Below, one piece after another: positions 1 through 64,000 of a stretch of DNA of 64,000 nucleotides. Within the stretch, counting starts at the first letter, position 1, and every line of letters starts with the position of its first letter. The translations under genes and the position numbers were made by a program. The notes beneath the pieces were generated by a model. It worked only from the letters and a program-made list of their open reading frames with translations, ran no database searches and was not told the origin of the DNA. Origin of the DNA: an uncultured bacterium (GTDB lineage: Bacteria; Chloroflexota; UBA5177; JANWHV01); contig CAVSOU010000008.1 in assembly GCA_963729625.1 (NCBI GenBank), forward strand, positions 970,106 through 1,034,105. The letters are read 5' to 3'.

Positions 1-1833
1 CGGCATAGGCTGCGCCAGCGGCTTGAGCGCCGCCAGCCACTGCGCGTAGATCGTCGGCGCCTTCACGGCCTTCGCGAACGCCGGCGTCGCCTTCTTGAGC
101 GCCGTCGCGTAGCGCGCCGAGGGTCCGGACTTCTCCGCGATCTGGGCGGCCCGCGGCGAGCCCAGCGCCGCCATCACGTCGAGTCCGCTCGGAAGACCAC
201 GCGGATTGGACTTGGTGCCCACGTTCGGCCAGGTGAGCGCCGCCGCCAGGCTGCCGTCCGGCGTCTTGCGGGCCGGGAACAGCGACAGGGCACGGACCCT
301 GCTGAAGCCGGCCGTGTTCAGGTACGCAGGCGAGGCAAGCATGTGCACACGGCGCTGGAAGGCGGAGAGCTTCGACGCACTCCCCAGCGCGGCCGCCGAG
401 GGCGCTTTGCCGTAGACCTGCTGCACGAGTCGAGCGAGATCGGGCATGGAGCTTCCCACCGGCTGGCCGATCAGCGTAGTGATCGGGTCGGCGAGCTGGT
501 GCCAGCGCTGCAGCAGCGTCTGGCCGCCGGATTTCTTGCCGAGGAGCGCCGCCAGCAGTACCGCACGCTGCGCACCGGCCCGCGCCTGGGCGGGGGTTGC
601 AACGTCTTTCTTCGCCTCCAGGGGCGCCTGCACCAGCGCCAGCCAGTTCATCGCTTCGAAGTAGGTCGAGAGATCCTGGGCGTAGGCGTAGTGGCCGCGC
701 GGGGTGAACAGTCGGTAGTCAAGCGGGGCGCCCATAAAGGGGGATTGTGCCCGCCCACCGTGCCGGCTCACGAGCGCCACTTCCCGGGCCACTGCGCCGG
801 TCTCTGCGCCCGGCACCGATCCCGAGGGAGGCGCAACGCCGAGGAGCTCGAGCGCCACGGCGAGGTAGGCAGCGTTCGACGCGTTGGCGGCAAGCGGGCC
901 GGTTCCGCGCAGAGCTGACCGCTGGGCCTTGTTGGCCAGCAGCAGATCGCTCAACAGATTGGCCAGGCGAGGTCGCAGGCTGGACGACTCCGCAGCCAGC
1001 AGCGTGCGGTCGAACAGCACGTGGAAGGTATGCAGGCCGGCATCGATGGTGACGAACGAGGGAACGCTCCCACCTATATTCGCCCCATTGTTGTAACTGC
1101 CACCGTCAAGGTAGAAATTGAGCGCACCGTAGCCCCGTGCATCGATGACGAAGCCGTTCCTGGCGAGGGCTTGCGGACGCGATCGCGTGGACGGCGGGTA
1201 AGAGCCAGTTACCTCTACGGTGCTCCGATCCACGGTGGAGGCGAGCGAGGCGGCGAACGGGCCGCCGATTCCCGCCTCCAGCGGTTGCGGTTTGGCGATC
1301 TCATCCGCGGAGGCCAGGTAAACGGGAACACGAGCATAGGGAGTGGCCGTATTGTCCAGCGTGTAGGTGCGCACGGTCGTGAAGCGGTTGGCGGCCGGCG
1401 CGGGTCCGCCCGAGCGCGGCGCGAAGGCAACACGGACGAATACCGTGGGCTGCAAGATAGCGCACGGGGCGCTCTCCTGACCGCTGGGAGGGAAGATCAC
1501 TTCACCCACCGTGGTGGAAATTTGCAGCACCGTGCCCGGATACTCGGCACGCTGCTGCGCGAGCCGCTGGGCGATGGCCGCCGCCTCCGCCGGCGTGGCA
1601 AGGACCGACAAGCACGCGGTCGACCCCGTGTCGAAGGTCTGCACCTCCGCCCGATCCAGCGAGGCGAAGAAGGCGCTGAGCGGGTCGAGAGTGGACGTTG
1701 CCGGGATCCGGCAACTGCTCGCCGCCCAGGCTGCCGGCAGCGCGTGACTGCCGTCGAACGGGACCAGGCTCGTAAGTATGAGACTCGCACAGACTGCCGA
1801 CTTCACAAGTCGCCGCATATCAGGCATTGCCAT
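1..1833 (-). CDS. DUF3160-like secreted protein, partial (runs off the window start)
   Basis: Absent from the ORF track because there is no stop in the window. ATG at 1833 with GAGGA upstream; the segments I translated by hand (1-30, 1021-1080, 1141-1440) share one open frame. Signal-peptide-like N-terminus; motifs LARNGFV, PSFVTIDAGLHTFH, RGLPSGLDVMAALGS, IYAQWLAALKPL. Confidence 0.75.
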   Translation of the reverse strand, partial: MAMPDMRRLVKSAVCASLILTSLVPFDGSHALPAAWAASSCRIPATSTLDPLSAFFASLDRAEVQTFDTGSTACLSVLATPAEAAAIAQRLAQQRAEYPGTVLQISTTVGEVIFPPSGQESAPCAILQPTVFVRVAFAPRSGGPAPAANRFTTVRTYTLDNTATPYARVPVYLASADEIAKPQPLEAGIGGPFAASLASTVDRSTVEVTGSYPPSTRSRPQALARNGFVIDARGYGALNFYLDGGSYNNGANIGGSVPSFVTIDAGLHTFHVLFDRTLLAAESSSLRPRLANLLSDLLLANKAQRSALRGTGPLAANASNAAYLAVALELLGVAPPSGSVPGAETGAVAREVALVSRHGGRAQSPFMGAPLDYRLFTPRGHYAYAQDLSTYFEAMNWLALVQAPLEAKKDVATPAQARAGAQRAVLLAALLGKKSGGQTLLQRWHQLADPITTLIGQPVGSSMPDLARLVQQVYGKAPSAAALGSASKLSAFQRRVHMLASPAYLNTAGFSRVRALSLFPARKTPDGSLAAALTWPNVGTKSNPRGLPSGLDVMAALGSPRAAQIAEKSGPSARYATALKKATPAFAKAVKAPTIYAQWLAALKPLAQPMP

Positions 1834-1846
1834 TCCTCGCTTTCAA

Positions 1847-3295
1847 TTACCGCGCGCCGGCGGGCTGGACGGCGGCTGCCGCGACGCCCCTGGCGAGCGG
1901 CGTCAGCGTGTGCCCTGCCAGCGAGTAGCGGTACACGTCGGCGGTGTCACTGCCCCTGGGCTTGGGCGCCACGATCAGGTAGCGATTGTCCGCCGTGAAC
2001 TGCAGCGACATCATGGGCCAGCCGCTCAGGCTCACCGCCCTTAGCCGCCCTGCTCCCCTCGATCCTATGCTGCCGATTTGCACCGTCGTCGTGGCCGGAA
2101 ACGGCGACGCAAAGGCGAAGGTGGCACCGCTCGCACTCCAGGCTGTGATGTAGCGCCCCACATACACGCCCATGTACTCCGCGTGTATCTGTTCGGTCTC
2201 GAGCACGGTCCGCTTGCCACTCGCCGACTCCAGCGCGATTCGCGCGGGCGAGGTGTCTTTCGTTCCCATGGCTGCCTCTCCCGGTGTCTCGCTCTGCACG
2301 AGCGCATATCTGCCGGTCGGCGCGACGGAGAGAAGCGGCAGCGCGCCGGATTTGGCCGCGCCTTCGCCGATCGCGTGCGTTACCTTGCCTTGCGCGTTCA
2401 GCAGCCAGCGGTCGTACAGGTAGCCGCTGCCGGCCGGGTTCTTCGCCCACGTGCTATTGTCATAGGTATCCTCGTAGTCACCCAGAGGGGTCACGGCGCG
2501 CGTCCGCATCGAGTACAAAGCGGCCTGCCCGAAGCAGCCCTGGTCGTGGAGGCAGTTCCCGTAGCGATGCAGGGCAATGTAGCGGTCGTCGGGAGACCAG
2601 CTATCGGGAGGGCCGTAGTAGGACACTGCAACGGTCCGGCCCGTGGCAATATCGAAGACGGCGGTGGATGAGTTGACCGGAGGCGTATCCCGGCTACTGT
2701 AGTTGGAGGCGCCGGCGGCGATCGCCAGGCGGTTGCTGTCGTGTGCCCACACCGCGACAGCATCCCCCATGGAGAGATCGTTCGCGAGTAACCGGATGTG
2801 CCCGGACTGCTGGTCCCATAGCCAGAGGCTTGTGGTGGGCACCTTGGTGAATATCTCACCCCGGCTATAGGCGAGATAGCGCCCGTTCGGCGACCACTCG
2901 AGCGGCCATAGGCACGGCCCGGTCCCATCCGGACACGAATCCGAGAACAGAGAGTGAAGCCTGCCTGTCGCGACGTCAAGCACGGCGAGCCGGTACGTCT
3001 GCCCCAAGATCGTGTCACTCTCAGCGCTGATCGCCAGGTCACGGCCGTCCGGCGACCACGCGATCGACGTCACAGGCCAGGGCGTCGCGAACACTCGCGC
3101 CTTGCCGCCGGCGATCGGCTGCAGGTAAAGCCCCCGGCCCTTAGCATAGGCCAGCACCTGGCTCTTCGTGTCACCTCGCACCGGTCCGGCACTCGCCGCC
3201 AGGCCTTCGGCATGCACGTGCCATTGCGGCGCGGCAATGGTCGCGAGGATCCAGAGCAGAGTCGTCCGCCACCGCCATCGTCTTCCCATCTTCAT
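1847..3295 (-). CDS. Secreted TolB/PD40-like beta-propeller protein
   Basis: Signal peptide; repeated WSPDGR/WSPNGR/WSPDDR motifs. Confidence 0.8.
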   Translation of the reverse strand: MKMGRRWRWRTTLLWILATIAAPQWHVHAEGLAASAGPVRGDTKSQVLAYAKGRGLYLQPIAGGKARVFATPWPVTSIAWSPDGRDLAISAESDTILGQTYRLAVLDVATGRLHSLFSDSCPDGTGPCLWPLEWSPNGRYLAYSRGEIFTKVPTTSLWLWDQQSGHIRLLANDLSMGDAVAVWAHDSNRLAIAAGASNYSSRDTPPVNSSTAVFDIATGRTVAVSYYGPPDSWSPDDRYIALHRYGNCLHDQGCFGQAALYSMRTRAVTPLGDYEDTYDNSTWAKNPAGSGYLYDRWLLNAQGKVTHAIGEGAAKSGALPLLSVAPTGRYALVQSETPGEAAMGTKDTSPARIALESASGKRTVLETEQIHAEYMGVYVGRYITAWSASGATFAFASPFPATTTVQIGSIGSRGAGRLRAVSLSGWPMMSLQFTADNRYLIVAPKPRGSDTADVYRYSLAGHTLTPLARGVAAAAVQPAGAR

Positions 3296-3378
3296 CTCCA
3301 GTTGTCACTTTGCTTAGCCGAAGTAGCTGTATCGGTGATTGCTGCACCGTGAACGCGTCCTGCGCTCCAATCGGGCAC

Positions 3379-3411
3379 AGCATAGCAGCCTAGCATTAGG
3401 CGAGCGTTAGG
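3379..3411 (-). promoter_or_regulatory. CCTAAYG direct-repeat operator + extended -10, copy 1
   Basis: Minus strand: cctaacg ctcg cctaatg ctaggc tgc tatgct; about 84 nt upstream of the 3295 start. Confidence 0.85.
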
Positions 3412-3753
3412 CGGCTTCGATAATCGAACGTCTCCAAGCAGGGCACGACTGGGCAAGTGCCGCCCGCGACGATTACTCTGGCGTGCACAGCCCGTTGACA
3501 GGTGATGGCCGGGCACTCGCACGGTATCTGTTACCCGCGTCGGCGCCGCGATCTGCGGCTCACGCGCAGCCTGGCTTGTCGCTCGCCATGACGGGCTCCG
3601 GATCTTGCCAACCCTTGGCGGAGCTGTGCGCGACCCGCGCTACCGCAGGCACATGCTGATAGCCGAGCGCTACACCGGCACAAACTGCCAGATCTGCCCG
3701 CTCGCTCAACGCGTGTACGCGGCTCCGTCGATTGGGCCAAGGCCAGCGCCGCG

Positions 3754-3786
3754 CCTAACGGCTGCCTAATGCCTCCGCGCTATAGT
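3754..3786 (+). promoter_or_regulatory. CCTAAYG direct-repeat operator + -10, copy 2
   Basis: cctaacg gctg cctaatg cctccg cgc tatagt; upstream of the 3848 start. Confidence 0.85.
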
Positions 3787-3847
3787 AGTCTTCAGCTTGG
3801 TCGTACGGACCAAGGTTGGGCTGTAGTGTCGAGCAAGGAAACTGAGC

Positions 3848-5708
3848 ATGATCAATTCGCTGAGCACGAGATCACTGTGCCGCGCCGCCTCGCTATTGCT
3901 TCAACGTGTCCACTCCGCAGCGTTGCATCCGGATGTGCGCACACCTGCTGCGTGGCAACGCGAGCACCCGTGTTACGCGGCAACAAGACGAGGCTTGGCC
4001 GTCGCGGCAGTAGTCAGTGTAGTATCGATTGCGTCTGCTTCAGCACCTACCGGCGCAGCATTCTCCAGCACCGCCGATGCCAGCGCGGGCCAGGCACGGA
4101 GTAAAGCGCCCTCGGTCACTGTCATTTCAATCAGCACGAGAACCAAGAGCTTCGATTTGCTGGGCAGCACGCAACTGCCACCGAATTGGACGTTACCCGC
4201 CTACAACGACGCCGCGTGGGATGGGATGACGCCGGTGTCCGCAGATGTCCGCACATGCGTGAGCCAGAACATCGGCGCCTGGCACAACCTTCCCACATAT
4301 TGGGGCGCGTCACCGACTGAAACGTATCTGCTGCGGCAGAGCTTCATCCTCCCGGCGGCCAAGAGCTACTCGGGCAGCCGGATTACGGTAGGGATTGACA
4401 CCTACGTTTTCAGCGGGTCGACCGACACGATTTACGTCAACGGCACGCAAGTGGATCAGCCGAGTCACGAGTTCCTGCAGTCGTACGACATCGGCCAGCT
4501 GCTAGTGGCCGGCAGGAACGTGCTCGCCATCTACGCCAACCCCGCGAGGGACAGCCACACGCGTTTCAACGCACCCTGCAGTGCGGCTACCTTCCGCATC
4601 AATGTCGTTACTGGCAGCGCACGCGGGCACGTGATCGTTCCAAGTACCGCTGGCAAGGTACTCCGCTTCAGCATCAACTCCTCGACCAGAAGCTTCGATC
4701 TCTTGGCAGGAAGTCAACCCCCCCCAAACTGGACTAGCCCGATCTACAATGACGCCGCTTGGCAGAGCATGAGGCCGGTAACCGCAGACGTGCAAGCGTG
4801 CGTGAATCAGAACGTGGGTGCTTGGAACACTTACCCGAGTTACTGGGGCCAGATGCCCACAGAACCCTACCTACTCCGCCATACGTTCTATTTGCCAAGA
4901 GCCAAAGGCTACGGCGGCAGCTTCATCGTCGTAGGTGTGGACACCTACAACTTCAACGGCGCAGCCAATACCATATTCGTCAACGGCACGCAGGTTGACC
5001 AGCCGGGTCACGAGTTCCTGCGAGCTTACGATATCGGCCAACTGCTTTTGCCGGGCAAGAATGTGCTGGCCGTCTATGCAAGCCCATCCGCCGACAGTCA
5101 CTCACGGTTCGGCGTGCCTTGCAGTGCTGCCACGTTCCGGATCAATGCCGTGGCTGTCCAGCCTGGACCAGCGCCAACCGTGCCAACGTCGACGAGCCGC
5201 GTGGTTCGCATCGCAATCGGCCCCAGAACAAAGAGCCTTGACCTTGCGCCGGGCACGCAGCTACCAACCAACTGGATGGAAGTGCGCTACGACGACTCCG
5301 CCTGGACGGGACTGCAGCACGTCACGGCGGACGTCCAGTCCTGTGTTCCAGCAGAACATCGGTGCATGGCAGCCGCTGCCGGGATACTGGGGCTCGGCTC
5401 CAACTGACGCATATTTGCTGCGCCAGTCGTTCAACTTGCCGGCTGCGAAGAGCTACGGAGGGAGCTTCCTCGTGGTCGGCATCGACACCTATAACTTCAA
5501 TGGCGCGGCAGACCCCATCTTCGTCAACGGTGCACCGGTGGACCAGCCGGGCCACGAGTTTCTACGGGCCTACGACATCGCCCAGCTTCTTGCACCTGGC
5601 AAGAACGTTGTGGCTATCGACGCCAATCCAGCTTCCGACAGTCATTCGCGCTTCAACGTGCCGTGCAGTGCGGCCACGTTCATGCTGGATGCGGTCGTGA
5701 CGCACTAG
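3848..5708 (+). pseudogene. Secreted protein with three galactose-binding-like jelly-roll repeats, frameshifted near 5348
   Basis: Three repeats of PPNW..P.YNDAAW...YLLR..F.LP.AK.Y.GS...VGxDTY...IxVNG..VDQP.HEFL..YDI.QLL..GxNV. The third repeat switches from ORF 3848..5407 to ORF 4935..5708 at tgtgttccagcag (one extra base). Confidence 0.8.
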
Positions 5709-5908
5709 GAGCGGGGCACGGCTGTGCAGGCTGCGCCGTTTAGCGACAGCGAACATAGCGTCGCCTTGGGCCGTTGCGCGACTCCGCGTTGACGGGCTCT
5801 CGATACATCGCCCTACAAGAGCCTTGACATAGAGAGAGTCGGATCAGGTCCAGACGCGCCGGCGTGGAAGTAGCTGGACCAGCTACAAGCAGGCAACGAG
5901 GTGGACGG

Positions 5909-7420
5909 CTATGCGAGCGATGTGCGAGCCGTACTTCCTCGCCCCGGCATCGACGCCAGCGCCGCGATGCAAGGCGGGCTCACCGCCGGCCAGCGATTCA
6001 GCATGCTCATATGGTTCACCGACTGGCATCTCTCGGGGGAGCCGTCCACCACGTTCAGGGTCTGAGAACGGCAAGCCGACCCCAGGGATACTCGACGGCC
6101 CGCGATGCAATCGCCATCTCCCACGGCCAGGCAGCGGTCGGCGCTGAGGCAGGCGATGCCACGCAGAGCGTTGCCGGTGCCGGAAGACTGGGTGCTCCAG
6201 GACCTGCCGCCGTCGCTGCTCGCCAGGATGCTGCCATTTCTTTCCACAACCAGGCAGCGGTCGGCGCTGGGGCAGGCAATGCCAGACAGATCATTCGCGG
6301 CGAGGTAAGGCTGGCTGCTCCAGGACCTGCCGCCGTCGCTGCTCGCCAGGATGCTGCCATTTCTTTCCACAACCAGGCAGCGGTCGGCGCTGGGGCAGGC
6401 AATGCCAGACAGATCATTCGCGGCGAGGTAAGGCTGGCTGCTCCAGGACCTGCCGCCGTCGCTGCTGGCCAGGATGGTGCCGCGATCTCCCACAACCAGG
6501 CAGCGGTCGGCGCTGGGGCAGGCAATGCCACGCAGACTGTTTCCTTGAGGTAGGGGGTTGCGCCATGCCCACAAGGCGCTTGTCCACACAATCGCCACCC
6601 GTGCGGAGCTCGCGGCAAGCGCGCCGCCGTCACGCACCTGCGCTGCGAGACTGGCCTGCTTGTCGGTTTTCAGGGACAGGTGAGCACTGCAGGACGCTGT
6701 GTGCCCGCAATCCTTGATCGCTTGGCCGGAGGCCGTGTCCACGATCGCAAGCGTGTAGCGAGAGAAGTCGATGGCCTCATTGGCGCGCGCGACGAGTGTG
6801 ACCGTGCCCCCCGGGCGGACCTGAGTCCTGTCGGTTGTAAGCTGCAAGTTCCAGTCCCGCCATGCCACGGGAACCGTGTCCGAGCGCGCCTGGTCGCCGA
6901 TGGTCACGACGAAGCTCTCACTGGTCGGCTTGACGCGCATCGCGGTAGCGATGCATGTGCTGCCTTGCTGGCATACGGCCACCTGGGCGCCGGTATCGAG
7001 GTCCTTGATCGTCATGAAGTGGGCGGAGCCGTCCACGCGCTTGTTCGCCTGAGCCGTCAGGCGCACTGCCGATCCGGTGCCGACGGACGACCAGTCTGCC
7101 TTCAGCGAGATCTGCCAGCCGGCATTCCGGTTTTGCACGACGAAGTACGCTCCCACGGCTAACAACGTAACGACTACCAGGGCAATCATCAGTGTGCGAG
7201 AACCGAGCTTTGGTGGGGTCGCGACAGGGCCTGCGGCGATACCGGGCTCGGCCGGCGCGCCTTCACTAGTTGCGGCGCCGGCAGCCTGGAGCCCCGTGCT
7301 CGCCGCGCCCTGCTGCTGCACCGCTGGTCTTTCTGGCCCGGCGTTCGCCACTTGCCGGCCACACGACCCACAGAAGAGGGCGGCTTCAGGCAGCCGTGCT
7401 CCACAGTTGCTGCAAATCAT
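5909..7420 (-). CDS. Zinc-ribbon + TM + two Ig-like modules + BNR/Ycf48-like repeats; probably truncated at the C-terminus near 6110
   Basis: CSNC...CGSC N-terminus, TM helix, SSDGGRSW repeats. The repeat pattern breaks mid-blade into unrelated sequence after LAVGDG. Confidence 0.75.
   Translation of the reverse strand: MICSNCGARLPEAALFCGSCGRQVANAGPERPAVQQQGAASTGLQAAGAATSEGAPAEPGIAAGPVATPPKLGSRTLMIALVVVTLLAVGAYFVVQNRNAGWQISLKADWSSVGTGSAVRLTAQANKRVDGSAHFMTIKDLDTGAQVAVCQQGSTCIATAMRVKPTSESFVVTIGDQARSDTVPVAWRDWNLQLTTDRTQVRPGGTVTLVARANEAIDFSRYTLAIVDTASGQAIKDCGHTASCSAHLSLKTDKQASLAAQVRDGGALAASSARVAIVWTSALWAWRNPLPQGNSLRGIACPSADRCLVVGDRGTILASSDGGRSWSSQPYLAANDLSGIACPSADRCLVVERNGSILASSDGGRSWSSQPYLAANDLSGIACPSADRCLVVERNGSILASSDGGRSWSTQSSGTGNALRGIACLSADRCLAVGDGDCIAGRRVSLGSACRSQTLNVVDGSPERCQSVNHMSMLNRWPAVSPPCIAALASMPGRGSTARTSLA
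5988..6081. repeat. About 94-bp dispersed repeat, copy A (partner 7949..8042)
   Basis: Hand alignment gives 21 mismatches in 94 nt, with the core caccgactggcatctctcggg identical. Confidence 0.7.
6193..6530. repeat. 123-bp intragenic tandem repeat (two identical units plus a diverged third)
   Basis: ccaggacctgccgccgtc recurs at 6197, 6320 and 6443; encodes 41-aa BNR blades. Confidence 0.9.
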
Positions 7421-7948
7421 GTCTGGTCCCTTGCCCGGTTACGGCTCGGCGCGGTGACCTCACCGGACCTGGCGTGCGCCCGACTCGATTGCCCAAGTGA
7501 CGCCGACCGCATCGCCGAGACGGTGATGCCTCGGTCCGCTGCCCGCGCGATGTGCCCAACGTGACATCGCTGGGCCGCCCCCCAGCCGCAGCACGAACTG
7601 GCCGCGAGAGCGTCCTCCAGCCCGCATTGTGCACTTCGAGCGGTCGGCGTTGCTGAGATTTGCGGCCCCCCGGGCCAGGCCATGCGCATGCAGCTACGTG
7701 CCGGTACGAAGCCAAGCAGCACGCGCAGCCGGCCGAAAGAGGCATTGGTCACATGTGTCGGGAGCAACGGACTCGAATGTTTGCCCGCGCATCATTCTCA
7801 ACTCCGAATCTCTATCGAGGCTGAAGCTATGCAGAATCTTCCCGAGCGCGGCCGGTCGCTTCCTGCCCGCGTGGTCGTCGCCCCCGCCCGCGGCCCGGTT
7901 CAGCTCGAGCGCTCCGGCAACGATCCGGCCCAGCGACTCGTCCGCTCC

Positions 7949-8042
7949 GGCCAGCGCTTCAACGTGCACGTCTGATCCACCGACTGGCATCTCTCGGGCG
8001 TCTTGTCCACCACGTACGGTGTCCGAAAACGGCAGGCCAGCC
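7949..8042. repeat. About 94-bp dispersed repeat, copy B
   Basis: Aligns without gaps to 5988..6081. Confidence 0.7.
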
Positions 8043-8266
8043 TGCAGGGGCGAACGGCGGCCCGCAACGAAGTCGCGCATGCCTTACTCGGACAGGCAAT
8101 CGGTGGTGGGCTGGCCCGCGTGGCACCCGGAGCATGCCGCTGGGCGTCGTCTCGAGCTTGACGCAGTTCCCCGCGCGGCCGCATCCTCGAGTCTGACGCG
8201 ACCAATGCGCAATGAAGCCGATGCCGCGCTCCGGCGATCGACGTCACCCACGACTTCGGGACGTCG

Positions 8267-8638
8267 GTGCGGCGGGTGACCGGAGCGCAGATGACTTCCA
8301 CCCAGGATCCCATCGCCGCCGGAAGGCCATTGCTGCACGACGGCAACCTGATCGCCCGCGCGGGCGCGGATCTCGCTGCCCGCTTCCAGCTCGCAGACCG
8401 GCTGATCGTCGTGTCCGGCAGTGGCGACATCCTGCACCTGCCTCGGGCGGTCTGCGATCTCGCCGGGCAGGCCGTAGACAGGGCATGCGAAGCATTCCAG
8501 CGCATGAGCCTGGTGAGCAACGAGCAGATCACGCGCTACTACGAGTGCTTCGCCGCGCACCTCGCACCGGACGACATCTGGACGGCGATCGCCGCGCTAT
8601 GTCGTTGTCGCTTCGGGGATGAATCGGCGGCTACCTAG
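8267..8638 (+). CDS. Hypothetical protein or gene remnant
   Basis: Protein-like composition (RLIVVSGSGDILHLP...YYECFAAHL); no family recognised. Confidence 0.3.
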   Translation: MRRVTGAQMTSTQDPIAAGRPLLHDGNLIARAGADLAARFQLADRLIVVSGSGDILHLPRAVCDLAGQAVDRACEAFQRMSLVSNEQITRYYECFAAHLAPDDIWTAIAALCRCRFGDESAAT

Positions 8639-8705
8639 CTACGCCGCTCAGCCATTGCTGCCTGACGCGTACTGTCACAACCACGCCACGTGGAGTCCTG
8701 CTGCT

Positions 8706-10202
8706 TCAACTGGTCGTCGTGTCCTGGCAGCTCCAGCTATAGGGATCGTTGATGTCGCCCACCACGGCCGTCGCGTTCATGTCCGCGAACTGCCACTGGC
8801 AGGCCTCGTTCACATCGATATCCTCCCGATCGCCGTTGCTGTCGATGCAATGCCAGTCGTAGGCCGTCGAGCCGTCGAGACTGGCGCCCTGTCCGCCCAG
8901 ATACTGGCAGTAGCCGTTGAGGTCCAGCGTTCCCAGGTTCGTGCCGGACGTCCCGCTGGATTGGCCCGAGGATGAACCGTCCTCCCATGTCACCTGCACC
9001 GGGTCCGACTGGGCGACCACGTTGCCGTCCACATCCGCGATCTGCGCCACGAAGCTGTCCGTGCCGGCGGCGTCGGCCTCCGCCGGGCCGGAACAGCTTT
9101 CGCCGCTACCGCACCCCGCGATCTGCATGCCGGTGCCCTGGTCGAGGATGACGATGTAGTACGGTGTCGGCCAGACGTCCTGGCTCGCCTGCGCCGTGAA
9201 ATTGACGGTGTCACCGGCCTGCACGTCCGTCTGGTCCGCGCTCAGCGTCACGGTCCAGTCCCCGCCATCGTTGCCCTCGTCCGAGCTGCCTACCCAGGTG
9301 ATCTGTTGCGGCGAGGACTGGGCCACGACGTTCCCCGACAAATCGGAGACCTCGGCCACATACGATGCGGAGTCCGTGCCGTCGAACGGAATCTCGGCGG
9401 TGCACGCGCTGCCATCCCCGCAGGTCTCCACGGCTTCGCCGCTCGACTGGTCGGTAATCACGATATAGAACGGGGTGAATGCCACATCCAGGCTCGCATC
9501 GGCTGTGAGGTTCACGGTTGTCCCCGCCGGCACGTTGGATGGATCGGAGGCATCCGTGGTGAGGCTGACGGACCAGAGATACGCCGTGTCGTCGAAGCCA
9601 GGTAAGTGGTTGTCAAAGTAGTCGTTAGGACGGCCAAGCGACAGGCTGGCCACCGGATCGTCCGGCAGAACGGCGCCGTAGGTTTGCAAGATCTTAACTG
9701 CTTTCGTCAAGCAGTCGTTCGCGGCCACAGTCGGATGGTGGAGCAGGTCCAGTATCCAGAACCCGCTCGTAGCTTGCTTGCCGACCTCCGTCTCCGCGTC
9801 AGTTACGTCCGCCTTCGGCGGTTTACCGCAGCGGTACTGAAGGTACGCGATACTGGCCGGCCTGCCGTAGGGACTTCCATTCGCGAACGTCTGCAAAAGG
9901 TCATTCCACGAGCCGTGCCTCTCCCAACTGTGTGTCCAGTCCCAACTTGGGTTCGGCTCATACTGCTTAGGATTGTTGTTGTTGGCCTCGGTGCTGCCGA
10001 AAGCCCAATCATTCTCGCCGTCAGCAAAGGCCCAGCCGACGTGCCCAAGGTCGTACACGTCATTCGGCGCATCGATCATGCAGACTCTGGCCCATGAAGG
10101 GGCGGAACTCGCTGCTCGCGCACGATGGCTGGAAGGGGTTGTGAGCCCGACCAGCCCGGCAAGCACGAGCGCCCACCGGATGCACGCCAATATCCTTGCC
10201 AT
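8706..10202 (-). CDS. Secreted acidic protein: permuted papain-like domain + two Ig-like modules + Cys-rich C-terminal domain
   Basis: Start moved to ATG 10202 (GGAGGG RBS, signal peptide MARILACIRWALV). GHVGWAF...NDCL; two WxVxLxxD...TVNxTAxASxDVxxTPxYIVI repeats. Confidence 0.8.
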   Translation of the reverse strand: MARILACIRWALVLAGLVGLTTPSSHRARAASSAPSWARVCMIDAPNDVYDLGHVGWAFADGENDWAFGSTEANNNNPKQYEPNPSWDWTHSWERHGSWNDLLQTFANGSPYGRPASIAYLQYRCGKPPKADVTDAETEVGKQATSGFWILDLLHHPTVAANDCLTKAVKILQTYGAVLPDDPVASLSLGRPNDYFDNHLPGFDDTAYLWSVSLTTDASDPSNVPAGTTVNLTADASLDVAFTPFYIVITDQSSGEAVETCGDGSACTAEIPFDGTDSASYVAEVSDLSGNVVAQSSPQQITWVGSSDEGNDGGDWTVTLSADQTDVQAGDTVNFTAQASQDVWPTPYYIVILDQGTGMQIAGCGSGESCSGPAEADAAGTDSFVAQIADVDGNVVAQSDPVQVTWEDGSSSGQSSGTSGTNLGTLDLNGYCQYLGGQGASLDGSTAYDWHCIDSNGDREDIDVNEACQWQFADMNATAVVGDINDPYSWSCQDTTTS

Positions 10203-10286
10203 GCGTTTGCTCCCTCCCAGCCTGACGAGTGATGTTGCTGCCACGTTTTTCTTCGTCTGGACCCCTTCTGGCACGGCAGTGGGCAA

Positions 10287-11042
10287 TTACTGCTCCTTCG
10301 GCGGCGCCGGCCAGCTACTGCTCTGATCTGAGCTCGCCCGCCCAGATCCGACGGAGCGCGGATGCAGCAGGTGCTCCATCTCATCCTGGCTGAGGGCGCC
10401 GCTCGGTCTGCCCATCCATGGCTGCATGGGGCCCGACGCTGAGCCGCCGGCATCCTCGGGCGGCCGTGGCCAGCCGGCCGTGCCTCCCCAAGACTGCGCG
10501 GAGCCGCTCGGCTGCCACGCATGTGCCTGCTGTAGCACCCACGCGTCGCCCGTGACGAGACGCGCGAAGCCAGCCACGGCGAGCACGATGGCCGCTGCCA
10601 GCATCAGCCACAGCCCGGCGCCTGCGCCGATCGACACGTAGCCGCGCAGCCACTGCAGCGCCGAGCTGCTACTCACCGCGGACACGGCGGCGATGTTGCG
10701 CGCGCTGACGGCGATCAGCACCGCCGCTGCCAGGATATCGCCGATGCCCTGGGCCTGGCGGACCTCGCTGCAACGTATGAGAGCCGCCAGCCCGATCAGC
10801 GCCACGGCGCCGCCCAGTGCGGGGGCATACCAGCCGTCGAGGATCTGACCGTCGAAGCCGCTCCACGAGAAGCTGGTGGTGGTGGTATAGCCATTGGCGT
10901 CCTGGTAGCTGGTCTGCGCGGTGATCCAGGGCAGGAATGCGCAGATCGCCGCGATCACACCTGCCGCCAACGCCGTGATCGTCGGCAACAACGCTACCTC
11001 CGTCTGGGTGGACGGGACATCGTACGCGCTGCGTGCCTCCAT
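10287..11042 (-). CDS. Four-TM membrane protein (FLPW...DGW...GAGLWL family), paralog 1
   Basis: ATG 11042 after GGAGGAGGG; hydrophobic helices; homologous to 20452..21905 and 22960..23634. Confidence 0.8.
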   Translation of the reverse strand: MEARSAYDVPSTQTEVALLPTITALAAGVIAAICAFLPWITAQTSYQDANGYTTTTSFSWSGFDGQILDGWYAPALGGAVALIGLAALIRCSEVRQAQGIGDILAAAVLIAVSARNIAAVSAVSSSSALQWLRGYVSIGAGAGLWLMLAAAIVLAVAGFARLVTGDAWVLQQAHAWQPSGSAQSWGGTAGWPRPPEDAGGSASGPMQPWMGRPSGALSQDEMEHLLHPRSVGSGRASSDQSSSWPAPPKEQ

Positions 11043-11185
11043 TGTCTTTCCCCCTCCTCCCGCCGCGCGCGGCAGGCGCATCGCTACCGCCGGCTCGCCA
11101 GAGCCCCGGTCCATGCATGCGGCCAACCGACCCAGCTTGGGCAAAGTACGGCGTGTCCGCGCGCCGGGTCACTGATGACACGCCC

Positions 11186-11218
11186 ATCCTAGCAGCCGAA
11201 CATTAGGCGGACATTAGG
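11186..11218 (-). promoter_or_regulatory. CCTAAYG direct-repeat operator + extended -10, copy 3
   Basis: Minus strand: cctaatg tccg cctaatg ttcggc tgc taggat. Confidence 0.85.
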
Positions 11219-11311
11219 CGTACCAAGATAGCCGCACTAGCCTCATATGCGCGCCGTACGGACCTCTGCTACACTGTCCCGCAGCAAGCCCGATGCGCCT
11301 GGAGGCGGGTA

Positions 11312-13789
11312 GTGTCGAGGGGTCAGGAGCCACGAGCACGTGTCCACGGGAAGCAACGCCGGGCCGATCCGGCGCGCGGATCCGGTCGCGACACATCGAA
11401 GCTTGCCGTGGGCGCGGATCCGATTTCCGCGCAGCATGCCCTGCCCGTGCTCCACGTGCGGACGCTCGGCGGGTTTTCGCTACTGCGTGGTGAAGAGTCG
11501 CTCATAACCGAGGCGTGGCGCGGTGATCGGCTCTGGCCGCTCTTCACCGGCCTGCTCAGTGCAAGCAACCACCGGCTCAGCCGGGACCAGGCAATCGAGC
11601 TTCTCTGGCCGGATAAGGAGCTGGCGGACCCGGCGAACAGCCTGCGCGAAGTACTGAGCAAGCTTCGTCGGCTGCTGGCCGGCGGCTCCTCGGCGCCAAC
11701 TCAGGCCTATGTGCGGAGCGACGGTGCATTCCTGGTCCTGGTGTCCGGTGCGGTGCTGATCGATGCCGATATGTTTCTTGCGGAGGCGCAAAGGGCATCG
11801 GCTACCCGGGACCTGACGGCATGCCAGACAGCGATCGATCTGTATGCCGGCGAGTACCTGCCGCAGGGGACAGTCGAACCGCTCTCCCGGCACGCCGCAC
11901 TCGTGCGCGGACGTCGGAGTGCCTTGCGCCATGCCGCGAGCGACGTGCTCGCCCTGGCCGCCGAGCTCTGCGATGGAACGGACCTACGTCGTGCCGCCGC
12001 GTATTTGCAACGTGCATTCGGGCTGAATCCCAGCGCCGAGGAGAAGGCGCGCCGGCTCATGACCACGTATGCGCGCATTGGCGAGCTCGCGGCCGCGCAG
12101 GAGGTGTTCGGCACGCTGACACGCACGCTCGCGCACCAGGGCGTGCCGCCGAGCCTGGAGACAACCCGGCTGCGCGACTCGCTGCTGGAAAAAAGCGCAC
12201 CTCGCGGCACCTTGCCCCAGGAGGGCCAGGCCCCGGCAGGCTTGCTCACCTGCCTGGTCGTGCTCGGAGACGGAGCGACTCCCGCCCCTGTGGAAGCCGT
12301 CGTAGCTGCGCACCACGGGAGCAGCGCCGATGCGGACCCCACGGATCGGTGCTGGCGCTTCAGCTTCTCCGATCCACATGAGGCCCTCGCCGCCGCCTTG
12401 ACGCTCACCTCGCCCCCGCCCTCCGCTGCCATTCCCCGTGGCATGCGCGCCGCTGTCCATACCGGGCAAACCGGATATCGGCCTGAGCACGATGCGGGCT
12501 TCGCGCTGGCCAAGATGCTTGCCGAGATTGCACACGCCGGACAGGCATTGGTGTCGCACGTGACGTATGCGGTCGCAGGCGCCTCGCTGCCGGCACACAT
12601 GGCACTGCCCAGGCTTGATTCCTATGAGCTGCCCTACAGCTCGGAGCCGGTTGCCGTCTACCAGCTCAGCAAAGCGAACTCGGTCGTCACCTACCCGCCG
12701 CTGCGAGCACGTCGTCACCGGCCGCATAATCTGCCGGCTCCGATCACGGCCTACGTGGCGCGGCCGCGACTTCAGGCAAGGCTCGGCGCGCTGATCGCTC
12801 CCGCCGCGGGACGCAGCACCCGACTGTTAACGCTGACCGGCGTGGGCGGCGGCGGCAAGACGCGCCTGGCAGTGGAGCTGGCGCGTGACCTGCTGCCGCG
12901 GTTTCCCGACGGCGTCTGGCTGGTCGAGCTCGCCTCGCTGTCCGAGCCGCGCGATGTGCCGGCACAGATCGCGCGCGTGCTCGGCCTGCGTGAGGAGCGC
13001 GGCGTTCCGATAATGGATTCCGTTGCCGCCTATCTGCGCGCCCGCGAGCAGCCCTTGCTGCTGGTGCTCGACAACTGCGAGCATCTGGTGGACGCATGCG
13101 CTCAAGCCACGGCGGTGTTGCTCCAGGCCGGCGAGCTGGTCCACGTGCTGGCCACCAGTCGCGAACGGCTGCGCATGCAAGGTGAGCGCGCCGAAGAGGT
13201 GCCGCTTCTGTCGACGCCAATCCCGCGCGACGGCGGCTTTCCGCTCGCGGATATCGGCGGGGCGGAGTCCGTCCGGCTATTCTGCACGCGCTCCACGGAA
13301 AGCGTGCCCGACTTTGCGCTGTCCGCCGCGAACGCGCAGGCTACTGCCCGCATCTGTGCACGGCTCGATGGGATCCCGCTGGCTATCGAGCTCGCGGCGG
13401 CGCAGCTTGTCCGCCTGCCCCTCACGGAGATTGTGGATGGCCTTGACCGCTCCATCGGGCTGTTGGCCGGCGGCAATACCGGCGCCTTGCCCCGGCACCA
13501 GACGCTTCACGCGGCGATCGACTGGAGCTATCGGCTGCTCAGTGCGGACGCGCAAACCTTATTCCGGAGACTCGCGGTCTTCGCCGGAGGCTGGACGGCC
13601 CCCGCCGCTCAGGAAGTGTGCGGACTGAGAGGCCTCCATCCGGACGACGTCGGGCCGCTACTGCAGGAGCTCCTCCTGGCGTCGCTCGCGATCCGCTACA
13701 AGGCCGGTGACCAGCATCGCTACCGTATGCTCGAGCCCGTGCGACAATATGCCCTGGGTCAGCTCCATGGTCAGCTCGACACCGCTTGA
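11312..13789 (+). CDS. SARP/AfsR-family regulator: wHTH-BTAD + degenerate class III cyclase-like domain + NB-ARC/STAND ATPase; C-terminally interrupted
   Basis: VRTLGGF, LSRDQAIELLWP, AIDLYAGEYL, PSLETTRL (SARP/BTAD); RAAVHTG, AHAGQALVS (cyclase fold); GVGGGGKT, LLVLDNCEHL, LDGIPLAIELAA (STAND). Start codon uncertain. Confidence 0.85.
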   Translation: MSRGQEPRARVHGKQRRADPARGSGRDTSKLAVGADPISAQHALPVLHVRTLGGFSLLRGEESLITEAWRGDRLWPLFTGLLSASNHRLSRDQAIELLWPDKELADPANSLREVLSKLRRLLAGGSSAPTQAYVRSDGAFLVLVSGAVLIDADMFLAEAQRASATRDLTACQTAIDLYAGEYLPQGTVEPLSRHAALVRGRRSALRHAASDVLALAAELCDGTDLRRAAAYLQRAFGLNPSAEEKARRLMTTYARIGELAAAQEVFGTLTRTLAHQGVPPSLETTRLRDSLLEKSAPRGTLPQEGQAPAGLLTCLVVLGDGATPAPVEAVVAAHHGSSADADPTDRCWRFSFSDPHEALAAALTLTSPPPSAAIPRGMRAAVHTGQTGYRPEHDAGFALAKMLAEIAHAGQALVSHVTYAVAGASLPAHMALPRLDSYELPYSSEPVAVYQLSKANSVVTYPPLRARRHRPHNLPAPITAYVARPRLQARLGALIAPAAGRSTRLLTLTGVGGGGKTRLAVELARDLLPRFPDGVWLVELASLSEPRDVPAQIARVLGLREERGVPIMDSVAAYLRAREQPLLLVLDNCEHLVDACAQATAVLLQAGELVHVLATSRERLRMQGERAEEVPLLSTPIPRDGGFPLADIGGAESVRLFCTRSTESVPDFALSAANAQATARICARLDGIPLAIELAAAQLVRLPLTEIVDGLDRSIGLLAGGNTGALPRHQTLHAAIDWSYRLLSADAQTLFRRLAVFAGGWTAPAAQEVCGLRGLHPDDVGPLLQELLLASLAIRYKAGDQHRYRMLEPVRQYALGQLHGQLDTA

Positions 13790-13939
13790 TGCCCACGAGT
13801 TGCATGCGCCCAGTGGCGCCTACGATCGGCTCTCCGGAAGACGCGAAGAAAGGAGCGCACGCAAGACCGGCCGTGTTCCATAGCGCGCTGGCGGCGACCA
13901 TGCGCGAGCGGGTCGCAAATGAGCAGAGGTTCGGGTGGT

Positions 13940-14085
13940 ACGGCGTGAGCAGTGAAGCGCGACAGGTGCACGTGGCGCACCGCGACTACTACCTCCGGCC
14001 CGCCGAGGAGGCCCTCGCGGCGAGGCAAAGCGAGCTGCAGGAGCAATGGCTGGCACCGCTCGCGGCAGAAGACGGCATCATGAAG
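13940..14085 (+). pseudogene. Detached remnant of the STAND regulator C-terminus
   Basis: EARQVHVAHRDYYLRPAEEA...QEQWLAPLAAEDG is the usual sequence following the STAND wHTH. It lies in another frame after about 170 bp of unrelated DNA, and no TPR tail follows. Confidence 0.6.
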
Positions 14086-14108
14086 GACGTGCCGGCCTGT
14101 GGGTTCCG

Positions 14109-14141
14109 CCTAACGCCCACCTAACGTCCCGCTGCTATAAT
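14109..14141 (+). promoter_or_regulatory. CCTAAYG direct-repeat operator + extended -10 (perfect TATAAT), copy 4
   Basis: cctaacg ccca cctaacg tcccgc tgc tataat; upstream of the kinase gene. Confidence 0.9.
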
Positions 14142-14230
14142 TGGGCTGTCTCATGGGGCATAATACCCTGTCCAGCACTCCTGCGCGAGTTTGCGACTTG
14201 CGGCCGGGCCGCGGGACTGGAGCCTGATCG

Positions 14231-16675
14231 GTGAGCCTGCCTACTGGCACCATGGTAAGCGGCTACCGCATCCTCTACGAGGCTGGGCGGGGCGGCATGG
14301 CCGTGGTCTACCGTGCTCGGCAGGAGAACCTCGGCCGCGATGTGGCTCTCAAGATGCTGTCGAGCACACTGGCCTTCGACCCTGGCTTCCTAGCCCGCTT
14401 TCATCAAGAGGCCCATTCAGTGGCCAGCCTACAGCACCCTGCCATTCTGGTCATCCATGACGTAGGGGCCTTCCAAGAGCAGCCGTACCTGGTGACCGAG
14501 TTCATCGAGGGCGGCACACTGGTGAAGTACCTTGGAACGCCGCAGCCCCTCGGAACGGTTGTCCAGCTTCTGGGTCCCATCGCCTCAGCCCTCGACCACG
14601 CCCACGCGAGGGGAATCCTGCATCGCGACGTCAAGCCCGCGAACATCCTGCTTCGCCAGGACGGCGGCCCGGTGCTGGCAGACTTTGGCCTGGCGGTGGC
14701 GGCTGAAGCCAATCGGCGCCTGACCCGTACCGGACTTACCATGGGCACACCCGAGTACATGGCGCCCGAGCAGGCGACGCAGCCCTCGAGTAGTCTCACA
14801 CCCGCCGTTGACCGCTACTCCCTTGCCGTGATCGCTTATGAACTGCTCACCGGACGAGTGCCGTTCGAAGGGCCGACGCCGGTAGCAGTGGTCATGGCGC
14901 AGGTCACCCAGGCGCCTCCCCCGCCGCGTGCCCTTAACCCTGCGCTCGCGCTCGGCTTGGATGCCGTTCTGCTCAGTGGTTTGGCCAAGGAGCCGGATCA
15001 CCGTTACCCCAGCGCCACGGCCTATATCCAGGCCCTCGTTGCGACTGCTAACGCCGATGCACCGGAGGCTATGAATGCAGCCCTCCCACCCACGGTCGCC
15101 GTCGCCGCAAACGCGATCCCTCGAGCCGCCGGTGCCATGGCGGGCCCGCCCGCGCCAGCCGGAGCTGCGATCGTCAGCGCGCTGCGGGCGCCGGGGTCGG
15201 GGCCGGCCGACCCAATCCTCATCAACTGGCAGCCGACGCAGGTGGCCGGACGGCTGCCGCGACGGCACAGGCGCGTGTACGCTCTGATGGCAGCGATTTT
15301 CGTGGCCACACTGGCCGTTGCGGTGGCTGGTGTGTTCGCCTGGCACGGCGGCATTCGCCTGGCCGGCAACACACCTGCGTCGGTAACGCGAAGTGCGAGA
15401 CCGCCCACATCCACTGGCCAGACGACGCGGATCGCAATCGTAGTTCCGGCTGGGTCCGGTACGGCCAGCCCTGGGCCGACGGATGTTCCCACCGCGTCCG
15501 CGAGGCCCTTGCCATCGACAACTCTTCTGGCACAGCCATTGTGGGTGGCGGCATTGTCCCCGGGTGAGATCACGACTGTCGCAGGCAACAGCCGAACGCG
15601 AATCGACAGCAACGGTGTCGATGTGGGTACGTACACGGGCAATGGTGGCCTCGCCAAGGATGCCGGTTTTTCTCGCCCGTTCAGCGTGGCCGTTGACGCC
15701 CTGGGTAATCTCATTGTCGCTGACACTTTCAACAATCGCATTCGGAAGATCGCGTTGGACTCGGGCATCGTCACTAACATCGCCGACAATGGCGACTACC
15801 ATTTCAGTGGTGACGGCGGGCTAGCTATAGATGCGGGGATAAGTCCCAACGACGTAGCACTCGATCAGTTAGGAAACCTGTATATCGCAGACGCCGCCAA
15901 TCATCGTGTGCGGAAGGTGAGCGCAAGCACCGGCATCGTCACTACCGTTGCCGGTACGGGCACGTACGGCGACAGCGGTGACGGGGGCCTAGCCACGCAG
16001 GCGGAGATCAGCTTTCCCAATTACGTGGCTTTCGACAATGAAGGGAACATCTACTTCGTTGATTTCGGTGCGGAGCGCGTGCGGAAGATAGACGTGAATA
16101 CCGGCTACATCTCCACGGTTGCCGGCGACGGCGTTGTTCGGAAGGATACCTACGGAATCTGGATCGGCAGCTACAGCGGCGACGGCGGCCCGGCCTAGGA
16201 GGCGGGACTCAATCGCCCAAGCGGTGTGGCTGTTGACCAAGCAGGGAATATCTATATCGCGGATCGCGACAACAATCGCATCCGTATGGTCCAGGCAGCA
16301 ACGGGGGCTATTTCGACGGTAGCTGGCACCGGGGTCGCAGGCTTCAGTGGCGACGGTGGCCCGGCGGCGGCAGCCGAACTGTCGCAGCCAAGCTGTGTGA
16401 TACTCGACACGCGCGGCGATCTCTACATATCGGACACAGGTAATCAGCGGGTCCGCATGGTGGATGCAGCAACCGGCGCAATCACGACGATCGCCGGTGC
16501 CAGGCCGATCGACAGTAGTGGCGACGGCGGATATGGCGGCGATTATGGTGCCGCCACCGACGCGCAGTTGAATCAACCTCTCGGCCTTGCGATGGATCGG
16601 ATGGGGAATCTCTACATAGCAGACAGTCTCAACAACCGAGTGCGCGTGGTGCGCGGAGTAGCGTCGGCCAACTGA
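14231..16675 (+). CDS. Transmembrane Hanks-type Ser/Thr kinase with extracellular NHL repeats; in-frame TAG at 16196-16198
   Basis: GRGGMAVVY, VALK, HRDVKPANIL, DFG, GTPEYMAPE; TM helix; NHL repeats continue in the same frame after the TAG into ORF 16226..16675. Confidence 0.9.
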
Positions 16676-16867
16676 CTTTGTTCAGCCCCGGCAAGTGCCC
16701 GCGAAGCTATCGGCCGGGCGGCGCGACCGCCTGTGTCCGCGGATCGGATCGGCGAACGGTGCTGTAAGCGGCCAACTCGCGGGGCCGGCTAGGGCAGGTG
16801 GCTTGATAGTAAATATGGCCGCATCAGTAGTTACCGTGGTTGGCCCCGTGGCCCGGTCCGGCTCACT

Positions 16868-19315
16868 ATGACCGGCCCAATCCTCTGCCCCCAGTGCGGC
16901 ACGCCGGTTGCTGCCGCGTCTTGCTTCTGCGGCTCGTGCGGCTGCCGCATTGCAAGGCCAGCCGCGTCGACAGCGGGTTTTCACCGCGCCCTCTCGCCCA
17001 TCGATGTGCCGCAGCTCGTGGTGAGACAACCGGGCAAACAAGAGGTTGCATTTCCGCTCGTCAGCCAAAGCATGCGGCTCGGGCGGGCGGACGATTGCGA
17101 TATCCGCGTTGCCTCCCCGGGCGTCTCGCGCCTACACGCACTTATCTTCCAGCGGCAGGGCCAGTACGTACTCGTGGATCAGGGCAGCGTGAACGGCATC
17201 TACGTGGGCGGCGCGCGCGTCAAGGAGGCCGTGCTCCACCAGGGCGACCGGGTGCGTATCCCCGATCCGGTAGGTGATGCGATTGTGTTGACGTTCGAGG
17301 CGCCCGTGCCCCCAGGTGCGTTGGCAGTCGCGGCCAGCGGCCCACTCGGGTTTGATCTCGATCCCGCCAGGCCGCGGTTCACTATCGGCCGCGATCCCGG
17401 TAGCGACTTGGTCATTGACCAGCCGTTGGTGTCACGCCGCCACGCACGGTTCGAGCGGGAAGGCCTGCAGCTCACGCTATACGATCTTGGCAGCACCAAC
17501 GGCACCTACGTGAACGGCAATTGCATCCCTGGCCACGCACAGATCGCGCCGGGCGACGAAATCCGGATCGGGCCGGCGTCGTTCATCTTCGACGGCCGGC
17601 GCCTCGTGCCGTCCACCCAGCAGCAGGGCGTGCGCCTGGACGCACTCAATCTCGTGCGCCGTGTCGGGACAAACCACTCGGATGTAATCCTGAACAACGT
17701 GTCCCTCAGCATCCTGCCACGGGAGTTCGTAGCCCTCATCGGGGGCAGCGGCGCGGGGAAAACCACGCTCATGTACGCACTCTCCGGCGCCCATCCTGCC
17801 CAGCAAGGTACGATGCTGTATAACGGCCAGGACTTCTACCGCCAGCCGGGTCCCTACAGCGGCGCCATAGGATACGTCCCGCAAGATGACATTCTGCACC
17901 GCGATCTCCCGGTGGAACGGGCCCTCGAGTTCGCGGCGGAGCTACGTTTGCCCCACGATACGACACGCGCCGAACGCGAGCGGCGTGTCACAGACGTCTT
18001 GCGCGACGTAGAAATGGAGGCGCACCGGTATAAGCGCATTTGCGAGCTGAGCGGTGGCCAGCGCAAGCGCGTAAGCATCGCGCTCGAGCTACTGGCCAAT
18101 CCAAAGGTGCTGTTCCTGGATGAGCCGACCTCGGGTCTGGACCCTGGGCTGGACAAGGCGATCATGACACAGCTCCAGCTCCTGAGCGATCGAGGGCGCA
18201 CAGTGGTCCTGGTAACCCACGCGACCGAGAACATCCAGATGTGCGATCTGGTAGCGATCATGGCCGGCGGCCGGCTGGTGTACTACGGTCCGCCCGCCGA
18301 TGCGCCAGCCTTCTTCGGGGTAGGAACCTACCCCGACGCGTACCGGTACTGCGCACAGCACGCCAGCTCAATCGCGGCTATCGAGGCTGCATTCAGCCAG
18401 TCGAAGTACTTCAGGATGTACGTCGAGGACCGGTTGAAGCAACGGCGGCCGGGGCCGGTTCATGCAGCGGGAGCGCTGCCAGGAAGGGCAAGCCAGAAAC
18501 GTGCTGGTGGCCTGCGCCAGTGGAAGATTCTCGGTCGCCGCTACAGCGAGATTCTCCTGCGTGACCGACTAAATCTGGCGCTTCTGCTCGGGCAGGCTCC
18601 GGTAATTGGCGTGCTCCTGCTGCTGGTCGCCGACGGCGATAGCTTTACCCTGGACAACGTCGGCTCGTCCCAGCAGATCCTGCTCATGCTTACGCTGGCG
18701 GCGATATGGTTTGGCACGATCAACGCAGCGCGCGAGATCGTCAAGGAGCGCCCGATTTACCAGCGCGAGCGCATGGTGAACCTGCGCCTCTGGCCGTACA
18801 TCCTCTCCAAGTTCGGCATACTCGCCGTGCTCTCGCTGGTCCAGTCGCTCGTTCTGCTGGCACTGGTGGCGCTCAAGGCCAGCCACATCCTGGACACCAG
18901 CATTCTGCTGCCGGCATTCCCCGAGATATGGCTCACGCTGCTGCTGACGTCGATGGCAGGTCTCGCCTCCGGCTTGCTGATCTCGAGTCTGGTCACATCC
19001 GCGGACAGGGCGATGAGTCTGATCCCGGTCGTGCTGCTGGCCCAGGCTATCTTCTGTGGTGGGATCTTTGCGCTGCATGGCGCCATCACCTGCGTGTCGT
19101 ACCTTTTCTTCAGCCGCTGGTGCCTAGCCGCACTCGGGTCCACCGTGCACATGAACGACTTGGTTCGCGCGCCGTTGCCCGACTGGCCGAAGGAAATGTA
19201 TGCCTCACCCGACTCCATACACCTTATTGCCTACTGGCTCGTGCTCACCGGGTTCATAGTGGTATTTCTGATGGGAACGCGAGTGTCATTGCGCCGGCAG
19301 GACGCGAGGGGCTAA
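16868..19315 (+). CDS. Zinc-ribbon-FHA-FHA-ABC exporter (Rv1747-like architecture), copy 1
   Basis: Two FHA domains (GR...VSRxHA...SxNG), GGSGAGKT, LSGGQRKR, LFLDEPT, ABC-2-type TM domain. Confidence 0.92.
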   Translation: MTGPILCPQCGTPVAAASCFCGSCGCRIARPAASTAGFHRALSPIDVPQLVVRQPGKQEVAFPLVSQSMRLGRADDCDIRVASPGVSRLHALIFQRQGQYVLVDQGSVNGIYVGGARVKEAVLHQGDRVRIPDPVGDAIVLTFEAPVPPGALAVAASGPLGFDLDPARPRFTIGRDPGSDLVIDQPLVSRRHARFEREGLQLTLYDLGSTNGTYVNGNCIPGHAQIAPGDEIRIGPASFIFDGRRLVPSTQQQGVRLDALNLVRRVGTNHSDVILNNVSLSILPREFVALIGGSGAGKTTLMYALSGAHPAQQGTMLYNGQDFYRQPGPYSGAIGYVPQDDILHRDLPVERALEFAAELRLPHDTTRAERERRVTDVLRDVEMEAHRYKRICELSGGQRKRVSIALELLANPKVLFLDEPTSGLDPGLDKAIMTQLQLLSDRGRTVVLVTHATENIQMCDLVAIMAGGRLVYYGPPADAPAFFGVGTYPDAYRYCAQHASSIAAIEAAFSQSKYFRMYVEDRLKQRRPGPVHAAGALPGRASQKRAGGLRQWKILGRRYSEILLRDRLNLALLLGQAPVIGVLLLLVADGDSFTLDNVGSSQQILLMLTLAAIWFGTINAAREIVKERPIYQRERMVNLRLWPYILSKFGILAVLSLVQSLVLLALVALKASHILDTSILLPAFPEIWLTLLLTSMAGLASGLLISSLVTSADRAMSLIPVVLLAQAIFCGGIFALHGAITCVSYLFFSRWCLAALGSTVHMNDLVRAPLPDWPKEMYASPDSIHLIAYWLVLTGFIVVFLMGTRVSLRRQDARG

Positions 19316-19817
19316 CGCGGAGTGCCACGAAACCTAGTAGAGCTGGTGCGACCGGCACTGATCACGATCACCGGTAGAAGGGACGCTCGTCATCGATGGC
19401 GCGCCCGCCATTCGCGTAACGGAGGTTGCCCACCAGGGAACCCGTGATTTATCCCCGAAGCGATAGCGATGTTGATAGCCGCCCAAGGGTGCACCAGCGA
19501 GTGTGACACTGCGGAATTGACGTTGAGCCAGTTCTCGCCGATATCAATACCAGCGCGATGTGCGATATGATGCGGCTTGGGCGCCGGAGTTAGCGAGCCG
19601 CGCACGACCTCCACGCGGACACAATCGGGTGATCGGCGCAGGTGGAGCGATGGACCGCTCTCAGGTTCGCGAGGCGGTCACGCGCAACGCGCCATAGCTG
19701 GCCGTCGATATCCGTGGCCGGAAGTGTGGCGCCTGGCCATGGCGGAAGACGCGCCCGGTGCGTTCGGTACCGGTGTCTGTGGCCTCCCAATGCGGTCGCG
19801 TTCACACCAAAATCCGT

Positions 19818-20105
19818 TCAGTGGAACGACTCCGGCCACTGACGTCTTGCGTGGGTGGCGGCGAGGAGTTGTCCCGCGCTCATGCGACAGCGATAGGGCA
19901 CGATATACGGGGTATGCGGTACGACAAGCTCGCGCGTACCGTCCACGCGTCCCGGCCGCCCCAGCGCCGGTTGCTCGAGCAGCAGCGCGGTGGCTGCGAA
20001 GATGCGCTTATACGCTCGCTCCGCGGCGTCGGGATCGTCACGCGCGATGTATGCGACAATCTCTGCCAGATCCGCTCGCGCTTGCGGCATCCAGCGAAGA
20101 CGCAC
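19818..20105 (-). CDS. RelE/ParE-family toxin
   Basis: MRLRWMPQARADLAEIVAYIA...PALGRPGRVDGTRELVV..TPYIV.YR. Confidence 0.85.
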   Translation of the reverse strand: MRLRWMPQARADLAEIVAYIARDDPDAAERAYKRIFAATALLLEQPALGRPGRVDGTRELVVPHTPYIVPYRCRMSAGQLLAATHARRQWPESFH

Positions 20106-20387
20106 TTAGGCCTGCGCCTCGGTGCCGATGCTGCCGGGTCGGGCGCGCGCGTCGGTCACGATTTGCCGCATCTCCGCTTCGATCTCGTCCTGCTCATAGC
20201 CCAAGCCGGCGTCACCTTCGGCCAGTCCCTGGCGGATCTTGGCTACTTGCCAGCGCTCTTCTGCCAGGTAACGCCGCACAGCTTCTGCTACGCGGTGATT
20301 GCGGCCACGTCCTGTAGCGGCAGCGAGTTCATCGAGTTGTGCCTTATACTCTTCCGCCATGCGGACCGCGATGTTTGTCGTTGCCAT
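20106..20387 (-). CDS. CopG/RHH-family antitoxin
   Basis: N-terminal RHH (IAVRM....AQLDELAAATGRGRN..VAEAVRRYL) then WQVAKIRQGL; abuts the toxin gene. Confidence 0.85.
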   Translation of the reverse strand: MATTNIAVRMAEEYKAQLDELAAATGRGRNHRVAEAVRRYLAEERWQVAKIRQGLAEGDAGLGYEQDEIEAEMRQIVTDARARPGSIGTEAQA

Positions 20388-20451
20388 CGGGTAGTCTGCT
20401 CCTCACAGAAAGTGAGACAGGTGTAGAGATCTGTGGACATGTCGTCCACAA

Positions 20452-21905
20452 CTAGGTCCGGTTCGGCAACACCGTCCGCGTCCAGGTCGTGCCTCCGTCC
20501 ATCGTGTGGAGCAGCACGCCGCCCGAGCCTGCGGTCCAACCCTGCCTGGCATCCACGAACGTGATACTGTACAGACCCTCGTCGCAACCGCTCGCCTGCC
20601 GCGACCAGTGCCGGCCGCCGTCGACGGTGGCGAGGATCGCACCGCTGGTGCACGCGACCCAACCATGCAGCGCATCCGCGAACGCGACTGCGTTGAATGC
20701 CTGGCTTGCCTCCGACAATTGGATCTCCCAGGTCGATCCGCCGTTCGAGGTGAGGAGAATGGCGCCGCGCCGGCTGACTATCCACGCCCTCGCTTCATCG
20801 ATGCAAGCCACGCCGGACAAGTCACGGTCTGTGCCGCCGCTTTGCAGTACCCAGGTCTCTCCGCCATCGGTGGTGTGGAGGATCGTTCCTGCATTGCCAA
20901 CCACCCGAAAGCGCGGCTCACGCCGCTGGCCTGCACGCTCCAGGTAACTCCGCCGTCGGTGGTGTGCACGATCGTCCCGCCGGCACCGACGGCCCACGCG
21001 GTCAGCGAGCTGGTGCAGGCGACCGCGTGAAGCTCCTGGCGAGTAGGGCTGAGGTCCTGTTCCCACGTTCGTCCACCGTCCGAAGTGCGCAGGATCACAC
21101 CCTGACTGCCGACCGTCCAGCCATCCAGGTTGTTGGCCATCGCCACGGCGTTGTGGTCGAGCCAGTCCGGCTCCACCAAGGCCGTCCACGTGCGCCCGCC
21201 GTCCTCGCTGTGAGCCAGCCTGCCCAGCGGGCCGACTGCCACGCTGTTATTGACCCCGCCGAATGCCACGCCGAGCAAGCTGGTAGCGCGTGCCACCCCC
21301 GCCGGTCGCCGCTGCTCTGGAGGGTTAGCTTGCGCCGGCGGAGACCATCGCGGCGCCAGGGATGGCACAGCCAGCTCCGGCCGGGACCATACACGAGCCG
21401 GTTCTATGTCAGCAAACCCTGCAACTATGCGCGTGATGCCGGCCACCGCGATGACCACCGCGGCCGTCTCCATCAGCCACAGTCCGGCGCCGGCGCCTAC
21501 CGAGACGTAATTGTGCAGCCACGACAGCGCGGTGTCGGCCGCGCTTAAGGCGGCGATGTAGCGCGCACCCAGCGCGAGCAGCACCGCCGCCAGCGCCATT
21601 TCCACCATCCCCTGGGCCTGGCGCCCGTCTCGCTGGCGCAGGAGCACGGTCAGCTCGATGACCGCAGCCATGCCGCCCAGCATCAGCGCGTACCAGCCGT
21701 CGAGGACCTGCGAATCCACACCGCTCCACGAGATGCTGGTGGTGGTGGTCGAGCCGTTGGCGTCCTGGTAGCTGGACTGCGCGGTGATCCAGGGCAGAAA
21801 AGCGCAGACCGCCGCCACGGTCCCGGCGATCAGTGCTGTGACGGTAGGGCCAACCGCCAGGTCCGAGGTCGTGCTGCCGTTCCTTGCCGCTCCAGACGAA
21901 TACAT
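20452..21905 (-). pseudogene. Four-TM membrane protein (paralog 2) fused to Ycf48/BNR repeats, frameshift/deletion near 20915
   Basis: The N-terminal membrane domain and first BNR blades are in ORF 20778..21905; the remaining TxDGGxTW blades are in ORF 20452..21189. Confidence 0.8.
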
Positions 21906-21964
21906 GGGGCAACCTCCAATTCGCTATCGCGCGGGCTCCCGCCGCACGGTTGGCCGGTGACAGG

Positions 21965-22924
21965 TCACTCTAGCTGCACGCTGCGTGCCGCTGCCCAGCC
22001 GGTGATGATCTGGCCGCCCGCGTTGAGTGCGGCGACGCTCCACAGGTACGTGCCCTTCGGCATATTGGCCGTGCTGATAGTGGCCCTAGTCGCCAGGACC
22101 GTGCTGGCCGCCGTCGCGACGGTCGCGGCCGTAATTGCCTGGCCGGGGTCGGCCTTCACCAGCCAGACATGGACGAGGTAGGCTGCGGCACGGGGAAACG
22201 GCTTCCATGCCAGCGGCAGGCCGGTGCCGGTGACGATCGCTTTGTCTGCCGGGAAGGTCAGGGCGACCGCAGGGCCAATGGGCGGCGTTGGCTTAGGTAG
22301 AGGTGGAGTTCCCTTGACGCCCCGCATGCGAATCGTGATGCGAAAGCCGACTGAGGTGTCGCAGTCGTTGCTACTGGTTTTGTGCTCCCAAAATGCCAGG
22401 ACGTTCGCGCCCGGCTTGAGCTGTGCTGCCACCGAGAGCGTATGTAGGCTGTGATCGAGACTGTCGGCAACGTAGCTGCCGTTGAGATAGAGCCAATTGG
22501 AGTGCTGATTGGTGTAATACTGCACGTACTCGGGTGGATGGTCGTAGTTCGCATAGATGAGGGTGCTGCCTTCGTACGACTGCGCTTCCGACACGGTGAA
22601 CCTGGTGCGGAAGAGATAGAAGTCCTGTGCGTTTGGGCCGTAGAACAACGGCAGTCCGCCAAGTGGGCCGAGTGCCGTGTGCACGCAATCTGCCGTGGCG
22701 CCGAGAACAGGAACCGCGTGATCCCAGATGGAGTCATCGAAAGCGACAGTGTTCCAATCAGCGGGCCACGTATTGTTATTAGGTCCCAGATCGAGCACTT
22801 TGGTCGCGGAGCTCATCTGAATGACTATACTGCTGTCGTACGCTCGCGCTGTTTCTTGGTGCACCGGCGCCACCAGCATCAGACCGAGTATGACAACGGC
22901 CACGAAACGGCACACGCTTCGCAT
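21965..22924 (-). CDS. Secreted protein with one jelly-roll module + FN3/Ig-like C-terminus
   Basis: ATG 22924 after AAAGGAGGT; signal peptide; module homologous to the repeats in 3848..5708. Confidence 0.8.
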   Translation of the reverse strand: MRSVCRFVAVVILGLMLVAPVHQETARAYDSSIVIQMSSATKVLDLGPNNNTWPADWNTVAFDDSIWDHAVPVLGATADCVHTALGPLGGLPLFYGPNAQDFYLFRTRFTVSEAQSYEGSTLIYANYDHPPEYVQYYTNQHSNWLYLNGSYVADSLDHSLHTLSVAAQLKPGANVLAFWEHKTSSNDCDTSVGFRITIRMRGVKGTPPLPKPTPPIGPAVALTFPADKAIVTGTGLPLAWKPFPRAAAYLVHVWLVKADPGQAITAATVATAASTVLATRATISTANMPKGTYLWSVAALNAGGQIITGWAAARSVQLE

Positions 22925-22959
22925 CGACCTACCTCCTTTCAGGTTCACGCTCTTCGAGC

Positions 22960-23634
22960 TCAGATCGCTTGCTGCCGCGTCAAGCTCAGGTGCCACACGC
23001 CTCCGATGGCCACGAGCACGCCGGCGATCGCGGCAAGCCACAGCCCGACGCCGGCGCTGATCCCGACGCCGATGGCAGAAAGGAACGCGCCGCCCAACGA
23101 TCCGGCGGTGGACGATATGTCGCTGACGTCGCGCAACGCGATATACGCGACGGCCGCGCCCAGGATCAGCTCGCCGATGCCCTGCAGGGTCCGTTCCTCA
23201 CGGCCACGCGCGAGGGCGATCACCTGGATCAGGACCGCGGCGCCGCCCAGTACAAGCACCCACCAGCCGTCACCGCCCACGCTCGTGCCGCTGGCGGATG
23301 CGGTCGCGCTGTAGGCGGAGCTGCCGGCCGAGACGGTGACCCAGGGCAGAAACACCGACACCGCCGCGCCGATCACCGCCGCGGCGACACCTGCTAGGAG
23401 CACGAGCCAGGCCGCGCCGGTGATCGGCGCGGGAGCGTAGACCGGCGGGGACGCCGATAACCGCGCTGGGTCGAGCAGCAGCGCGGGAACACCCGACCGC
23501 TCCGCACCAGTATCCGCCGACGCGCCAGCTGCCACGGCCGCGCCGCAGCGTGGACAGAATCGCGCGTGCGAGGGATTTGCCGCACCGCAGAGCCTGCAGT
23601 AGCCGCCCTGCGCAGGTTCACCTTCCATAGCCAT
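22960..23634 (-). CDS. Zinc-ribbon + four-TM membrane protein (paralog 3)
   Basis: CRLC...CPRC; FLPWVTV...GDGWW...GVGLWL. Start placed at MAMEG. Confidence 0.8.
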   Translation of the reverse strand: MAMEGEPAQGGYCRLCGAANPSHARFCPRCGAAVAAGASADTGAERSGVPALLLDPARLSASPPVYAPAPITGAAWLVLLAGVAAAVIGAAVSVFLPWVTVSAGSSAYSATASASGTSVGGDGWWVLVLGGAAVLIQVIALARGREERTLQGIGELILGAAVAYIALRDVSDISSTAGSLGGAFLSAIGVGISAGVGLWLAAIAGVLVAIGGVWHLSLTRQQAI

Positions 23635-23793
23635 GCTCCGCATTCCACTATGCGCGCTCAACGCATCGAGCCACGGCCGTCTCAGCCACGACGCCGCCTC
23701 GAGCCGGATCGGCGGCCGATCGAGCGTATCCGCGCTCCCGTTCTCGCGTCTGCCGGACCCGCCGCCGGCCGCTCGGCACCGAGCGCCGCGAAC

Positions 23794-23826
23794 AGCATAG
23801 CAGTCGGGCATTAGGCCGGCATTAGG
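23794..23826 (-). promoter_or_regulatory. CCTAAYG direct-repeat operator + extended -10, copy 5
   Basis: Minus strand: cctaatg ccgg cctaatg cccgac tgc tatgct. Confidence 0.85.
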
Positions 23827-23964
23827 CGAGAGCGCGGTTCCGCGGAGCTTGGCCTGCGCCGGCCGCGGCACGCCAGTTCGTGGTCATGCACTGGTTCCTC
23901 AACAGTGAGCCGGCTCGCCAGGCATGCAGGGCGACCGGCAGACTTTACTCGGTTTTGCGATCGG

Positions 23965-23997
23965 CCTAATGGTCGCCTAATGCCACGCTGCTATACT
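23965..23997 (+). promoter_or_regulatory. CCTAAYG direct-repeat operator + extended -10, copy 6
   Basis: cctaatg gtcg cctaatg ccacgc tgc tatact; divergent from copy 5. Confidence 0.88.
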
Positions 23998-24110
23998 TGC
24001 GCCATCGCATGGGAACCCGGCGGTTCAGCCCGGCCGAGTAAGGGATATTCGTGTGATCGCTGCATCGGTCGTAAGGCAGCGGCGCCGGCACGCCGACATG
24101 AGGGCGCATC

Positions 24111-25880
24111 GTGACACCACGTGATCCGGAAGCGCAACCGACCGTCACGCAAGCCGCTCCGGCGGACGCGCCGGATCCTGCGCGCCGGGCGCCGTATCCC
24201 CCGGCCGCCCCGGTGACGAGCCGGGCGTGGCGTGGCGCCGCGCACGCGGTGCCGCCGATCCTTGTCGTGCTTTCTGCTCTCGTCATCCTCGGCAGCGTGC
24301 TGGCCATCGCCCTCTTTGCGCCTCGCTCGCGGTCGTCGCCGCCGCCAACGCCGACCGTCGACGCGAGCGCCGCCACGCAGGAGGCCGCGACCTTCGCGGC
24401 CCTTGCCTTGCAGACCGCCCCGCCAAGCGTCGCCCCAGATACCGCGACGCCGGCGTCCACCGACACGACGGTCCTCACCGACGCGCCGGCGTCCACAAAC
24501 ACGCCGGTAAGCGTGCCGGCTCAGGCCAACGCGGGCGGCGTGAGCGTCTGCACAGCGGACGACTTCTCCCGATTCAAGGACCTGTGCACGCGGCCGGACG
24601 CCTCGATCTCGCCCGACCAGTACGACGCGGCGCGCCTCGTCGTCGCGGGCCCGAATGGCGGCCGGTTCCAGAATGACGGCCTGCAGTTTCTGCTGGACCA
24701 GCAGAACGACGACGGCAGCTTCACGCGCCTCGGTTCTGCCGCCGATTCAGTGCCAGTTGCCGATACGAGCGAATCGCATATGCTGTCCTGGCTCTTCGAC
24801 GCCACGGGGAACACACCGGCATTCGACGGCACGCGCTACGAGGTCGAGGTAGACTCCGGCGACCAGAAGAGTCTCGGCGTCGTTGACTTCGCGCTCGCCG
24901 CTACAACCGGCGTAACCGTGCCGACGGGTACGCCTGCCGGGCCGCTGCCGGCTCCCACTTCCAGCCCGGGCGCCGGGAACGAGAGCGGTCCCGTGCGGAG
25001 CGACGGCACCGTGGCGCCTCTGCCAGCCACCGAAACACCTGCTGTATCCACGGAGCAGGACACGGCCACGAGTGTTCCCATAGCCATGGCGTCCGACACG
25101 CCGGAGGATACACTCACCGACGTGCCGACAGACACCGAGATGCCGACCGACGTGCCAACCGAGACTCCCACGCCGCCGGACACCGACACGCCGACCGAGA
25201 TTCCCACGGAGACGCCGATCCCCACAGCGTTCGTCCCCAATCTCACCGTCGCGGGCAATGCCTGCGCCGGTGCTCGAACGGCGGCAAACACCGTGGTGCG
25301 CTTCTACCTCGCGGTAGACGAGCGGCGCTACGCCGACGCCTACCAATGTCTCAGTCCGGAGCGCCAGGCGGCGCAGTCTCTGGACGACTGGATTCACGGC
25401 TACGACACGACCGTGGCCTCGCCGCTCGTCGTCGCCGATCAGCTCGACGCCACCACCGTGGACGACGTGCTCGACGCCGTGGATCGCAAGAACGGCGTGC
25501 TGATCGCCACGCGGTTCACGTTCCAGTGGCAGCTCGACGCCAACGGCCTGCTGTACCACGCGAAAGAGACCGGCCAGACCAGCGGGCAGGTGGACGACAT
25601 CCCGGCCACCGACCCGGCAGAGATCATCGCGGCGGACGGGCAGCAGATCGTCAGCTCTCAGGACGCCTACCTCACGGGCGGCGGCGTGCCGGACCACATC
25701 TACATCACCGACAACGGCGGCGGCAGGCAGGTGTGGATCTATGAGGGCAACCACCTGATCTTCGCCGAGACGTTGAGCGACATCCAGGACGTGCAGCCCG
25801 CGGCGTCGAGCGACGGATTCACCATCGACTGGTCCGGCGGCAGCGAGACCTGGCGCTGGACGCCGGAGGGCTTCGCGTAA
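24111..25880 (+). CDS. Membrane-anchored acidic protein with Pro/Thr-rich linkers and NTF2-like C-terminal region
   Basis: N-terminal TM; PTDTE/PTET repeats; VVRFYLAVDERRYADAYQCLS. Confidence 0.75.
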   Translation: MTPRDPEAQPTVTQAAPADAPDPARRAPYPPAAPVTSRAWRGAAHAVPPILVVLSALVILGSVLAIALFAPRSRSSPPPTPTVDASAATQEAATFAALALQTAPPSVAPDTATPASTDTTVLTDAPASTNTPVSVPAQANAGGVSVCTADDFSRFKDLCTRPDASISPDQYDAARLVVAGPNGGRFQNDGLQFLLDQQNDDGSFTRLGSAADSVPVADTSESHMLSWLFDATGNTPAFDGTRYEVEVDSGDQKSLGVVDFALAATTGVTVPTGTPAGPLPAPTSSPGAGNESGPVRSDGTVAPLPATETPAVSTEQDTATSVPIAMASDTPEDTLTDVPTDTEMPTDVPTETPTPPDTDTPTEIPTETPIPTAFVPNLTVAGNACAGARTAANTVVRFYLAVDERRYADAYQCLSPERQAAQSLDDWIHGYDTTVASPLVVADQLDATTVDDVLDAVDRKNGVLIATRFTFQWQLDANGLLYHAKETGQTSGQVDDIPATDPAEIIAADGQQIVSSQDAYLTGGGVPDHIYITDNGGGRQVWIYEGNHLIFAETLSDIQDVQPAASSDGFTIDWSGGSETWRWTPEGFA

Positions 25881-27059
25881 ATGGGGCCGGTAGCCCGGGC
25901 CTCCAGCTTCGGCAAGAGGGCAGCGGCCGTGTCAGCTGCGGCCTTGCTGCTGGCCTGCCTGCCCGGACTGCCTTCCCTGGACATGGCCAGGGCTGGCGGC
26001 GGCAGCCCCGCGACCTGCGCCTTCCAGCGACTGGACCTGCGCGCCGAGATCGGCCAGATCATCGTGGTCTCTTTCGACGGCGACCGCCCATCCGCCGGTC
26101 TGAGCGATCTGCTTCGCGCCTGGCCGGTCGGCGGCATCATCCTCTTCGATCGCAATGTCGGCAGCACAGTTGGCCTTACAGCGCTCATCGTCGGCGCGCA
26201 GCAGGTGGTTGCCGTGCCGCTCCTCGTGGCGGTCGACCAAGAGGGCGGGACGGTCGTGCGCATCCGTGCCGGCGTCACCCCGCTGCCGTCGGAGAGGTAC
26301 TATGGCCGAACCAGGTCGCCGGCACGCGTCTTCGCGGACGCCCGAACCGAGGGATTGGCCCTCAAGCGTCTGGGCGTCAACCTCAATCTGGCCCCGGTGG
26401 TCGACGTGCGGGTAGCGCCGGGCAGCGCTATCGGCAGCCGGAGCTTCGGCCCCGATCCCACGCTAGATGCCACGCTCGCCTCCGCGGCCATTCGCGGCTA
26501 TCAATCGGCCGGCATCGGCGCCACCGCCAAGCATTTTCTCGGCCTGGGAGAAGTGACGCTCAACGCCGATCTGGAGTTGCCGGTGGTGAGCGCGACGCGC
26601 GGGCAGCTCGAGGCGAACGACATGCCGCCCATGCGCGCGGCCGTGCATGCCGGCGTCGCCGCGATCATGGTCACGCGGGTGGCGATTCCGGCCCTGGATC
26701 CGTCCGGCACGCCCGCCTACGCCTCGCCGGTCATGATCCAGCAGGTGATTCGTGGCGAGCTGGGCTACGCGGGAGCGCTGATTACCGACAGCCTGCTGAC
26801 GCCAGCCGTGTTCGCCGGGCCCGGTCCGGCCGCGGCGGCAGTGGCTGCGCTGGGAGCAGGCGACGACATGTTGCTGGTGGGCACCGGCGCCGAGCAGTAC
26901 CAGTCGCAGGTCGTGCCGACGATCGCGGCGATCTACGAGGCAGTGGAGCAAGGCGAGGTGCCAAGGAGCCGCGTCGACGACGCGGCGATGCACGTGCTGC
27001 GGCTCAAGGCCCGGCTCGGCCTGCTGCCGCCGTGCTCGGCGGGGCCGGTGAGGACGTAA
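25881..27059 (+). CDS. Exported GH3 N-terminal-domain glycosidase (NagZ-like)
   Basis: AVDQEGG.V.R, NLAPVVDV, IGSRSFG, KHFLGLG, LITDSL; signal peptide. Confidence 0.88.
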   Translation: MGPVARASSFGKRAAAVSAAALLLACLPGLPSLDMARAGGGSPATCAFQRLDLRAEIGQIIVVSFDGDRPSAGLSDLLRAWPVGGIILFDRNVGSTVGLTALIVGAQQVVAVPLLVAVDQEGGTVVRIRAGVTPLPSERYYGRTRSPARVFADARTEGLALKRLGVNLNLAPVVDVRVAPGSAIGSRSFGPDPTLDATLASAAIRGYQSAGIGATAKHFLGLGEVTLNADLELPVVSATRGQLEANDMPPMRAAVHAGVAAIMVTRVAIPALDPSGTPAYASPVMIQQVIRGELGYAGALITDSLLTPAVFAGPGPAAAAVAALGAGDDMLLVGTGAEQYQSQVVPTIAAIYEAVEQGEVPRSRVDDAAMHVLRLKARLGLLPPCSAGPVRT

Positions 27060-27161
27060 GGCCGGTCGGCCGGGCAAGAGGCCGTCTCGCACGCGTGACT
27101 GCGGCTTCGCTGCAAGGCGCCGGAGGGTGTGGCGGGAAGATGCCGGCCGGTGCGTTTTCGG

Positions 27162-27194
27162 CCTAACGCTCACCTAATGCGCGGGTGCTAGGAT
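27162..27194 (+). promoter_or_regulatory. CCTAAYG direct-repeat operator + extended -10, copy 7
   Basis: cctaacg ctca cctaatg cgcggg tgc taggat. Confidence 0.85.
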
Positions 27195-27277
27195 AGGCGT
27201 GCGCTGCCGGGGCCGCCCACGGGGCAGCCCTCGACGGAGGCGTTATTGGCGGTGCGCAAGTTGCGCAGGGAGGGCGT

Positions 27278-30200
27278 ATGTCACGCGTTACACCTCGCGT
27301 TCTCGTGGGAGTTCTTCTCGTCGCGCAGCTACTCTTGCCGCAGGTCGGGGCGCCGCGCACAGGGGCGGCGCAGGCGCACTCGAGCCGCGCCGCGGCGTCC
27401 GCTATGCCTGCGGAGTCGACGGCCGTACCGGGCGCAATCGCCACCGGCGAGGCAGCGGCGACGGATGCGGCGACAGATATACCGACGACGTCGGAGGCGC
27501 CTGCTACCGCTGTAGCCACAAGCGTCCCCTTTGCGTTGGCGACTAGCGTCACATTGCCGGTACCGTCTTCCACAGGAAATCACGGCGGGCTTGATGGTAG
27601 CTCAGTGCCGGCAGTAGGTCCGAATTCTACTTGGACAGGGCGAGCGTGCATCATCGATGCTCCTGCCGCGGTGTACCTAGGCGTGGGTTATGCCGGGCAC
27701 GTCGGATGGGCCTTTACCTCTAGCAGCACCAATTCCTCCTGGACATACGGAGCTACCGAGGGTACGGCCGCGACGGACAACTGGTCAAACGTGGGATCCT
27801 GGGCAGACCTTGTCAATGATTTCGCGCACAAACGTGCTGCAGATAGTCCATACACGCAATACCGGTGTGTCGATGTATCTTCGCCCGATCTCGCTGCTGC
27901 CAACACGGCTGTCGATCAGCAGGACTCGCAGCCGTACGTGCTCGTTCTCAGCGATTGCTTGAGCAGGGCGGTAGCCATCCTGCGAGCCTATGGCGTATCG
28001 CTTCCCGACAGTGAATTGATATTTGCTGGTCCGAATATCTATTTCATTGACCACCTGACTAACTTCGACCAAATCATGCAGATCACCTGCGCCGCTCCGG
28101 CGCTCCTCGTCCCTAGCAGCGACGCGATCACAGACTCCGAAACGATCACCTTCACCTGGATCGGCGTCGTGATGTGCACCTCTGATAGCTACGCAGTCCA
28201 CAGCTATTCGTTTCGAATCAAAGACACGAGCGACATGGACAACGGGGGCACTACCATTGTCGACACCAACGAGTCAGGCACGCAGCACACCCTTACGCTC
28301 ACAGGTCAAGACAACAAAGATCTGTACTGGGGAGTGAGAGCAGCAAATTCCCCGGCCGGCGCTCCATGGGGCGTGCGTCGATTCCGCATTCAGCCTTCGA
28401 CACCCACACCCGTGGGCCATACCTCACACAACATCGCATATGTTAACTACGACGACAGTGGCTTTACTGAGGCCGGTATTCCGTCGGCAAACCTGTTTGG
28501 CAATGCAATACTGGGGGGACCTGGGCCCACCGGCTCCCCATCGGAGTCTCTGACATACAATGGCATGATGTTCACGCCTCTGACGCGGGCAGCGATATCG
28601 GCTGCTTCGCTTGCTAGTTACGACACCTTAATTCTGTTCGAGATCTGTGACATAGCAACAGCCCTCACACCATCGCAACACGCGGCGATCAATGCATTCC
28701 TCGCTGCTGGCAATAAGATTCTGTTGTTCGACGCGGATCGCTGCGCACCAGGAGTTGGCGGTCAGGTGGATTACTCGTGGTTTACTTACCCATTCTCCAC
28801 AAGCTCGCCAGGGCCTGAAGGCGCGGAAGGCACCCTAACCGTTGTCGAGAACTCAACTCTCACGCAGGGACTTGCAGGGGATCCGTTACTCATATGTCTG
28901 CAGGCCGCCAGCAAGACCTGGGAAGGGACAGGCCATGCCGATCGCGAATGCCCAGTTCGAGCACATCAACGCCACGGCGACGGGGTTTGTGGCGGCGGGC
29001 GAGCCGGCCATCTCCGTGGACACCAAGAAGAAAGAACTGGTCGGGGACTTCAAGAACGGGGGCCGGGAGTGGCGACCCAAAGGCCAGCCGGAGGAAGTAC
29101 GGGTCTACGACTTCCCCATCGCGGGCCAAGGACGGGTGAGCCCCTATGGGGTTTATGACCTGGCCGAGAATGCCGGCTGGGTGAACGTCGGTATCGACCA
29201 TGATACGGCCGCCTTTGCGGTGGCGAGTGTCCGCCGCTGGTGGCAGGAGACGGGCCAGGCGCACTACCCGCTGGCCCAGCGCCTGCTGATCACCGCGGAT
29301 GGCGGCGGCAGCAATGGGTCGCGCGTGCGCCTGTGGAAGTGGGAGTTGCAGCGCCTGGCAGATGAGACCGGTCTGGCCATCACGGTGTGCCACTACCCGT
29401 TAGTGCCGACGAGCTAGGCGACGCGAATACCGCCACGACATCGGACCCACACTGGTATGCGGCGGCCAAGACAACCAATGCCCTTGGCAACAATGGCTAT
29501 TTCTTGGCGTACGCAAGCAACACAGGTCTGACAATCTACAATGGCGCCGACTACTGGTACTCAGATTACCCCACCCAGTCGCTTACGGACCTGTTTCTCA
29601 GCGAGCTTAATCAGCAGTTCAATCCAGACAACCTACCCAGTAGCACGCCGCTTGAGGTAATGGACTATAAGCAAAACTGCCCTGCGAGCATCTGTCCCAA
29701 CCAGGGCGGTACCTGGGCGGGCAGCGCAACCGCCTCCCCGCCGTGGTCGGACTCCCCCAACCTTGATCTTGTGACATCATGTGACACGATTCACAAGAGT
29801 GGCTGTGCCTTGACCTCGGTGGCCAACGTCGCCTACTCGTACGGCATTCGGACGATACCAGGGACCGGCATGGCTCTAGATCCCGGAACCCTTAACACAT
29901 ACCTCAACGGCAAAGGCTGGGCTAACCAGAAATACCCATGCTACATGTACTGGGATATCGCAGCTTCTAGTCTGGGTCTGGCCCTCAACAAGCATAACGG
30001 CGTAGTCTATCCAGCAACTTTGTCAGCGCGGCTCACGCAAGCACTCAGCGACGGGAATTTGCCAATCATCGAGATCACGTGGCCGAACCCGAGTCACCCG
30101 AACGATAGGACATGGGACAACCATCACTGGGTAGTAGTAGTAAATCAGGTTGGAAGCGATTACCGCATCGCCGATCCGTGGTATCCCGCTTCGCCAACCA

Positions 30201-31213
30201 ATTTACTGAGTGCGGACTACCCCAGCCCCTCGCACACGATCACGGATGTAGAAGTGCTCGATCGTGGTTCGCATCCTGGTGGGAACTGGTCTATCACGAT
30301 GCACTCCCCAGCACAATTCCTTGTCACGGATCCCAATGGCCAGGTGACAGGATATGTCGCGAGCTCCGGAACCACAATTAGCAACATTCCGGGTGCGTAT
30401 TACTCGATCTCTCAAGGGCTGTCGGACGATACGGGGGTCGACCCTCCTTTACCTGACATTCCGTTCTTCGAAAACAATTCGCCGATTCCAGGTACCTACA
30501 CGGTCCAGGTGATCGGCACCGGATCGGGACCATATACGCTCGATTTCTCTTCATCTAGCGACTCGGGATCCATCTCTCAGTCAAGTATTAGTGGCATCAC
30601 GTCGGCCGGCCAGGTGGACACGTTCGAGGTTCAAGTGAGCGGCGGCACGAGCATTATCCAGCAGCCGACGCCCCTGCCAACGTCCAGACCGTATATACCA
30701 GTAGTCAGCATGCCAACCGCCACGTCCACACCAACCGCCACTGCCACAAGCGTGCATGCGACGAATACTGCTACCGCAACCGCCACCGCGACCGCGATAC
30801 CGCCGACGGCCACGAGTACGCGCGTGCCGCCCACGGCAACTGCCACCCCCGTGCCGACGCTGATCATCTACCACAACGCGCGCACGGAAGTGGGCGGCCG
30901 CAAAGCGGACTGCACCATCGCAGGCAACACAAAGGGCGCACATGAGCCAGGCTGCGAGATCGTGTCCGGCATTTCGGCGCCCGGCGCCACGGTCGTGTAT
31001 ACGCTGAAGTACGCGGACGGGGCAACGCAAACGTTCACGGACACGGCCGACTTCCGCGGGCACTCGCTGCACCCGTTCAATGTCGCCTACATGCCGCCGA
31101 AGGGCAGCAAGCACGGGCAGCCGGCGACGGTGGCCTACATCACGGTCACGGCGACGCTGAAAAACGGCACCTCGCTTGGTCCGCTGGCCGCGCGGTTCGC
31201 CGTCATCCGCTGA
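27278..31213 (+). pseudogene. Large secreted multidomain protein (permuted papain-like + FN3-like + C39-like peptidase + PT linker + C-terminal domain), split by an ISAzo13 fragment
   Basis: Signal peptide; GHVGWAF...SDCL; after the insert, YKQ...SGCALTS...HHWVVV...IADPW (Peptidase_C39_2-like). The halves join as LAGDP / SADELGD. Confidence 0.75.
28889..29402 (+). mobile_element. Internal fragment of an ISAzo13-family transposase
   Basis: NAQFEHIN, ISVDTKKKELVGDFKNGG, HDTAAFAV, LLITADGGGSNGSRVRLWK, ITVCHYP; flanked by ccgtta at 28883-28888 and 29397-29402. Confidence 0.88.
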
Positions 31214-31245
31214 CCACCCCGTGGGTCATCAGCCCTGCTCTGACG

Positions 31246-31275
31246 AAGGGCCGTGCTGAAAAGCGCGGCCCTTTT
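31246..31275 (+). terminator. Intrinsic terminator
   Basis: Stem aagggccgtgct / agcgcggccctt with gaaa loop and a short T run, downstream of the 31213 stop. Confidence 0.65.
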
Positions 31276-31545
31276 CACATCGTCCCCTCCTGTCCACGCT
31301 GGGCACGAAGCCAACAATGCACGACGTTCGTGCCGCCGGCGTGAAACCCCGCGCTTCAGCAGGAGTCTCACTGATAACCTAACGGCGGTGTTCAGGCCGC
31401 CCTCGGCAGAGGTGTCCACCTTGCGGCCGGCGGCCGGGGCCAACGAACCGCGGAGCCGGCCTGAGTCCGCGCGCAACTGGGCGACGAGGGCCGGAGCGCT
31501 GCCCAAGCCGGCTCACGGCTACGTGCGCCGGCGTCGCTCCTCCGC

Positions 31546-32511
31546 GTGGCGCCGCCAGCCCTCGACTGCCATTGCGGCCATCCGCCTAATGCCCGCCTAA
31601 TGCTCGGGTGCTATACTCGGCCCGTCACGCTGAAATGCACGAGCTTGCCAGGCCTGGTTCGGCCGCGCCGCGACTCGCCGGCCGGTGATCGACGGGCAAA
31701 TGGAGAGGGTCGGAATCCATGGCAGAAGGAAGCAGAATCAAGAATTCGCAGCGGTAGTGGACGCCAGCACGGCCCGGAAGCAGACGGACCGATCCCGTCG
31801 GTCTTCTCCATTCTCCTTGCGACACTCGCACTCGTGCTGGCAACAAGCACCGCCGGCTGCTCGATCGGAGGGGGCGGCTCCAACGGCGCCGCCGCCACGC
31901 CGACACCGCGACCGCCGACTCCCCGGCCGGCCCCCACGCGCGTCGTGGTGGCCCAGCCGGCTGTCTGGAAGGTCATTGCGCCACCCGGTCCCGGGCAGCT
32001 CCCGGTGGCGCCGCCGAAAGGCAGCTATCCGTTTGCACGAAGCTTCGGCGGCCTGCTCGTCTACGTGCCCGGCACCCTGGCGCCGGTGCCCGCCTCGTGG
32101 CAGACGTACAGCAACGTCATGCGCGGCGTCAACATGTCGTACCCGCCGCGCTGGATCCAGCAGGGGGTTGCCGGCGCGGACGGCGCGCTCTTCCTCCCGC
32201 CGCCAACGACACAATCGCGTTCACAGCCGGGCGGACCACCGGCCATCGGAGTCCTGTGGTCGGCCGGCGCGGCCGGCGCGCGCAAGGCCGTCCCGCTTCC
32301 GGCGCTTGGCGACGGCATGGTGCTTGATGGCGGCATCATCAGCGCCGGGAAGGTCAGCGGCCACCTCTACACCATCGGCGGCACACCCGGCGTGGCAGCG
32401 AGGGTCGAGGTGCCCGCGAAGGGCGGCATGGTCACGCTGTTTGTTCGCGCCGACGATCCGGCCATGCTCGACGTGTTTCGCCAGATGCTTTCTTCCTTGC
32501 GGGTGGGGTGA
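31546..32511 (+). CDS. Probable lipoprotein with PsbP-like C-terminal domain (true start unresolved, downstream of 31617)
   Basis: Hydrophobic stretch + TAGC lipobox; WQTYSN..RGVNMSYPPRW. The ORF-track start lies upstream of promoter copy 8, so it is probably wrong. Confidence 0.6.
   Translation: MAPPALDCHCGHPPNARLMLGCYTRPVTLKCTSLPGLVRPRRDSPAGDRRANGEGRNPWQKEAESRIRSGSGRQHGPEADGPIPSVFSILLATLALVLATSTAGCSIGGGGSNGAAATPTPRPPTPRPAPTRVVVAQPAVWKVIAPPGPGQLPVAPPKGSYPFARSFGGLLVYVPGTLAPVPASWQTYSNVMRGVNMSYPPRWIQQGVAGADGALFLPPPTTQSRSQPGGPPAIGVLWSAGAAGARKAVPLPALGDGMVLDGGIISAGKVSGHLYTIGGTPGVAARVEVPAKGGMVTLFVRADDPAMLDVFRQMLSSLRVG
31585..31617 (+). promoter_or_regulatory. CCTAAYG direct-repeat operator + extended -10, copy 8
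   Basis: cctaatg cccg cctaatg ctcggg tgc tatact. Confidence 0.88.
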
Positions 32512-32514
32512 GCC

Positions 32515-35079
32515 ATGCGCCACAATGCTCTGTCTTCAAGGAACCAGCGCCTCTCGACCGGCGACGCACATCTGCGTGACGCAGTCGGAGGCCTGTTCTG
32601 CTTCCCTCATGAGCGTATGTCTTCTGTGAGCAGGATTCTTCTTGCATGCGCTCGCGGCGCTTGCCGATCGGCAAGAATAGAAGAGAAGGGCTGGCGGGGA
32701 CACCCCGCGCCCCGGCGGTGGCTTGCAGCCCCCTGCACCCCTGCTTCTGGGACGATACGTGCCTTTGCAAGGGTCTGCCTCCTGGTGGCTATGTTGGTCG
32801 TCGCGGCCCCTGCGCCAAGCAGCGCCGCCGGCGAGCTCGGTCACGCCGCCGCCACGGCGACGGCCAGGCCCGCGCGGCATCCCGCCACGGCGACAGCCGG
32901 ACTCACGCGGCATCCCGCCGCGCACCAGCCGGCAGCGCACGCGCCCGCCCCGGCGAGCCCGGATTTGCTCGCGACGATTCTCGTCGTGGACGAGCATGCC
33001 CTGAATAGCGCCGCCTCCGGCGTGGCTGCCGCGACCATGATCCTCGACTACTACATTCGAACCGTGCCCGGCCGTCGAGCGTTGCCTGCTGTATCAGCCA
33101 TCGCGGTATACGTGCCTGAATGGGATTGGGCGCCGGGCCAGCCCGCCGGCGTCACTCCAGATACTCTGCGGCATGGTCTGGCCGGGGCGAGCCAGGCGGC
33201 GTCCGTGCACGCGCCCTTCCCGCTCACCACCACCTGGCATCAGACGGACAGTAGGGGTTGGTACGCGCGCCTGGGCGACGAGCTCGCCAGGCGCCACCCC
33301 GTGATCGTGCTGCTCGCGGACGGCGGCCCGCTGTGGGCAGGCGCGTGGCACGCCGCGCACTTTATCGTGGTCTCCGGACTGGACCACGGAAACGTGCTCT
33401 ACCACGATCCCTGGGATGGTCACGGGCATGCATTGCCCCGTTCGGCGTTCGCCGCCGTGTGGGGCGCTTCCCTGCTCGGCAATCAGCCGTGGTGGTATCT
33501 GTCCGCGGTGCCTGCTTCCGACGCCGTGGCCCGAGCCACGGCCGCGGCGCTGAGAACCAGCATCGCCGCCACCGCCACCGCTGCGGCCCGACCAACGGCC
33601 ACGATTGCACCCGCGAAGACGGCCCGGACCACCGGCACGGCGTCACCGGCGGTGCGGGGCAGCCGCACGCCCACCGCTTGGCGATCTGGCACGCCCACGT
33701 CGAAAGCCAAGTCCAAGGCGACTCCGACGCGGCGGCCAAAGCCTACCGCGCGACCGAAGCCGCGGCCCAGGCCAACCGCGCGGCCTACCGCGACACCCAG
33801 GCCGGGCGTACGGGTGATGTACGTGTCGGTACCGCCGCCGGTCTTCCGCGCGGCAGGTGCGAATCTTCGCGCGCAGCCCAGCACGCAGTCGCCGGTCGCC
33901 ACCATCGTGTTCGCCGGCCAGGCGGTCATGGCGCGCACGCCGCCGGTGATCGGTCCGGACGGTCAGCCGTGGTACCAGGTGACCTACAACGGCGTCACCG
34001 GCTACATCCTGGGCAGCTTGCTGACCACCACACCGCTGCCTACCGGCCCCGTGTTTGCCGAGCTTCCCGTGCCGACCGCGAACAGCGAGCCCGACCGCAT
34101 CATCGCCGGGCCGGGCGGCGATTTCTGGTTCGTGGAGATCTCCGGCCGCCAGATCGGCCGAATCAACCACGAGACCGGCTTCACCGAATATCCCGTGCCC
34201 GCCGATACGGGGTATCCGGCCGGCATCGTGGCGAGCACGGACGGTAATCTGTGGTTCACCGATCCCAAGAGCGACCACATCGACCGAATCACGTCCAGCG
34301 GTCATGTCGACGAGTACGACACTCCGTCGGATGGCGGCGATCCCCTGAGCATCGCCGTCGCGCGGGACGGATCGCTCTGGTACACATCGCCCACCAACGA
34401 CGAAATCGTGGAGCTCGGCAACGGCGGCACGAACGTCTACCCCCTGCCCTACCCGAAGAGCAACCCGCAGCATATCACGCTCGGGCCGGACGGTAACCTG
34501 TGGTTCACGGAGACCGAACACAACGCGATCGGTGAGATCACGCCAGGCGGGCAGATCAGCGAATACAACATCCCCAATCCCGAGAGCGGGCCGTGGGACA
34601 TTACCGCCGGGCCGGACGGCAACCTGTGGTTCACCTGCGGCGGATCCAATCAGATCGGGCGCATCTCGACCGGCGGCGACATCGTCATGTTCCTCATACC
34701 GACACTCGCCAGCAACGTGAGCAGGATCACCGCGGGGCCGGACGGAAACCTCTGGTTCACCGAGGCCGACGGCAACAAAATCGGCCGCATCACCCTGGAC
34801 GGGCAGATTACCGAGTGGCCGGTGCCGACCCCGAAGAGCAACCCCGGCGGCATCGTGGTGGACCAGGACGGCACGGTGTGGTTCACCGAGCAGGACGCGA
34901 ATCAGATCGGGCAGTTGTATTTCCGCCAGCCTGCCCCGGTGCCGGAGCTTCCCACTGCCACCGCGGCGCCGAACCCAACGAACACGCCTGAGGGACCGGG
35001 TCCGCGCGACATCGCCACGGCGACGGCGATGCCGGGAACTCCGACAGCAACACCGGGCGGGGGCCCGAGTCGAAGGTAA
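32515..35079 (+). CDS. Secreted C39-like domain (Cys to Ser) + SH3b + Vgb-like beta-propeller protein
   Basis: ASGVAAATMILDYY...HFIVVSG...YHDPW; ANLRAQPS...WYQVTYNGVTGYI; repeated ITAGPDGNLWFTE. The true start is probably later than 32515. Confidence 0.82.
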   Translation: MRHNALSSRNQRLSTGDAHLRDAVGGLFCFPHERMSSVSRILLACARGACRSARIEEKGWRGHPAPRRWLAAPCTPASGTIRAFARVCLLVAMLVVAAPAPSSAAGELGHAAATATARPARHPATATAGLTRHPAAHQPAAHAPAPASPDLLATILVVDEHALNSAASGVAAATMILDYYIRTVPGRRALPAVSAIAVYVPEWDWAPGQPAGVTPDTLRHGLAGASQAASVHAPFPLTTTWHQTDSRGWYARLGDELARRHPVIVLLADGGPLWAGAWHAAHFIVVSGLDHGNVLYHDPWDGHGHALPRSAFAAVWGASLLGNQPWWYLSAVPASDAVARATAAALRTSIAATATAAARPTATIAPAKTARTTGTASPAVRGSRTPTAWRSGTPTSKAKSKATPTRRPKPTARPKPRPRPTARPTATPRPGVRVMYVSVPPPVFRAAGANLRAQPSTQSPVATIVFAGQAVMARTPPVIGPDGQPWYQVTYNGVTGYILGSLLTTTPLPTGPVFAELPVPTANSEPDRIIAGPGGDFWFVEISGRQIGRINHETGFTEYPVPADTGYPAGIVASTDGNLWFTDPKSDHIDRITSSGHVDEYDTPSDGGDPLSIAVARDGSLWYTSPTNDEIVELGNGGTNVYPLPYPKSNPQHITLGPDGNLWFTETEHNAIGEITPGGQISEYNIPNPESGPWDITAGPDGNLWFTCGGSNQIGRISTGGDIVMFLIPTLASNVSRITAGPDGNLWFTEADGNKIGRITLDGQITEWPVPTPKSNPGGIVVDQDGTVWFTEQDANQIGQLYFRQPAPVPELPTATAAPNPTNTPEGPGPRDIATATAMPGTPTATPGGGPSRR

Positions 35080-35109
35080 GCAGAGAGCATCTGTAGTGGA
35101 GGCAGGGCT

Positions 35110-37107
35110 GTGAAAAGGGCAAAGCATCCGGTTCGGTGGACCATGGGCGCGGGTACGGCGTGCCTCCTCGCCCTGCAGATCGCGACGGCTTCCACGGCGA
35201 TCGTGGGGTTATCGGGCTGCGGGCCAGATCCCACGTCGACCGCCACACCGAATACTCAGGCTACCGTTGCAGCCGCCGTGGTCATCGGCCAGGCTACAAT
35301 CAAGGCGAAGCTGGCCGACGCCGAGGCGACGATGACGGCCATGGCCACTGAGCTCAGCACGGCGACTGCCACGATCACGCTGACGCCGATTCCCACGCCG
35401 GCGCCGATAAGCACTTATCCCTCGGCGCCCACCGTGCAGCCGACGTCCACGAGCGTGATCGCGCCAACGCAACCTGCTGCCGTCGAGCCGCCGCCCGCCG
35501 GTTCGTGGCTGATCACCACGCACGCCGTCTCGGTCAAGCCCGCGCCGATCAAGAACTGGACGGACTTGAGCTATCGGCTGGTGTTCGCGAACGCGGGCGA
35601 TAAGCTCCTCGACCTCAACGACCTCCTTGCGGTAGGGAAGCTCAAGGCCGTGTGGCGTGGTCACACACCCTACGTGGGACAGATACACATGCCGGCCATC
35701 GCCCTGCCGCCGGGCTACCGTGCGCTGGGCTCCGGCCAGGTGCGCGTGCCGACCAACGCGCTCAAGCGCGGTCTCCTGTCCTTCAGCGTGGTCACACCCG
35801 CCGGCGAGGAGCGCGTGCCGTATGCCGCGAGCTACCCGCCGATTCCTGCCATGCCCACGGATCTTCGCGATCAGCCGGTGCTCGGCGACACGGTCAGCCT
35901 CGACAATATCGCCGACATCACGGTCACCGGCCAGGCAGTCGGCGGGTTCTACAGCTTCGCCAACGTGAGCAGCAATTGGGCGCTGAACGTGCGCTGGACC
36001 AACGAGGGGAGCGAGAACTCGACGCTCAAGCCAACCATACGCGTCATGGAGGGCGATCACATCTACAATGCAGCGGTGCAGAGCGACAGTCCGGCGCCGC
36101 TCGTCGAGGGCCACGCGATACTGCACGTGCCAATGCTCTCCAAGGGCGACCACTTCCTGGTCATTTCCGATACGGCCAGCGGCGAGTATGGGCTGTTCCG
36201 CATCAAGCCGAGCGTGCCGGCGGAGACGTGGCAGGCGACACCTCGACAGCTCGGGACAGGAGACGACATCTGGGCGGGCACGTTCACCAGCCCGAGCCAG
36301 GGCTGGCTCGCCGGCGCCGGCGGCCTCATTCTGCACACCAAGAACGGCGGCGCCACATGGAGCCCGCAGGACAGCACGACACAGGCAGACCTCTATGGCA
36401 TGCAGTTCACCGGCCCGCTCACGGGATGGGCGGTCGGCAAAGGCGGCACGATGCTGTTCACGCCGGACGGCGGCAAGCAGTGGGCCGGCGCATCGACGGG
36501 CGTCGACAAGTTTCTCGCCGGCGTGGCGTTCGTCGACGCGAGTCACGGCTGGGTGGTCGGCGACGGCGGCACGGTCTTGCGAACCACCGATGGCGGCGAC
36601 ACAATCACCACGAAGTTTGGACAAGGCGCCAAATTCCTCACCGACCAGCCTCTGGTCGGAGTGGCCTATCCCGATGCAAACGACGCATGGGCCATCGGCG
36701 GCAACGGCACCATCGTGCACACCGGCAACGGCGGCATCACCTGGTCAAGTGAGAGCAGCGGTACCCCGAATGACCTCAATGCCCTCAGCTTTGTGGACGC
36801 GAAGCATGGCTGGGTCGTCGGGAAGGGCGGCACAATCCTGTCCACCAAAGACGGCGGCGCCACGTGGACGCCGCATCCGGGCATAGCCGGCCAGGACCTC
36901 AACGGCGTGCGATTCCAGGACGCGAAGCACGGCTGGATCGAGGGGAACGCCGGGCTCCTCCTGCATACCGTGGACGGCGGCAGGACCTGGACCGCGCTCG
37001 CCACGAACACTTCGTCGTACCTGATCGGCATGACGTTCGCCAGCTCAAGGCACGCATTCGTGGTCGGCCAGGCCGGCACGGTCATTCAGCTCGTCAGGCT
37101 GGCATAG
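35110..37107 (+). CDS. Lipoprotein with Ycf48/BNR beta-propeller
   Basis: LSGC lipobox; FVDAxHGWVVG...TxDGGxTW repeats. Confidence 0.85.
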   Translation: MKRAKHPVRWTMGAGTACLLALQIATASTAIVGLSGCGPDPTSTATPNTQATVAAAVVIGQATIKAKLADAEATMTAMATELSTATATITLTPIPTPAPISTYPSAPTVQPTSTSVIAPTQPAAVEPPPAGSWLITTHAVSVKPAPIKNWTDLSYRLVFANAGDKLLDLNDLLAVGKLKAVWRGHTPYVGQIHMPAIALPPGYRALGSGQVRVPTNALKRGLLSFSVVTPAGEERVPYAASYPPIPAMPTDLRDQPVLGDTVSLDNIADITVTGQAVGGFYSFANVSSNWALNVRWTNEGSENSTLKPTIRVMEGDHIYNAAVQSDSPAPLVEGHAILHVPMLSKGDHFLVISDTASGEYGLFRIKPSVPAETWQATPRQLGTGDDIWAGTFTSPSQGWLAGAGGLILHTKNGGATWSPQDSTTQADLYGMQFTGPLTGWAVGKGGTMLFTPDGGKQWAGASTGVDKFLAGVAFVDASHGWVVGDGGTVLRTTDGGDTITTKFGQGAKFLTDQPLVGVAYPDANDAWAIGGNGTIVHTGNGGITWSSESSGTPNDLNALSFVDAKHGWVVGKGGTILSTKDGGATWTPHPGIAGQDLNGVRFQDAKHGWIEGNAGLLLHTVDGGRTWTALATNTSSYLIGMTFASSRHAFVVGQAGTVIQLVRLA

Positions 37108-37185
37108 AGCAGTTGAGATGCGGGGCCGGCGCCACGCTATACTGGACGTGTCAGCTAGCCGATTCGCCGGTCAGGGAGGTACCAG

Positions 37186-37758
37186 ATGGTCGCGCAGCGC
37201 ATTGAGAAGCGACCACACCACCGTTTCGCGTTTGATGAGTATCTGGCGATGGCGGAGCACGGTCTGCTCGCGCCGGAAGAACGCGTAGAGCTGATTGACG
37301 GAGAGATCCTCGACATGAGTCCGACAGGCTGGAAGCATGACTATGTGGTGCGCCAGCTCACGACTGTGCTAAGCGCTGCCGTACCCCCGCGCGCGGCGGT
37401 AAGCCCGGCGCAGACAATGCACCTCTCGCCGAACGACGCTCCGGAGCCGGATTTTGTGATCCTTCGGCGCGAAGCGTTGGCGCTGCGACGCCACCTGCGG
37501 GCCGATGACGTGTTCGTGCTCATCGAAGTTGCCGACACGTCACTCAGCTCGGATCTCCGCGTCAAGGTGCCACTGTATGCCCGCCTCGGCATCCCGGAGA
37601 CCTGGGTTGTCGACGCGAGCCACGATCGTGTCTTGCTGTACGGAAACGCCGAGCACGGAGTCTACACGGCCGAGCGCACTATCGATCGCGGCGTACGTCT
37701 GGTGTCTTTGGTGCTGCCAGAGCTGTCCCTTGCGGTGAGCGATCTGTTTCCAGACTAG
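37186..37758 (+). CDS. Uma2 (DUF820) family endonuclease-like protein
   Basis: RVELIDGEI, PEPDF, LIEVADTSL..D..VK..LYAR.GIPE.WVVD. Confidence 0.9.
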   Translation: MVAQRIEKRPHHRFAFDEYLAMAEHGLLAPEERVELIDGEILDMSPTGWKHDYVVRQLTTVLSAAVPPRAAVSPAQTMHLSPNDAPEPDFVILRREALALRRHLRADDVFVLIEVADTSLSSDLRVKVPLYARLGIPETWVVDASHDRVLLYGNAEHGVYTAERTIDRGVRLVSLVLPELSLAVSDLFPD

Positions 37759-37815
37759 ATTGTCATCGTCCGCGGACCACCACCGCGGATGAAACGCTAC
37801 CCAGCTCTGTCACCA

Positions 37816-38628
37816 TCAAGCGCCGGGCGCGGAGTCCCGTGAAATCTGACGGCCACAGCCGACGCAGAAGCTGGCGTCGGGGGCGATGGGCTCGCCGCAA
37901 GCTCCACAGCGCGGCGCGGCCGCCGCCTCCGCCGGGCCCGGCTGCTCGTCCAGCGCGGCGTCCGCGGGCGCATCGCGACTGGCGGTCAGCTGTTCGGACG
38001 CCGGCTCACCGCAGATTGGTGGCGGCGGGAAAGCGACAAGCACGGTGGGCGGCCCCGCGGCAGGCTCGGATCCGTGCGTCTCGGCTATGCCCGGCGCTGA
38101 AGCCGGCACACGCGCCGGAGGTGATTGGGGCACACCGGCGAGCGGTTGCCCACAATGCAGACAGTACCGCATGTCGCCCGGGCTCACCGTGCCGCACGCG
38201 GAGCAGATCAGACCCGTCGGCGTTGCACGCGGCACGATGGGCGGTGCGGCCGATTCCGCCGTGGCAGGCCTGCCGCAGCGGCGACAGAAGCGCGCTTCCA
38301 GCGGGATGACCGCTCCGCAGAACGCACACTTTGGCAGTGGCTGGGCTTCCACGAATTGCTCGGTCTGTATCGCCCGAATGTCGGCCTGCAACCGCGTGAC
38401 CTCTGCCTTGAGCTGGTTCATGCTCTCGCAGAGAGCCGTGACCTGCGGATGCGTGATCTCGCCACGGCCGGCGAGGTCGTAGGTCAGATACCCGAGCCGC
38501 GCCACACTCGCGCTCAACTGTTCCTGGGTGGAGGCGATGCGTGCCTGCGCACGATTCAAGCGCACGACGCGTTCCGCTTCGAAGCGGGCCCGTGCAGCCC
38601 GCCGCTTTACCTCGTCGACAAGCGCCAT
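37816..38628 (-). CDS. Coiled-coil + triple zinc-ribbon protein
   Basis: ATG 38628 after GGAGGG; N-terminal coiled coil; three CxxC-x10-CxxC ribbons. Confidence 0.8.
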   Translation of the reverse strand: MALVDEVKRRAARARFEAERVVRLNRAQARIASTQEQLSASVARLGYLTYDLAGRGEITHPQVTALCESMNQLKAEVTRLQADIRAIQTEQFVEAQPLPKCAFCGAVIPLEARFCRRCGRPATAESAAPPIVPRATPTGLICSACGTVSPGDMRYCLHCGQPLAGVPQSPPARVPASAPGIAETHGSEPAAGPPTVLVAFPPPPICGEPASEQLTASRDAPADAALDEQPGPAEAAAAPRCGACGEPIAPDASFCVGCGRQISRDSAPGA

Positions 38629-39356
38629 GCGAACCCTCCAGAGAAATTCCCGGCTCTCGGGAACCTTCGCGGATCGGCACTGAGTAGGCAGCTGACGCGA
38701 TTCTCGTGCCGGCTGGCCAACAGGCGGGGTCAACGCGTCGGAGCTGCCACGCCGTACACCTCCCGCACCCGGTTGTTCAGGGTATCCGCGATGTAGAGGT
38801 TGCCCTTCCCATCGACCGCCACGCCCTCCGGAAGGCTCAGCGCCGCGCGTGTGGCCGGTCCGCCGTCGCCAGTGTGGCCAATTTGCCCGTTGCCCGCAAC
38901 GGTGGCGATCACTCCGCTGCCTACGTGCACCTCTCGCACGCGGTTGTTGCCACTGTCTGCAATGAACAGGTTGCCTGAGTCGTCCACCGCCACAGCGGAT
39001 GGCGAGTTCAGCCCAACCTGCGTGGCCGGCCCGCCGTCGCCGCCAAACTCTGCCAGCCCACGACCGGCCACGGTAGTGATAATGCCGCTCCCAGCGTGCA
39101 CCTCCCGCACCCGATTGTCCAAGGCATCAGCCACGTAGAGGTTGCCCGCGTTGTCCACGGCAACACCGGTTGGAAGGCTTAACTTCGCCTGGTTGGCCGG
39201 CCCGCCATCCCCACCATAACCCTCCTGCCCGTCACCTGCTACCGTGGTGATGATGCCGCGACCCACGTGCACCTCGCGCACCCGGCCGTTTGGACCTGCC
39301 CCGATTTGGTGGAGACCTGAACGCTTGGTACGTAGTCAAGTGGAGGTTCCATCATC

Positions 39357-39659
39357 GTGCCCAAGAGTCATCCCCCCTATCCACCCGAGTTCCGCGCTGA
39401 GGCCATCCGGCTGGTCCGCAACAGCGGCAGGCCGGCGGCGGAGATCGCCCGCCGGCTGGAGGTCTCGACCGAGACGCTGCGCCTGTGGGTGCGGCAAGCC
39501 GATATTGACGAAGGTCGTCGGCACGACGGCCTGACCACGCAGGAGACGGAGGAAGTGCGCCAGTTGCGGCGGGAGAACCGCATCCTGCGGGAAGAGCGGG
39601 AGATCCTGCTAAAAGCCGCGGCCTTTTTCGCCCAGGAGACCGGGATACCCCGGCGGTGA
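39357..39659 (+). CDS. IS3 transposase OrfA
   Basis: YPPEFRAEAIRLV HTH; LRRENRILREEREILLKAAAFFA. Confidence 0.92.
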   Translation: MPKSHPPYPPEFRAEAIRLVRNSGRPAAEIARRLEVSTETLRLWVRQADIDEGRRHDGLTTQETEEVRQLRRENRILREEREILLKAAAFFAQETGIPRR

Positions 39660-40525
39660 CGTATGCGTTCATCGCGCGCGAGAAGGCCTATGCGATTGCC
39701 GTGCTCTGTCGCGTGCTGGGCGTCTCCCCCAGCGGCTACTATGCATGGCGGACCCGAGGTCCCTCGGCCCGGGCGGGGGCGAACGCAGCGCTGCTGGCCC
39801 GCATCCGCGCTGCGCACGAGGAGAGTCGGCGGACCTATGGGGCACCACGGATTCATGCTGACCTGGGCGCTGCCGGAGTGCGCTGCGGTCGCAAGCGCGT
39901 GGCCGGGTTGATGCGACAGGCCGGGCTGGTAGGCTGCCATCGCCGGAAGTTCGTGACGACCACCAGGCGTGCGGCGACGGCCAGAGCAGCGCCCGACCGG
40001 GTGCAGCGGCAGTTCGTGGCCACGGTGCCCGATAGCCTCTGGACAGCGGATATCACGGCCGTCGCCACCTGGGAGGGCTTCTTGTACCTGGCCGTGGTCC
40101 TGGATGTCTATAGCCGACGCATCGTGGGCTGGGCCATGGCCGACCATCTGCGCACGGAGCTGGTGCTCGATGCCCTCACGATGGCCCTCAGGAACCGCCA
40201 TCCTGCCGCCGGGGTGATCCATCACTCCGATCATGGCAGCCAGTACACCTCTGTGGCTTTCGGCGAACGCTGTCAGTTGGCCGGTGTCCTGCCCTCCTTG
40301 GGCTCGGTCGGAGACTGCTATGACAACGCGATCACCGAAAGCTTCTTCGCCACCTTGGAGTGCGAGCTGCTGGCGCGGCAGCGCTTCCCCAGCCTGGCCA
40401 GTGCCCGCCTGGCTGTCTTCGAGTTCATCGAGGGCTTCTATAACACGCACCGCCGGCACTCCGCTCTCGGCTACCAGAGCCCCGCTGCCTACGAACGGAG
40501 GGCCCACACATGCGCCGCGGCCTGA
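39656..40525 (+). CDS. IS3 transposase OrfB (rve DDE)
   Basis: WTADIT, HHSDHGSQY, DNAITESFFATLECE. Confidence 0.92.
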   Translation: MTYAFIAREKAYAIAVLCRVLGVSPSGYYAWRTRGPSARAGANAALLARIRAAHEESRRTYGAPRIHADLGAAGVRCGRKRVAGLMRQAGLVGCHRRKFVTTTRRAATARAAPDRVQRQFVATVPDSLWTADITAVATWEGFLYLAVVLDVYSRRIVGWAMADHLRTELVLDALTMALRNRHPAAGVIHHSDHGSQYTSVAFGERCQLAGVLPSLGSVGDCYDNAITESFFATLECELLARQRFPSLASARLAVFEFIEGFYNTHRRHSALGYQSPAAYERRAHTCAAA

Positions 40526-41560
40526 GCAGCTCCGCCCTGCCTCCATCATCGGCACCCACCGGCCGCCGTCTCCTCCCCGTGCCCGGCGAGAGCGGCGCCG
40601 TCGTGCAGGGAGCGGGGTTGACCCGCCGGCGGGGTCCCCATGCGAGGCTGCAGGGCAGCGCGGGGGGTCCTGCTCGTCCATCACCGTCTACCCCCGCGCC
40701 GCACCGACGCCGCAGCATCGGGTGCCGGCAGGGTCACACCCCCGACCGGAACAGGCGGAGCGGCCCTCCCTCGCAGGTTCTCCCACGCGGCAGACAAAGG
40801 AGGTATCTTCATCCCAGCGACGCTATCCGATCACCCAGTCCGTATCTCTCCACTCAATCGGGGCAACTCCAGTTGCCCTCGTCCGCGATGAAGAGATTAC
40901 CCGCGCTATCAACCGCTACATCACGTGGGTAACTTAGCTCCGCCTGGGCAGCCGGCCCGCCTTCTCCGCTGTAGCCGCCCTGCGGGTTACCCGCGACTGT
41001 AGTGATGGTCCCGCTGCGCGTGTGCACCGCTTGTACCCGATGATTCCAGAGGTCAGCAATATAGAGGTTTCCCGCCCTGTCCACTGCCACGCCGGCCGGC
41101 CCGTTCAACTCCGCCTGCGTGGCCGGGCCTCCGTCGCCAGGGTAGCCCCACCACAAAGCGCCCGCGACCCTGGTAATGGCGCCAGTTCCGGCATGCACCT
41201 CTCGGACCCAGCTGTCATCGGCGTCCGCGATGAAGACATTGCCCGCAGCGTCCACAGTTAGGCCTTCAGGTAAGTATAGCTCGGCCTGTGTGGCCGGTCC
41301 GCCGTCGCCACGATATCCACGCCGTCCATCCCCGGCTACGGTGGCGATGATGCCGTTCCCCCCGCGCACCTCTTGCACGCGCCCAGCGCCGACCACACCG
41401 TCCGCTATATATAGATTGCCTCCACGGTCCACCGCCACGCCACTGGGGTAGCTCAGCTGCGCCAGGGCGGCTGGCCCTCCGTCGCCGCCAAAGCCGTCCT
41501 GCCCATTGCCCGCGACAGTGGTGATAGCGCCGCTGCCTGCGTAGACCTCCCGCACCCGGT

Positions 41561-41987
41561 CGTTGCCAGGAGCGGCGCCACCTCTTTCAGCAGCTTCGGC
41601 TTGGCCAGCACATTGGCGATATCGGCGCACAGGCCGGGGATCGCGGCCGCCTTGTCCGGCAGGCTGTTGGCGGCCAGGATCTTCTCGATGTCCCCGATGG
41701 GTGCGCTGTAGTCCGTTGATCCTGCCAGCTCTGCCGCCACGGCGACGAGGTCGGGCGAGGCATTCAGCACCGCAACGGGATCGACGTCCAGGCCCAGATA
41801 GATTTCGACCAGGTCGATGCCCATCACCAGCTCGTCCAGCGCCACCGCGCGCGAGGTGGTCGGATTCAGCTGCAGCAGCACCGACTGGCTGGATCCGGCG
41901 AGCGAGAGCTGCACCGTCTGCTTGGGGCCGAGCAGCCCTTGCTGCCAGAGGAGCGCCGTTGACGCGACGGCGGACTTCGCTGGATCG
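41561..41987. repeat. 427-bp near-identical duplicate of 44866..45292
   Basis: Constant offset of 3305 bp; only a few substitutions seen. Confidence 0.9.
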
Positions 41988-42541
41988 GGCGCAACGCCGG
42001 CTGCGAAGCGCTGCTGCTTCCCTCGGCCGCACAGCTGCCCGGTGAGGATTCCCGCGTCATGGTCGTATTCGCAGACAAACTGCTCCACGGCTCCTCGCTC
42101 CGCGTGGTGCATACCGTCACACCGGATTTCACCGGCTCCTTGTAGGCCTCGAGCCACGCGCTGGGCACAGGAGCAGCGCCGGCCCTGTAACGCGGCGACA
42201 CAGCCTGCGCGGTGCCGAGATAGCTACCCTGGATCCCTGGCTGGACCGTCATGAGGCCGCGACGAGCATCCTCGTCAACGGGGAAGTCACAGAATATCTG
42301 AAGGGCCTCCCCGATTTTCTGGCGCGCCGGGCAGCACTGCGCCGGCAGTTGCAAGGAATACGCTCGTGCCTTCTCACGTACGCCGAAATGGAGCGGTATG
42401 CGGATCTGCGCCGGTGACTTCGGCCTCCCCGTGGACCCGGCCTGATCGGAGTTATCGACACCCTGAACGCGGCGACCGCCCTGGATAGCGGATGTTTCCG
42501 TGCATCAGGATCGATCTGCCGCTTTCTGCCCGCCGTGAGCA

Positions 42542-45500
42542 TTAACGCGCCAGGGCAGCCACGCCATAGATCTCCCGTACCCGGTTGTTGACTGTATCCG
42601 CGATGAACAGGTTGCCCGCGCTATCTATCGCCAGACCGTACGGTCTGTTCAACGCAGCCCGAGCTGCCTGCCCTCCATCGCCGGCATAGCCCTGGATCCC
42701 AGTGCCGGCCACGGTGCTGATGACACCGCTTCCTGCGTGCACCTCCCGCACCCGGTTGTTCCTGAAGTCCGTGATGAAAAGGTTGCCGGCGCGATCCACT
42801 GCAGACCGTCCGGGTAGTTCAGCTCTGCTTGCGTGGCGGGCCCACCGTCGCCGCTGAAGCCCGCCTGTCCGTTACCCGCTACCGTGTTGATGGTGCCGCT
42901 GCCTGCCGGCACCTCCCGTACCCGGTTGTTGGCGGAGTCTGCGATGTAGAGGTTGCCGACGGCATCCACCGCCACGCCGGACACTATGGACAACTCCGCC
43001 TGTGTGGCCGGCCCTCCGTCGCCGCTGTAGCCATACTTGCCGCTGCCAGCTACGGCATCTATGATGCCGGTTCCCGCGTGCACTTCCCGCACCCGGCCTG
43101 TGACCTCCGCGATGTACAGGTCTCCAGCGTTATCTACAGCAACGCACAAAGGCTCAACCACATACGCCTGAATCGCTGGGCCGCCATCGCCGACGGGGGC
43201 GCCATTCGCAGGACCCTGGCCATTGCCCGCCACCACGCTTACGGTGTTGCTACGTGCATTCACCTCGCGCACCCTGTTATTACCTGTGTCAGCAAAGAAG
43301 GCGTCTCCGGCACCGTCCACGGCGACACCCATTGGATGATCCAGCTGTGCCTGGACGGCGGGTCCTCCATCGCCGCTGTAGCCCCACTCCGAGCTGCCCG
43401 CCAGTCGGGTGATGATGCCAGTACCTGCGTGCACCTCCCGCACCCAGCTGTTCTCGCTGTCTGCGATGAGCAAGTCTCCCGCGCTGTCTAAAGCTATACC
43501 CGTTGGGTAGTACAGCTCAGCCCGCGTAGCCGACCCCCCGTCGCCACGATAGCCGCGCGATTCCATTCCGGCAATACTTGTGATGACACCGGTTCCTGCC
43601 CGCACCTCCCGTACGCGTTTGCCGCTACCGTCCGCGATGTAGAGATTGCCGGCGCTATCCACAGCCACTCCTTCGACCAGACAGGCAGCCTGCGAGGCTG
43701 GCCCTCCATCACCGCTGTAACCTCGCACTCCGTTGCCCGCCACGGTGGTGATGATGCCGCTGTCGGCATGCACCTCCCGGACCCGGTAATTGCTGTAGTC
43801 GTCGATGTAGACATTGCCCGCGCCGTCCACCGCCACGCTTTCCGGCTGACCCACCTCCGCTTGCGTGGCCGGCCCGTCGTCGCCCGCGAATCCTGCCTGC
43901 CCGTTACCAGCTATCGTGTCAATCACGCCGGTGGCCGCGAGCACCTCCCGAACACGGTGGTTCACCGAGTCGCCAACGTAGAGGTTGCCCGCGCTGTCCA
44001 CCGCTACGCCACTGCCAGAGAGGCTCAGCTCCGCCTGAGTGGCTGGCCCACCGTCGCCACCATAGCCGCGTTGCCCATTGCCCACCGCCGTAGTGATGAC
44101 CCCGCTTCCCGCATGGACCTCCCGCACACGATTGTTATCCCAGTCCCCGATGTAGAGGTTGCCCGCGCCGTCCACGGCGAGGCCGTAGGGCAAGTTCAGC
44201 TCGGCCTCCGTCGCTGGTCCGCCATCGCCGCTGAAGCCAGCCTGCCCATTTCCCGCGACCGTGGTGATGATGCCGCTGCCCGCGTGCACCTCACGCACGC
44301 GGTTGTTGCCCAAGTCCGCGATGAAAACGTTGCCCGCGCCGTCTACCGCCACCCCTTCTGGCTGGGTCAGCTCGGCCTGCATGGCCAGGCCGCCATCACC
44401 GCTGTAGCCTCCCTGCCCATTACCTGCCACCGTGGTGATGATGCCACTACCCGCATGCACCTCTTGCACCACCTCAGTCCATTCCGCGATGTACAGGTTG
44501 CCGCCGGTGTCCACGGCCATGCCGCCTGTTGGCAATAACCTCGCCTGCGTGGCCAGTCCCTGATCGCCTGTCTGCCCATTGCCCGCCACGGTGGTAATCA
44601 CGCCCTTGCGCCGCACCGGCTGCGGCGGCCTTGGGGGCGATACCGGTGTTGAAACAGTGAGCCGCATGGGGATCAGCGGCGCGTACACGTTGTTGTCCGG
44701 TGACGACAGGCGGTCGGCGATCAGCTTGCCGAAGTCCAGGAACATGGCGCCGATGCGGCCGCCGATGATCAGCCGGGAAAGACCGTTGAGCACCGGGCCC
44801 ACCTGCGTCATGGCCGTCGTGACCGACCCCTGCGTGACATTGGTGGCCCCGGCGGCGTTCAGCCCCGTTGCCAGGAGCGGCGCCACCTCTTTCAGCAGCT
44901 TCGGCTTGGCCAGCACATTGGCGATATCGGCGCACAGGCCGGGGATCGCGGCCGCCTTGTCCGGCAGGCTGTTGGCGGCCAGGATCTTCTCGATGTCCCC
45001 GATGGGTGCGCTGTAGTCCGTTGATCCTGCCAGCTCTGCCGCCACGGCGACGAGGTCGGGCGAGGCATTCAGCACCGCAACGGGATCGACGTCCAGGCCC
45101 AGATAGACTTCGACCAGGTCGATGCCCATCACCAGCTCGTCCAGCGCCACCGCGCGCGAGGTGGTCGGATTCAGCTGCAGCAGCACCGACTGGCTGGATC
45201 CGGCGAGCGAGAGCTGCACCGTCTGCTTGGGGCCGAGCAGCCCTTGCTGCCAGAGGAGCGCCGTTGACGTTACGGCGGACTTCGCTGGATCGAGGCTGTA
45301 GAACACAGCGAGGTTGTTGGTCAGCGTGAAGGTGAAGCCGGCGCTGGTGCTTCGAATAGGCCCGAGGGCCAGGCGATGGGTTGGAAGGACGATCTTGAGC
45401 TGCGGCAAGGCCAAGCTCTCCGGACGCGTTTGCCGCTGCCGATCTGAAGCATACATCGCAGCGGCGGTGCCAGGGAGCACTGTCAGCGCCACCAGGACGG

Positions 45501-45552
45501 CAACGAGTACCGCGCGACCCCCGCACCGGAAGATACTCTCGCACCTCTTCAT
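42542..45552 (-). pseudogene. Large secreted NHL-repeat (teneurin-like) protein, frameshift near 42800
   Basis: Signal peptide, helical N-terminal domain, many GDGGPATQAEL..P.GVAVD.AGNLYIAD repeats. The last repeat continues in ORF 42542..42799 after one missing base. Confidence 0.85.
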
Positions 45553-45749
45553 ATCTCTGCCTTTCCGGCCTGCCGTGCCTGGCTCGACCCGCTACGCAGT
45601 CCCCGGCGGACAGCTGGCCCCTGAACGCGATAGGGGCTCGTGAGCTCGACAAGCCCCAACTCCTGCGACCCTGCCCAACAATTCCGGCAGTCTCCAGCTG
45701 CCGCTGCCCGTTGGCATTTGCCCGCGAGCAGATACTGCAGCACGGGCAC

Positions 45750-45782
45750 AGCCTAGCACAACGGCATTAGGCCGGCATTAGG
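45750..45782 (-). promoter_or_regulatory. CCTAAYG direct-repeat operator + extended -10, copy 9
   Basis: Minus strand: cctaatg ccgg cctaatg ccgttg tgc taggct. Confidence 0.85.
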
Positions 45783-46293
45783 CGCAGCGAACAATTTCAA
45801 GGCGGCCGCACAGCGGCAACCGGCCTTGGTTGCCGGCACAAGGTGTACCATGATCCTCTCGCAGAACGCCTCGTCCCGCTGTAGAGTTGGTCCTGCCTGG
45901 TGGATTCTGCAGGCGCCCCGGATCGTAGCGAACCCGCAGCCCGGCACCGGCCAAGTGCCACAGAATATCAGCCTGGCAGTTCGCGTGGACTGCCAGGCTC
46001 GGACTCGAGGAGACGCGTGGCTCAAGCGTGCACCAGCTTGGCCAGGGGCTAGCGAGGGCGAAGATGCCATTGCCTGGCGGCGGGACCCGGGCCAGATGGC
46101 TATCACGTTGGACAGGCCCACCTGGGTACGTGCCTGCGGCTGCAACGTCTGCTCACCATCCATCGCGTGCAAGGGGTCAAAGCGCATCCAACATGGTGGT
46201 TTGCGGCGGGATCGTCCGTGACAGCACTGGCATGCATGCTCACTGCGGTTCAAGGGAAGTCAGGAGCGCCATAGGCGCTCTCGACGCTGCACG

Positions 46294-46326
46294 CCTAATG
46301 GCCGGCTAATGGTCGGCTGCTATGGT
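46294..46326 (+). promoter_or_regulatory. CCTAAYG direct-repeat operator + extended -10, copy 10
   Basis: cctaatg gccg gctaatg gtcggc tgc tatggt (one mismatch in the second repeat). Confidence 0.8.
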
Positions 46327-46488
46327 GTATCGCGACATGTGGCGATGGTGCGAGCCAGTGCTTCTGGCGTCGGCTTGGCATCGTGTCGTGCACACCAGGA
46401 AGCCGCGCTCGTTGCACGCACCAGAGTGGACAGCTGGGCTCGCTCCAACCGGCTGGGCAGGACGCCCGGGACAAGGAGCTCCCGCTAA

Positions 46489-48236
46489 CCTGGATTATGC
46501 GGGACCCCTGAAGGAAGCGAGCTAAGCAAGGTTGAGGGGAGGCTCGTCGCGGCCCGCATCGCGTCGAGGTAATGTGCGCCGGCATGCAGAGGGGGCCTGG
46601 TGCGGCGGCAGGATCCAGCGTGCGTCCAGCGGTGCGTGGCTGGGCTCGCTGGTGGGGCAGTTGGCGCGGGGAGGACGGCGTGAGGGGTCGTACCGCGACA
46701 GGGACAGTCGCGGTGTCGGCAGCGATCGGCAGCAGCGGGACGGATTAGCGGAGGAACGGCGGCGCGTGGCCGGGCGGCTGCGCACCGAGCAGGCTCCAGA
46801 GGGCCTGACCAGGATGGCTGCTGGCCAGGTGCAGGCGGATGCGGTGCAGCCCTTCCCGCACCCGGCCGCCGATCTTGATGAGCTGGAGCCGCAGGGTATC
46901 GAGCTGCAGACGGGGCAGGCCGCGGGCAGTCAGCCAGCGTCGGAGGGTATCGAGGAGCCAATAGGCGGCGGCGTGCAGGATGAGGCGGCACTGGTTGGCC
47001 CAGAAGCGATGGTCGCTCAGGCGGTCGGCGAAGCAGGCGAGCTTGATGTCCTTGATCCACAGTTCCGGGGTGCCCCGATCGACATACCAATCGTAGAGGT
47101 CTGTCGGCGCGTCGGTGCGGCTGGTGACGACGAAGCGGACATTGGGCCCCTTGGCCAGGGCTTCGGTCTTGTAGACCACGCGCCGTGCGCGGTCCCAACT
47201 CTCGGCCTGGTAGGTGGTCTCGCCGCACAGGCGGACCTTCTCCGCGGCGGTGGCCTCGCGCTGGGCCTGGGCCTGCGCCAGCAGGGGCGCGGCCAGGGCT
47301 GCCAGGCGGGCATTGGTGCCCAGACCCAGGGTGTAGGTGATATGGTGGCGCTCGCAGAACTGGTAGATTCGGGGCGTGGCGCCCGCTGCGTCAGCGCGGA
47401 TCTCGATCTGCACGCCGGGCCAGCGCTGCCGAAAGGCCCGGACTAGCACGCGCAGCACCGTAATCACCCCGCGGCTGCCGTGCACCGTGCCCGGGCGCAG
47501 GATGGCGGTGATCAGCTGGTCGGTCTCGCCATCGAAGACGAGCAGCGGGTAGTACTGGTGCTGGCGGTAGTACCCGTGGTACGCCGCCCCTTCCTGGTGC
47601 CCGTGCGTGGGGTCATCCGTGCTGTCGATGTCCAGCAGAATGTGCCGAGGCACGCCGTCCTGTTCCCTCGCCACCAGGTACACCTCCAGGAGGGCGTGGG
47701 CCAGGTGGCGACAGGCTTGCCGGTCCACGCTGTTCTCCAGGCGGCTGAAGGTGGACTGGCCGGCCAGCGCAGGACCACTCTCCGGCAGACGCCCGCAGAC
47801 CATCTTGAGCAGGGGGTCGTGGCGCAGGGTGTTGGCATCGTTCTGGTCCTCGTACCCGCAGGCAATCTGGAACACGCGCTGGCGGACCAGACCCTCCAGG
47901 GAGTAGCGGATGTGCCGCTGGCGGCGCTCCGGCAGGCTCGCTGCCAGCCCGGCACACAGTCCCAACACCGCGTCGGCCTTGGCGAGCCAGGGCAGGCCGC
48001 CATCGCTGGTCAGGCGGCCACCATCAAAGAGGGCCTCGAGCGCCAACCCGGTCTGGGTGGCAAAGTGATAGCGCTGTGTGGCAGACTGAGTAGCCATAGG
48101 GTTCGCTCCGCTCGTTGGTCGTCGTCTAAGAACTTGACCATAAGGGAGCGAACCCTAGCAATCAACCACGCTCAACGGTTCGTAGCCTGAAACCTGCCTC
48201 CCTGCGGCTCAGCTGCTCGTTCCCGCATAATCCTGG
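46489..48236 (-). mobile_element. IS1380-family insertion sequence, 1748 bp
   Basis: IRs CCTGGATTATGCGGGA / CCAGGATTATGCGGGA (15/16); flanks ctaa / ctag (imperfect target duplication). Confidence 0.9.
46745..48097 (-). CDS. IS1380-family transposase
   Basis: FDGGRLTSDGG, GYEDQNDA..LRHDP, LDIDSTDDPTHG.QEG..YHGYY, IRAD, Y..RG..E..IK. Confidence 0.93.
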   Translation of the reverse strand: MATQSATQRYHFATQTGLALEALFDGGRLTSDGGLPWLAKADAVLGLCAGLAASLPERRQRHIRYSLEGLVRQRVFQIACGYEDQNDANTLRHDPLLKMVCGRLPESGPALAGQSTFSRLENSVDRQACRHLAHALLEVYLVAREQDGVPRHILLDIDSTDDPTHGHQEGAAYHGYYRQHQYYPLLVFDGETDQLITAILRPGTVHGSRGVITVLRVLVRAFRQRWPGVQIEIRADAAGATPRIYQFCERHHITYTLGLGTNARLAALAAPLLAQAQAQREATAAEKVRLCGETTYQAESWDRARRVVYKTEALAKGPNVRFVVTSRTDAPTDLYDWYVDRGTPELWIKDIKLACFADRLSDHRFWANQCRLILHAAAYWLLDTLRRWLTARGLPRLQLDTLRLQLIKIGGRVREGLHRIRLHLASSHPGQALWSLLGAQPPGHAPPFLR

Positions 48237-48263
48237 CTAGATGGAAGGTAATAGGAGGATGAT

Positions 48264-49976
48264 ATGACCAGCGGTCTTCACGTCCTGCAAAGTTGCCGAC
48301 GATTGCCGCAATCCGCGGCTGGCGCAGCACTGCTGCTACTCTTGCCTTTGCTCCCTACTCATGGCTCAGCAATTCAGGCGACCGGAACAGGTCTTGTCCT
48401 GGCAAAGAGCAGTGCTGCCATGACTTGGGCCCGCCGAGCTACCAGCACAACTGTCGATCTGTACAGTGTCAGCTGCCCGACCGCGAGGGTTTGCGTGGCC
48501 GTGGGCTACAGGCCGGGCTCGCAGCCGCAGCGCGACGGATTCGCGACCATCCTGGTCAGCGCGGACGGCGGCGCCACGTGGCGCAATCGTACCTCGGGCG
48601 CCGGCCGAGCGCTCTCCAGCAGCAGCCAGCTGCAGAGCGTCGACTGCCCGAGCGTGACCTCCTGTGTAGCGGTCGGCTACACGCATGGCCGGACGAGCTG
48701 GAACGGCACCACCCTGGTCCTGACCAGCTCGAACGGGGGCAGAACGTGGTCTCGCCACGGCCCGAAGGGGACGTACTCGCTGGATGGCGTCAGTTGCCCG
48801 AAACCCCGCGTCTGCGTGGCCGTATCCAACCAGTCACCGTCCCCGGGGATCCTCAGGACTACGGATGGCTGGACCCGGTTCACGGCACGGAGCATCCATC
48901 TCGACGATGCTCCCTTGTTCAGCGTCGACTGCCGTCTTCCCACCTGCGTGGCGGTAGGCCACTACGGCACTATCGTCACCAGCGCGGATAGTGGAACCAC
49001 CTGGAGAATCCAGCGTCGATCGCCAACCGCGAGCGGCCTCGCGACCGAGAGCTACACAACCGTGACCTGTACAAGTGTGCGCGAGTGCGTGACGGTCGGC
49101 GCGGTGTGGGACTCCAGAAGCCGGAGATTCGTGCGGGGGTTGCTCTTGACCACGGTCGACGGAGGCCGTAGCTGGAGCAGGCAGCCGGTAGCGATGACGA
49201 ACCAGGCCAATGGGGTGAGCTGTCCAAGCAGGACGACCTGCGTGCTCGTCGGCGATCACGGCGCCATCTTCGTCGGCGCGGAGGGCGGTACAACCTGGCG
49301 GAAGCCAGGGTCGGGCACGAACCGAGATTTGTACAGGGTGAGCTGCCCCAATCCGCACCAGTGCGTGGCCGTGGGCAAGGGAGGCACCATTCTGCTCGGC
49401 CGCACTCACTCCACCGGCGCCATACCTAAGCCCAAGGTGAAGGTAACCGGCCCGGCGACCAAGGTCGTCGTGTTCCATCCAAGCGGTGTGCGCCGCGATA
49501 TCGGGCAGGGCGATTGCTTCCATAGCTCTACCGTGGTCGCGCGGCCCAATGCGTGGCGGTGCGATAGTCCGGAGGGAATTGAAGATCCGTGCTTCAGCGC
49601 ATCGTCCGCGGCCATGACCGTGCTTTGCGACGCCGGCCCCTTCAATCCACTGAAAGACCCCCGTGGCGATCTGCTCCATCTGACGAAGGCGCTGCCTGCG
49701 CCCCGAAGTCCTCGCGCCGGCGGTTCCCCCTGGATTTTCGAGCTCGCCGGCGGCCTGATGTGCCAGACGTATTCCGGCGTTCCGCTCCAGATCAACAACT
49801 CCTCGGGAGGAATCGCCGGGTTCGTCTTCACACGCTGCTCGGACGGGCACTTCCTGTGGAAGGTCAACCGCGGCGCCGTGTGGACCGCCCAGGAGATCTC
49901 GGTGTCCCGTGTCCCGGCCGGTGGTTTCCCCATCACACGCGCTATCAGCGTCAAGATCAGCAGAATCTGGGTGTAG
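48264..49976 (+). CDS. Secreted Cys-rich BNR/Ycf48-like propeller protein with a small Cys-rich C-terminal domain
   Basis: AGGAGG RBS; signal peptide; VSCP...CVAVG...SxDGGxTW repeats. Confidence 0.85.
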   Translation: MTSGLHVLQSCRRLPQSAAGAALLLLLPLLPTHGSAIQATGTGLVLAKSSAAMTWARRATSTTVDLYSVSCPTARVCVAVGYRPGSQPQRDGFATILVSADGGATWRNRTSGAGRALSSSSQLQSVDCPSVTSCVAVGYTHGRTSWNGTTLVLTSSNGGRTWSRHGPKGTYSLDGVSCPKPRVCVAVSNQSPSPGILRTTDGWTRFTARSIHLDDAPLFSVDCRLPTCVAVGHYGTIVTSADSGTTWRIQRRSPTASGLATESYTTVTCTSVRECVTVGAVWDSRSRRFVRGLLLTTVDGGRSWSRQPVAMTNQANGVSCPSRTTCVLVGDHGAIFVGAEGGTTWRKPGSGTNRDLYRVSCPNPHQCVAVGKGGTILLGRTHSTGAIPKPKVKVTGPATKVVVFHPSGVRRDIGQGDCFHSSTVVARPNAWRCDSPEGIEDPCFSASSAAMTVLCDAGPFNPLKDPRGDLLHLTKALPAPRSPRAGGSPWIFELAGGLMCQTYSGVPLQINNSSGGIAGFVFTRCSDGHFLWKVNRGAVWTAQEISVSRVPAGGFPITRAISVKISRIWV

Positions 49977-50157
49977 CGTCGCGCGTCAATGCCCGCCAGT
50001 AAGAAAGCATTCGTGTACCGAAACCCATGCTGCTTGCACCGGGCCGAGTCGCCTTCCAGCGTGCATGCGGTAGCGAACCGTGTGTACTCCCACGCCCAGA
50101 GTAGCTCTTGCAGGCCCGAAATATCCGGACAGTCCGACATGCTAAGGAGCGTGGCCA

Positions 50158-50190
50158 CCTAATGCCCGCCTAATGGCAGCATGCTATGCT
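50158..50190 (+). promoter_or_regulatory. CCTAAYG direct-repeat operator + extended -10, copy 11
   Basis: cctaatg cccg cctaatg gcagca tgc tatgct. Confidence 0.88.
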
Positions 50191-50215
50191 GCGCTGGCGG
50201 AAGGCGAGTGGTGCC

Positions 50216-52867
50216 ATGAATGACGACCGAAGACCTGTTTCCTGCCCGCGGTGCGGCAGGCAGCGCGCCTCGCACGACAAGTTCTGCGGCGGATGCGGTC
50301 GCCTCTTTGACGAGCCGCCGGCGGACCAACCGACAGAGGTCGGTGCGGTCGCGACGGTCGGCGGGGACGGCGCTCTGCCTTTGAGCCCAACCCTGCGTGT
50401 ACCGCCTTCCGCCTCAACCACGCCGAGACGTACGATGGTCGAGCAATGCGCGTCCGACGCCGATGGCAGTCCGGGTCCGGGACTGGACCGCCGGCAGGGG
50501 CTTGCAGCGGTTGAGTCCTGCCGCACTTCCGCCGCGGTCCGCGCGGGCGGCTATGTCCTCGTCATCTCACAGCCGGGCAAGCCGGAGATGGCCACGACGT
50601 TGGGGGCGAGCAGGCTCACGATTGGCCGAAGCAGCACTTGCGACATCGTGATCGACGCACCCGGCGTATCGCGCCTGCACGCCGACGTGAAACAGGGTCA
50701 GGGCGGCTACGTGCTGCGCGACCAAGGCAGTGCGAATGGCCTGGTGGTTGAAGGGGCCAGTGTCAAAGAGGTGGTGTTGCGCGAGGGTCAACCGGTACGC
50801 ATCCCCGATCCGTACGGCAACCTGATCACGCTTTCGCTGCACGTCCAGAGCACCGTGTCCGCATCGGATACAGGGCTTGCCGCCGCCGAAACGCGCTGGC
50901 ACACGCTGCCTCTGACCGCGCCTGGAGCGTCGCTCTCGATCGGGCGCGACGCGATAAACGACGTGCGGCTCGACCAGCCGCTCGTCTCGCGCCGGCATGC
51001 GCGCGTGGAACGCACGGACGATGGCCTTGTGGTCCGCGATCTGGGCAGCACCAACAGCACCTTCGTGAACGGCGCACGTGTCCAGGGCGCCATTACCATC
51101 GCTGATGGCGACGAGCTGCGCGTCGGTTCGACCCGGTTTCTGGTGGAGGGCGCCGCGCTGCGCCAGTGTATCGAGAGCCAACGCGTGCGCATCGACGGCG
51201 TGAACCTAATCCGCAGAGTCGGGCGCGGCGGCGCCAAAGTCATTCTCGATTCTGCGTCGCTCTCGATTCTGCCCGGCGAGTTCGTCGCTCTGGTTGGCGG
51301 CAGCGGAGCCGGCAAGACCACGCTGCTGCGGGCCCTCTGTGCCGTGGAGCGCGCACAGACGGGCCTTGTCCTGTTCAACGGTCTCGATTTCTACAGGAAT
51401 CCGGGACCGTACCGCGACATGATCGGCTATGTCCCGCAGGACGACATCCTCCATCGGGAGCTGACCGTCGACCGTGCGCTTCACTACGCCGCGCTGTTGC
51501 GCCTGCCCCCGGACACGTCGAGTGAGGAACGCGCCAAGCACATCGAGGAGGCGCTCGCCGAGGTGAAGATGGCGGCCCAGCGCCATCAGCCCATCAGCAA
51601 GCTCTCCGGCGGTCAGCGCAAGCGCGTGAGCATTGCCGTGGAGCTGCTGGCCAATCCCGGCGTGATCTTCCTCGACGAGCCCACGTCCGGCCTGGATCCC
51701 GGGCTCGACAAGACAGTGATGGCGCTACTGCAGCTTCTCTGCGACCGTGGGCGAACGATCGTGCTGGTCACTCACGCCACCGAGAACATCTGTATGTGCT
51801 CGCACGTGGCATTCATGGCACGGGGCGGCCGGCTCGTGTATTTCGGACCGCCCGGCGAGGCGCCTGCCTCTTTCGGCGTTCCCTCCTTCCCGGACATCTA
51901 CACGCTGTGCGAACAGCAGCCGGAGGAGATCACTGCGCTTGAGGAACGGTATCGCCAATCGCCTCACTACCAGCGCTTTGTGCTCGACAGGCGGCACGAG
52001 GCAGCAGCGCTGACCGCGACGGCCAGCGCCACCGCGAGCATTCGCCGGCTTTCCGTGACGGCGGGCGCTCGCCAGTGGTGGATTCTCACATGCCGCTACG
52101 CGGAGCTGTTGGGCCGGGACCGGCTCAATCTTGCCATACTGCTGGCGCAAGCCCCGGTCGTCGCCCTGCTACTTATTATGGTCGCCTCCAGCAACGCCTA
52201 TACGGTGGCCGATGTGCCGGGGACGCAGCAGATTCTGCTGATGCTGACGCTGGCCGCCGTCTGGTTTGGCACGATCAATGCGTCGCGCGAAATCGTCAAG
52301 GAGCGCCCTATCTACCAGCGCGAACGGATGGCCTCGGTCGGCATCGTGCCGTATGTCCTTTCGAAGTTTTCCGTGCTTGCGCTGCTCTCGGTGCTGCAAT
52401 CGATCGTGCTGCTGGTGATGGTCTCCTTCAAGACCGCGCATCTGCCCGCACAGGGCATGCTGCTGCCCGGCGGTGCCGAGATCGGGATAGCCCTCATTCT
52501 CACCTCACTGGCCGGATTGACCGGCGGCCTGCTTCTCAGCAGTTTGGTGAGCACGGCGGACCGAGCGATGAGCATCGTGCCGATCGTCCTGCTCGCCCAG
52601 GTGGTGTTTTCTGGCGCTGCCTTCGAGCTCCAGGGCGCAAGCAGCCTGCTGGCGCGTCTGTTTCCTAGCCGCTGGAGCATGAGTATACTGGGACAAACGG
52701 TCGGCCTGAACGCACTGGGCGTTGCGGCACGGGTGCCAGACTTTCCAAAGCTGCTCTACGGCGGTGGCTCGGCGGCACACGTCCTGGAAAAATGGCTGGT
52801 GCTGGCAGCCTTTAGCGTGCTGTTTCTGGTGGCGACTTACTGGTCCTTGCGACGCCGTGACATGTGA
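50216..52867 (+). CDS. Zinc-ribbon-FHA-FHA-ABC exporter (Rv1747-like architecture), copy 2
   Basis: Same architecture and motifs as 16868..19315. Start moved to ATG 50216 because 50186 lies in the -10 box. Confidence 0.92.
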   Translation: MNDDRRPVSCPRCGRQRASHDKFCGGCGRLFDEPPADQPTEVGAVATVGGDGALPLSPTLRVPPSASTTPRRTMVEQCASDADGSPGPGLDRRQGLAAVESCRTSAAVRAGGYVLVISQPGKPEMATTLGASRLTIGRSSTCDIVIDAPGVSRLHADVKQGQGGYVLRDQGSANGLVVEGASVKEVVLREGQPVRIPDPYGNLITLSLHVQSTVSASDTGLAAAETRWHTLPLTAPGASLSIGRDAINDVRLDQPLVSRRHARVERTDDGLVVRDLGSTNSTFVNGARVQGAITIADGDELRVGSTRFLVEGAALRQCIESQRVRIDGVNLIRRVGRGGAKVILDSASLSILPGEFVALVGGSGAGKTTLLRALCAVERAQTGLVLFNGLDFYRNPGPYRDMIGYVPQDDILHRELTVDRALHYAALLRLPPDTSSEERAKHIEEALAEVKMAAQRHQPISKLSGGQRKRVSIAVELLANPGVIFLDEPTSGLDPGLDKTVMALLQLLCDRGRTIVLVTHATENICMCSHVAFMARGGRLVYFGPPGEAPASFGVPSFPDIYTLCEQQPEEITALEERYRQSPHYQRFVLDRRHEAAALTATASATASIRRLSVTAGARQWWILTCRYAELLGRDRLNLAILLAQAPVVALLLIMVASSNAYTVADVPGTQQILLMLTLAAVWFGTINASREIVKERPIYQRERMASVGIVPYVLSKFSVLALLSVLQSIVLLVMVSFKTAHLPAQGMLLPGGAEIGIALILTSLAGLTGGLLLSSLVSTADRAMSIVPIVLLAQVVFSGAAFELQGASSLLARLFPSRWSMSILGQTVGLNALGVAARVPDFPKLLYGGGSAAHVLEKWLVLAAFSVLFLVATYWSLRRRDM

Positions 52868-52908
52868 GCAGGATCCGGGCTGTGGAGCACCGGTGAGGGA
52901 GGAACGAG

Positions 52909-53545
52909 ATGGATGTGATCTGGCTGCTCGTCTATTGGCTTGTCCTGCTGACCGCGATCTACGTGGCGTACTCGGCAGTGCGCGAAGCCGAGCAATCGCT
53001 GCTACGTCGGCCGCTCTCGGTCCTGCTGACGCTCGCCGCGGTGGCGGCTGGGACCGGCTTGCTGATCGGCGCATTCAACCTCGTCACGAATAACTACGTG
53101 GCGGGGAACTCGAGCTACCTCAACTACTATTCCAACGGGGCCCTGGCCCGAAGTGATCTCCGTGCTGCTGGCACTGGGGTCGGGATGGCTCATCAGGCGC
53201 GACGTGCTGGTCCGTGTCGGTCAGGGCCTGTGTCCCCGGTGCGGCACGCCGCTGCTCGGCCATAGCGCGTGTCCGAGTTGCGGCTGGGGCTCGCTTCCCT
53301 TGTTCAGTGCGCTGGTCGCGATGGTTCGTCGGACCATCCAGACGCCAGGGGTGTCCTCGGCTCCTGCTCCAACCGTACGTGCGCTGCCACCTGTGACGCC
53401 AACCGCCGGCGCCGTTGCAGCGGCAGGCGGCGCGAGCCCGGCGGCTTCGCCGGCCGCTTTCTGTATCATGTGCGGCAGTCCAGTACCGCCGGGCCAGACG
53501 TTCTGCGGTAGTTGCGGCACACCCGTGCAGAGCGAAGGCTCGTAA
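52909..53545 (+). pseudogene. Membrane protein with zinc ribbons, frameshift near 53147
   Basis: GGAGG RBS; TM helices in ORF 52909..53265 continue as EVISVLLALG...CPRC...CIMC in ORF 53153..53545. Confidence 0.7.
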
Positions 53546-53557
53546 GAGGCGCCTGCC

Positions 53558-55153
53558 ATGCCGGCCTGTGCTCATTGCGGAAGCACCAACCCGCCCGGCG
53601 CGCGGTTCTGCGGACAATGCAGTGGCGCGCTTACCGGCGCGACGGCCGTGGCCCATACGTGTGCAGACTGCGGCGGCAGCATAGCCGACGACGGTCTGAG
53701 CTGTCCACGGTGTGCCCGGCATGTTCAGACCGGCGTGGCCGCTCCCGCCGGGGATGAGGCGCTGCGCAGCGGCACCGTGCTTGCCGGGCGCTATACCGTC
53801 GTCCGCGCGCTGGGTCGTGGCGGTATGGGCACCGTCTATGAGGTCACCGATGGTCGCCTGGGGGGCAAGCGGTGGGCCCTAAAGCTCATGACCAGCGCGG
53901 CGCTCGACGCGGCAAGCCGTGCATCCGCGCTCGAGGCGTTCACCCGTGAGGCGACGCTTCTCGCCGGACTCTCCCACCCGAACCTGCCGTCCGTCGTGGA
54001 TTTCTTCAGCGAGAACAGCCGCCACTGCCTGGTCATGGAGTACGTTGAAGGCCAGACTCTGGAGGCTATCATCCGGCAGGCGCGAGAGCCGCTCGCCGAG
54101 AGCCGTGTCGTGATTTGGGCTGCGCAGGTCTCTGCCGTGCTGAGCTACCTGCACGCCTGGAAGCCGCCCATTATCTTTCGCGATCTCAAGCCGTCAAACG
54201 TCATTCTGCTGGATGGCGAACGCATCAAGCTCATCGATTTTGGCATTGCCCGCCACTTCAAGCAGGGGAAACAGCACGACACGGCGGTCCTGGGTACTCA
54301 TGGCTTTGCGGCGCCGGAAAGCTATGGCCAGGGACAGAGCGACGCGCGGTCGGACGTGTATAGCTTGGGCGCCACGTTGTATTACCTTCTGACCGGTGAT
54401 GACCCCTCGGGCCATCCGTTCGTCTTTGCTCCGCTGCGCAGAGAGAGACCGGCGCTCTCAGCTGGCATCGCCGCGCTCGTCAGCTGTGCCGTTCACATCA
54501 ATCCGACCGAGCGCTTCCAGTCCTCCGACGCTCTGCGCAAGGCTCTCAGCCTGGTCTCGCCGCCTAGCGCAGCAGTCGTCAGCCTGGCCGGTGGGTCGGC
54601 TAGTCCCTCCGAGAGCACGGACGCGCCAGTCGACAGTGCCCCGCCCACGCGAGAACGCAGCAAGACCGGCCAGCCGGGGGGCACCCGGCAAAACGTCGAG
54701 GAGCAGCCGCGCGTGACTCCGCTTCCGCCCCGGGAGGCGCAATCCGTGGTCGAGGCGCGAAGTATGCCGCCTGAGGTGGCGAGATCGGGTTTGCGGTGTC
54801 CGCGCTGTGCTGCGCCTCTACCCCCACGCGCACTCTTTTGCGGTGCCTGTGGCCAGCCGCTGAGTGGCAGCCTGGTTGCGGGGCCAAGCCGGCCGACCGT
54901 CGTCCTGTGCACGCGGTGCCGGCTTCCCCTGGCGGCAGGAGCAAGGTTTTGCGGCAAATGCGGTATGCCGGCGCCCGAGGAGCAAGGACGAGGCGGTCAA
55001 CTGCCCGTTCCGGACGCTGCGACTGGGTGGCCGGTCGATACCGGTGGCCGGGTGCAGTCGGACTCCTCTGCTCGGCCCTGTCCGCGCTGCGGCCGTGCCA
55101 ACCCATCTGGCCGCCGGCACTGTTCAGGCTGCGGGGCAGTTCTCCCCTGCTAG
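53558..55153 (+). CDS. Soluble Hanks-type Ser/Thr kinase flanked by zinc ribbons
   Basis: GRGGMGTVY, WALK, FRDLKPSN, DFG, GFAAPE; two N-terminal and three C-terminal CxxC ribbons; no TM. Confidence 0.92.
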   Translation: MPACAHCGSTNPPGARFCGQCSGALTGATAVAHTCADCGGSIADDGLSCPRCARHVQTGVAAPAGDEALRSGTVLAGRYTVVRALGRGGMGTVYEVTDGRLGGKRWALKLMTSAALDAASRASALEAFTREATLLAGLSHPNLPSVVDFFSENSRHCLVMEYVEGQTLEAIIRQAREPLAESRVVIWAAQVSAVLSYLHAWKPPIIFRDLKPSNVILLDGERIKLIDFGIARHFKQGKQHDTAVLGTHGFAAPESYGQGQSDARSDVYSLGATLYYLLTGDDPSGHPFVFAPLRRERPALSAGIAALVSCAVHINPTERFQSSDALRKALSLVSPPSAAVVSLAGGSASPSESTDAPVDSAPPTRERSKTGQPGGTRQNVEEQPRVTPLPPREAQSVVEARSMPPEVARSGLRCPRCAAPLPPRALFCGACGQPLSGSLVAGPSRPTVVLCTRCRLPLAAGARFCGKCGMPAPEEQGRGGQLPVPDAATGWPVDTGGRVQSDSSARPCPRCGRANPSGRRHCSGCGAVLPC

Positions 55154-55375
55154 ATCAAGCGCGGCAGTCAGTGGCGCCATGTAACGGGAGGCGGCCCGTG
55201 CGCCGCCAACCCGTCAGCAGCGCTGTCGCTCGTGGTCAGGTAGTGGCAATAGGGCATTGTAATCAACCTTTTGGGGCAAAGACAGGGCCGGTTGGCCATT
55301 GCACACGGGGAAGAAATCCTCTATTCGTGTACGTGATACCGCGAATTCTTGTGCGTCCATTGAGAGAGATCGCCA

Positions 55376-56800
55376 TTGCCGGCTAGCTTGCGGGTTGTCA
55401 GGCCTCATGCAGGCGCGCGTCAGGAACCTGCTGGTCCAGGTGCCGTCGACCTTGTGTTGCCGCCCACATTCCGCACTCCCGTCATTCACGCGATGCCCGT
55501 GCCGTTGCCGGCATTGAAGGCATGCACGCTGGGCCGGTTCCAGGTGTGGCGAGGCGGCGAGCCTCTTCCAGCCAGCCTTTGGCATGAGACCCAGGTCGTC
55601 GCTCTGTTCAAGTATCTGCTCTGCGAGCCAGGGTTCCGGGCAAGCAGAGATCAGTTGATCGACGTATTCTGGCCGCAGGCCTCGCTTGCGCAGGCAAGGA
55701 ATCGCCTAGCCTACACGCTCTCCCGCTTGCGCACTCTGCTCCACGGCGGTAGCTCGCATGGACAGTTCTACGTCGTCGGGACCGACTGGCTGCAGCTCAC
55801 GACGGATGGCGATACCAGGAACATCCTCGGTGATTGGGTGGACTGGGTGGCCTTCGAGCATGCAGCGCGTGGCGCGCTGCAGACGCGTGACGCCGAGCAG
55901 TGCCGAGCCGCTCTCGATCTGTATGGTGGCTTGCTGCTGCCTGAGGATGTGTACGCCGACTGGGCTTATGGACGCCGCTCGGAGCTTGAGACCCTCCGGC
56001 TCTCTCTCCTTCTGCACCTTGCAGATATCAGTTTTGAAGACGCCCCTGCCGAGGCGGAGCGTTGTCTTCGCGACGCGTTGGCTGCGGACCCGGCAGCCGA
56101 CGGCGCGGGGCGTACACTTATGCGGCAGCTAGCCAGCCGGGGCATGGAGAAAGCAGCACTCGACATCTATAGGAATGTGGAGTTGGCCTTGGCGATTGAA
56201 GGGCTGACGCCTTCAGAGGAGACCAGGGCTTTACATCGGCAGATTCTCGGACAGATGACCATTCCCGGCACACAACAGAACACGACCGGCATTCGCATGG
56301 TGATGGCGGTGGAGTACGGCCCGAATCCCGATCTGGCGCATGCGGTATGGGAAGCTGTCGCCGCGCACGGCGGCGCCAGACTGCCCGCGCCGGCCGGCGC
56401 GGGCGTGTTGCTCGCGTCGATGGGTACACCCGCTGAATGTATCGACGCGGCCTGCGACGTTCTTCGTGTCATGTCGGCAGGTGGCAATGGCTTGGTTCCG
56501 CGTCTGGCTCTGCACGCGGCCGATCTGGACCACGATCCCGGTGCTGCCGGCTATGCGGCCGTTCTTTCTCACTGGGGCGCTTCGGGACAGATCTTGCTTT
56601 CACAAACTGCCTGGGCCCTGAGTCGAACCGTGACGCTGGCCGACACGAAGCTTCGCGTGCTCGGCAGCTACGTTATCGACCCGCGCTTGGGACCGGAGAT
56701 CGTCGCTCAGGTCATGCGCGCGGGCTTCCCCCAACGATTTCCGCCATTGCCCGCGAACCCAAGGCCGATGCGTGGCCGACAACGAGGAGACGAAGTCTAG
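55376..56800 (+). CDS. SARP-family regulator: wHTH-BTAD + degenerate cyclase-like domain
   Basis: TLGRFQV, ASRDQLIDVFWP, ALDLYGGLLLPEDVYADWA, PSEETRAL, GQILLSQT; the start may be 55493. Confidence 0.85.
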   Translation: MPASLRVVRPHAGARQEPAGPGAVDLVLPPTFRTPVIHAMPVPLPALKACTLGRFQVWRGGEPLPASLWHETQVVALFKYLLCEPGFRASRDQLIDVFWPQASLAQARNRLAYTLSRLRTLLHGGSSHGQFYVVGTDWLQLTTDGDTRNILGDWVDWVAFEHAARGALQTRDAEQCRAALDLYGGLLLPEDVYADWAYGRRSELETLRLSLLLHLADISFEDAPAEAERCLRDALAADPAADGAGRTLMRQLASRGMEKAALDIYRNVELALAIEGLTPSEETRALHRQILGQMTIPGTQQNTTGIRMVMAVEYGPNPDLAHAVWEAVAAHGGARLPAPAGAGVLLASMGTPAECIDAACDVLRVMSAGGNGLVPRLALHAADLDHDPGAAGYAAVLSHWGASGQILLSQTAWALSRTVTLADTKLRVLGSYVIDPRLGPEIVAQVMRAGFPQRFPPLPANPRPMRGRQRGDEV

Positions 56801-57842
56801 CACTTACCGTGAGGTGCGTGTTGCGTGGGCGGCCACCGAAATGGCGTATCAGCGGATCGGGGCAGTCGAGCCAGCACTTCCGCACGGACGAGGCGTGCAC
56901 GGTCACACTGCTGCGTGAGCGACTCCGACGCCACGGATTCGTGCTCCTTGCGGGCGACGCTAGTGTCTCACCCATCGCGGGCATAACACGCGCCAGCTCT
57001 CTGCCCGGAAGAGTATTGCGCAGCTCTTGCGGACGCAGCGCAAAGCAGGTCGGCATTGTGTGCGAATAGTCTGAACCACAGCCCCCAGCGATGTAAGAAA
57101 TCATCCTTTGGCAGCGCGTTTGATGCAGAAGCCTGCACGATCGGGCGACTGACTTGGGGCCGTCCGAAGCTTCCGCGTGCTGGGCGGTTGGGGATGGCCC
57201 CACTCAAGGAGGCGCACGTAGCACCCAGGTCGCGCTCGAGACGTCATTCGCTGAGGGAATGCGGGATCGCCCGCCGTGACGCGAGGCACAGGGCGACGGT
57301 GCCCGCCTTAGTTCTCCGCGCTCGGGAGAGCCGTGCACAAGTCAGGCACTGGAAAGCGCAGTGCGGTGAAAGCCGCGCGCTGCGTTTGGGGAGGGGCGGA
57401 CAGAAAAGGCCTGGTGAAGCGGGACCTCGCTGGCCGCCTACTCCACTCTCGCGCCACGTGCAATCCTTGATGCGGCTCAACGGAGTAGCTCTTCGAGAGG
57501 CCGATCTGTCACGCAATAACGCATGAACATGCACTCGCCGCCGGCTTGGTCGTGACTGCTGCGGAGAGCATGAGCATGTTGCCTGCCAGCCTTGCCGTAC
57601 AGTGTAAAACGACCAACTCAGCTCTTACGGATGAGCGCCGAGCGGGATCTGCTCGCTGTTTGGCAGCAACGGACTCGACATCGTACTCAAGCCTCTCCCC
57701 CGCCGATTTCCCCGCCATCCAGTTGGTGGTCCTCGTGTTCGTTGTGCTGGTTGCGCTGGTTGTGTGCATGGTCCTCTCCTGAGCTAGTGCCAGTTAGTGC
57801 TGGTTGGTCCTCGTTGTGGGTGCTTGTTGGGGACGATAAGTC

Positions 57843-57886
57843 GCTTCCCAAGCAGAATGTCGCCGGTTCGAGCCCGGTCACCCGCT
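57843..57886 (+). other. 3' fragment of tRNA-Gly(CCC), probable att site
   Basis: gc-ttcccaa-gcaga anticodon arm half, T-arm gccgg-ttcgagc-ccggt, acceptor 3' strand cacccgc-t. No matching 5' acceptor strand (gcgggtg) or D-arm upstream. Confidence 0.85.
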
Positions 57887-57931
57887 CTCTAAACATGTCA
57901 AAATCGCTCTTTTTCGATCTCGCGTGTCGGT

Positions 57932-57953
57932 CGTGCCTGCCACGTGCCTGCCA
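57932..57953. repeat. Tandem 11-bp repeat CGTGCCTGCCA x2, possible integrase arm-type site
   Basis: Perfect direct repeat about 45 bp downstream of the tRNA fragment. Confidence 0.5.
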
Positions 57954-58480
57954 AATGTCGCGGTGATCATGGCGCACGCCCCAGCTGATGATGCTTACGA
58001 GCTGTCCGTGCTAGTTGGCGCACAGGGATTTGGCGTGCGGTACAGAACCGGCGTTCACCTGAACACGCGGCTGCTCCTTCGTCACGCGTCAGTTTCGCCG
58101 CGCCAGTGTGCGTCTGACATTCTGCCAGTTCTGCAGTAACGTCGATCCTGTCCTCGCGATAAGCAGCGGAGTGGACAGCAACGCGAAGGTACTCTTGGGG
58201 ATGCTCGCAGGTGCGCATGGCTGCGGTGCACGATCAGCAAGCTCCGCGAGTTGGGATACGGCTGAAGGTCGGCACCACGATCCGACGGCGGCCGAGCGTC
58301 CGTGTGTGTAAGGTTATGCTCTGCGACGTATGACAATACGCTCGACGTTGGACGCCGGGGCCGGCAATTGCATGTTCGCCGTTGGGCGCTCAGCGGCCTC
58401 TGCTTTGAGACTTGGGCCGTTATCACTCGCGCTGAATGCGCGTCGCGTGCAGCTATTCGACGTGACTCCTGATGGGCACG

Positions 58481-60991
58481 CTAGCGTTTGCGCACGACGA
58501 CGGTCGCGCTCGCACTCACCGCCACGAAGTTCCTCCTGTCATTGGGCGTGAACGTCAGGTGGAGCGTGTGGGTCCCCGCCGCCAGCTTGGTGCCCAAGGG
58601 CGGACTGTAGCGGTAGGTCCCGGCCAAGGCAGAGCCCTTGAAACTGGCCCGGGCATTCAGCTGACCACTGCCAAGCGGCGTGCCCGCCGTGATCACGAAC
58701 TGCTTCGCCCACCGGATGGTCGGCTTGGCTTTGGCGATGGCGAACGTCACCGGCGGCACGGCCACTGCGGCGTAGTTCCTCGTTCCAGGCTGCGTGGCCG
58801 ACACGGTGCACGTGCCCGCTCCCGTGAGCGAGAGCACAGCGCCGCCGCTCCCACCTACCCGGCAGGTGCCGCGCGCCGCGTACCGCGTCGTCGTCCGCGC
58901 CTCGTTCCCGCTCACGCCAAGCTTGAACGAGGCGTCGCCATAGGTCCGCTTGGGAAGATGGGTGAGCACGACGCGCGGGATGGCCTGCAGCACGGTGATG
59001 GTCGTGGACGCGGCCACCTGCACCCAGTCGGCACCGTTGGCCGGGATGAAGATGGCGCGCAAGCTCTGATTTGCACCCGCTTGCAGCAGGCTCCCGGCCG
59101 CCGGCGCGTAGCGGAAGACGCCGGCCACCGGCGACCGCGCGTCCAGCTGGGCCGTGCCCAGCCGCGTGCCGTAGCGGATATTCGCCGGCTTGGCCCACGA
59201 CACCGCCGGCACGCCACGCTCGATCGTGAACGTCTCCGAGACGGGCAGTGCCGCGGCATAGGACGCGTTGCCTTCCTGGTAAGCTCGCACCGTGCAGGTG
59301 CCGGCGCCGGTCAGACTGATCGTGCTGCCATAGATGCCGGTGGCGGTGCAGGTGCCCGACGTCTGGAACGTCACCGGATTGCCCGAGCCGCCACCCGCGG
59401 CGATGAGCGTGAAGGGCGGGTCGCCATACCGGTGCGGCGCAATGAACGGGAGCTGGATCACCTGCTGGACCAGTGGCACGGCAGTCCACGTCGGCACCAC
59501 CGTCGCCGTCGGCGTGGCGGACGGCGTGGGTGTGGCGCTGCTGGTCGCGGTGGCTGTTGCCGTGCCCGTAGCCGTCACCGTGGCCGTGGGCACCAATGGC
59601 ACGGGCGGCGTGAGCACCCACTTGAAGTACGGGTAGCTCTGCCCGTCGTTAATATTCCAGGTCGCCGTCAGGTCCCACCCGGCAGCGACATAGGTGGATC
59701 TGGCCACCATGTCGCTCGTATGGTCGCCGATGCCGATGCTGCCGTAGGCACAGCCGCACAGGCTGAAGTCGAAGAAGCTGGTGACGGGGCCGTCCGCGGC
59801 GGCGTTGGCCTTGCCGCCGATCAGGCCGCCAACCTGGTCGGTGGCATCGGCTCCCGTGACCGCGCCGGCGCTGTAGGTCTCGTTGATGGTGCCAGCTTCG
59901 TTCTCTCCGCCCACCAGTCCGCCGATCGCGCCGTGGGTGCCGCCGGTCACAGTGCCGACGTGATAGGACCTGGTAATCGGGGCGAGCGAGGCAGCGACGA
60001 GACCGCCCACGTCTGCCGAGTCGGCCGTGTCGCTCACCGTGCCCGTGTCGTAGGACTGGCTGATCGAGGCATTGCTCATGCCGATGAGCCCGCCGGCGCC
60101 TCCGCTGTTGCCCTGGCCGGTCACCGCGCCCGTGTTGTACGAGCGGGACACGGTCGTGCCGGGGTCCGCAACGCCGAGCAGCCCGCCAACGAGCCACGAC
60201 GCCACGACCTGCCCCGTGTTGTAGTCCTGGTCCAGGGATCCGCTCTCCAGGTACCCGAGCAGGCCTCCGACCCAGCCGCTGCCCGTGACCGGGCCGCTAT
60301 TGCTCGACTGGCTGACTGCCCCTCCCGCGCTCTGGCCCGCGAGGCCGCCCACGTACGAATCGGTGCCGGTGCCTGTGACAGCGGCCGCATTGTGCGAGCC
60401 GGCGATCGTGCCGCCCTGGTCGTTCAAGCCGATCACGCCGCCCACGCACGATCCCGTCGAGCCGCTCACGCTGCCCGCGACGTCGACCGCGGTGACGGAA
60501 CCCCTGCTTGTGCCGGCCAGGCCGCCGACCTTCATGTTGGCACCGCCGGTCACAGACACGCCGGTCAGGTGGACGTTCTCGACCGTCGCTCCCGTGCCGA
60601 TAGCACCAAAGAGCCCGATCGGGTTGGTGCCCGACTGGGCTATCGTCAAATGTGCAATCGTGTGGCCCTGCCCGTCGAACGTACCGATAAACGGGAGTGC
60701 GGTGGACTGCCCCACGGGGGCGAAGGGCGCGGCAAGGGTCGCGAGGTCGAGGTCGTTCTGCAGGCAGTAGGAGCCCGCCAGCGTCGCGGCACTCTGGCCG
60801 ATGGCCTGGAACTGCTGCGCCGTGCTGACCGGCGTGCAGGCAGCCGCCTCGCGCGCGCCCGGCACCGCCGCCCGAGCAGGCGGGACTGTCGCCAGCACGC
60901 CCAGCACCAGCAGACCGGCCGCGCCGGCGCGGATGAGTCGAAGCGGGGAACGCGAGGCTCGTGGCCCGTGTGGGTTCGCTCGGTTGCCCAT
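58481..60991 (-). CDS. Secreted/surface protein with GLUG-motif repeats, PT linker and Ig-like C-terminal repeats
   Basis: ATG 60991 after GGAGGG; signal peptide; FDGQGHTI..L.I, VGGLxG...SYNTGxVTG repeats. Confidence 0.85.
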   Translation of the reverse strand: MGNRANPHGPRASRSPLRLIRAGAAGLLVLGVLATVPPARAAVPGAREAAACTPVSTAQQFQAIGQSAATLAGSYCLQNDLDLATLAAPFAPVGQSTALPFIGTFDGQGHTIAHLTIAQSGTNPIGLFGAIGTGATVENVHLTGVSVTGGANMKVGGLAGTSRGSVTAVDVAGSVSGSTGSCVGGVIGLNDQGGTIAGSHNAAAVTGTGTDSYVGGLAGQSAGGAVSQSSNSGPVTGSGWVGGLLGYLESGSLDQDYNTGQVVASWLVGGLLGVADPGTTVSRSYNTGAVTGQGNSGGAGGLIGMSNASISQSYDTGTVSDTADSADVGGLVAASLAPITRSYHVGTVTGGTHGAIGGLVGGENEAGTINETYSAGAVTGADATDQVGGLIGGKANAAADGPVTSFFDFSLCGCAYGSIGIGDHTSDMVARSTYVAAGWDLTATWNINDGQSYPYFKWVLTPPVPLVPTATVTATGTATATATSSATPTPSATPTATVVPTWTAVPLVQQVIQLPFIAPHRYGDPPFTLIAAGGGSGNPVTFQTSGTCTATGIYGSTISLTGAGTCTVRAYQEGNASYAAALPVSETFTIERGVPAVSWAKPANIRYGTRLGTAQLDARSPVAGVFRYAPAAGSLLQAGANQSLRAIFIPANGADWVQVAASTTITVLQAIPRVVLTHLPKRTYGDASFKLGVSGNEARTTTRYAARGTCRVGGSGGAVLSLTGAGTCTVSATQPGTRNYAAVAVPPVTFAIAKAKPTIRWAKQFVITAGTPLGSGQLNARASFKGSALAGTYRYSPPLGTKLAAGTHTLHLTFTPNDRRNFVAVSASATVVVRKR

Positions 60992-61133
60992 CTGCCCCTC
61001 CAATATCCGTACTGTCGGCCTTCGGTGCTCCAACTTCTAGGCTCGGCGCGGGCACCTCCCCGCGTCCCGAGCAGGCCAGCCCCGTGCACCCCGTCGCGCT
61101 CGTCCGCCCGCGGCCCGCGTCACATTCAGCTAC

Positions 61134-63690
61134 TCAGCGTTTGCGCACGATGACCGTCGCGCTCGCGCTCACCGCCACGAAGTCCCGCCTGTCGCTGGGC
61201 GTGAACGTCACTCGCAGCGTGTGGGTCCCCGCCGCCAGCTTGGTCCCCGCCGGCGGACTGTACCGGTAGGTGCCCATGAGCGCAGAGCCCTTGAAGCTGG
61301 CCCGGGCATTGAGCTGACCGCTGCTCAGCGGCGTGCCCGCCGTGATCACGAACTGCTTCGCCCACCGGATGCTCGGCTTGGCCTTGGCAATGCCGAACGT
61401 CACCGGCGGCACGGTCACTCCGGCATAGTTCCTCGTGCCCGGCTGCGTGGCGGACACGGTGCACGTGCCCGCTCCCGTCAGCAGGAGGATATCGCCGCCG
61501 CTCCCACCTACCCGGCAGGTGCCCCGCGCCGCGTACCGCGTCACCGTCCGCGCCGCGTTCCCGCTCACGCCAAGCTTGAACGAGGCGTCACCATAGGTCC
61601 GATTGGGAAGATGGGTGAGCACCACGCGCGGGACCGCCTGCAGCACGGTGATGGTCGTGGACACGGCCACCTGCATCCAGTCGGCACCACTCGCCGGGAT
61701 GAAGATGGCGCGCAGGACCTGGTTGGCTCCTGTCTGCAGCAGGCTCCCGGCCGACGGTGCGTAGCGGAAGACGCCGGCCACCGGCGACCGCGCGTCGAGC
61801 TGGGCCGCGCCCAGCCGCGTGCCGTAGCGGATGGCCGCCGGCTTGGCCCACGACACCGCCGGCACGCCACGCTCGATCGTGAACGTCTCCGAGACGGGCA
61901 GTGCGGCGGCATAGGCGGCGTTGCCCTCCTGAGCGGCCCGCACGGTGCAGGCGCCGGCCCCGGTCAGGCTGATCGTGCTCCCGCTGACGCCGGTCGCGGT
62001 GCAGGTGCCGGACGTCTGCAAGGTCACCGGGTTGCCCGAGCCGCCGCCCACCGCCAGTAGGGTGAAGGGCGGGTCGCCATACCGGTGCGTGGGGATGACC
62101 GGCAGCGCGATCACCTGCGCGACCAGCGGCACCGCCGTCCACGTCGGTACTACCGTCGCCGTCGGCGCGGCGCTGCTGGTGGCGGTGGCCGTCGCCGTGC
62201 CGGTAGCCGTCACCGTGGCCGTGGGCACCGGTGGTACGGGCGGCGTGAGCACCCACTTGAAGTATGGGTAGCTCTGCGCGTCGTTGATGTTCCAGGTCGC
62301 CGTCAAGTCCCACCCGGCAGCGACATAGGTGGCTTTGGCAGTCATGTCGCTCGTGTGGTCGCCGATGCCGATGCTGCCGTAGGCGCAGCCGCACAGGCTG
62401 AAGTCGAAGAAGCTGGGCACCGGGCCGTCCGCGTAGGCGTGGGCGTCCTTGCTGCCAATCAGGCCGCCCACGACGTCGGTAGGATCAGCCCCCGTGACCG
62501 CGCCGGCGCTGTACGTCTCGTTGATGGACCCGCTGAACGTCTCGGTGATGGACGACTGCATGATTAGGAGATAGCCCTCTTGCCCCACCAGTCCGCCGAT
62601 GTTGGAGTGCGTGCCGCCGGTCACAGTGCCGACGTGATAGGACCTGCTGATGGCGCCGAACGAGGAGCCCACGAGACCGCCCACATCTGCGGAGTCGGCC
62701 GTGTCGCTGACGGCGCCTGTATCGTATGACTGGCTTATCGAGGACTCGCTGCTGAAGGCGTAGCTCTCGCCGATAAGCCCGCCGGCGGAATCCGCCGTGG
62801 CCCTGGCCGGTCACCGCGCCCGTGTTGTACGAGCGGGACACCGACGTGCCGGCCTCCGCATAACCGGCCAGGCCGCCGACGAGCGAGGGGCTGCCGCTAC
62901 CGGTGACCGCACCTGTGTTGTAGTCCTGGTCCATGGATCCGGCCTTCAGATTCCCGACCAGGCCGCCGACATCGTTGCCGCCGCCCGTGACCGGGCCGGT
63001 ATTGTAGGACTGGGTGATGGCCCCACCTATGCTCTCGCCCGTGAGGCCGCCCACGTACGACCCGGTGCCGGCGTCGGTGACGGCGGCCGCGTTGTGGCAC
63101 CCGGTTATCGTGCCGCCCTGCTCGTTGAAGCCGATCAAGCCGCCTGCGTACGATCCCGTCGAGGCGCTGACGCTGCCGGCGACGTCGACCCCGCTCACAG
63201 AACCGAGGCTGAAGCCGGCCAGACCGCCGACCTGCGCGTTCCTGCCGCTGGCGACCGAAACCCGGCTCAGGTGGAAGTTCTCGACCGTCGCACCCGCGCC
63301 GATAACGCCGAAGAGCCCGATCGGCCCGGGAATGCCGACGGCAATGGTCAGGTTCGCGATCGTGTGGCCCTGCCCGTCGAACGTCCCGGTAAAGGGTGCG
63401 GAGGTGTGCCCCACGGGGGCGAATGGCGCACCGAGCGTCGCGAGGTCGATGTCATTCTGCAGGCAGTAGGAGCCTGCCAGCGTCGCGGCACTCTGGCCGA
63501 TGGCCTGGAACTGCTGCGCCGTGCTCACCGACGTGCAGGCAACCGCCTCGCGCGCGCCCGGCACGGACGCCCGAGCGGGCGGGACCTGCGATAGCACGCT
63601 CAGCACCAAGGCTCCGGCCGCGCCGGTACGGATGAATCGCCGCAGGGAACGCGCTGCTCGTGGACCGTGTGGGTTCGCTCGGTCGTTCAT
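61134..63690 (-). pseudogene. Tandem GLUG-motif paralog, frameshift near 62790
   Basis: ORF 62485..63711 (start 63690) joins ORF 61134..62684 after one extra base in ggcggattccgcc; collinear with 58481..60991. Confidence 0.82.
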
Positions 63691-64000
63691 CTGCCCCTCC
63701 GCTCTGCACACTGTAGGAGTGCCATGCTCCGGCTGCCAGGAACGGTGCGGCCACGTATGCAGGTCCGCGTAATACAGCCCCGATGGCGCCGCGGCGATCG
63801 TGCACCTGCGGCCTGCACCGGCCGCCGGCAGCAGCGCTTATCCGGCCAACGGGTCTCATAACCACGCTGATTCCAGCAGGCAACCGCGCTCACCCCAAGC
63901 GTACACCGGGTGTCAACACCCACCCAGGGCAACGGCGTTCTACCTTCAGGCAGCAGTGCTGCGTTGCGCACAAGGGCATTGCCGCGCCGCGAGACATGCG

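Follow-up and report, generated by a model that had tools for sequence, protein, structure and literature searches.

A 33-base promoter module, CCTAAYG-N4-CCTAAYG-N9-TANNNT, recurs throughout a tRNA-integrated genomic island of this uncultured bacterium, and its copies probably make up an activation regulon of the AfsR type that is run by a SARP encoded on the island. Whole-genome scanning found 22 strong copies, 21 of them within the 108-kb island and one in a duplicated island piece on contig C13. Eleven lie in the window (the whole 64-kb stretch of DNA analysed), and the set extends about 43 kb leftward past the window edge. The AfsR mechanism itself is known; what is unusual here is its scale and purpose.

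The promoter module

A sequence-only reading of the window had listed eleven such sites, three pairs of them divergent, and all are present in that arrangement, as set out below with the other features of the window.

3379..3411, minus strand: promoter module; heads PD40 beta-propeller, DUF3160 and Kelch genes
3754..3786, plus strand: promoter module, the sole site without TG at -15/-14; heads a 519-aa repeat protein at 3848
11186..11218, minus strand: promoter module, divergent from the SARP gene 11312; heads membrane protein 11042 and downstream genes
11312..13789, plus strand: SARP/AfsR-like regulator P0001; winged HTH and BTAD, degenerate cyclase-like domain, STAND NTPase
14109..14141, plus strand: promoter module directly behind the SARP gene, with a perfect TATAAT; heads Ser/Thr kinase-NHL and FHA-ABC transporter genes
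23794..23826, minus strand: promoter module; heads a zinc-ribbon membrane protein (start about 23628) and BNR genes
23965..23997, plus strand: promoter module; heads a 589-aa anchored protein and a GH3 hydrolase
27162..27194, plus strand: promoter module; heads signal-peptide protein 27278, broken by an ISAzo13 piece
31585..31617, plus strand: promoter module; heads lipoprotein-like, SH3/Vgb-propeller and BNR genes
45750..45782, minus strand: promoter module; heads NHL-repeat genes
46294..46326, plus strand: promoter module with one deviant heptamer; IS1380 stands between it and BNR gene 48264
46475..48240, minus strand: IS1380-family insertion; five further genomic copies share >99% identity with it
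50158..50190, plus strand: promoter module, duplicated on contig C13; heads zinc-ribbon-FHA-ABC and kinase genes and possibly the second SARP
55376..56800, plus strand: second SARP, P0002; winged HTH, BTAD and cyclase-like tail, no NTPase
57843..57966, plus strand: right island boundary, a 124-bp direct repeat with 86% identity to the 3' part of tRNA-Gly(CCC) and flank

The pair CCTAAYG-N4-CCTAAYG is exact at 10 of the 11 window sites; at 46294 the proximal heptamer is GCTAATG, the one deviant among the 22 window heptamers that had been reported. At every site TA-K-R-N-T begins 9 nt past the heptamer pair. Only two single heptamers occur in the window beyond the 11 pairs, and the genome's heptamer frequency predicts about 6e-5 pairs per 64 kb by chance (Markov simulations gave 0 pairs in 40). 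The invariant spacing claimed earlier holds for the whole genome: when spacers of 0 to 11 were compared, strict pairs were found only at N4 (n = 19), and with one mismatch allowed there were 23 matches (22 in the island, one on C13), all with C as first base and a 9-nt gap, the other 19 combinations of first base and gap giving no match genome-wide at the same tolerance. A PWM built from the 11 window sites and run over the rest of the genome, a scan that the sequence-only reading had proposed, returned 11 further sites above 37 bits, the next-best score being 12.1. Strong sites are thus limited to the island and its C13 duplicate, which excludes a genome-wide regulon, and a generic direct-repeat scan of the host genome revealed no second regulon with the same geometry.

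With the -10 taken as lying at -12..-7, the repeats occupy -40 to -22, in the register of the afs box, and the module 8-mers fall at -40..-33 and -29..-22. Resemblance to a -35 is poor (at most 4/6 in all 21 island sites), and TG is present at -15/-14 in 20 of the 21; the (T/C)GC noted earlier before the -10 is indeed there and is now read as an extended -10. Conservation is confined to a 36-bp module, beyond which the flanks are at background level, and a MITE or duplicated cassette is rejected on this ground; the spacer bases between the heptamers vary freely. Literature searches gave no description of the CCTAAYG motif, although motif tables in supplements or subscription journals could hold one.

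The island and its genes

The 108-kb block lies between tRNA-Gly and a 124-bp repeat of the tRNA 3' end. Its left boundary is an intact tRNA-Gly(CCC) (G000:C8:920041-920114), some 50 kb to the left of the window, whose left-flank genes are kept in 4/4 congeners; G001, the sole congener with long sequence past the tRNA, has different genes behind it. Flanked by a tRNA 3'-end repeat and not found at the site in relatives, the block is a tRNA-integrated genomic island. None of the eight genomic matches to PF00589, the integrase family searched for, falls in it. A search for a related island at the tRNA-Gly-like site of G001 (C16) found no box within two mismatches over about 90 kb.

Many paralogues, split genes and IS elements are found in the island, where operons directly behind the modules take in 43 of the 52 called genes and three more genes sit behind inserted IS. 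The targets had been described as surface and secreted proteins, and most are indeed envelope or exported proteins (beta-propeller, alpha-2-macroglobulin/PBP1C), to which Ser/Thr kinase-FHA signalling genes have to be added. An anti-phage defence system was considered and rejected: 4 of 29 proteins matched in PADLOC, the matching part being a kinase, ABC ATPase or Uma2 domain each time, and no system-specific component was found. The sites had also been placed outside intact CDSs and said to point into a gene or operon. Both statements hold in general, with module 14109 placed where a decayed TPR fragment ends, modules 23794 and 31585 inside GTG-extended ORFs whose likely starts are downstream of the modules, and module 46294 facing an IS1380 copy inserted ahead of its probable target 48264.

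The two island SARPs

The product of 11312 is a member of the SARP family, with an N-terminal OmpR-type winged HTH followed by a BTAD; the BTAD scores above cut-off and Trans_reg_C weakly (E 0.008). Its predicted fold, based on an alignment (pLDDT 90) in place of a single-sequence fold of pLDDT 39, best matches AfsR (8k60/8hvr) and EmbR (2ff4/2fez), and in it the BTAD is intact and AfsR-like. A profile search of PDB reached 8hvr at E 6e-29; phmmer with the 11312 sequence alone gave no match in PDB. The STAND NTPase is supported by an AAA_22 match, by Walker A and B motifs both visible in the translation and by the NCBIfam AfsR model, which covers this part (E 1.9e-9). The protein is not an AfsR orthologue by NCBIfam NF053617 (36 bits vs a cut-off of 1430), is 22% identical to AfsR, and has no C-terminal TPR domain, a stop at 13789 being followed only by a decayed fragment. 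Relatives of its SARP domain were sought in metagenomes and none was confirmed.

The product of 55376, with BTAD above cut-off and Trans_reg_C weak, is by its sequence also a SARP, with winged HTH then BTAD, and is part of an alignment whose profile matches AfsR. No box lies within 2.5 kb of this gene, which closes the gene run behind the 50158 box and may therefore be a target of the regulon. On the other hand, 55376 is nearer than 11312 to the box-adjacent SARP of L082 (40% vs 35%); a protein search with its domain gave only 28–31% matches besides itself, within the length range searched. The layout favours 11312 because it is flanked by boxes on both sides and is not itself downstream of any; it is also the only one of the 10 host SARP genes with boxes within 2.5 kb. 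The chances that 11312 alone is the activator are about even, and it is rather unlikely, to the same degree in each case, that 55376 acts alone or that both act, as the sequence-only reading had inferred for most transcription units of the island. Most of the remaining host SARPs fall with proteins of congeners, while the two island SARPs are long branches without close kin.

Recognition-helix residues speak against the favoured reading. The positions of AfsR T88/R92 differ among box-adjacent SARPs (Y/Q, Q/Q, D/A) and are E/K in 11312 and Y/R in 55376, so no recognition code accounts for one shared heptamer. All box-adjacent SARPs and 11312 have Arg where AfsR has R87, but this residue is not specific, being found in four other paralogues of the host and in many congener proteins.

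The box in other genomes

The same box directly adjoins SARP genes in Chloroflexota, Acidobacteriota and Gemmatimonadales, and this association is a direct observation. A SARP gene adjoins the box in G043, G047, G049 and G157 and, among 120 metagenome loci, in 6, of which 4 are distinct; the other 114, many of them short, are without a visible SARP. The T at -7, which was not in the query, is present in 13 of 17 GTDB matches, and among GC-rich outside sites 0 of 78 lie inside called ORFs and 66 of 68 face a same-strand gene. In one Gemmatimonadales order (71 genomes) the box occurs in 10 genomes, one SARP clade in 7 and both in 6, and a box above 9 bits stands just upstream at 6 of 11 clade loci (two identical) vs 0 of 14 other SARP loci. 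Co-occurrence of motif and SARPs, which had been proposed for examination, is seen in this order, with the box tracking one clade; the Fisher values (1e-5, and 8.5e-4 without five genomes found through the motif) are overstated, since kin are non-independent. Against the favoured reading, G046 (14 sites), G424 and G457 are without the tracking clade and 0 of 10 of their SARP loci bear a box within 1.5 kb, and the fetched flanks of the G042 and G245 sites hold no SARP. At metagenome loci L117 and L098 the box precedes homologues (56% and 39%) of island targets. Congeners have a sibling box, GTAAYG, beside SARP genes and no exact box; the looser TAAYG pattern, in 61 Chloroflexota genomes, was not above control (13 vs 18).

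Comparison with known systems

AfsR binds -40 to -19 and touches the first 8 bp of each 11-nt repeat, the -10 ending at -7 (PMC10936776). The island module is like the afs box at afsS of Streptomyces coelicolor in its two repeats of 11-bp period over the -35 and in the same -10 register (PDB 8hvr, 8k60, 8jke; PMC10936776, PMC11301090). The repeat sequence is unlike the afs repeat given in PMC10972967, with 3 of 8 positions in common (T4, A6, T7), and is not that of a described SARP box. According to the same source, the SARP-LAL regulators PimR, SanG and PolR use heptamer repeats with 4-nt spacers, as in the island module, the SanG and PolR sites placing two heptamers across the -35, and SARP-LAL proteins carry a SARP, then a guanylate-cyclase-like region and an ATP-binding domain, as 11312 does; the heptamer there is different, however, and each regulator controls a single antibiotic cluster (PMC10972967). 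AfsR is like 11312 in its wHTH-BTAD fold, in the STAND NTPase behind it and in nearby Ser/Thr kinases. Unlike the AfsR system, the island has an extended -10 in 20 of 21 sites, about 21 promoters on acquired DNA, envelope targets and a non-actinomycete host, and 11312 has a cyclase-like insert and no TPR tail. EmbR of Mycobacterium tuberculosis has envelope-related targets and ties to Ser/Thr kinase-FHA signalling. These links are echoed by the island kinases and FHA-ABC transporters, although EmbR has its own FHA domain and the island SARPs have none; the SARP fold of EmbR (PDB 2fez, 2ff4) is matched by the 11312 model.

Alternative readers of the module

The module might be read by an OmpR/PhoB-family response regulator or a SARP paralogue of the host, the island SARPs being bystanders or targets, which is unlikely. 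In the pho box of the OmpR/PhoB family, winged-HTH dimers dock near the -35 on direct repeats of 7-4-7 layout and 11-bp period, a design that the island module shares. AfsR and PhoP have sites in common (PMC10972967), three outside loci (G045/L121, L100 and L090) adjoin OmpR-type or Kdp two-component genes, and the genome has nine strong OmpR-type domains and nine other BTAD matches. A host regulator should have sites in the core genome, however, and none is present; the island holds none of the 12 Trans_reg_C matches and showed no response regulator or histidine kinase, the 56 upstream genes scanned gave no other recurrent regulator family, and congeners retain host-SARP relatives but not the box. 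The invariant 9-nt gap bears on another alternative, in which a SARP binds but represses, silencing strong extended -10 promoters at -40 to -22 until a signal arrives. TG-n-TANNNT promoters can function without a -35, and 20 of the 21 sites have this form, one with a perfect TATAAT; yet the fixed gap suits polymerase contact as in AfsR, whereas repressor operators require no fixed register, and with the intact, AfsR-like BTAD of 11312 this makes repression very unlikely.

An alternative sigma factor, or some other unrelated factor, is highly improbable as the reader: one heptamer across several phyla despite divergent SARP helices would suit a more conserved reader, but the -10 is of the housekeeping type TANNNT, no sigma-factor gene came up when the main island ORFs were scanned with Pfam/NCBIfam, and the box tracks a SARP clade and is found at that clade's own promoter. 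That the copies are left over from gene duplications or from a small mobile repeat, with no regulatory role, is scarcely credible, even in an island full of paralogues and IS elements, because flank homology is not above null, spacer bases are free to vary, and the modules precede unrelated gene families and face into genes.

A SARP-type promoter and an island-wide regulon, as the sequence-only reading had proposed, are supported by the afs-box geometry, the att-bounded confinement, the AfsR/EmbR fold and the box beside SARP genes in other phyla. For binding, activation, the SARP involved, its signal and the purpose of the regulon we infer the following scheme. Two winged-HTH-BTAD protomers would bind the repeats side by side at about -40 to -22, covering the poor -35, and would recruit housekeeping-sigma RNA polymerase, which would read the extended -10. 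The activator would be encoded on the island, most likely by 11312, with its activity gated by its own cyclase-like and STAND domains and perhaps by island Ser/Thr kinases; about 21 operons would be induced together, leading to cell-surface remodelling. Given the truncation and long branch of 11312 and the many split genes and IS of the island, the circuit may be decaying.

Biological significance

The tight 33-bp activator/promoter pair could serve as an orthogonal switch. With 22 natural promoters that are nearly identical, two candidates for the activator and, in close relatives, a sibling box one base apart, there is a test set for SARP specificity, which also suits the question of whether STAND-SARPs act as receptors inducing envelope programmes. 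SARP/BTAD genes are plentiful in uncultured soil phyla, and the published binding sites found concern actinomycete antibiotic control. A broader reading, tentative and on the doubtful side, sees in the island a portable programme for the cell surface, inducible and with a promoter code private to it, and holds that unrelated SARP clades converged on CTAAYG. If so, about 45 genes (beta-propeller sensors or adhesins, alpha-2-macroglobulin/PBP1C and kinase-FHA signalling) would answer only to the island's NLR-like STAND-SARP receptor, and the trigger could be attack by a predator, competitor or phage. The island box and the congener GTAAYG box would then stand one base apart, plus the extended -10, SARP clades of Gemmatimonadota, Acidobacteriota and Chloroflexota would have converged on CTAAYG, and nTAAYG-N5-nTAAYG-N9-TANNNT would be a general grammar of non-actinomycete SARPs in which the first base sets the channel.

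The box in the host genome

Eleven copies of a SARP-type promoter had been claimed in the window from sequence alone; all 11 are present, and the observation of the box in the island is real. The predicted promoter is a module of 33 bp (CCTAAYG heptamer, 4 nt, second heptamer, 9 nt, TANNNT), and the chance expectation for such heptamer pairs is about 6e-5 per 64 kb. When a PWM built from the 11 window sites was used to scan the host assembly (Chloroflexota; 5.41 Mb, 87% complete, 5% contaminated), 22 sites scored above 37 bits and the next-best score was 12.1. Twenty-one of them lie at C8:926,893-1,020,260, on an island of the contig that holds the window, and the remaining one in a copy on contig C13, which supports an island-wide regulon rather than a motif spread over the genome. 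After relaxation of the search (one mismatch, first base free or gap 7-11), matches were obtained only for CTAAYG with gap 9: 22 in the island, including the weak site C8:928042, and 1 on C13. A TG precedes the -10 in 20/21 C8 sites, and all 21 match the -35 consensus at no more than 4/6 positions. Similarity between copies ends at the module edges, so the sites are selected ones, and an origin as copies of a repeat has been rejected. No description of the box sequence was found in the literature searched (articles without their supplements).

The C13 box sits in a 94% copy (C13:1-4969) of window 48231-53210, comprising a BNR gene, the box, an FHA-ABC transporter and a small membrane gene. This stretch carries several frameshifts on a contig that begins at an IS1380 end, and represents either another copy or a strain variant.

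The island and its predicted targets

C8:920,041: intact tRNA-Gly(CCC), left end of the island
Window 11312..13789 (+): SARP gene, hereafter 11312
Window 55376..56800 (+): second SARP gene, hereafter 55376
Window 57843-57966: 124-bp, 86% direct repeat of the tRNA-Gly(CCC) 3' part, right end

The tRNA and its repeat bound a block of about 108 kb; a tRNA call at 57816 is the right-end repeat joined to a foreign 5' half. Genes on the left flank are kept in 4/4 congeners, and G001, the only congener with long sequence past the tRNA, has different genes after it. GC content is a weak signal (65.3% vs 61.4-65.2% in the other 108-kb bins of the genome). No tyrosine integrase was found within the island, the 8 genome matches all being outside. 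A further copy of the 3' end of tRNA-Gly, the third in the genome, lies at C4:45612-45666 and probably marks the att site of a different island. In addition, a ParE/RelB-like toxin-antitoxin pair (window 19818-20387) is 84-87% identical to a pair on G001 contig C16, where an att-like tRNA-Gly sequence lies about 25 kb away. Outside the island, past its right end, a tandem pair of exported GLUG-repeat proteins without a box (window 58481-63711) shares 82% DNA identity over 2.7 kb.

Of the 52 gene calls in the island that score well for coding, 43 belong to same-strand runs preceded by a box (putative operons) and 3 more are severed from such runs solely by inserted IS; the other 6 encode 11312 itself together with three transposases, a PIN toxin and an MFS permease. 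The predicted targets include beta-propellers (BNR, NHL, Kelch, PD40 and Vgb-type), an alpha-2-macroglobulin with PBP1C, DUF3160, GH3, one PatB-like SGNH protein, zinc-ribbon membrane proteins, Ser/Thr kinases and two FHA-ABC transporters. On a crude scale, a hydrophobic segment is present in 17/19 first genes examined, and in 26/52 called genes of the island vs 1316/3449 elsewhere. PADLOC detected no specific defence system on the island. The alpha-2-macroglobulin/PBP1C pair (C8:941241-949623) has a 67-71% identical paralogous pair without a box at C7:470577-478511. Two NHL-repeat genes share a 99% identical 427-bp segment (window 41561-41987/44866-45292), reflecting recent duplication or gene conversion, and several genes of the island are each broken into two frames (window 3848-5700, 14231-16675, 20452-21905, 31546-35079) by decay or assembly indels.

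The box in other genomes

A search of 40 relatives for the strict box found none, and the exact relaxed box occurs in 2/400 genomes of the phylum, once in each. In G157 the immediate neighbour of the box is a divergently oriented SARP gene; in G245 no SARP was found within the 19 kb fetched, and the box (L226:7634-9546) has a Lon-like gene on one side and a conserved 547-residue frame, probably groEL, on the other. A looser TAAYG pattern stayed at control level in 61 Chloroflexota genomes (13 vs 18 in the control), with 2/12 new sites divergent from SARP genes. Congeners carry a sibling box with GTAAYG in identical geometry (14 matches vs 1 in the control), at least 4 of which adjoin SARP genes; at the same stringency, none was found in the host.

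A GTDB scan returned 17 other box loci, 13 of which (12/13 of the GC-rich ones) have the -7 T that was absent from the query. In four Gemmatimonadales genomes there are 6-19 dispersed sites each (controls, 0). G043 (Acidobacteriota), G049 (Chloroflexi) and G047 have one site each, immediately bordering a SARP gene. At metagenome loci, a SARP gene occurs in 6/120 (4 distinct), directly adjacent every time; at L117 and L098 the box precedes homologues of island targets, in L098 also with a divergent SARP. With low-GC loci left out and ORFs called with the host codon model, none of 78 GC-rich outside sites falls within a called ORF, and among the 68 outside sites followed by a gene, 66 are directed into that gene.

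Co-occurrence of box and SARP holds for one SARP clade in the Gemmatimonadales order of G041, but not throughout. Among 71 genomes of this order, the box is found in 10, the clade in 7 and both in 6, and the box lies just upstream at 6/11 clade loci vs 0/14 other SARP loci. However, three genomes with boxes (G046, G424 and G457) lack the clade and show no box near any of their 10 SARP loci, and no SARP was found in the fetched flanks of the G042 sites. Some outside boxes may instead belong to response regulators, since OmpR-type or Kdp systems adjoin boxes at G045/L121, L100 and L090. In G045 (Armatimonadota), the box lies (L229:198-12113) between an OmpR-type response regulator and two DUF3160-like proteins 31-33% identical to an island target. 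Separately, a TAACC box variant lies just upstream of a SARP gene from another clade in G475 (L239:1469).

Candidate activators and likeness to AfsR

The 11312 protein has wHTH-BTAD, degenerate cyclase-like (a high-confidence Atlas lead) and STAND NTPase domains; its predicted N-terminal model (pLDDT 90) best matches AfsR and EmbR. Its TPR tail has been lost, which need not inactivate it, since AfsR without TPR still activates, though less strongly than the SARP domain alone (PMC10936776). An orphan TPR ORF ending just ahead of a box (C8:938562-939617) resembles the C-terminal portion of a third SARP that has been lost, and a decayed piece matching it follows 11312 (window 13873-14080). By comparison, 55376 consists of wHTH-BTAD and a cyclase-like tail. 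In a quick tree both are long branches, most other host SARPs clustering with congener proteins; the 26 SARP loci of the congeners show 30-42% identity to 11312.

In the AfsR complexes (PMC10936776, PMC11301090), two protomers lie next to each other over -40 to -19, each repeat being contacted through its first 8 bp; they recruit polymerase and move sigma region 4 off the -35. The island 8-mers lie at -40..-33 and -29..-22 (-10 set at -12..-7), which is the AfsR register, and agree with the afs repeat at three positions (PMC10972967). The island proteins belong to the SARP family without being orthologues of AfsR. By analogy, the island promoters would work as AfsR does at afsS: SARP protomers on the repeats would activate transcription, the extended -10 would assist, and the activator would be an island SARP, a scheme that we consider likely as a whole.

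Co-activation by both SARPs had been proposed; activation by an island SARP is retained, but 11312 alone is favoured, being the more likely activator. It is the only one of 10 host SARP genes checked with boxes within 2.5 kb, one divergent and one directly behind. Against this reading, 55376 is closer than 11312 to the SARP at locus L082 (40% vs 35%), with which it has Tyr-Thr-Leu in common, and residues at the AfsR base-reading helix positions differ among box-adjacent SARPs. Elsewhere in the host, a perfect repeat of another sequence, TCAGGGT, with an 11-bp period and 8 nt before a -10 (C7:325936 (-)), adjoins a divergent BTAD gene (C7:325984), a possible second SARP/box pair.

Biological significance

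What is new here is the definition of att-bounded limits for an island carrying a predicted box regulon, the ranking of 11312 and 55376 as candidate activators, the use of one box across phyla, co-occurring with a SARP clade, and the GTAAYG sibling box of congeners. Our best guess is that the purpose of the regulon is inducible surface remodelling.

Follow-up and report, generated by a model that had tools for sequence, protein, structure and literature searches.

Why should one stretch of a genome carry, twice over, a SARP-type regulator, a Ser/Thr kinase and an ABC exporter bearing two FHA domains, and which of these components controls the others? The window considered here comprises 64,000 nucleotides of an uncultured Chloroflexota bacterium. 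A preliminary description recognized both modules and proposed that their kinases act on the exporters and the SARPs. Both modules and their domains are as observed there, while that interpretation is supported only in part: the SARPs probably act as activators of the kinases and exporters, as opposed to all three forming a conserved phospho-switch.

Architecture of the two modules

Module A is encoded by the following features.

11312..13789, + strand: SARP-A, 825 aa, weak winged-helix match plus BTAD and AAA_22/STAND
14231..16198, + strand: kinase A, 655 aa, Pkinase, TM helix 351-369, NHL repeats
16226..16675, + strand: remaining NHL blades, an ORF in the frame of kinase A past its TAG
16868..19315, + strand: ABC-A, 815 aa, zinc ribbon, FHA, FHA, ABC_tran and ABC2_membrane

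Domain profiles agree with the composition first assigned to this module (BTAD with STAND, a transmembrane kinase with NHL repeats, and FHA-FHA-ABC). SARP-A also has a cyclase-homology-like domain at approximately residues 327-478, its STAND ATPase carries the Walker A motif GGGGKT, and its domain content classes it as a PimR-like SARP-LAL type. The NHL propeller of kinase A, beyond the single TM helix, is predicted to be extracellular. An in-frame TAG at 16196-16198 ends this kinase, cutting one NHL repeat. Inspection of the ABC-A linker between the FHA domains revealed no Thr.

Module B differs in gene order.

50216..52867, + strand: ABC-B, 883 aa, zinc ribbon, FHA, FHA, ABC nucleotide-binding and ABC-2 membrane domains
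52909..53545, + strand: membrane zinc-ribbon gene, interrupted by a frameshift; it comprises 52909-53265 (two TM helices) and 53153-53545 (zinc ribbon)
53558..55153, + strand: kinase B, Ser/Thr kinase, soluble, with N- and C-terminal zinc ribbons
55454 (or 55376)..56800, + strand: SARP-B, SARP domain (winged helix + BTA, AfsR/EmbR fold)

The start of ABC-B at 50216 holds, an alternative ATG at 50186 being rejected because it falls within a -10 box. Kinase B has zero TM helices and five zinc ribbons, and a BTAD protein is present, matching the soluble kinase and SARP originally reported. For the membrane zinc-ribbon protein, the zinc ribbon is evident, but the membrane part belongs to it only if its two frames are joined across the frameshift. 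This frameshift and the stop in kinase A may represent module decay or assembly errors.

The SARP domain of SARP-B matches that of AfsR (8hvr_I, E 2.7e-6, residues 7-265), its AF2 model has pLDDT >90 over residues 20-270, and its six best Foldseek PDB matches are AfsR initiation complexes (8k60, 8hvr; TM 0.73-0.76) and EmbR. Its C-terminal domain and the cyclase-like domain of SARP-A are homologous. No terminator-like sites were predicted in the gaps 52868-52908 and 55154-55453, and SARP-B could be co-transcribed with ABC-B.

FHA domains are defined by the motifs GR, SxxH and N(G/S), which are retained in both FHA domains of ABC-A and ABC-B. The two exporters share 55% identity over 769 aa. 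SARP-A and SARP-B share 31% over 437 aa spanning the SARP and cyclase-like domains, and between the two kinases only the catalytic domains are similar (31% identity); judged by sequence and gene order, the modules are not simple duplicates. Profile matches genome-wide number 11 for BTAD and 23 for Pkinase, and there are three intact FHA-ABC genes plus one degenerate copy. The third paralogue, on contig C12, is fused to a PLD domain and has neither kinase nor SARP nearby. By our arithmetic, the probability that one ABC gene would by chance have a kinase no more than 3 kb away and also a SARP no more than 6 kb away is ~6e-4.

A promoter family confined to one island

Both kinase/ABC units lie behind a CCTAAYG promoter, as previously noted (copies 4 and 11, at 14109 and 50158). 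This promoter is a 33-nt module of fixed layout, CCTAAYG-N4-CCTAATG-N6-TGC-TAnnnT. The copies in the window, with the units they are predicted to drive from a pattern scan and ORFs, are as follows.

Copy 1, 3379..3411, - strand: before 1847-3295, then a DUF3160 gene, a pairing that recurs in metagenome locus L080
Copy 2, 3754..3786, + strand: CGC replaces TGC; before 3848-5407
Copy 3, 11186..11218, - strand: before 10287-11144(-), divergent from SARP-A
Copy 4, 14109..14141, + strand: CCTAACG-ccca-CCTAACG-N6-TGC-TATAAT, 89 nt upstream of kinase A
Copy 5, 23794..23826, - strand: zinc-ribbon membrane protein, then 21965-23041 and BNR protein 20778-21905
Copy 6, 23965..23997, + strand: before 24111-25880, then GH3 gene 25881-27059
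Copy 7, 27162..27194, + strand: before 27278-29158 and 29387-31213
Copy 8, 31585..31617, + strand: ORF ending 32511, C70-SH3-Vgb_lyase propeller gene 32515-35079, BNR gene 35110-37107
Copy 9, 45750..45782, - strand: NHL propeller genes 42649-45552, 40854-42032, 39377-40684 and 38730-39281, and zinc-ribbon gene 37816-38733
Copy 10, 46294..46326, + strand: one mismatch; now separated from BNR gene 48264-49976 by an IS transposase gene, 46745-48097(-)
Copy 11, 50158..50190, + strand: 25 nt upstream of the ABC-B ATG

A pattern scan of the 5.4-Mb genome found 22 copies, 21 of them on contig C8 within 926,890-1,020,263 (~95 kb) and one on C13. Eighteen are exact, three have one mismatch and one has two; the whole genome contains none with three, and the reversed pattern gave no matches at <=2 mismatches. 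Single heptamers number 23 in the window versus 6.9 +/- 2.5 in shuffles. Spacing within the copies is free of indels and their flanking sequence holds ~0 bits of information, which argues that they are kept by function and not as repeats of one another. The island (C8:926,890-1,020,263) is accessory and probably extends further.

The two heptamers, 11 bp apart, stand where a -35 element would be, and the extended -10 (TGC-TAnnnT) starts 6 nt past the second; the transcription start sites are assumed. No -35-type sigma-70 promoter was found across 11000-20500. In published work on AfsR, SARP targets are direct repeats of 11-bp period in which 8 bp lie between the 3' repeat and the -10; the afs box spans 22 bp and has its centre at -29.5 (PMC10936776). 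PimR boxes are described as two heptamers with 4-nt spacers (PMC5930380). The heptamer-to-hexamer gap is 9 nt in our framing versus 8 in the literature, and shifting the frame one base later makes it 8. With this SARP-box geometry, the modules look built for SARP activators. Apart from SARP-A and SARP-B, the island encodes no OmpR-type winged-helix protein. The box is found together with two kinds of recognition helix: SARP-A and orthologous proteins have NSLREVLSKLR, and RLxYTLxxLR occurs in SARP-B and in loci L074 and L088.

Conservation in relatives and metagenomes

In 47 FHA-ABC loci from related genomes, counting kinases within ~9 kb, a kinase accompanied the exporter at 25 (~4 expected). 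A SARP was near only two, about chance (~1.9 expected), and SARP and kinase together were near one. The kinase/FHA-ABC pair is therefore conserved and the trio is not. As a general arrangement, the three-part module thus fails the conservation test that the preliminary description itself had set, and the kinase/exporter pairing envisaged there stands without the SARP as its third member.

None of 40 sampled relatives, four of them of the same genus, contained the 33-nt module, and a search of the 20 nearest relatives revealed no SARP-A orthologue of full length. Evidence for conservation of the module thus comes from short metagenome contigs, where it is kept beside SARP genes and orthologous operons. 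A metagenomic SARP-A orthologue (50% identity, 814 aa) has two modules flanking it. L106 preserves the promoter-gene pairing of copy 8, with a module before a zinc-ribbon ORF and a C70-SH3-Vgb_lyase gene (42%, 52.7% identity to 31546-35079), and has an FHA-ABC gene (55%) close to the module-driven genes. The module precedes a DUF3160 gene in L080 and a kinase-PD40 propeller gene in L094 and L095, and follows an MFS gene in L093, matching the arrangement at C8:928,123-929,556. SARP ORFs occur within the available flanks of 11 of the 42 public motif loci (~7 distinct sequences), including Acidobacteriota and Chloroflexi MAGs.

Proposed regulation and alternatives

On balance, we favour reading the island as one SARP regulon that contains kinase/exporter units. 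Dependence of its promoters on SARPs is highly likely: SARP-A and/or SARP-B would activate them, two protomers binding the repeats side by side and recruiting RNA polymerase holoenzyme by sigma adaptation, by analogy with AfsR at afsS. Because the promoter is of the SARP-box type, transcription of the kinases and exporters is most likely driven by the SARPs, the opposite direction to the kinase-to-SARP order first proposed. Predicted outputs include the two units of Ser/Thr kinase and ZnR-FHA-FHA-ABC2 exporter, many signal-peptide or TM-anchored beta-propellers (NHL, BNR/Ycf48-like, Kelch, PD40, Vgb-lyase-like), an alpha-2-macroglobulin/PBP1C pair, a GH3 enzyme and a cysteine-peptidase-SH3-propeller protein. 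Kinase and ABC are likely a functional pair, in which the kinase probably phosphorylates Thr residues read by the exporter FHA domains, as in PknF/Rv1747. The substrate whose export is controlled in this way would be lipid or glycolipid-like, and the propeller proteins would not be among the cargo. If SARP-B is transcribed together with the ABC-B/kinase-B unit, in which it lies downstream, it would raise its own expression.

In the closed loop proposed initially, a surface signal would activate the kinase, which would phosphorylate both FHA-ABC and SARP and turn on the regulon with positive feedback. AfsK does phosphorylate AfsR, and the genes for the two are close, afsK being two genes away from afsR; SARP-A retains the Walker A GKT, whose Thr is equivalent to the AfsR phosphosite (PMC10936776). 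Kinase and SARP genes adjoin twice in the window, SARP-B follows kinase B with no predicted terminator between, and another lineage (L094/L095) has a kinase behind the module as well. However, SARPs occur near FHA-ABC genes at about chance frequency, with a kinase as well at a single locus, and no kinase adjoins the SARP-A orthologue in the available part of its contig. Putative domains for sensing or switching (cyclase-like; STAND) are part of both SARPs themselves, which lack the FHA domain of EmbR, and AfsR activation is described as little affected by phosphorylation (PMC10936776). We consider the loop unlikely, and action of the kinases on the SARPs speculative.

It is less probable still that the kinase/FHA-ABC pairs are self-contained PknF/Rv1747-like devices that landed in the island, with other kinase targets and meaningless SARP proximity. 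The pair does occur without a SARP in most relatives, the C12 paralogue has neither partner, and modules A and B are ordered differently, but the island-specific promoter heads both units, the C13 copy retains it, and in L106 an FHA-ABC orthologue again lies among module-driven operons, as a kinase lies behind the module in L094/L095. Least probable is that another protein binds the repeats, such as an OmpR/PhoB-type response regulator encoded elsewhere, with the SARPs as passengers. The binding sites of such regulators are likewise direct repeats of 11 bp at the -35, PhoB-type boxes share the 7+4 periodicity there, and the genome has nine strong Trans_reg_C response-regulator matches. None of the nine is in or near the island, the closest being at C8:741,346, whereas module copies are confined to an island encoding two SARPs and SARP ORFs lie directly beside the motif in ~7 distinct public sequences from several phyla.

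Comparison with known systems

EmbR docks on its kinase through a C-terminal FHA domain. The PknH/EmbR system of Mycobacterium tuberculosis (2fez, 2ff4) likewise combines a SARP-fold regulator with a Ser/Thr kinase in the same genome region, but here it is the exporter that bears FHA domains, and a domain search found none in SARP-A or SARP-B; the EmbR-type docking route is therefore absent.

PknF/Rv1747 of the same species pairs a Ser/Thr kinase with an ABC-2 exporter bearing two N-terminal FHA domains, a likeness drawn from domain architecture and the published description (PMC3138270, PMC3908365). Here the ABCs have an additional N-terminal zinc ribbon, the inter-FHA linker of ABC-A lacks Thr, the ectodomain of kinase A is an NHL propeller, the soluble kinase B carries zinc ribbons, and transcription is from a predicted SARP-box promoter.

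PimR of Streptomyces natalensis (PMC5930380) has a SARP domain, a guanylate-cyclase-like region, a LAL-type ATPase and no LuxR HTH, and an operator likewise built of spaced heptamers. Its heptamer is CGGCAAG, its operator does not overlap the -35 and it has a single target gene, whereas here CCTAAYG stands at the -35 position of 22 targets and SARP-B has the cyclase-like part only.

AfsR at the afs box of afsS (Streptomyces coelicolor; 8hvr, 8k60) shares the SARP fold of winged helix and BTA, a large SARP with a STAND ATPase (SARP-A), a Ser/Thr kinase gene nearby and a 22-bp site over the -35, just upstream of the -10, in which an 11-bp unit occurs twice as a direct repeat (PMC10936776). Identity to AfsR is only 27-28%, SARP-A has no TPR domain and the host is not an actinomycete. 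In contrast to AfsR, the -10 here is a good extended -10, the targets are envelope or secreted proteins and signalling/export units and not antibiotic biosynthesis, and one island carries 22 promoters where AfsR has one or few.

Two modules in a promoter-defined island

Pfam annotation bears out the domains that the preliminary description assigned to two regulatory and export modules, namely BTAD/AAA_22, Pkinase/NHL and FHA-FHA-ABC_tran-ABC2_membrane. Their genes lie in the window as follows.

Genes of modules A and B
11312-13789 (+), SARP-A
14231-16198 (+), Ser/Thr kinase A
16868-19315 (+), FHA-ABC exporter ABC-A
50216-52867 (+), FHA-ABC exporter ABC-B
52909-53265, open reading frame with two TM helices
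53153-53545, zinc-ribbon open reading frame
53558-55153 (+), Ser/Thr kinase B
55454-56800 (+), SARP-B

The window carries 23 occurrences of the heptamer CCTAAYG, where shuffled sequence carries 6.9 ± 2.5, and ten pairs of heptamers spaced by 4 nt are each followed, 6 nt further on, by TGC-TAnnnT. Searched across the genome, the full 33-nt pattern (CCTAAYG-N4-CCTAATG-N6-TGC-TAnnnT, hereafter the SARP box) returned 18 exact matches, three with one mismatch, one with two and none with three, while the reversed pattern, run genome-wide as a control, returned none at up to two mismatches. Twenty-one copies fall within C8:926,890-1,020,263, an island of ~95 kb that probably extends further, and one lies on contig C13, where window positions 48231-53204 are duplicated at 94.4% identity. 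The window itself contains 11 copies, and the box heads nearly every transcription unit from 1847 to 56800. Copies 4 and 11 had been correctly assigned to the two kinase/exporter units, and the ABC-B start at 50216 also holds, since the alternative ATG at 50186 falls inside the -10 box.

Alignment of the 22 copies revealed fixed spacing, with ~2 bits per position in the heptamers, TG and TA...T and ~0 bits in the flanks. Conservation of the heptamers and -10 element between unconserved flanks indicates that the copies are functional sites rather than copies of a repeat element, and on this basis a mobile repeat was ruled out. A promoter recognized by an ECF sigma factor was likewise ruled out, since the upstream part here consists of two identical elements in direct repeat and the -10 is of the extended housekeeping type.

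All 22 candidate promoters fit the layout of SARP targets: heptamers repeat directly every 11 bp, and ~8 bp separate the 3' heptamer from the -10. In described SARP targets, direct repeats recur every 11 or 22 bp and the 3' copy stands 8 bp from the -10; the afs box spans 22 bp, is centered at -29.5, overlaps the -35 and is bound by two SARP protomers side by side that touch sigma region 4 (PMC10936776). PimR boxes consist of two heptamers with 4-nt spacers (PMC5930380). Here 9 nt separate the end of heptamer 2 from TAnnnT, a gap that shrinks to 8 nt when the heptamer frame is shifted one base downstream, and the 22-bp unit is centered near -28.5 when the hexamer is taken as -12 to -7. A sigma-70 promoter scan of 11000-20500 gave no useful sites, and terminator-like sites did not exceed shuffled sequence in either of two scans (8 versus 5.1 ± 2.5 and 4 versus 4.2 ± 2.3).

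Two local features of promoter arrangement were also observed. A DDE_Tnp_1_4 transposase gene (46745-48097, -) separates promoter copy 10 (46294, +) from the BNR-propeller gene at 48264-49976 and looks like an IS insertion that uncouples a regulon promoter from its gene. At 11267-11275, 37 nt upstream of the SARP-A reading frame, an extended -10-like sequence (TGCTACACT) stands without heptamer repeats before it and is a possible SARP-independent promoter of SARP-A.

The window (C8:970,106-1,034,105) sits at the end of a 1.03-Mb contig in a 5.4-Mb assembly that is 87% complete and 5% contaminated. The island encodes many propeller proteins with signal peptides or TM anchors, a GH3 enzyme and a cysteine-peptidase-SH3-propeller protein. 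An operon at C8:941241-949716 (L003), preceded by a SARP-box promoter at C8:949,716, encodes a bacterial alpha-2-macroglobulin of 1906 aa together with a penicillin-binding protein of PBP1C type (844 aa). Cytoplasmic zinc ribbons occur at the N-termini of otherwise unrelated island proteins (5909-7420, 22960-23871, 37816-38733, 16868, 50216 and 53558), comprising propeller proteins, both ABC exporters and kinase B. No PP2C phosphatase gene was found in the island, the nearest being at C8:909,172. Past the last SARP box, GLUG-motif proteins are encoded at 61134-63711 (-), and long reading frames of 893 and 850 aa at 58472-63711 overlap on opposite strands and lack a Pfam match.

The two SARP regulators

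SARP-A and SARP-B belong to the SARP family by domain content, each with an OmpR-type winged helix and a BTA domain. They share 31% identity over 437 aa, from the winged helix through the domain after BTAD. Pfam Trans_reg_C matches both weakly (E 0.036 and 0.01), and SARP-A is recognized by Pfam BTAD (E 2.8e-9) and by the SARP HMM built here (E 1e-67); its sequence had no meaningful match in the PDB. SARP-B aligns with AfsR (8hvr_I; phmmer E 2.7e-6) across the winged-helix and BTA sub-domains. Its predicted model has pLDDT >90 over residues 20-270, and Foldseek ranks AfsR, in initiation complexes, and EmbR as its six best PDB matches. Residues 280-448, the C-terminal domain, are modelled at pLDDT <50 with no confident fold. 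The collection's gene call at 55454 gives a 448-aa product; the gene may also be read as 55376-56800.

Downstream of the BTA domain, SARP-A matches P0163, a LuxR-family LAL regulator, between its residues 327-478 and residues 62-214 of that protein (34% identity, E 3e-15), in which Pfam places Guanylate_cyc at residues 27-157; SARP-A residues 482-619 are AAA_22/NB-ARC. Alignment to the cyclase-homology domain of LuxR-type LAL regulators identifies SARP-A as a PimR-like SARP-LAL. In SARP-A itself Pfam reports no Guanylate_cyc domain, and no GerE (LuxR HTH) match was found on it. An Atlas lead for SARP-B points to this family too, and SARP-B is a SARP plus a cyclase-like domain only. The STAND ATPase half of SARP-A has 15 matches in its own genome, 34 in congener G001 and 21-23 in congeners G003 and G004.

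Of 11 BTAD matches in the genome, only these two fall within the island, and a genome search with Trans_reg_C placed no OmpR-type response regulator there. Neither SARP gave an FHA match, even at E values up to 5.

Kinases and FHA-ABC exporters

Kinase A has one TM helix and kinase B none; the two are related only generically, and kinase B bears zinc ribbons at both ends. The exporters are much closer to each other (55% identity over 769 aa). ABC-A and ABC-B each combine an N-terminal zinc ribbon, two FHA stretches (E 8.5e-40 and 4e-36), ABC_tran and ABC2_membrane in one polypeptide, with at least six hydrophobic segments, and the nucleotide-binding domain is nearest to ABCA/ABCG lipid exporters. 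Kinase A ends 670 nt upstream of ABC-A (TAG at 16196-16198 to 16868), and kinase B begins 690 nt downstream of ABC-B.

Active Ser/Thr kinases are marked by a catalytic Lys, (H/F)RD and DFG, and FHA domains by GR, SxxH and N(G/S). Both kinases and all four FHA domains retain these motifs, making exporter gating of the PknF/Rv1747 type plausible (PMC3138270, PMC3908365, PMC8339232). The linker between the FHA domains, where an exporter of the Rv1747 type carries the phospho-acceptor Thr residues for its kinase, holds several Thr and Ser in ABC-B, and Ser without Thr in ABC-A (FEAPVPP...DPARP).

Two of the reading frames are irregular. The TAG that ends kinase A is in frame and interrupts an NHL repeat (…GDGGPA, stop, EAGLNRPSGVAVD…), and a reading frame at 16226-16675 carries the propeller on in the same frame; a nonsense mutation, an assembly error or readthrough could each explain this. 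Reads of the DNA run X1, mapped to 14000-19400, gave no coverage at the TAG codon. In module B, the preliminary description placed a membrane zinc-ribbon protein between exporter and kinase. The zinc ribbon is indeed present at 53153-53545, but the TM part belongs to a separate reading frame, 52909-53265, which has a good RBS and overlaps the former in a different frame. Probably both belong to a single membrane zinc-ribbon gene that is frameshifted near 53150.

Further FHA-ABC genes occur in the same genome. The duplicate on C13 (positions 1-4963, L001) comprises the BNR gene, promoter and FHA-ABC. Frame changes and TGA codons in frame disrupt this copy of the exporter gene, and the duplicate may represent either a paralogue in decay or a variant strain within the bin. 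A third intact FHA-ABC (C12:24437-26821, L024:13346-17227) is 52% identical and 1293 aa long, with a C-terminal fusion to two PLD-like domains; no SARP box, kinase or SARP was found nearby. Among relatives, one FHA-ABC of 1303 aa ends in a HlyD-like domain (L022, genome G034), and in two others (L019 and L020, genomes G007 and G008) an N-terminal cNMP-binding domain replaces the first FHA domain.

Gene neighborhoods and distribution of the SARP box

Of 401 genomes sampled from the phylum, 90 encode a full-length FHA-ABC homologue, a tally that takes in one unpublished genome (G271). We sampled ~20 kb around 47 FHA-ABC loci from 47 genomes, 11 of them cut by contig ends, and scanned six-frame reading frames with a kinase HMM (built from 20 of the 23 kinase matches in the studied genome) and a SARP HMM (from alignment A1). 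Applied to the window as a control, the scan recovered two kinases, two SARPs and two ABCs, and Pfam annotation of the first seven loci agreed with it for kinases. A kinase lies near the FHA-ABC at 25 of 47 loci (the match at L050 being weak and partial) versus ~4 expected from gene densities in the studied genome. A SARP lies within ~9 kb at only two (L023 and L056), versus ~1.9 expected on the same basis, and a SARP and a kinase together at one. Conservation thus holds for the kinase/FHA-ABC pair but not for the trio, so that the arrangement of SARP, kinase and exporter, although correctly observed in the window, fails as a conserved neighborhood, and the interpretation placed upon it is partly supported.

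The SARP box was absent from all 40 sampled relatives, including four of the same genus, and the 20 nearest relatives yielded no full-length orthologue of SARP-A, implying that the island is accessory. Public genome contigs gave nine single matches, several of which, at low GC, look like chance, and metagenome contigs gave 33 loci, many of them also low-GC chance matches. One metagenome contig set represents a diverged relative of the island. Its counterparts to the window include the following.

Metagenome loci resembling the island
SARP-A orthologue, 50% identity over 814 aa, with the box on either side
L093, SARP-A-like gene and MFS gene (67.5% identity), then the box, arranged as in the studied genome
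L106, FHA-ABC (55% identity) and zinc-ribbon genes, the box, then a zinc-ribbon reading frame and a C70-SH3-Vgb_lyase gene, a pairing that matches window copy 8
L080, DUF3160 gene behind the box
L077, orthologue of 21965-23041 behind the box
L094 and L095, kinase-PD40 propeller gene behind the box
L088 and L074/L076, SARP with a SARP-B-like recognition helix, divergent from the box

Single matches adjoin SARP reading frames directly in one Acidobacteriota MAG, one Chloroflexi MAG and one unclassified MAG. Overall, a SARP occurs within the covered flanks of 11 of 42 motif-bearing loci, or ~7 distinct sequences.

A model for the island

The box adjoins SARP genes in those public sequences and precedes orthologous operons. 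Together with the promoter layout, this makes it most likely that one or both SARPs bind the candidate boxes, activate transcription there and so switch on the whole island. The kinase/exporter units would then be among the SARP-driven outputs, with the propeller proteins, alpha-2-macroglobulin/PBP1C, GH3 and the cysteine-peptidase-SH3-propeller protein. By analogy with PknF/Rv1747 the kinases could plausibly gate the exporters, whose expected substrate would be of lipid or glycolipid type rather than the propeller proteins. Co-transcription from copy 11 might allow SARP-B to boost its own expression; the gaps 52868-52908 and 55154-55453 contain no predicted terminator-like site.

A bolder reading takes the island as a self-contained, patchily distributed, non-actinomycete 'SARP operon kit', which we regard as improbable when taken whole. 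Two SARP paralogues with differing recognition helices would share the two heptamers of one box or form a master-amplifier hierarchy, and ~22 operons of surface propeller proteins would be under their control. Receptor kinases of the island would exert feedback on both the SARP-LAL switch and the FHA-gated exporters, such that one extracellular cue would set both transcription and export. To our knowledge, SARPs have been studied almost only as antibiotic-cluster switches in actinomycetes, and the portion of the literature on SARPs and Chloroflexi or Chloroflexota covered here yielded no paper on such a regulon. If true, the 'kit' would take SARP regulons beyond secondary metabolism and beyond Actinomycetota for the first time, and would also be the first link of SARP, eSTK and FHA-ABC past those bounds.

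With SARP activation of the candidate boxes as the preferred reading, AfsR-type sigma adaptation would extend to a large non-biosynthetic regulon of 22 promoters with SARP-type boxes, governing envelope and secreted proteins encoded on a 95-kb island of an uncultured, probably Chloroflexota, bacterium. With a single 33-bp module, a pair of regulators and two kinase/exporter pairs, the system is compact and testable and offers a clean natural example of how PknF/Rv1747-like units are embedded transcriptionally.

Comparison with characterized relays bears on how the kinases might reach the regulators. In the EmbR/PknH relay an FHA domain on the SARP docks on the phosphorylated kinase, whereas SARP-A and SARP-B have none; a kinase-to-SARP step, conceivable by analogy with AfsK/AfsR, is improbable here. 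SARPs, SARP-LAL regulators and eSTK/FHA-ABC units are all known kinds. What is new is their scale (22 promoters), their host (a non-actinomycete) and their cargo, an envelope island with its own signaling and export units.
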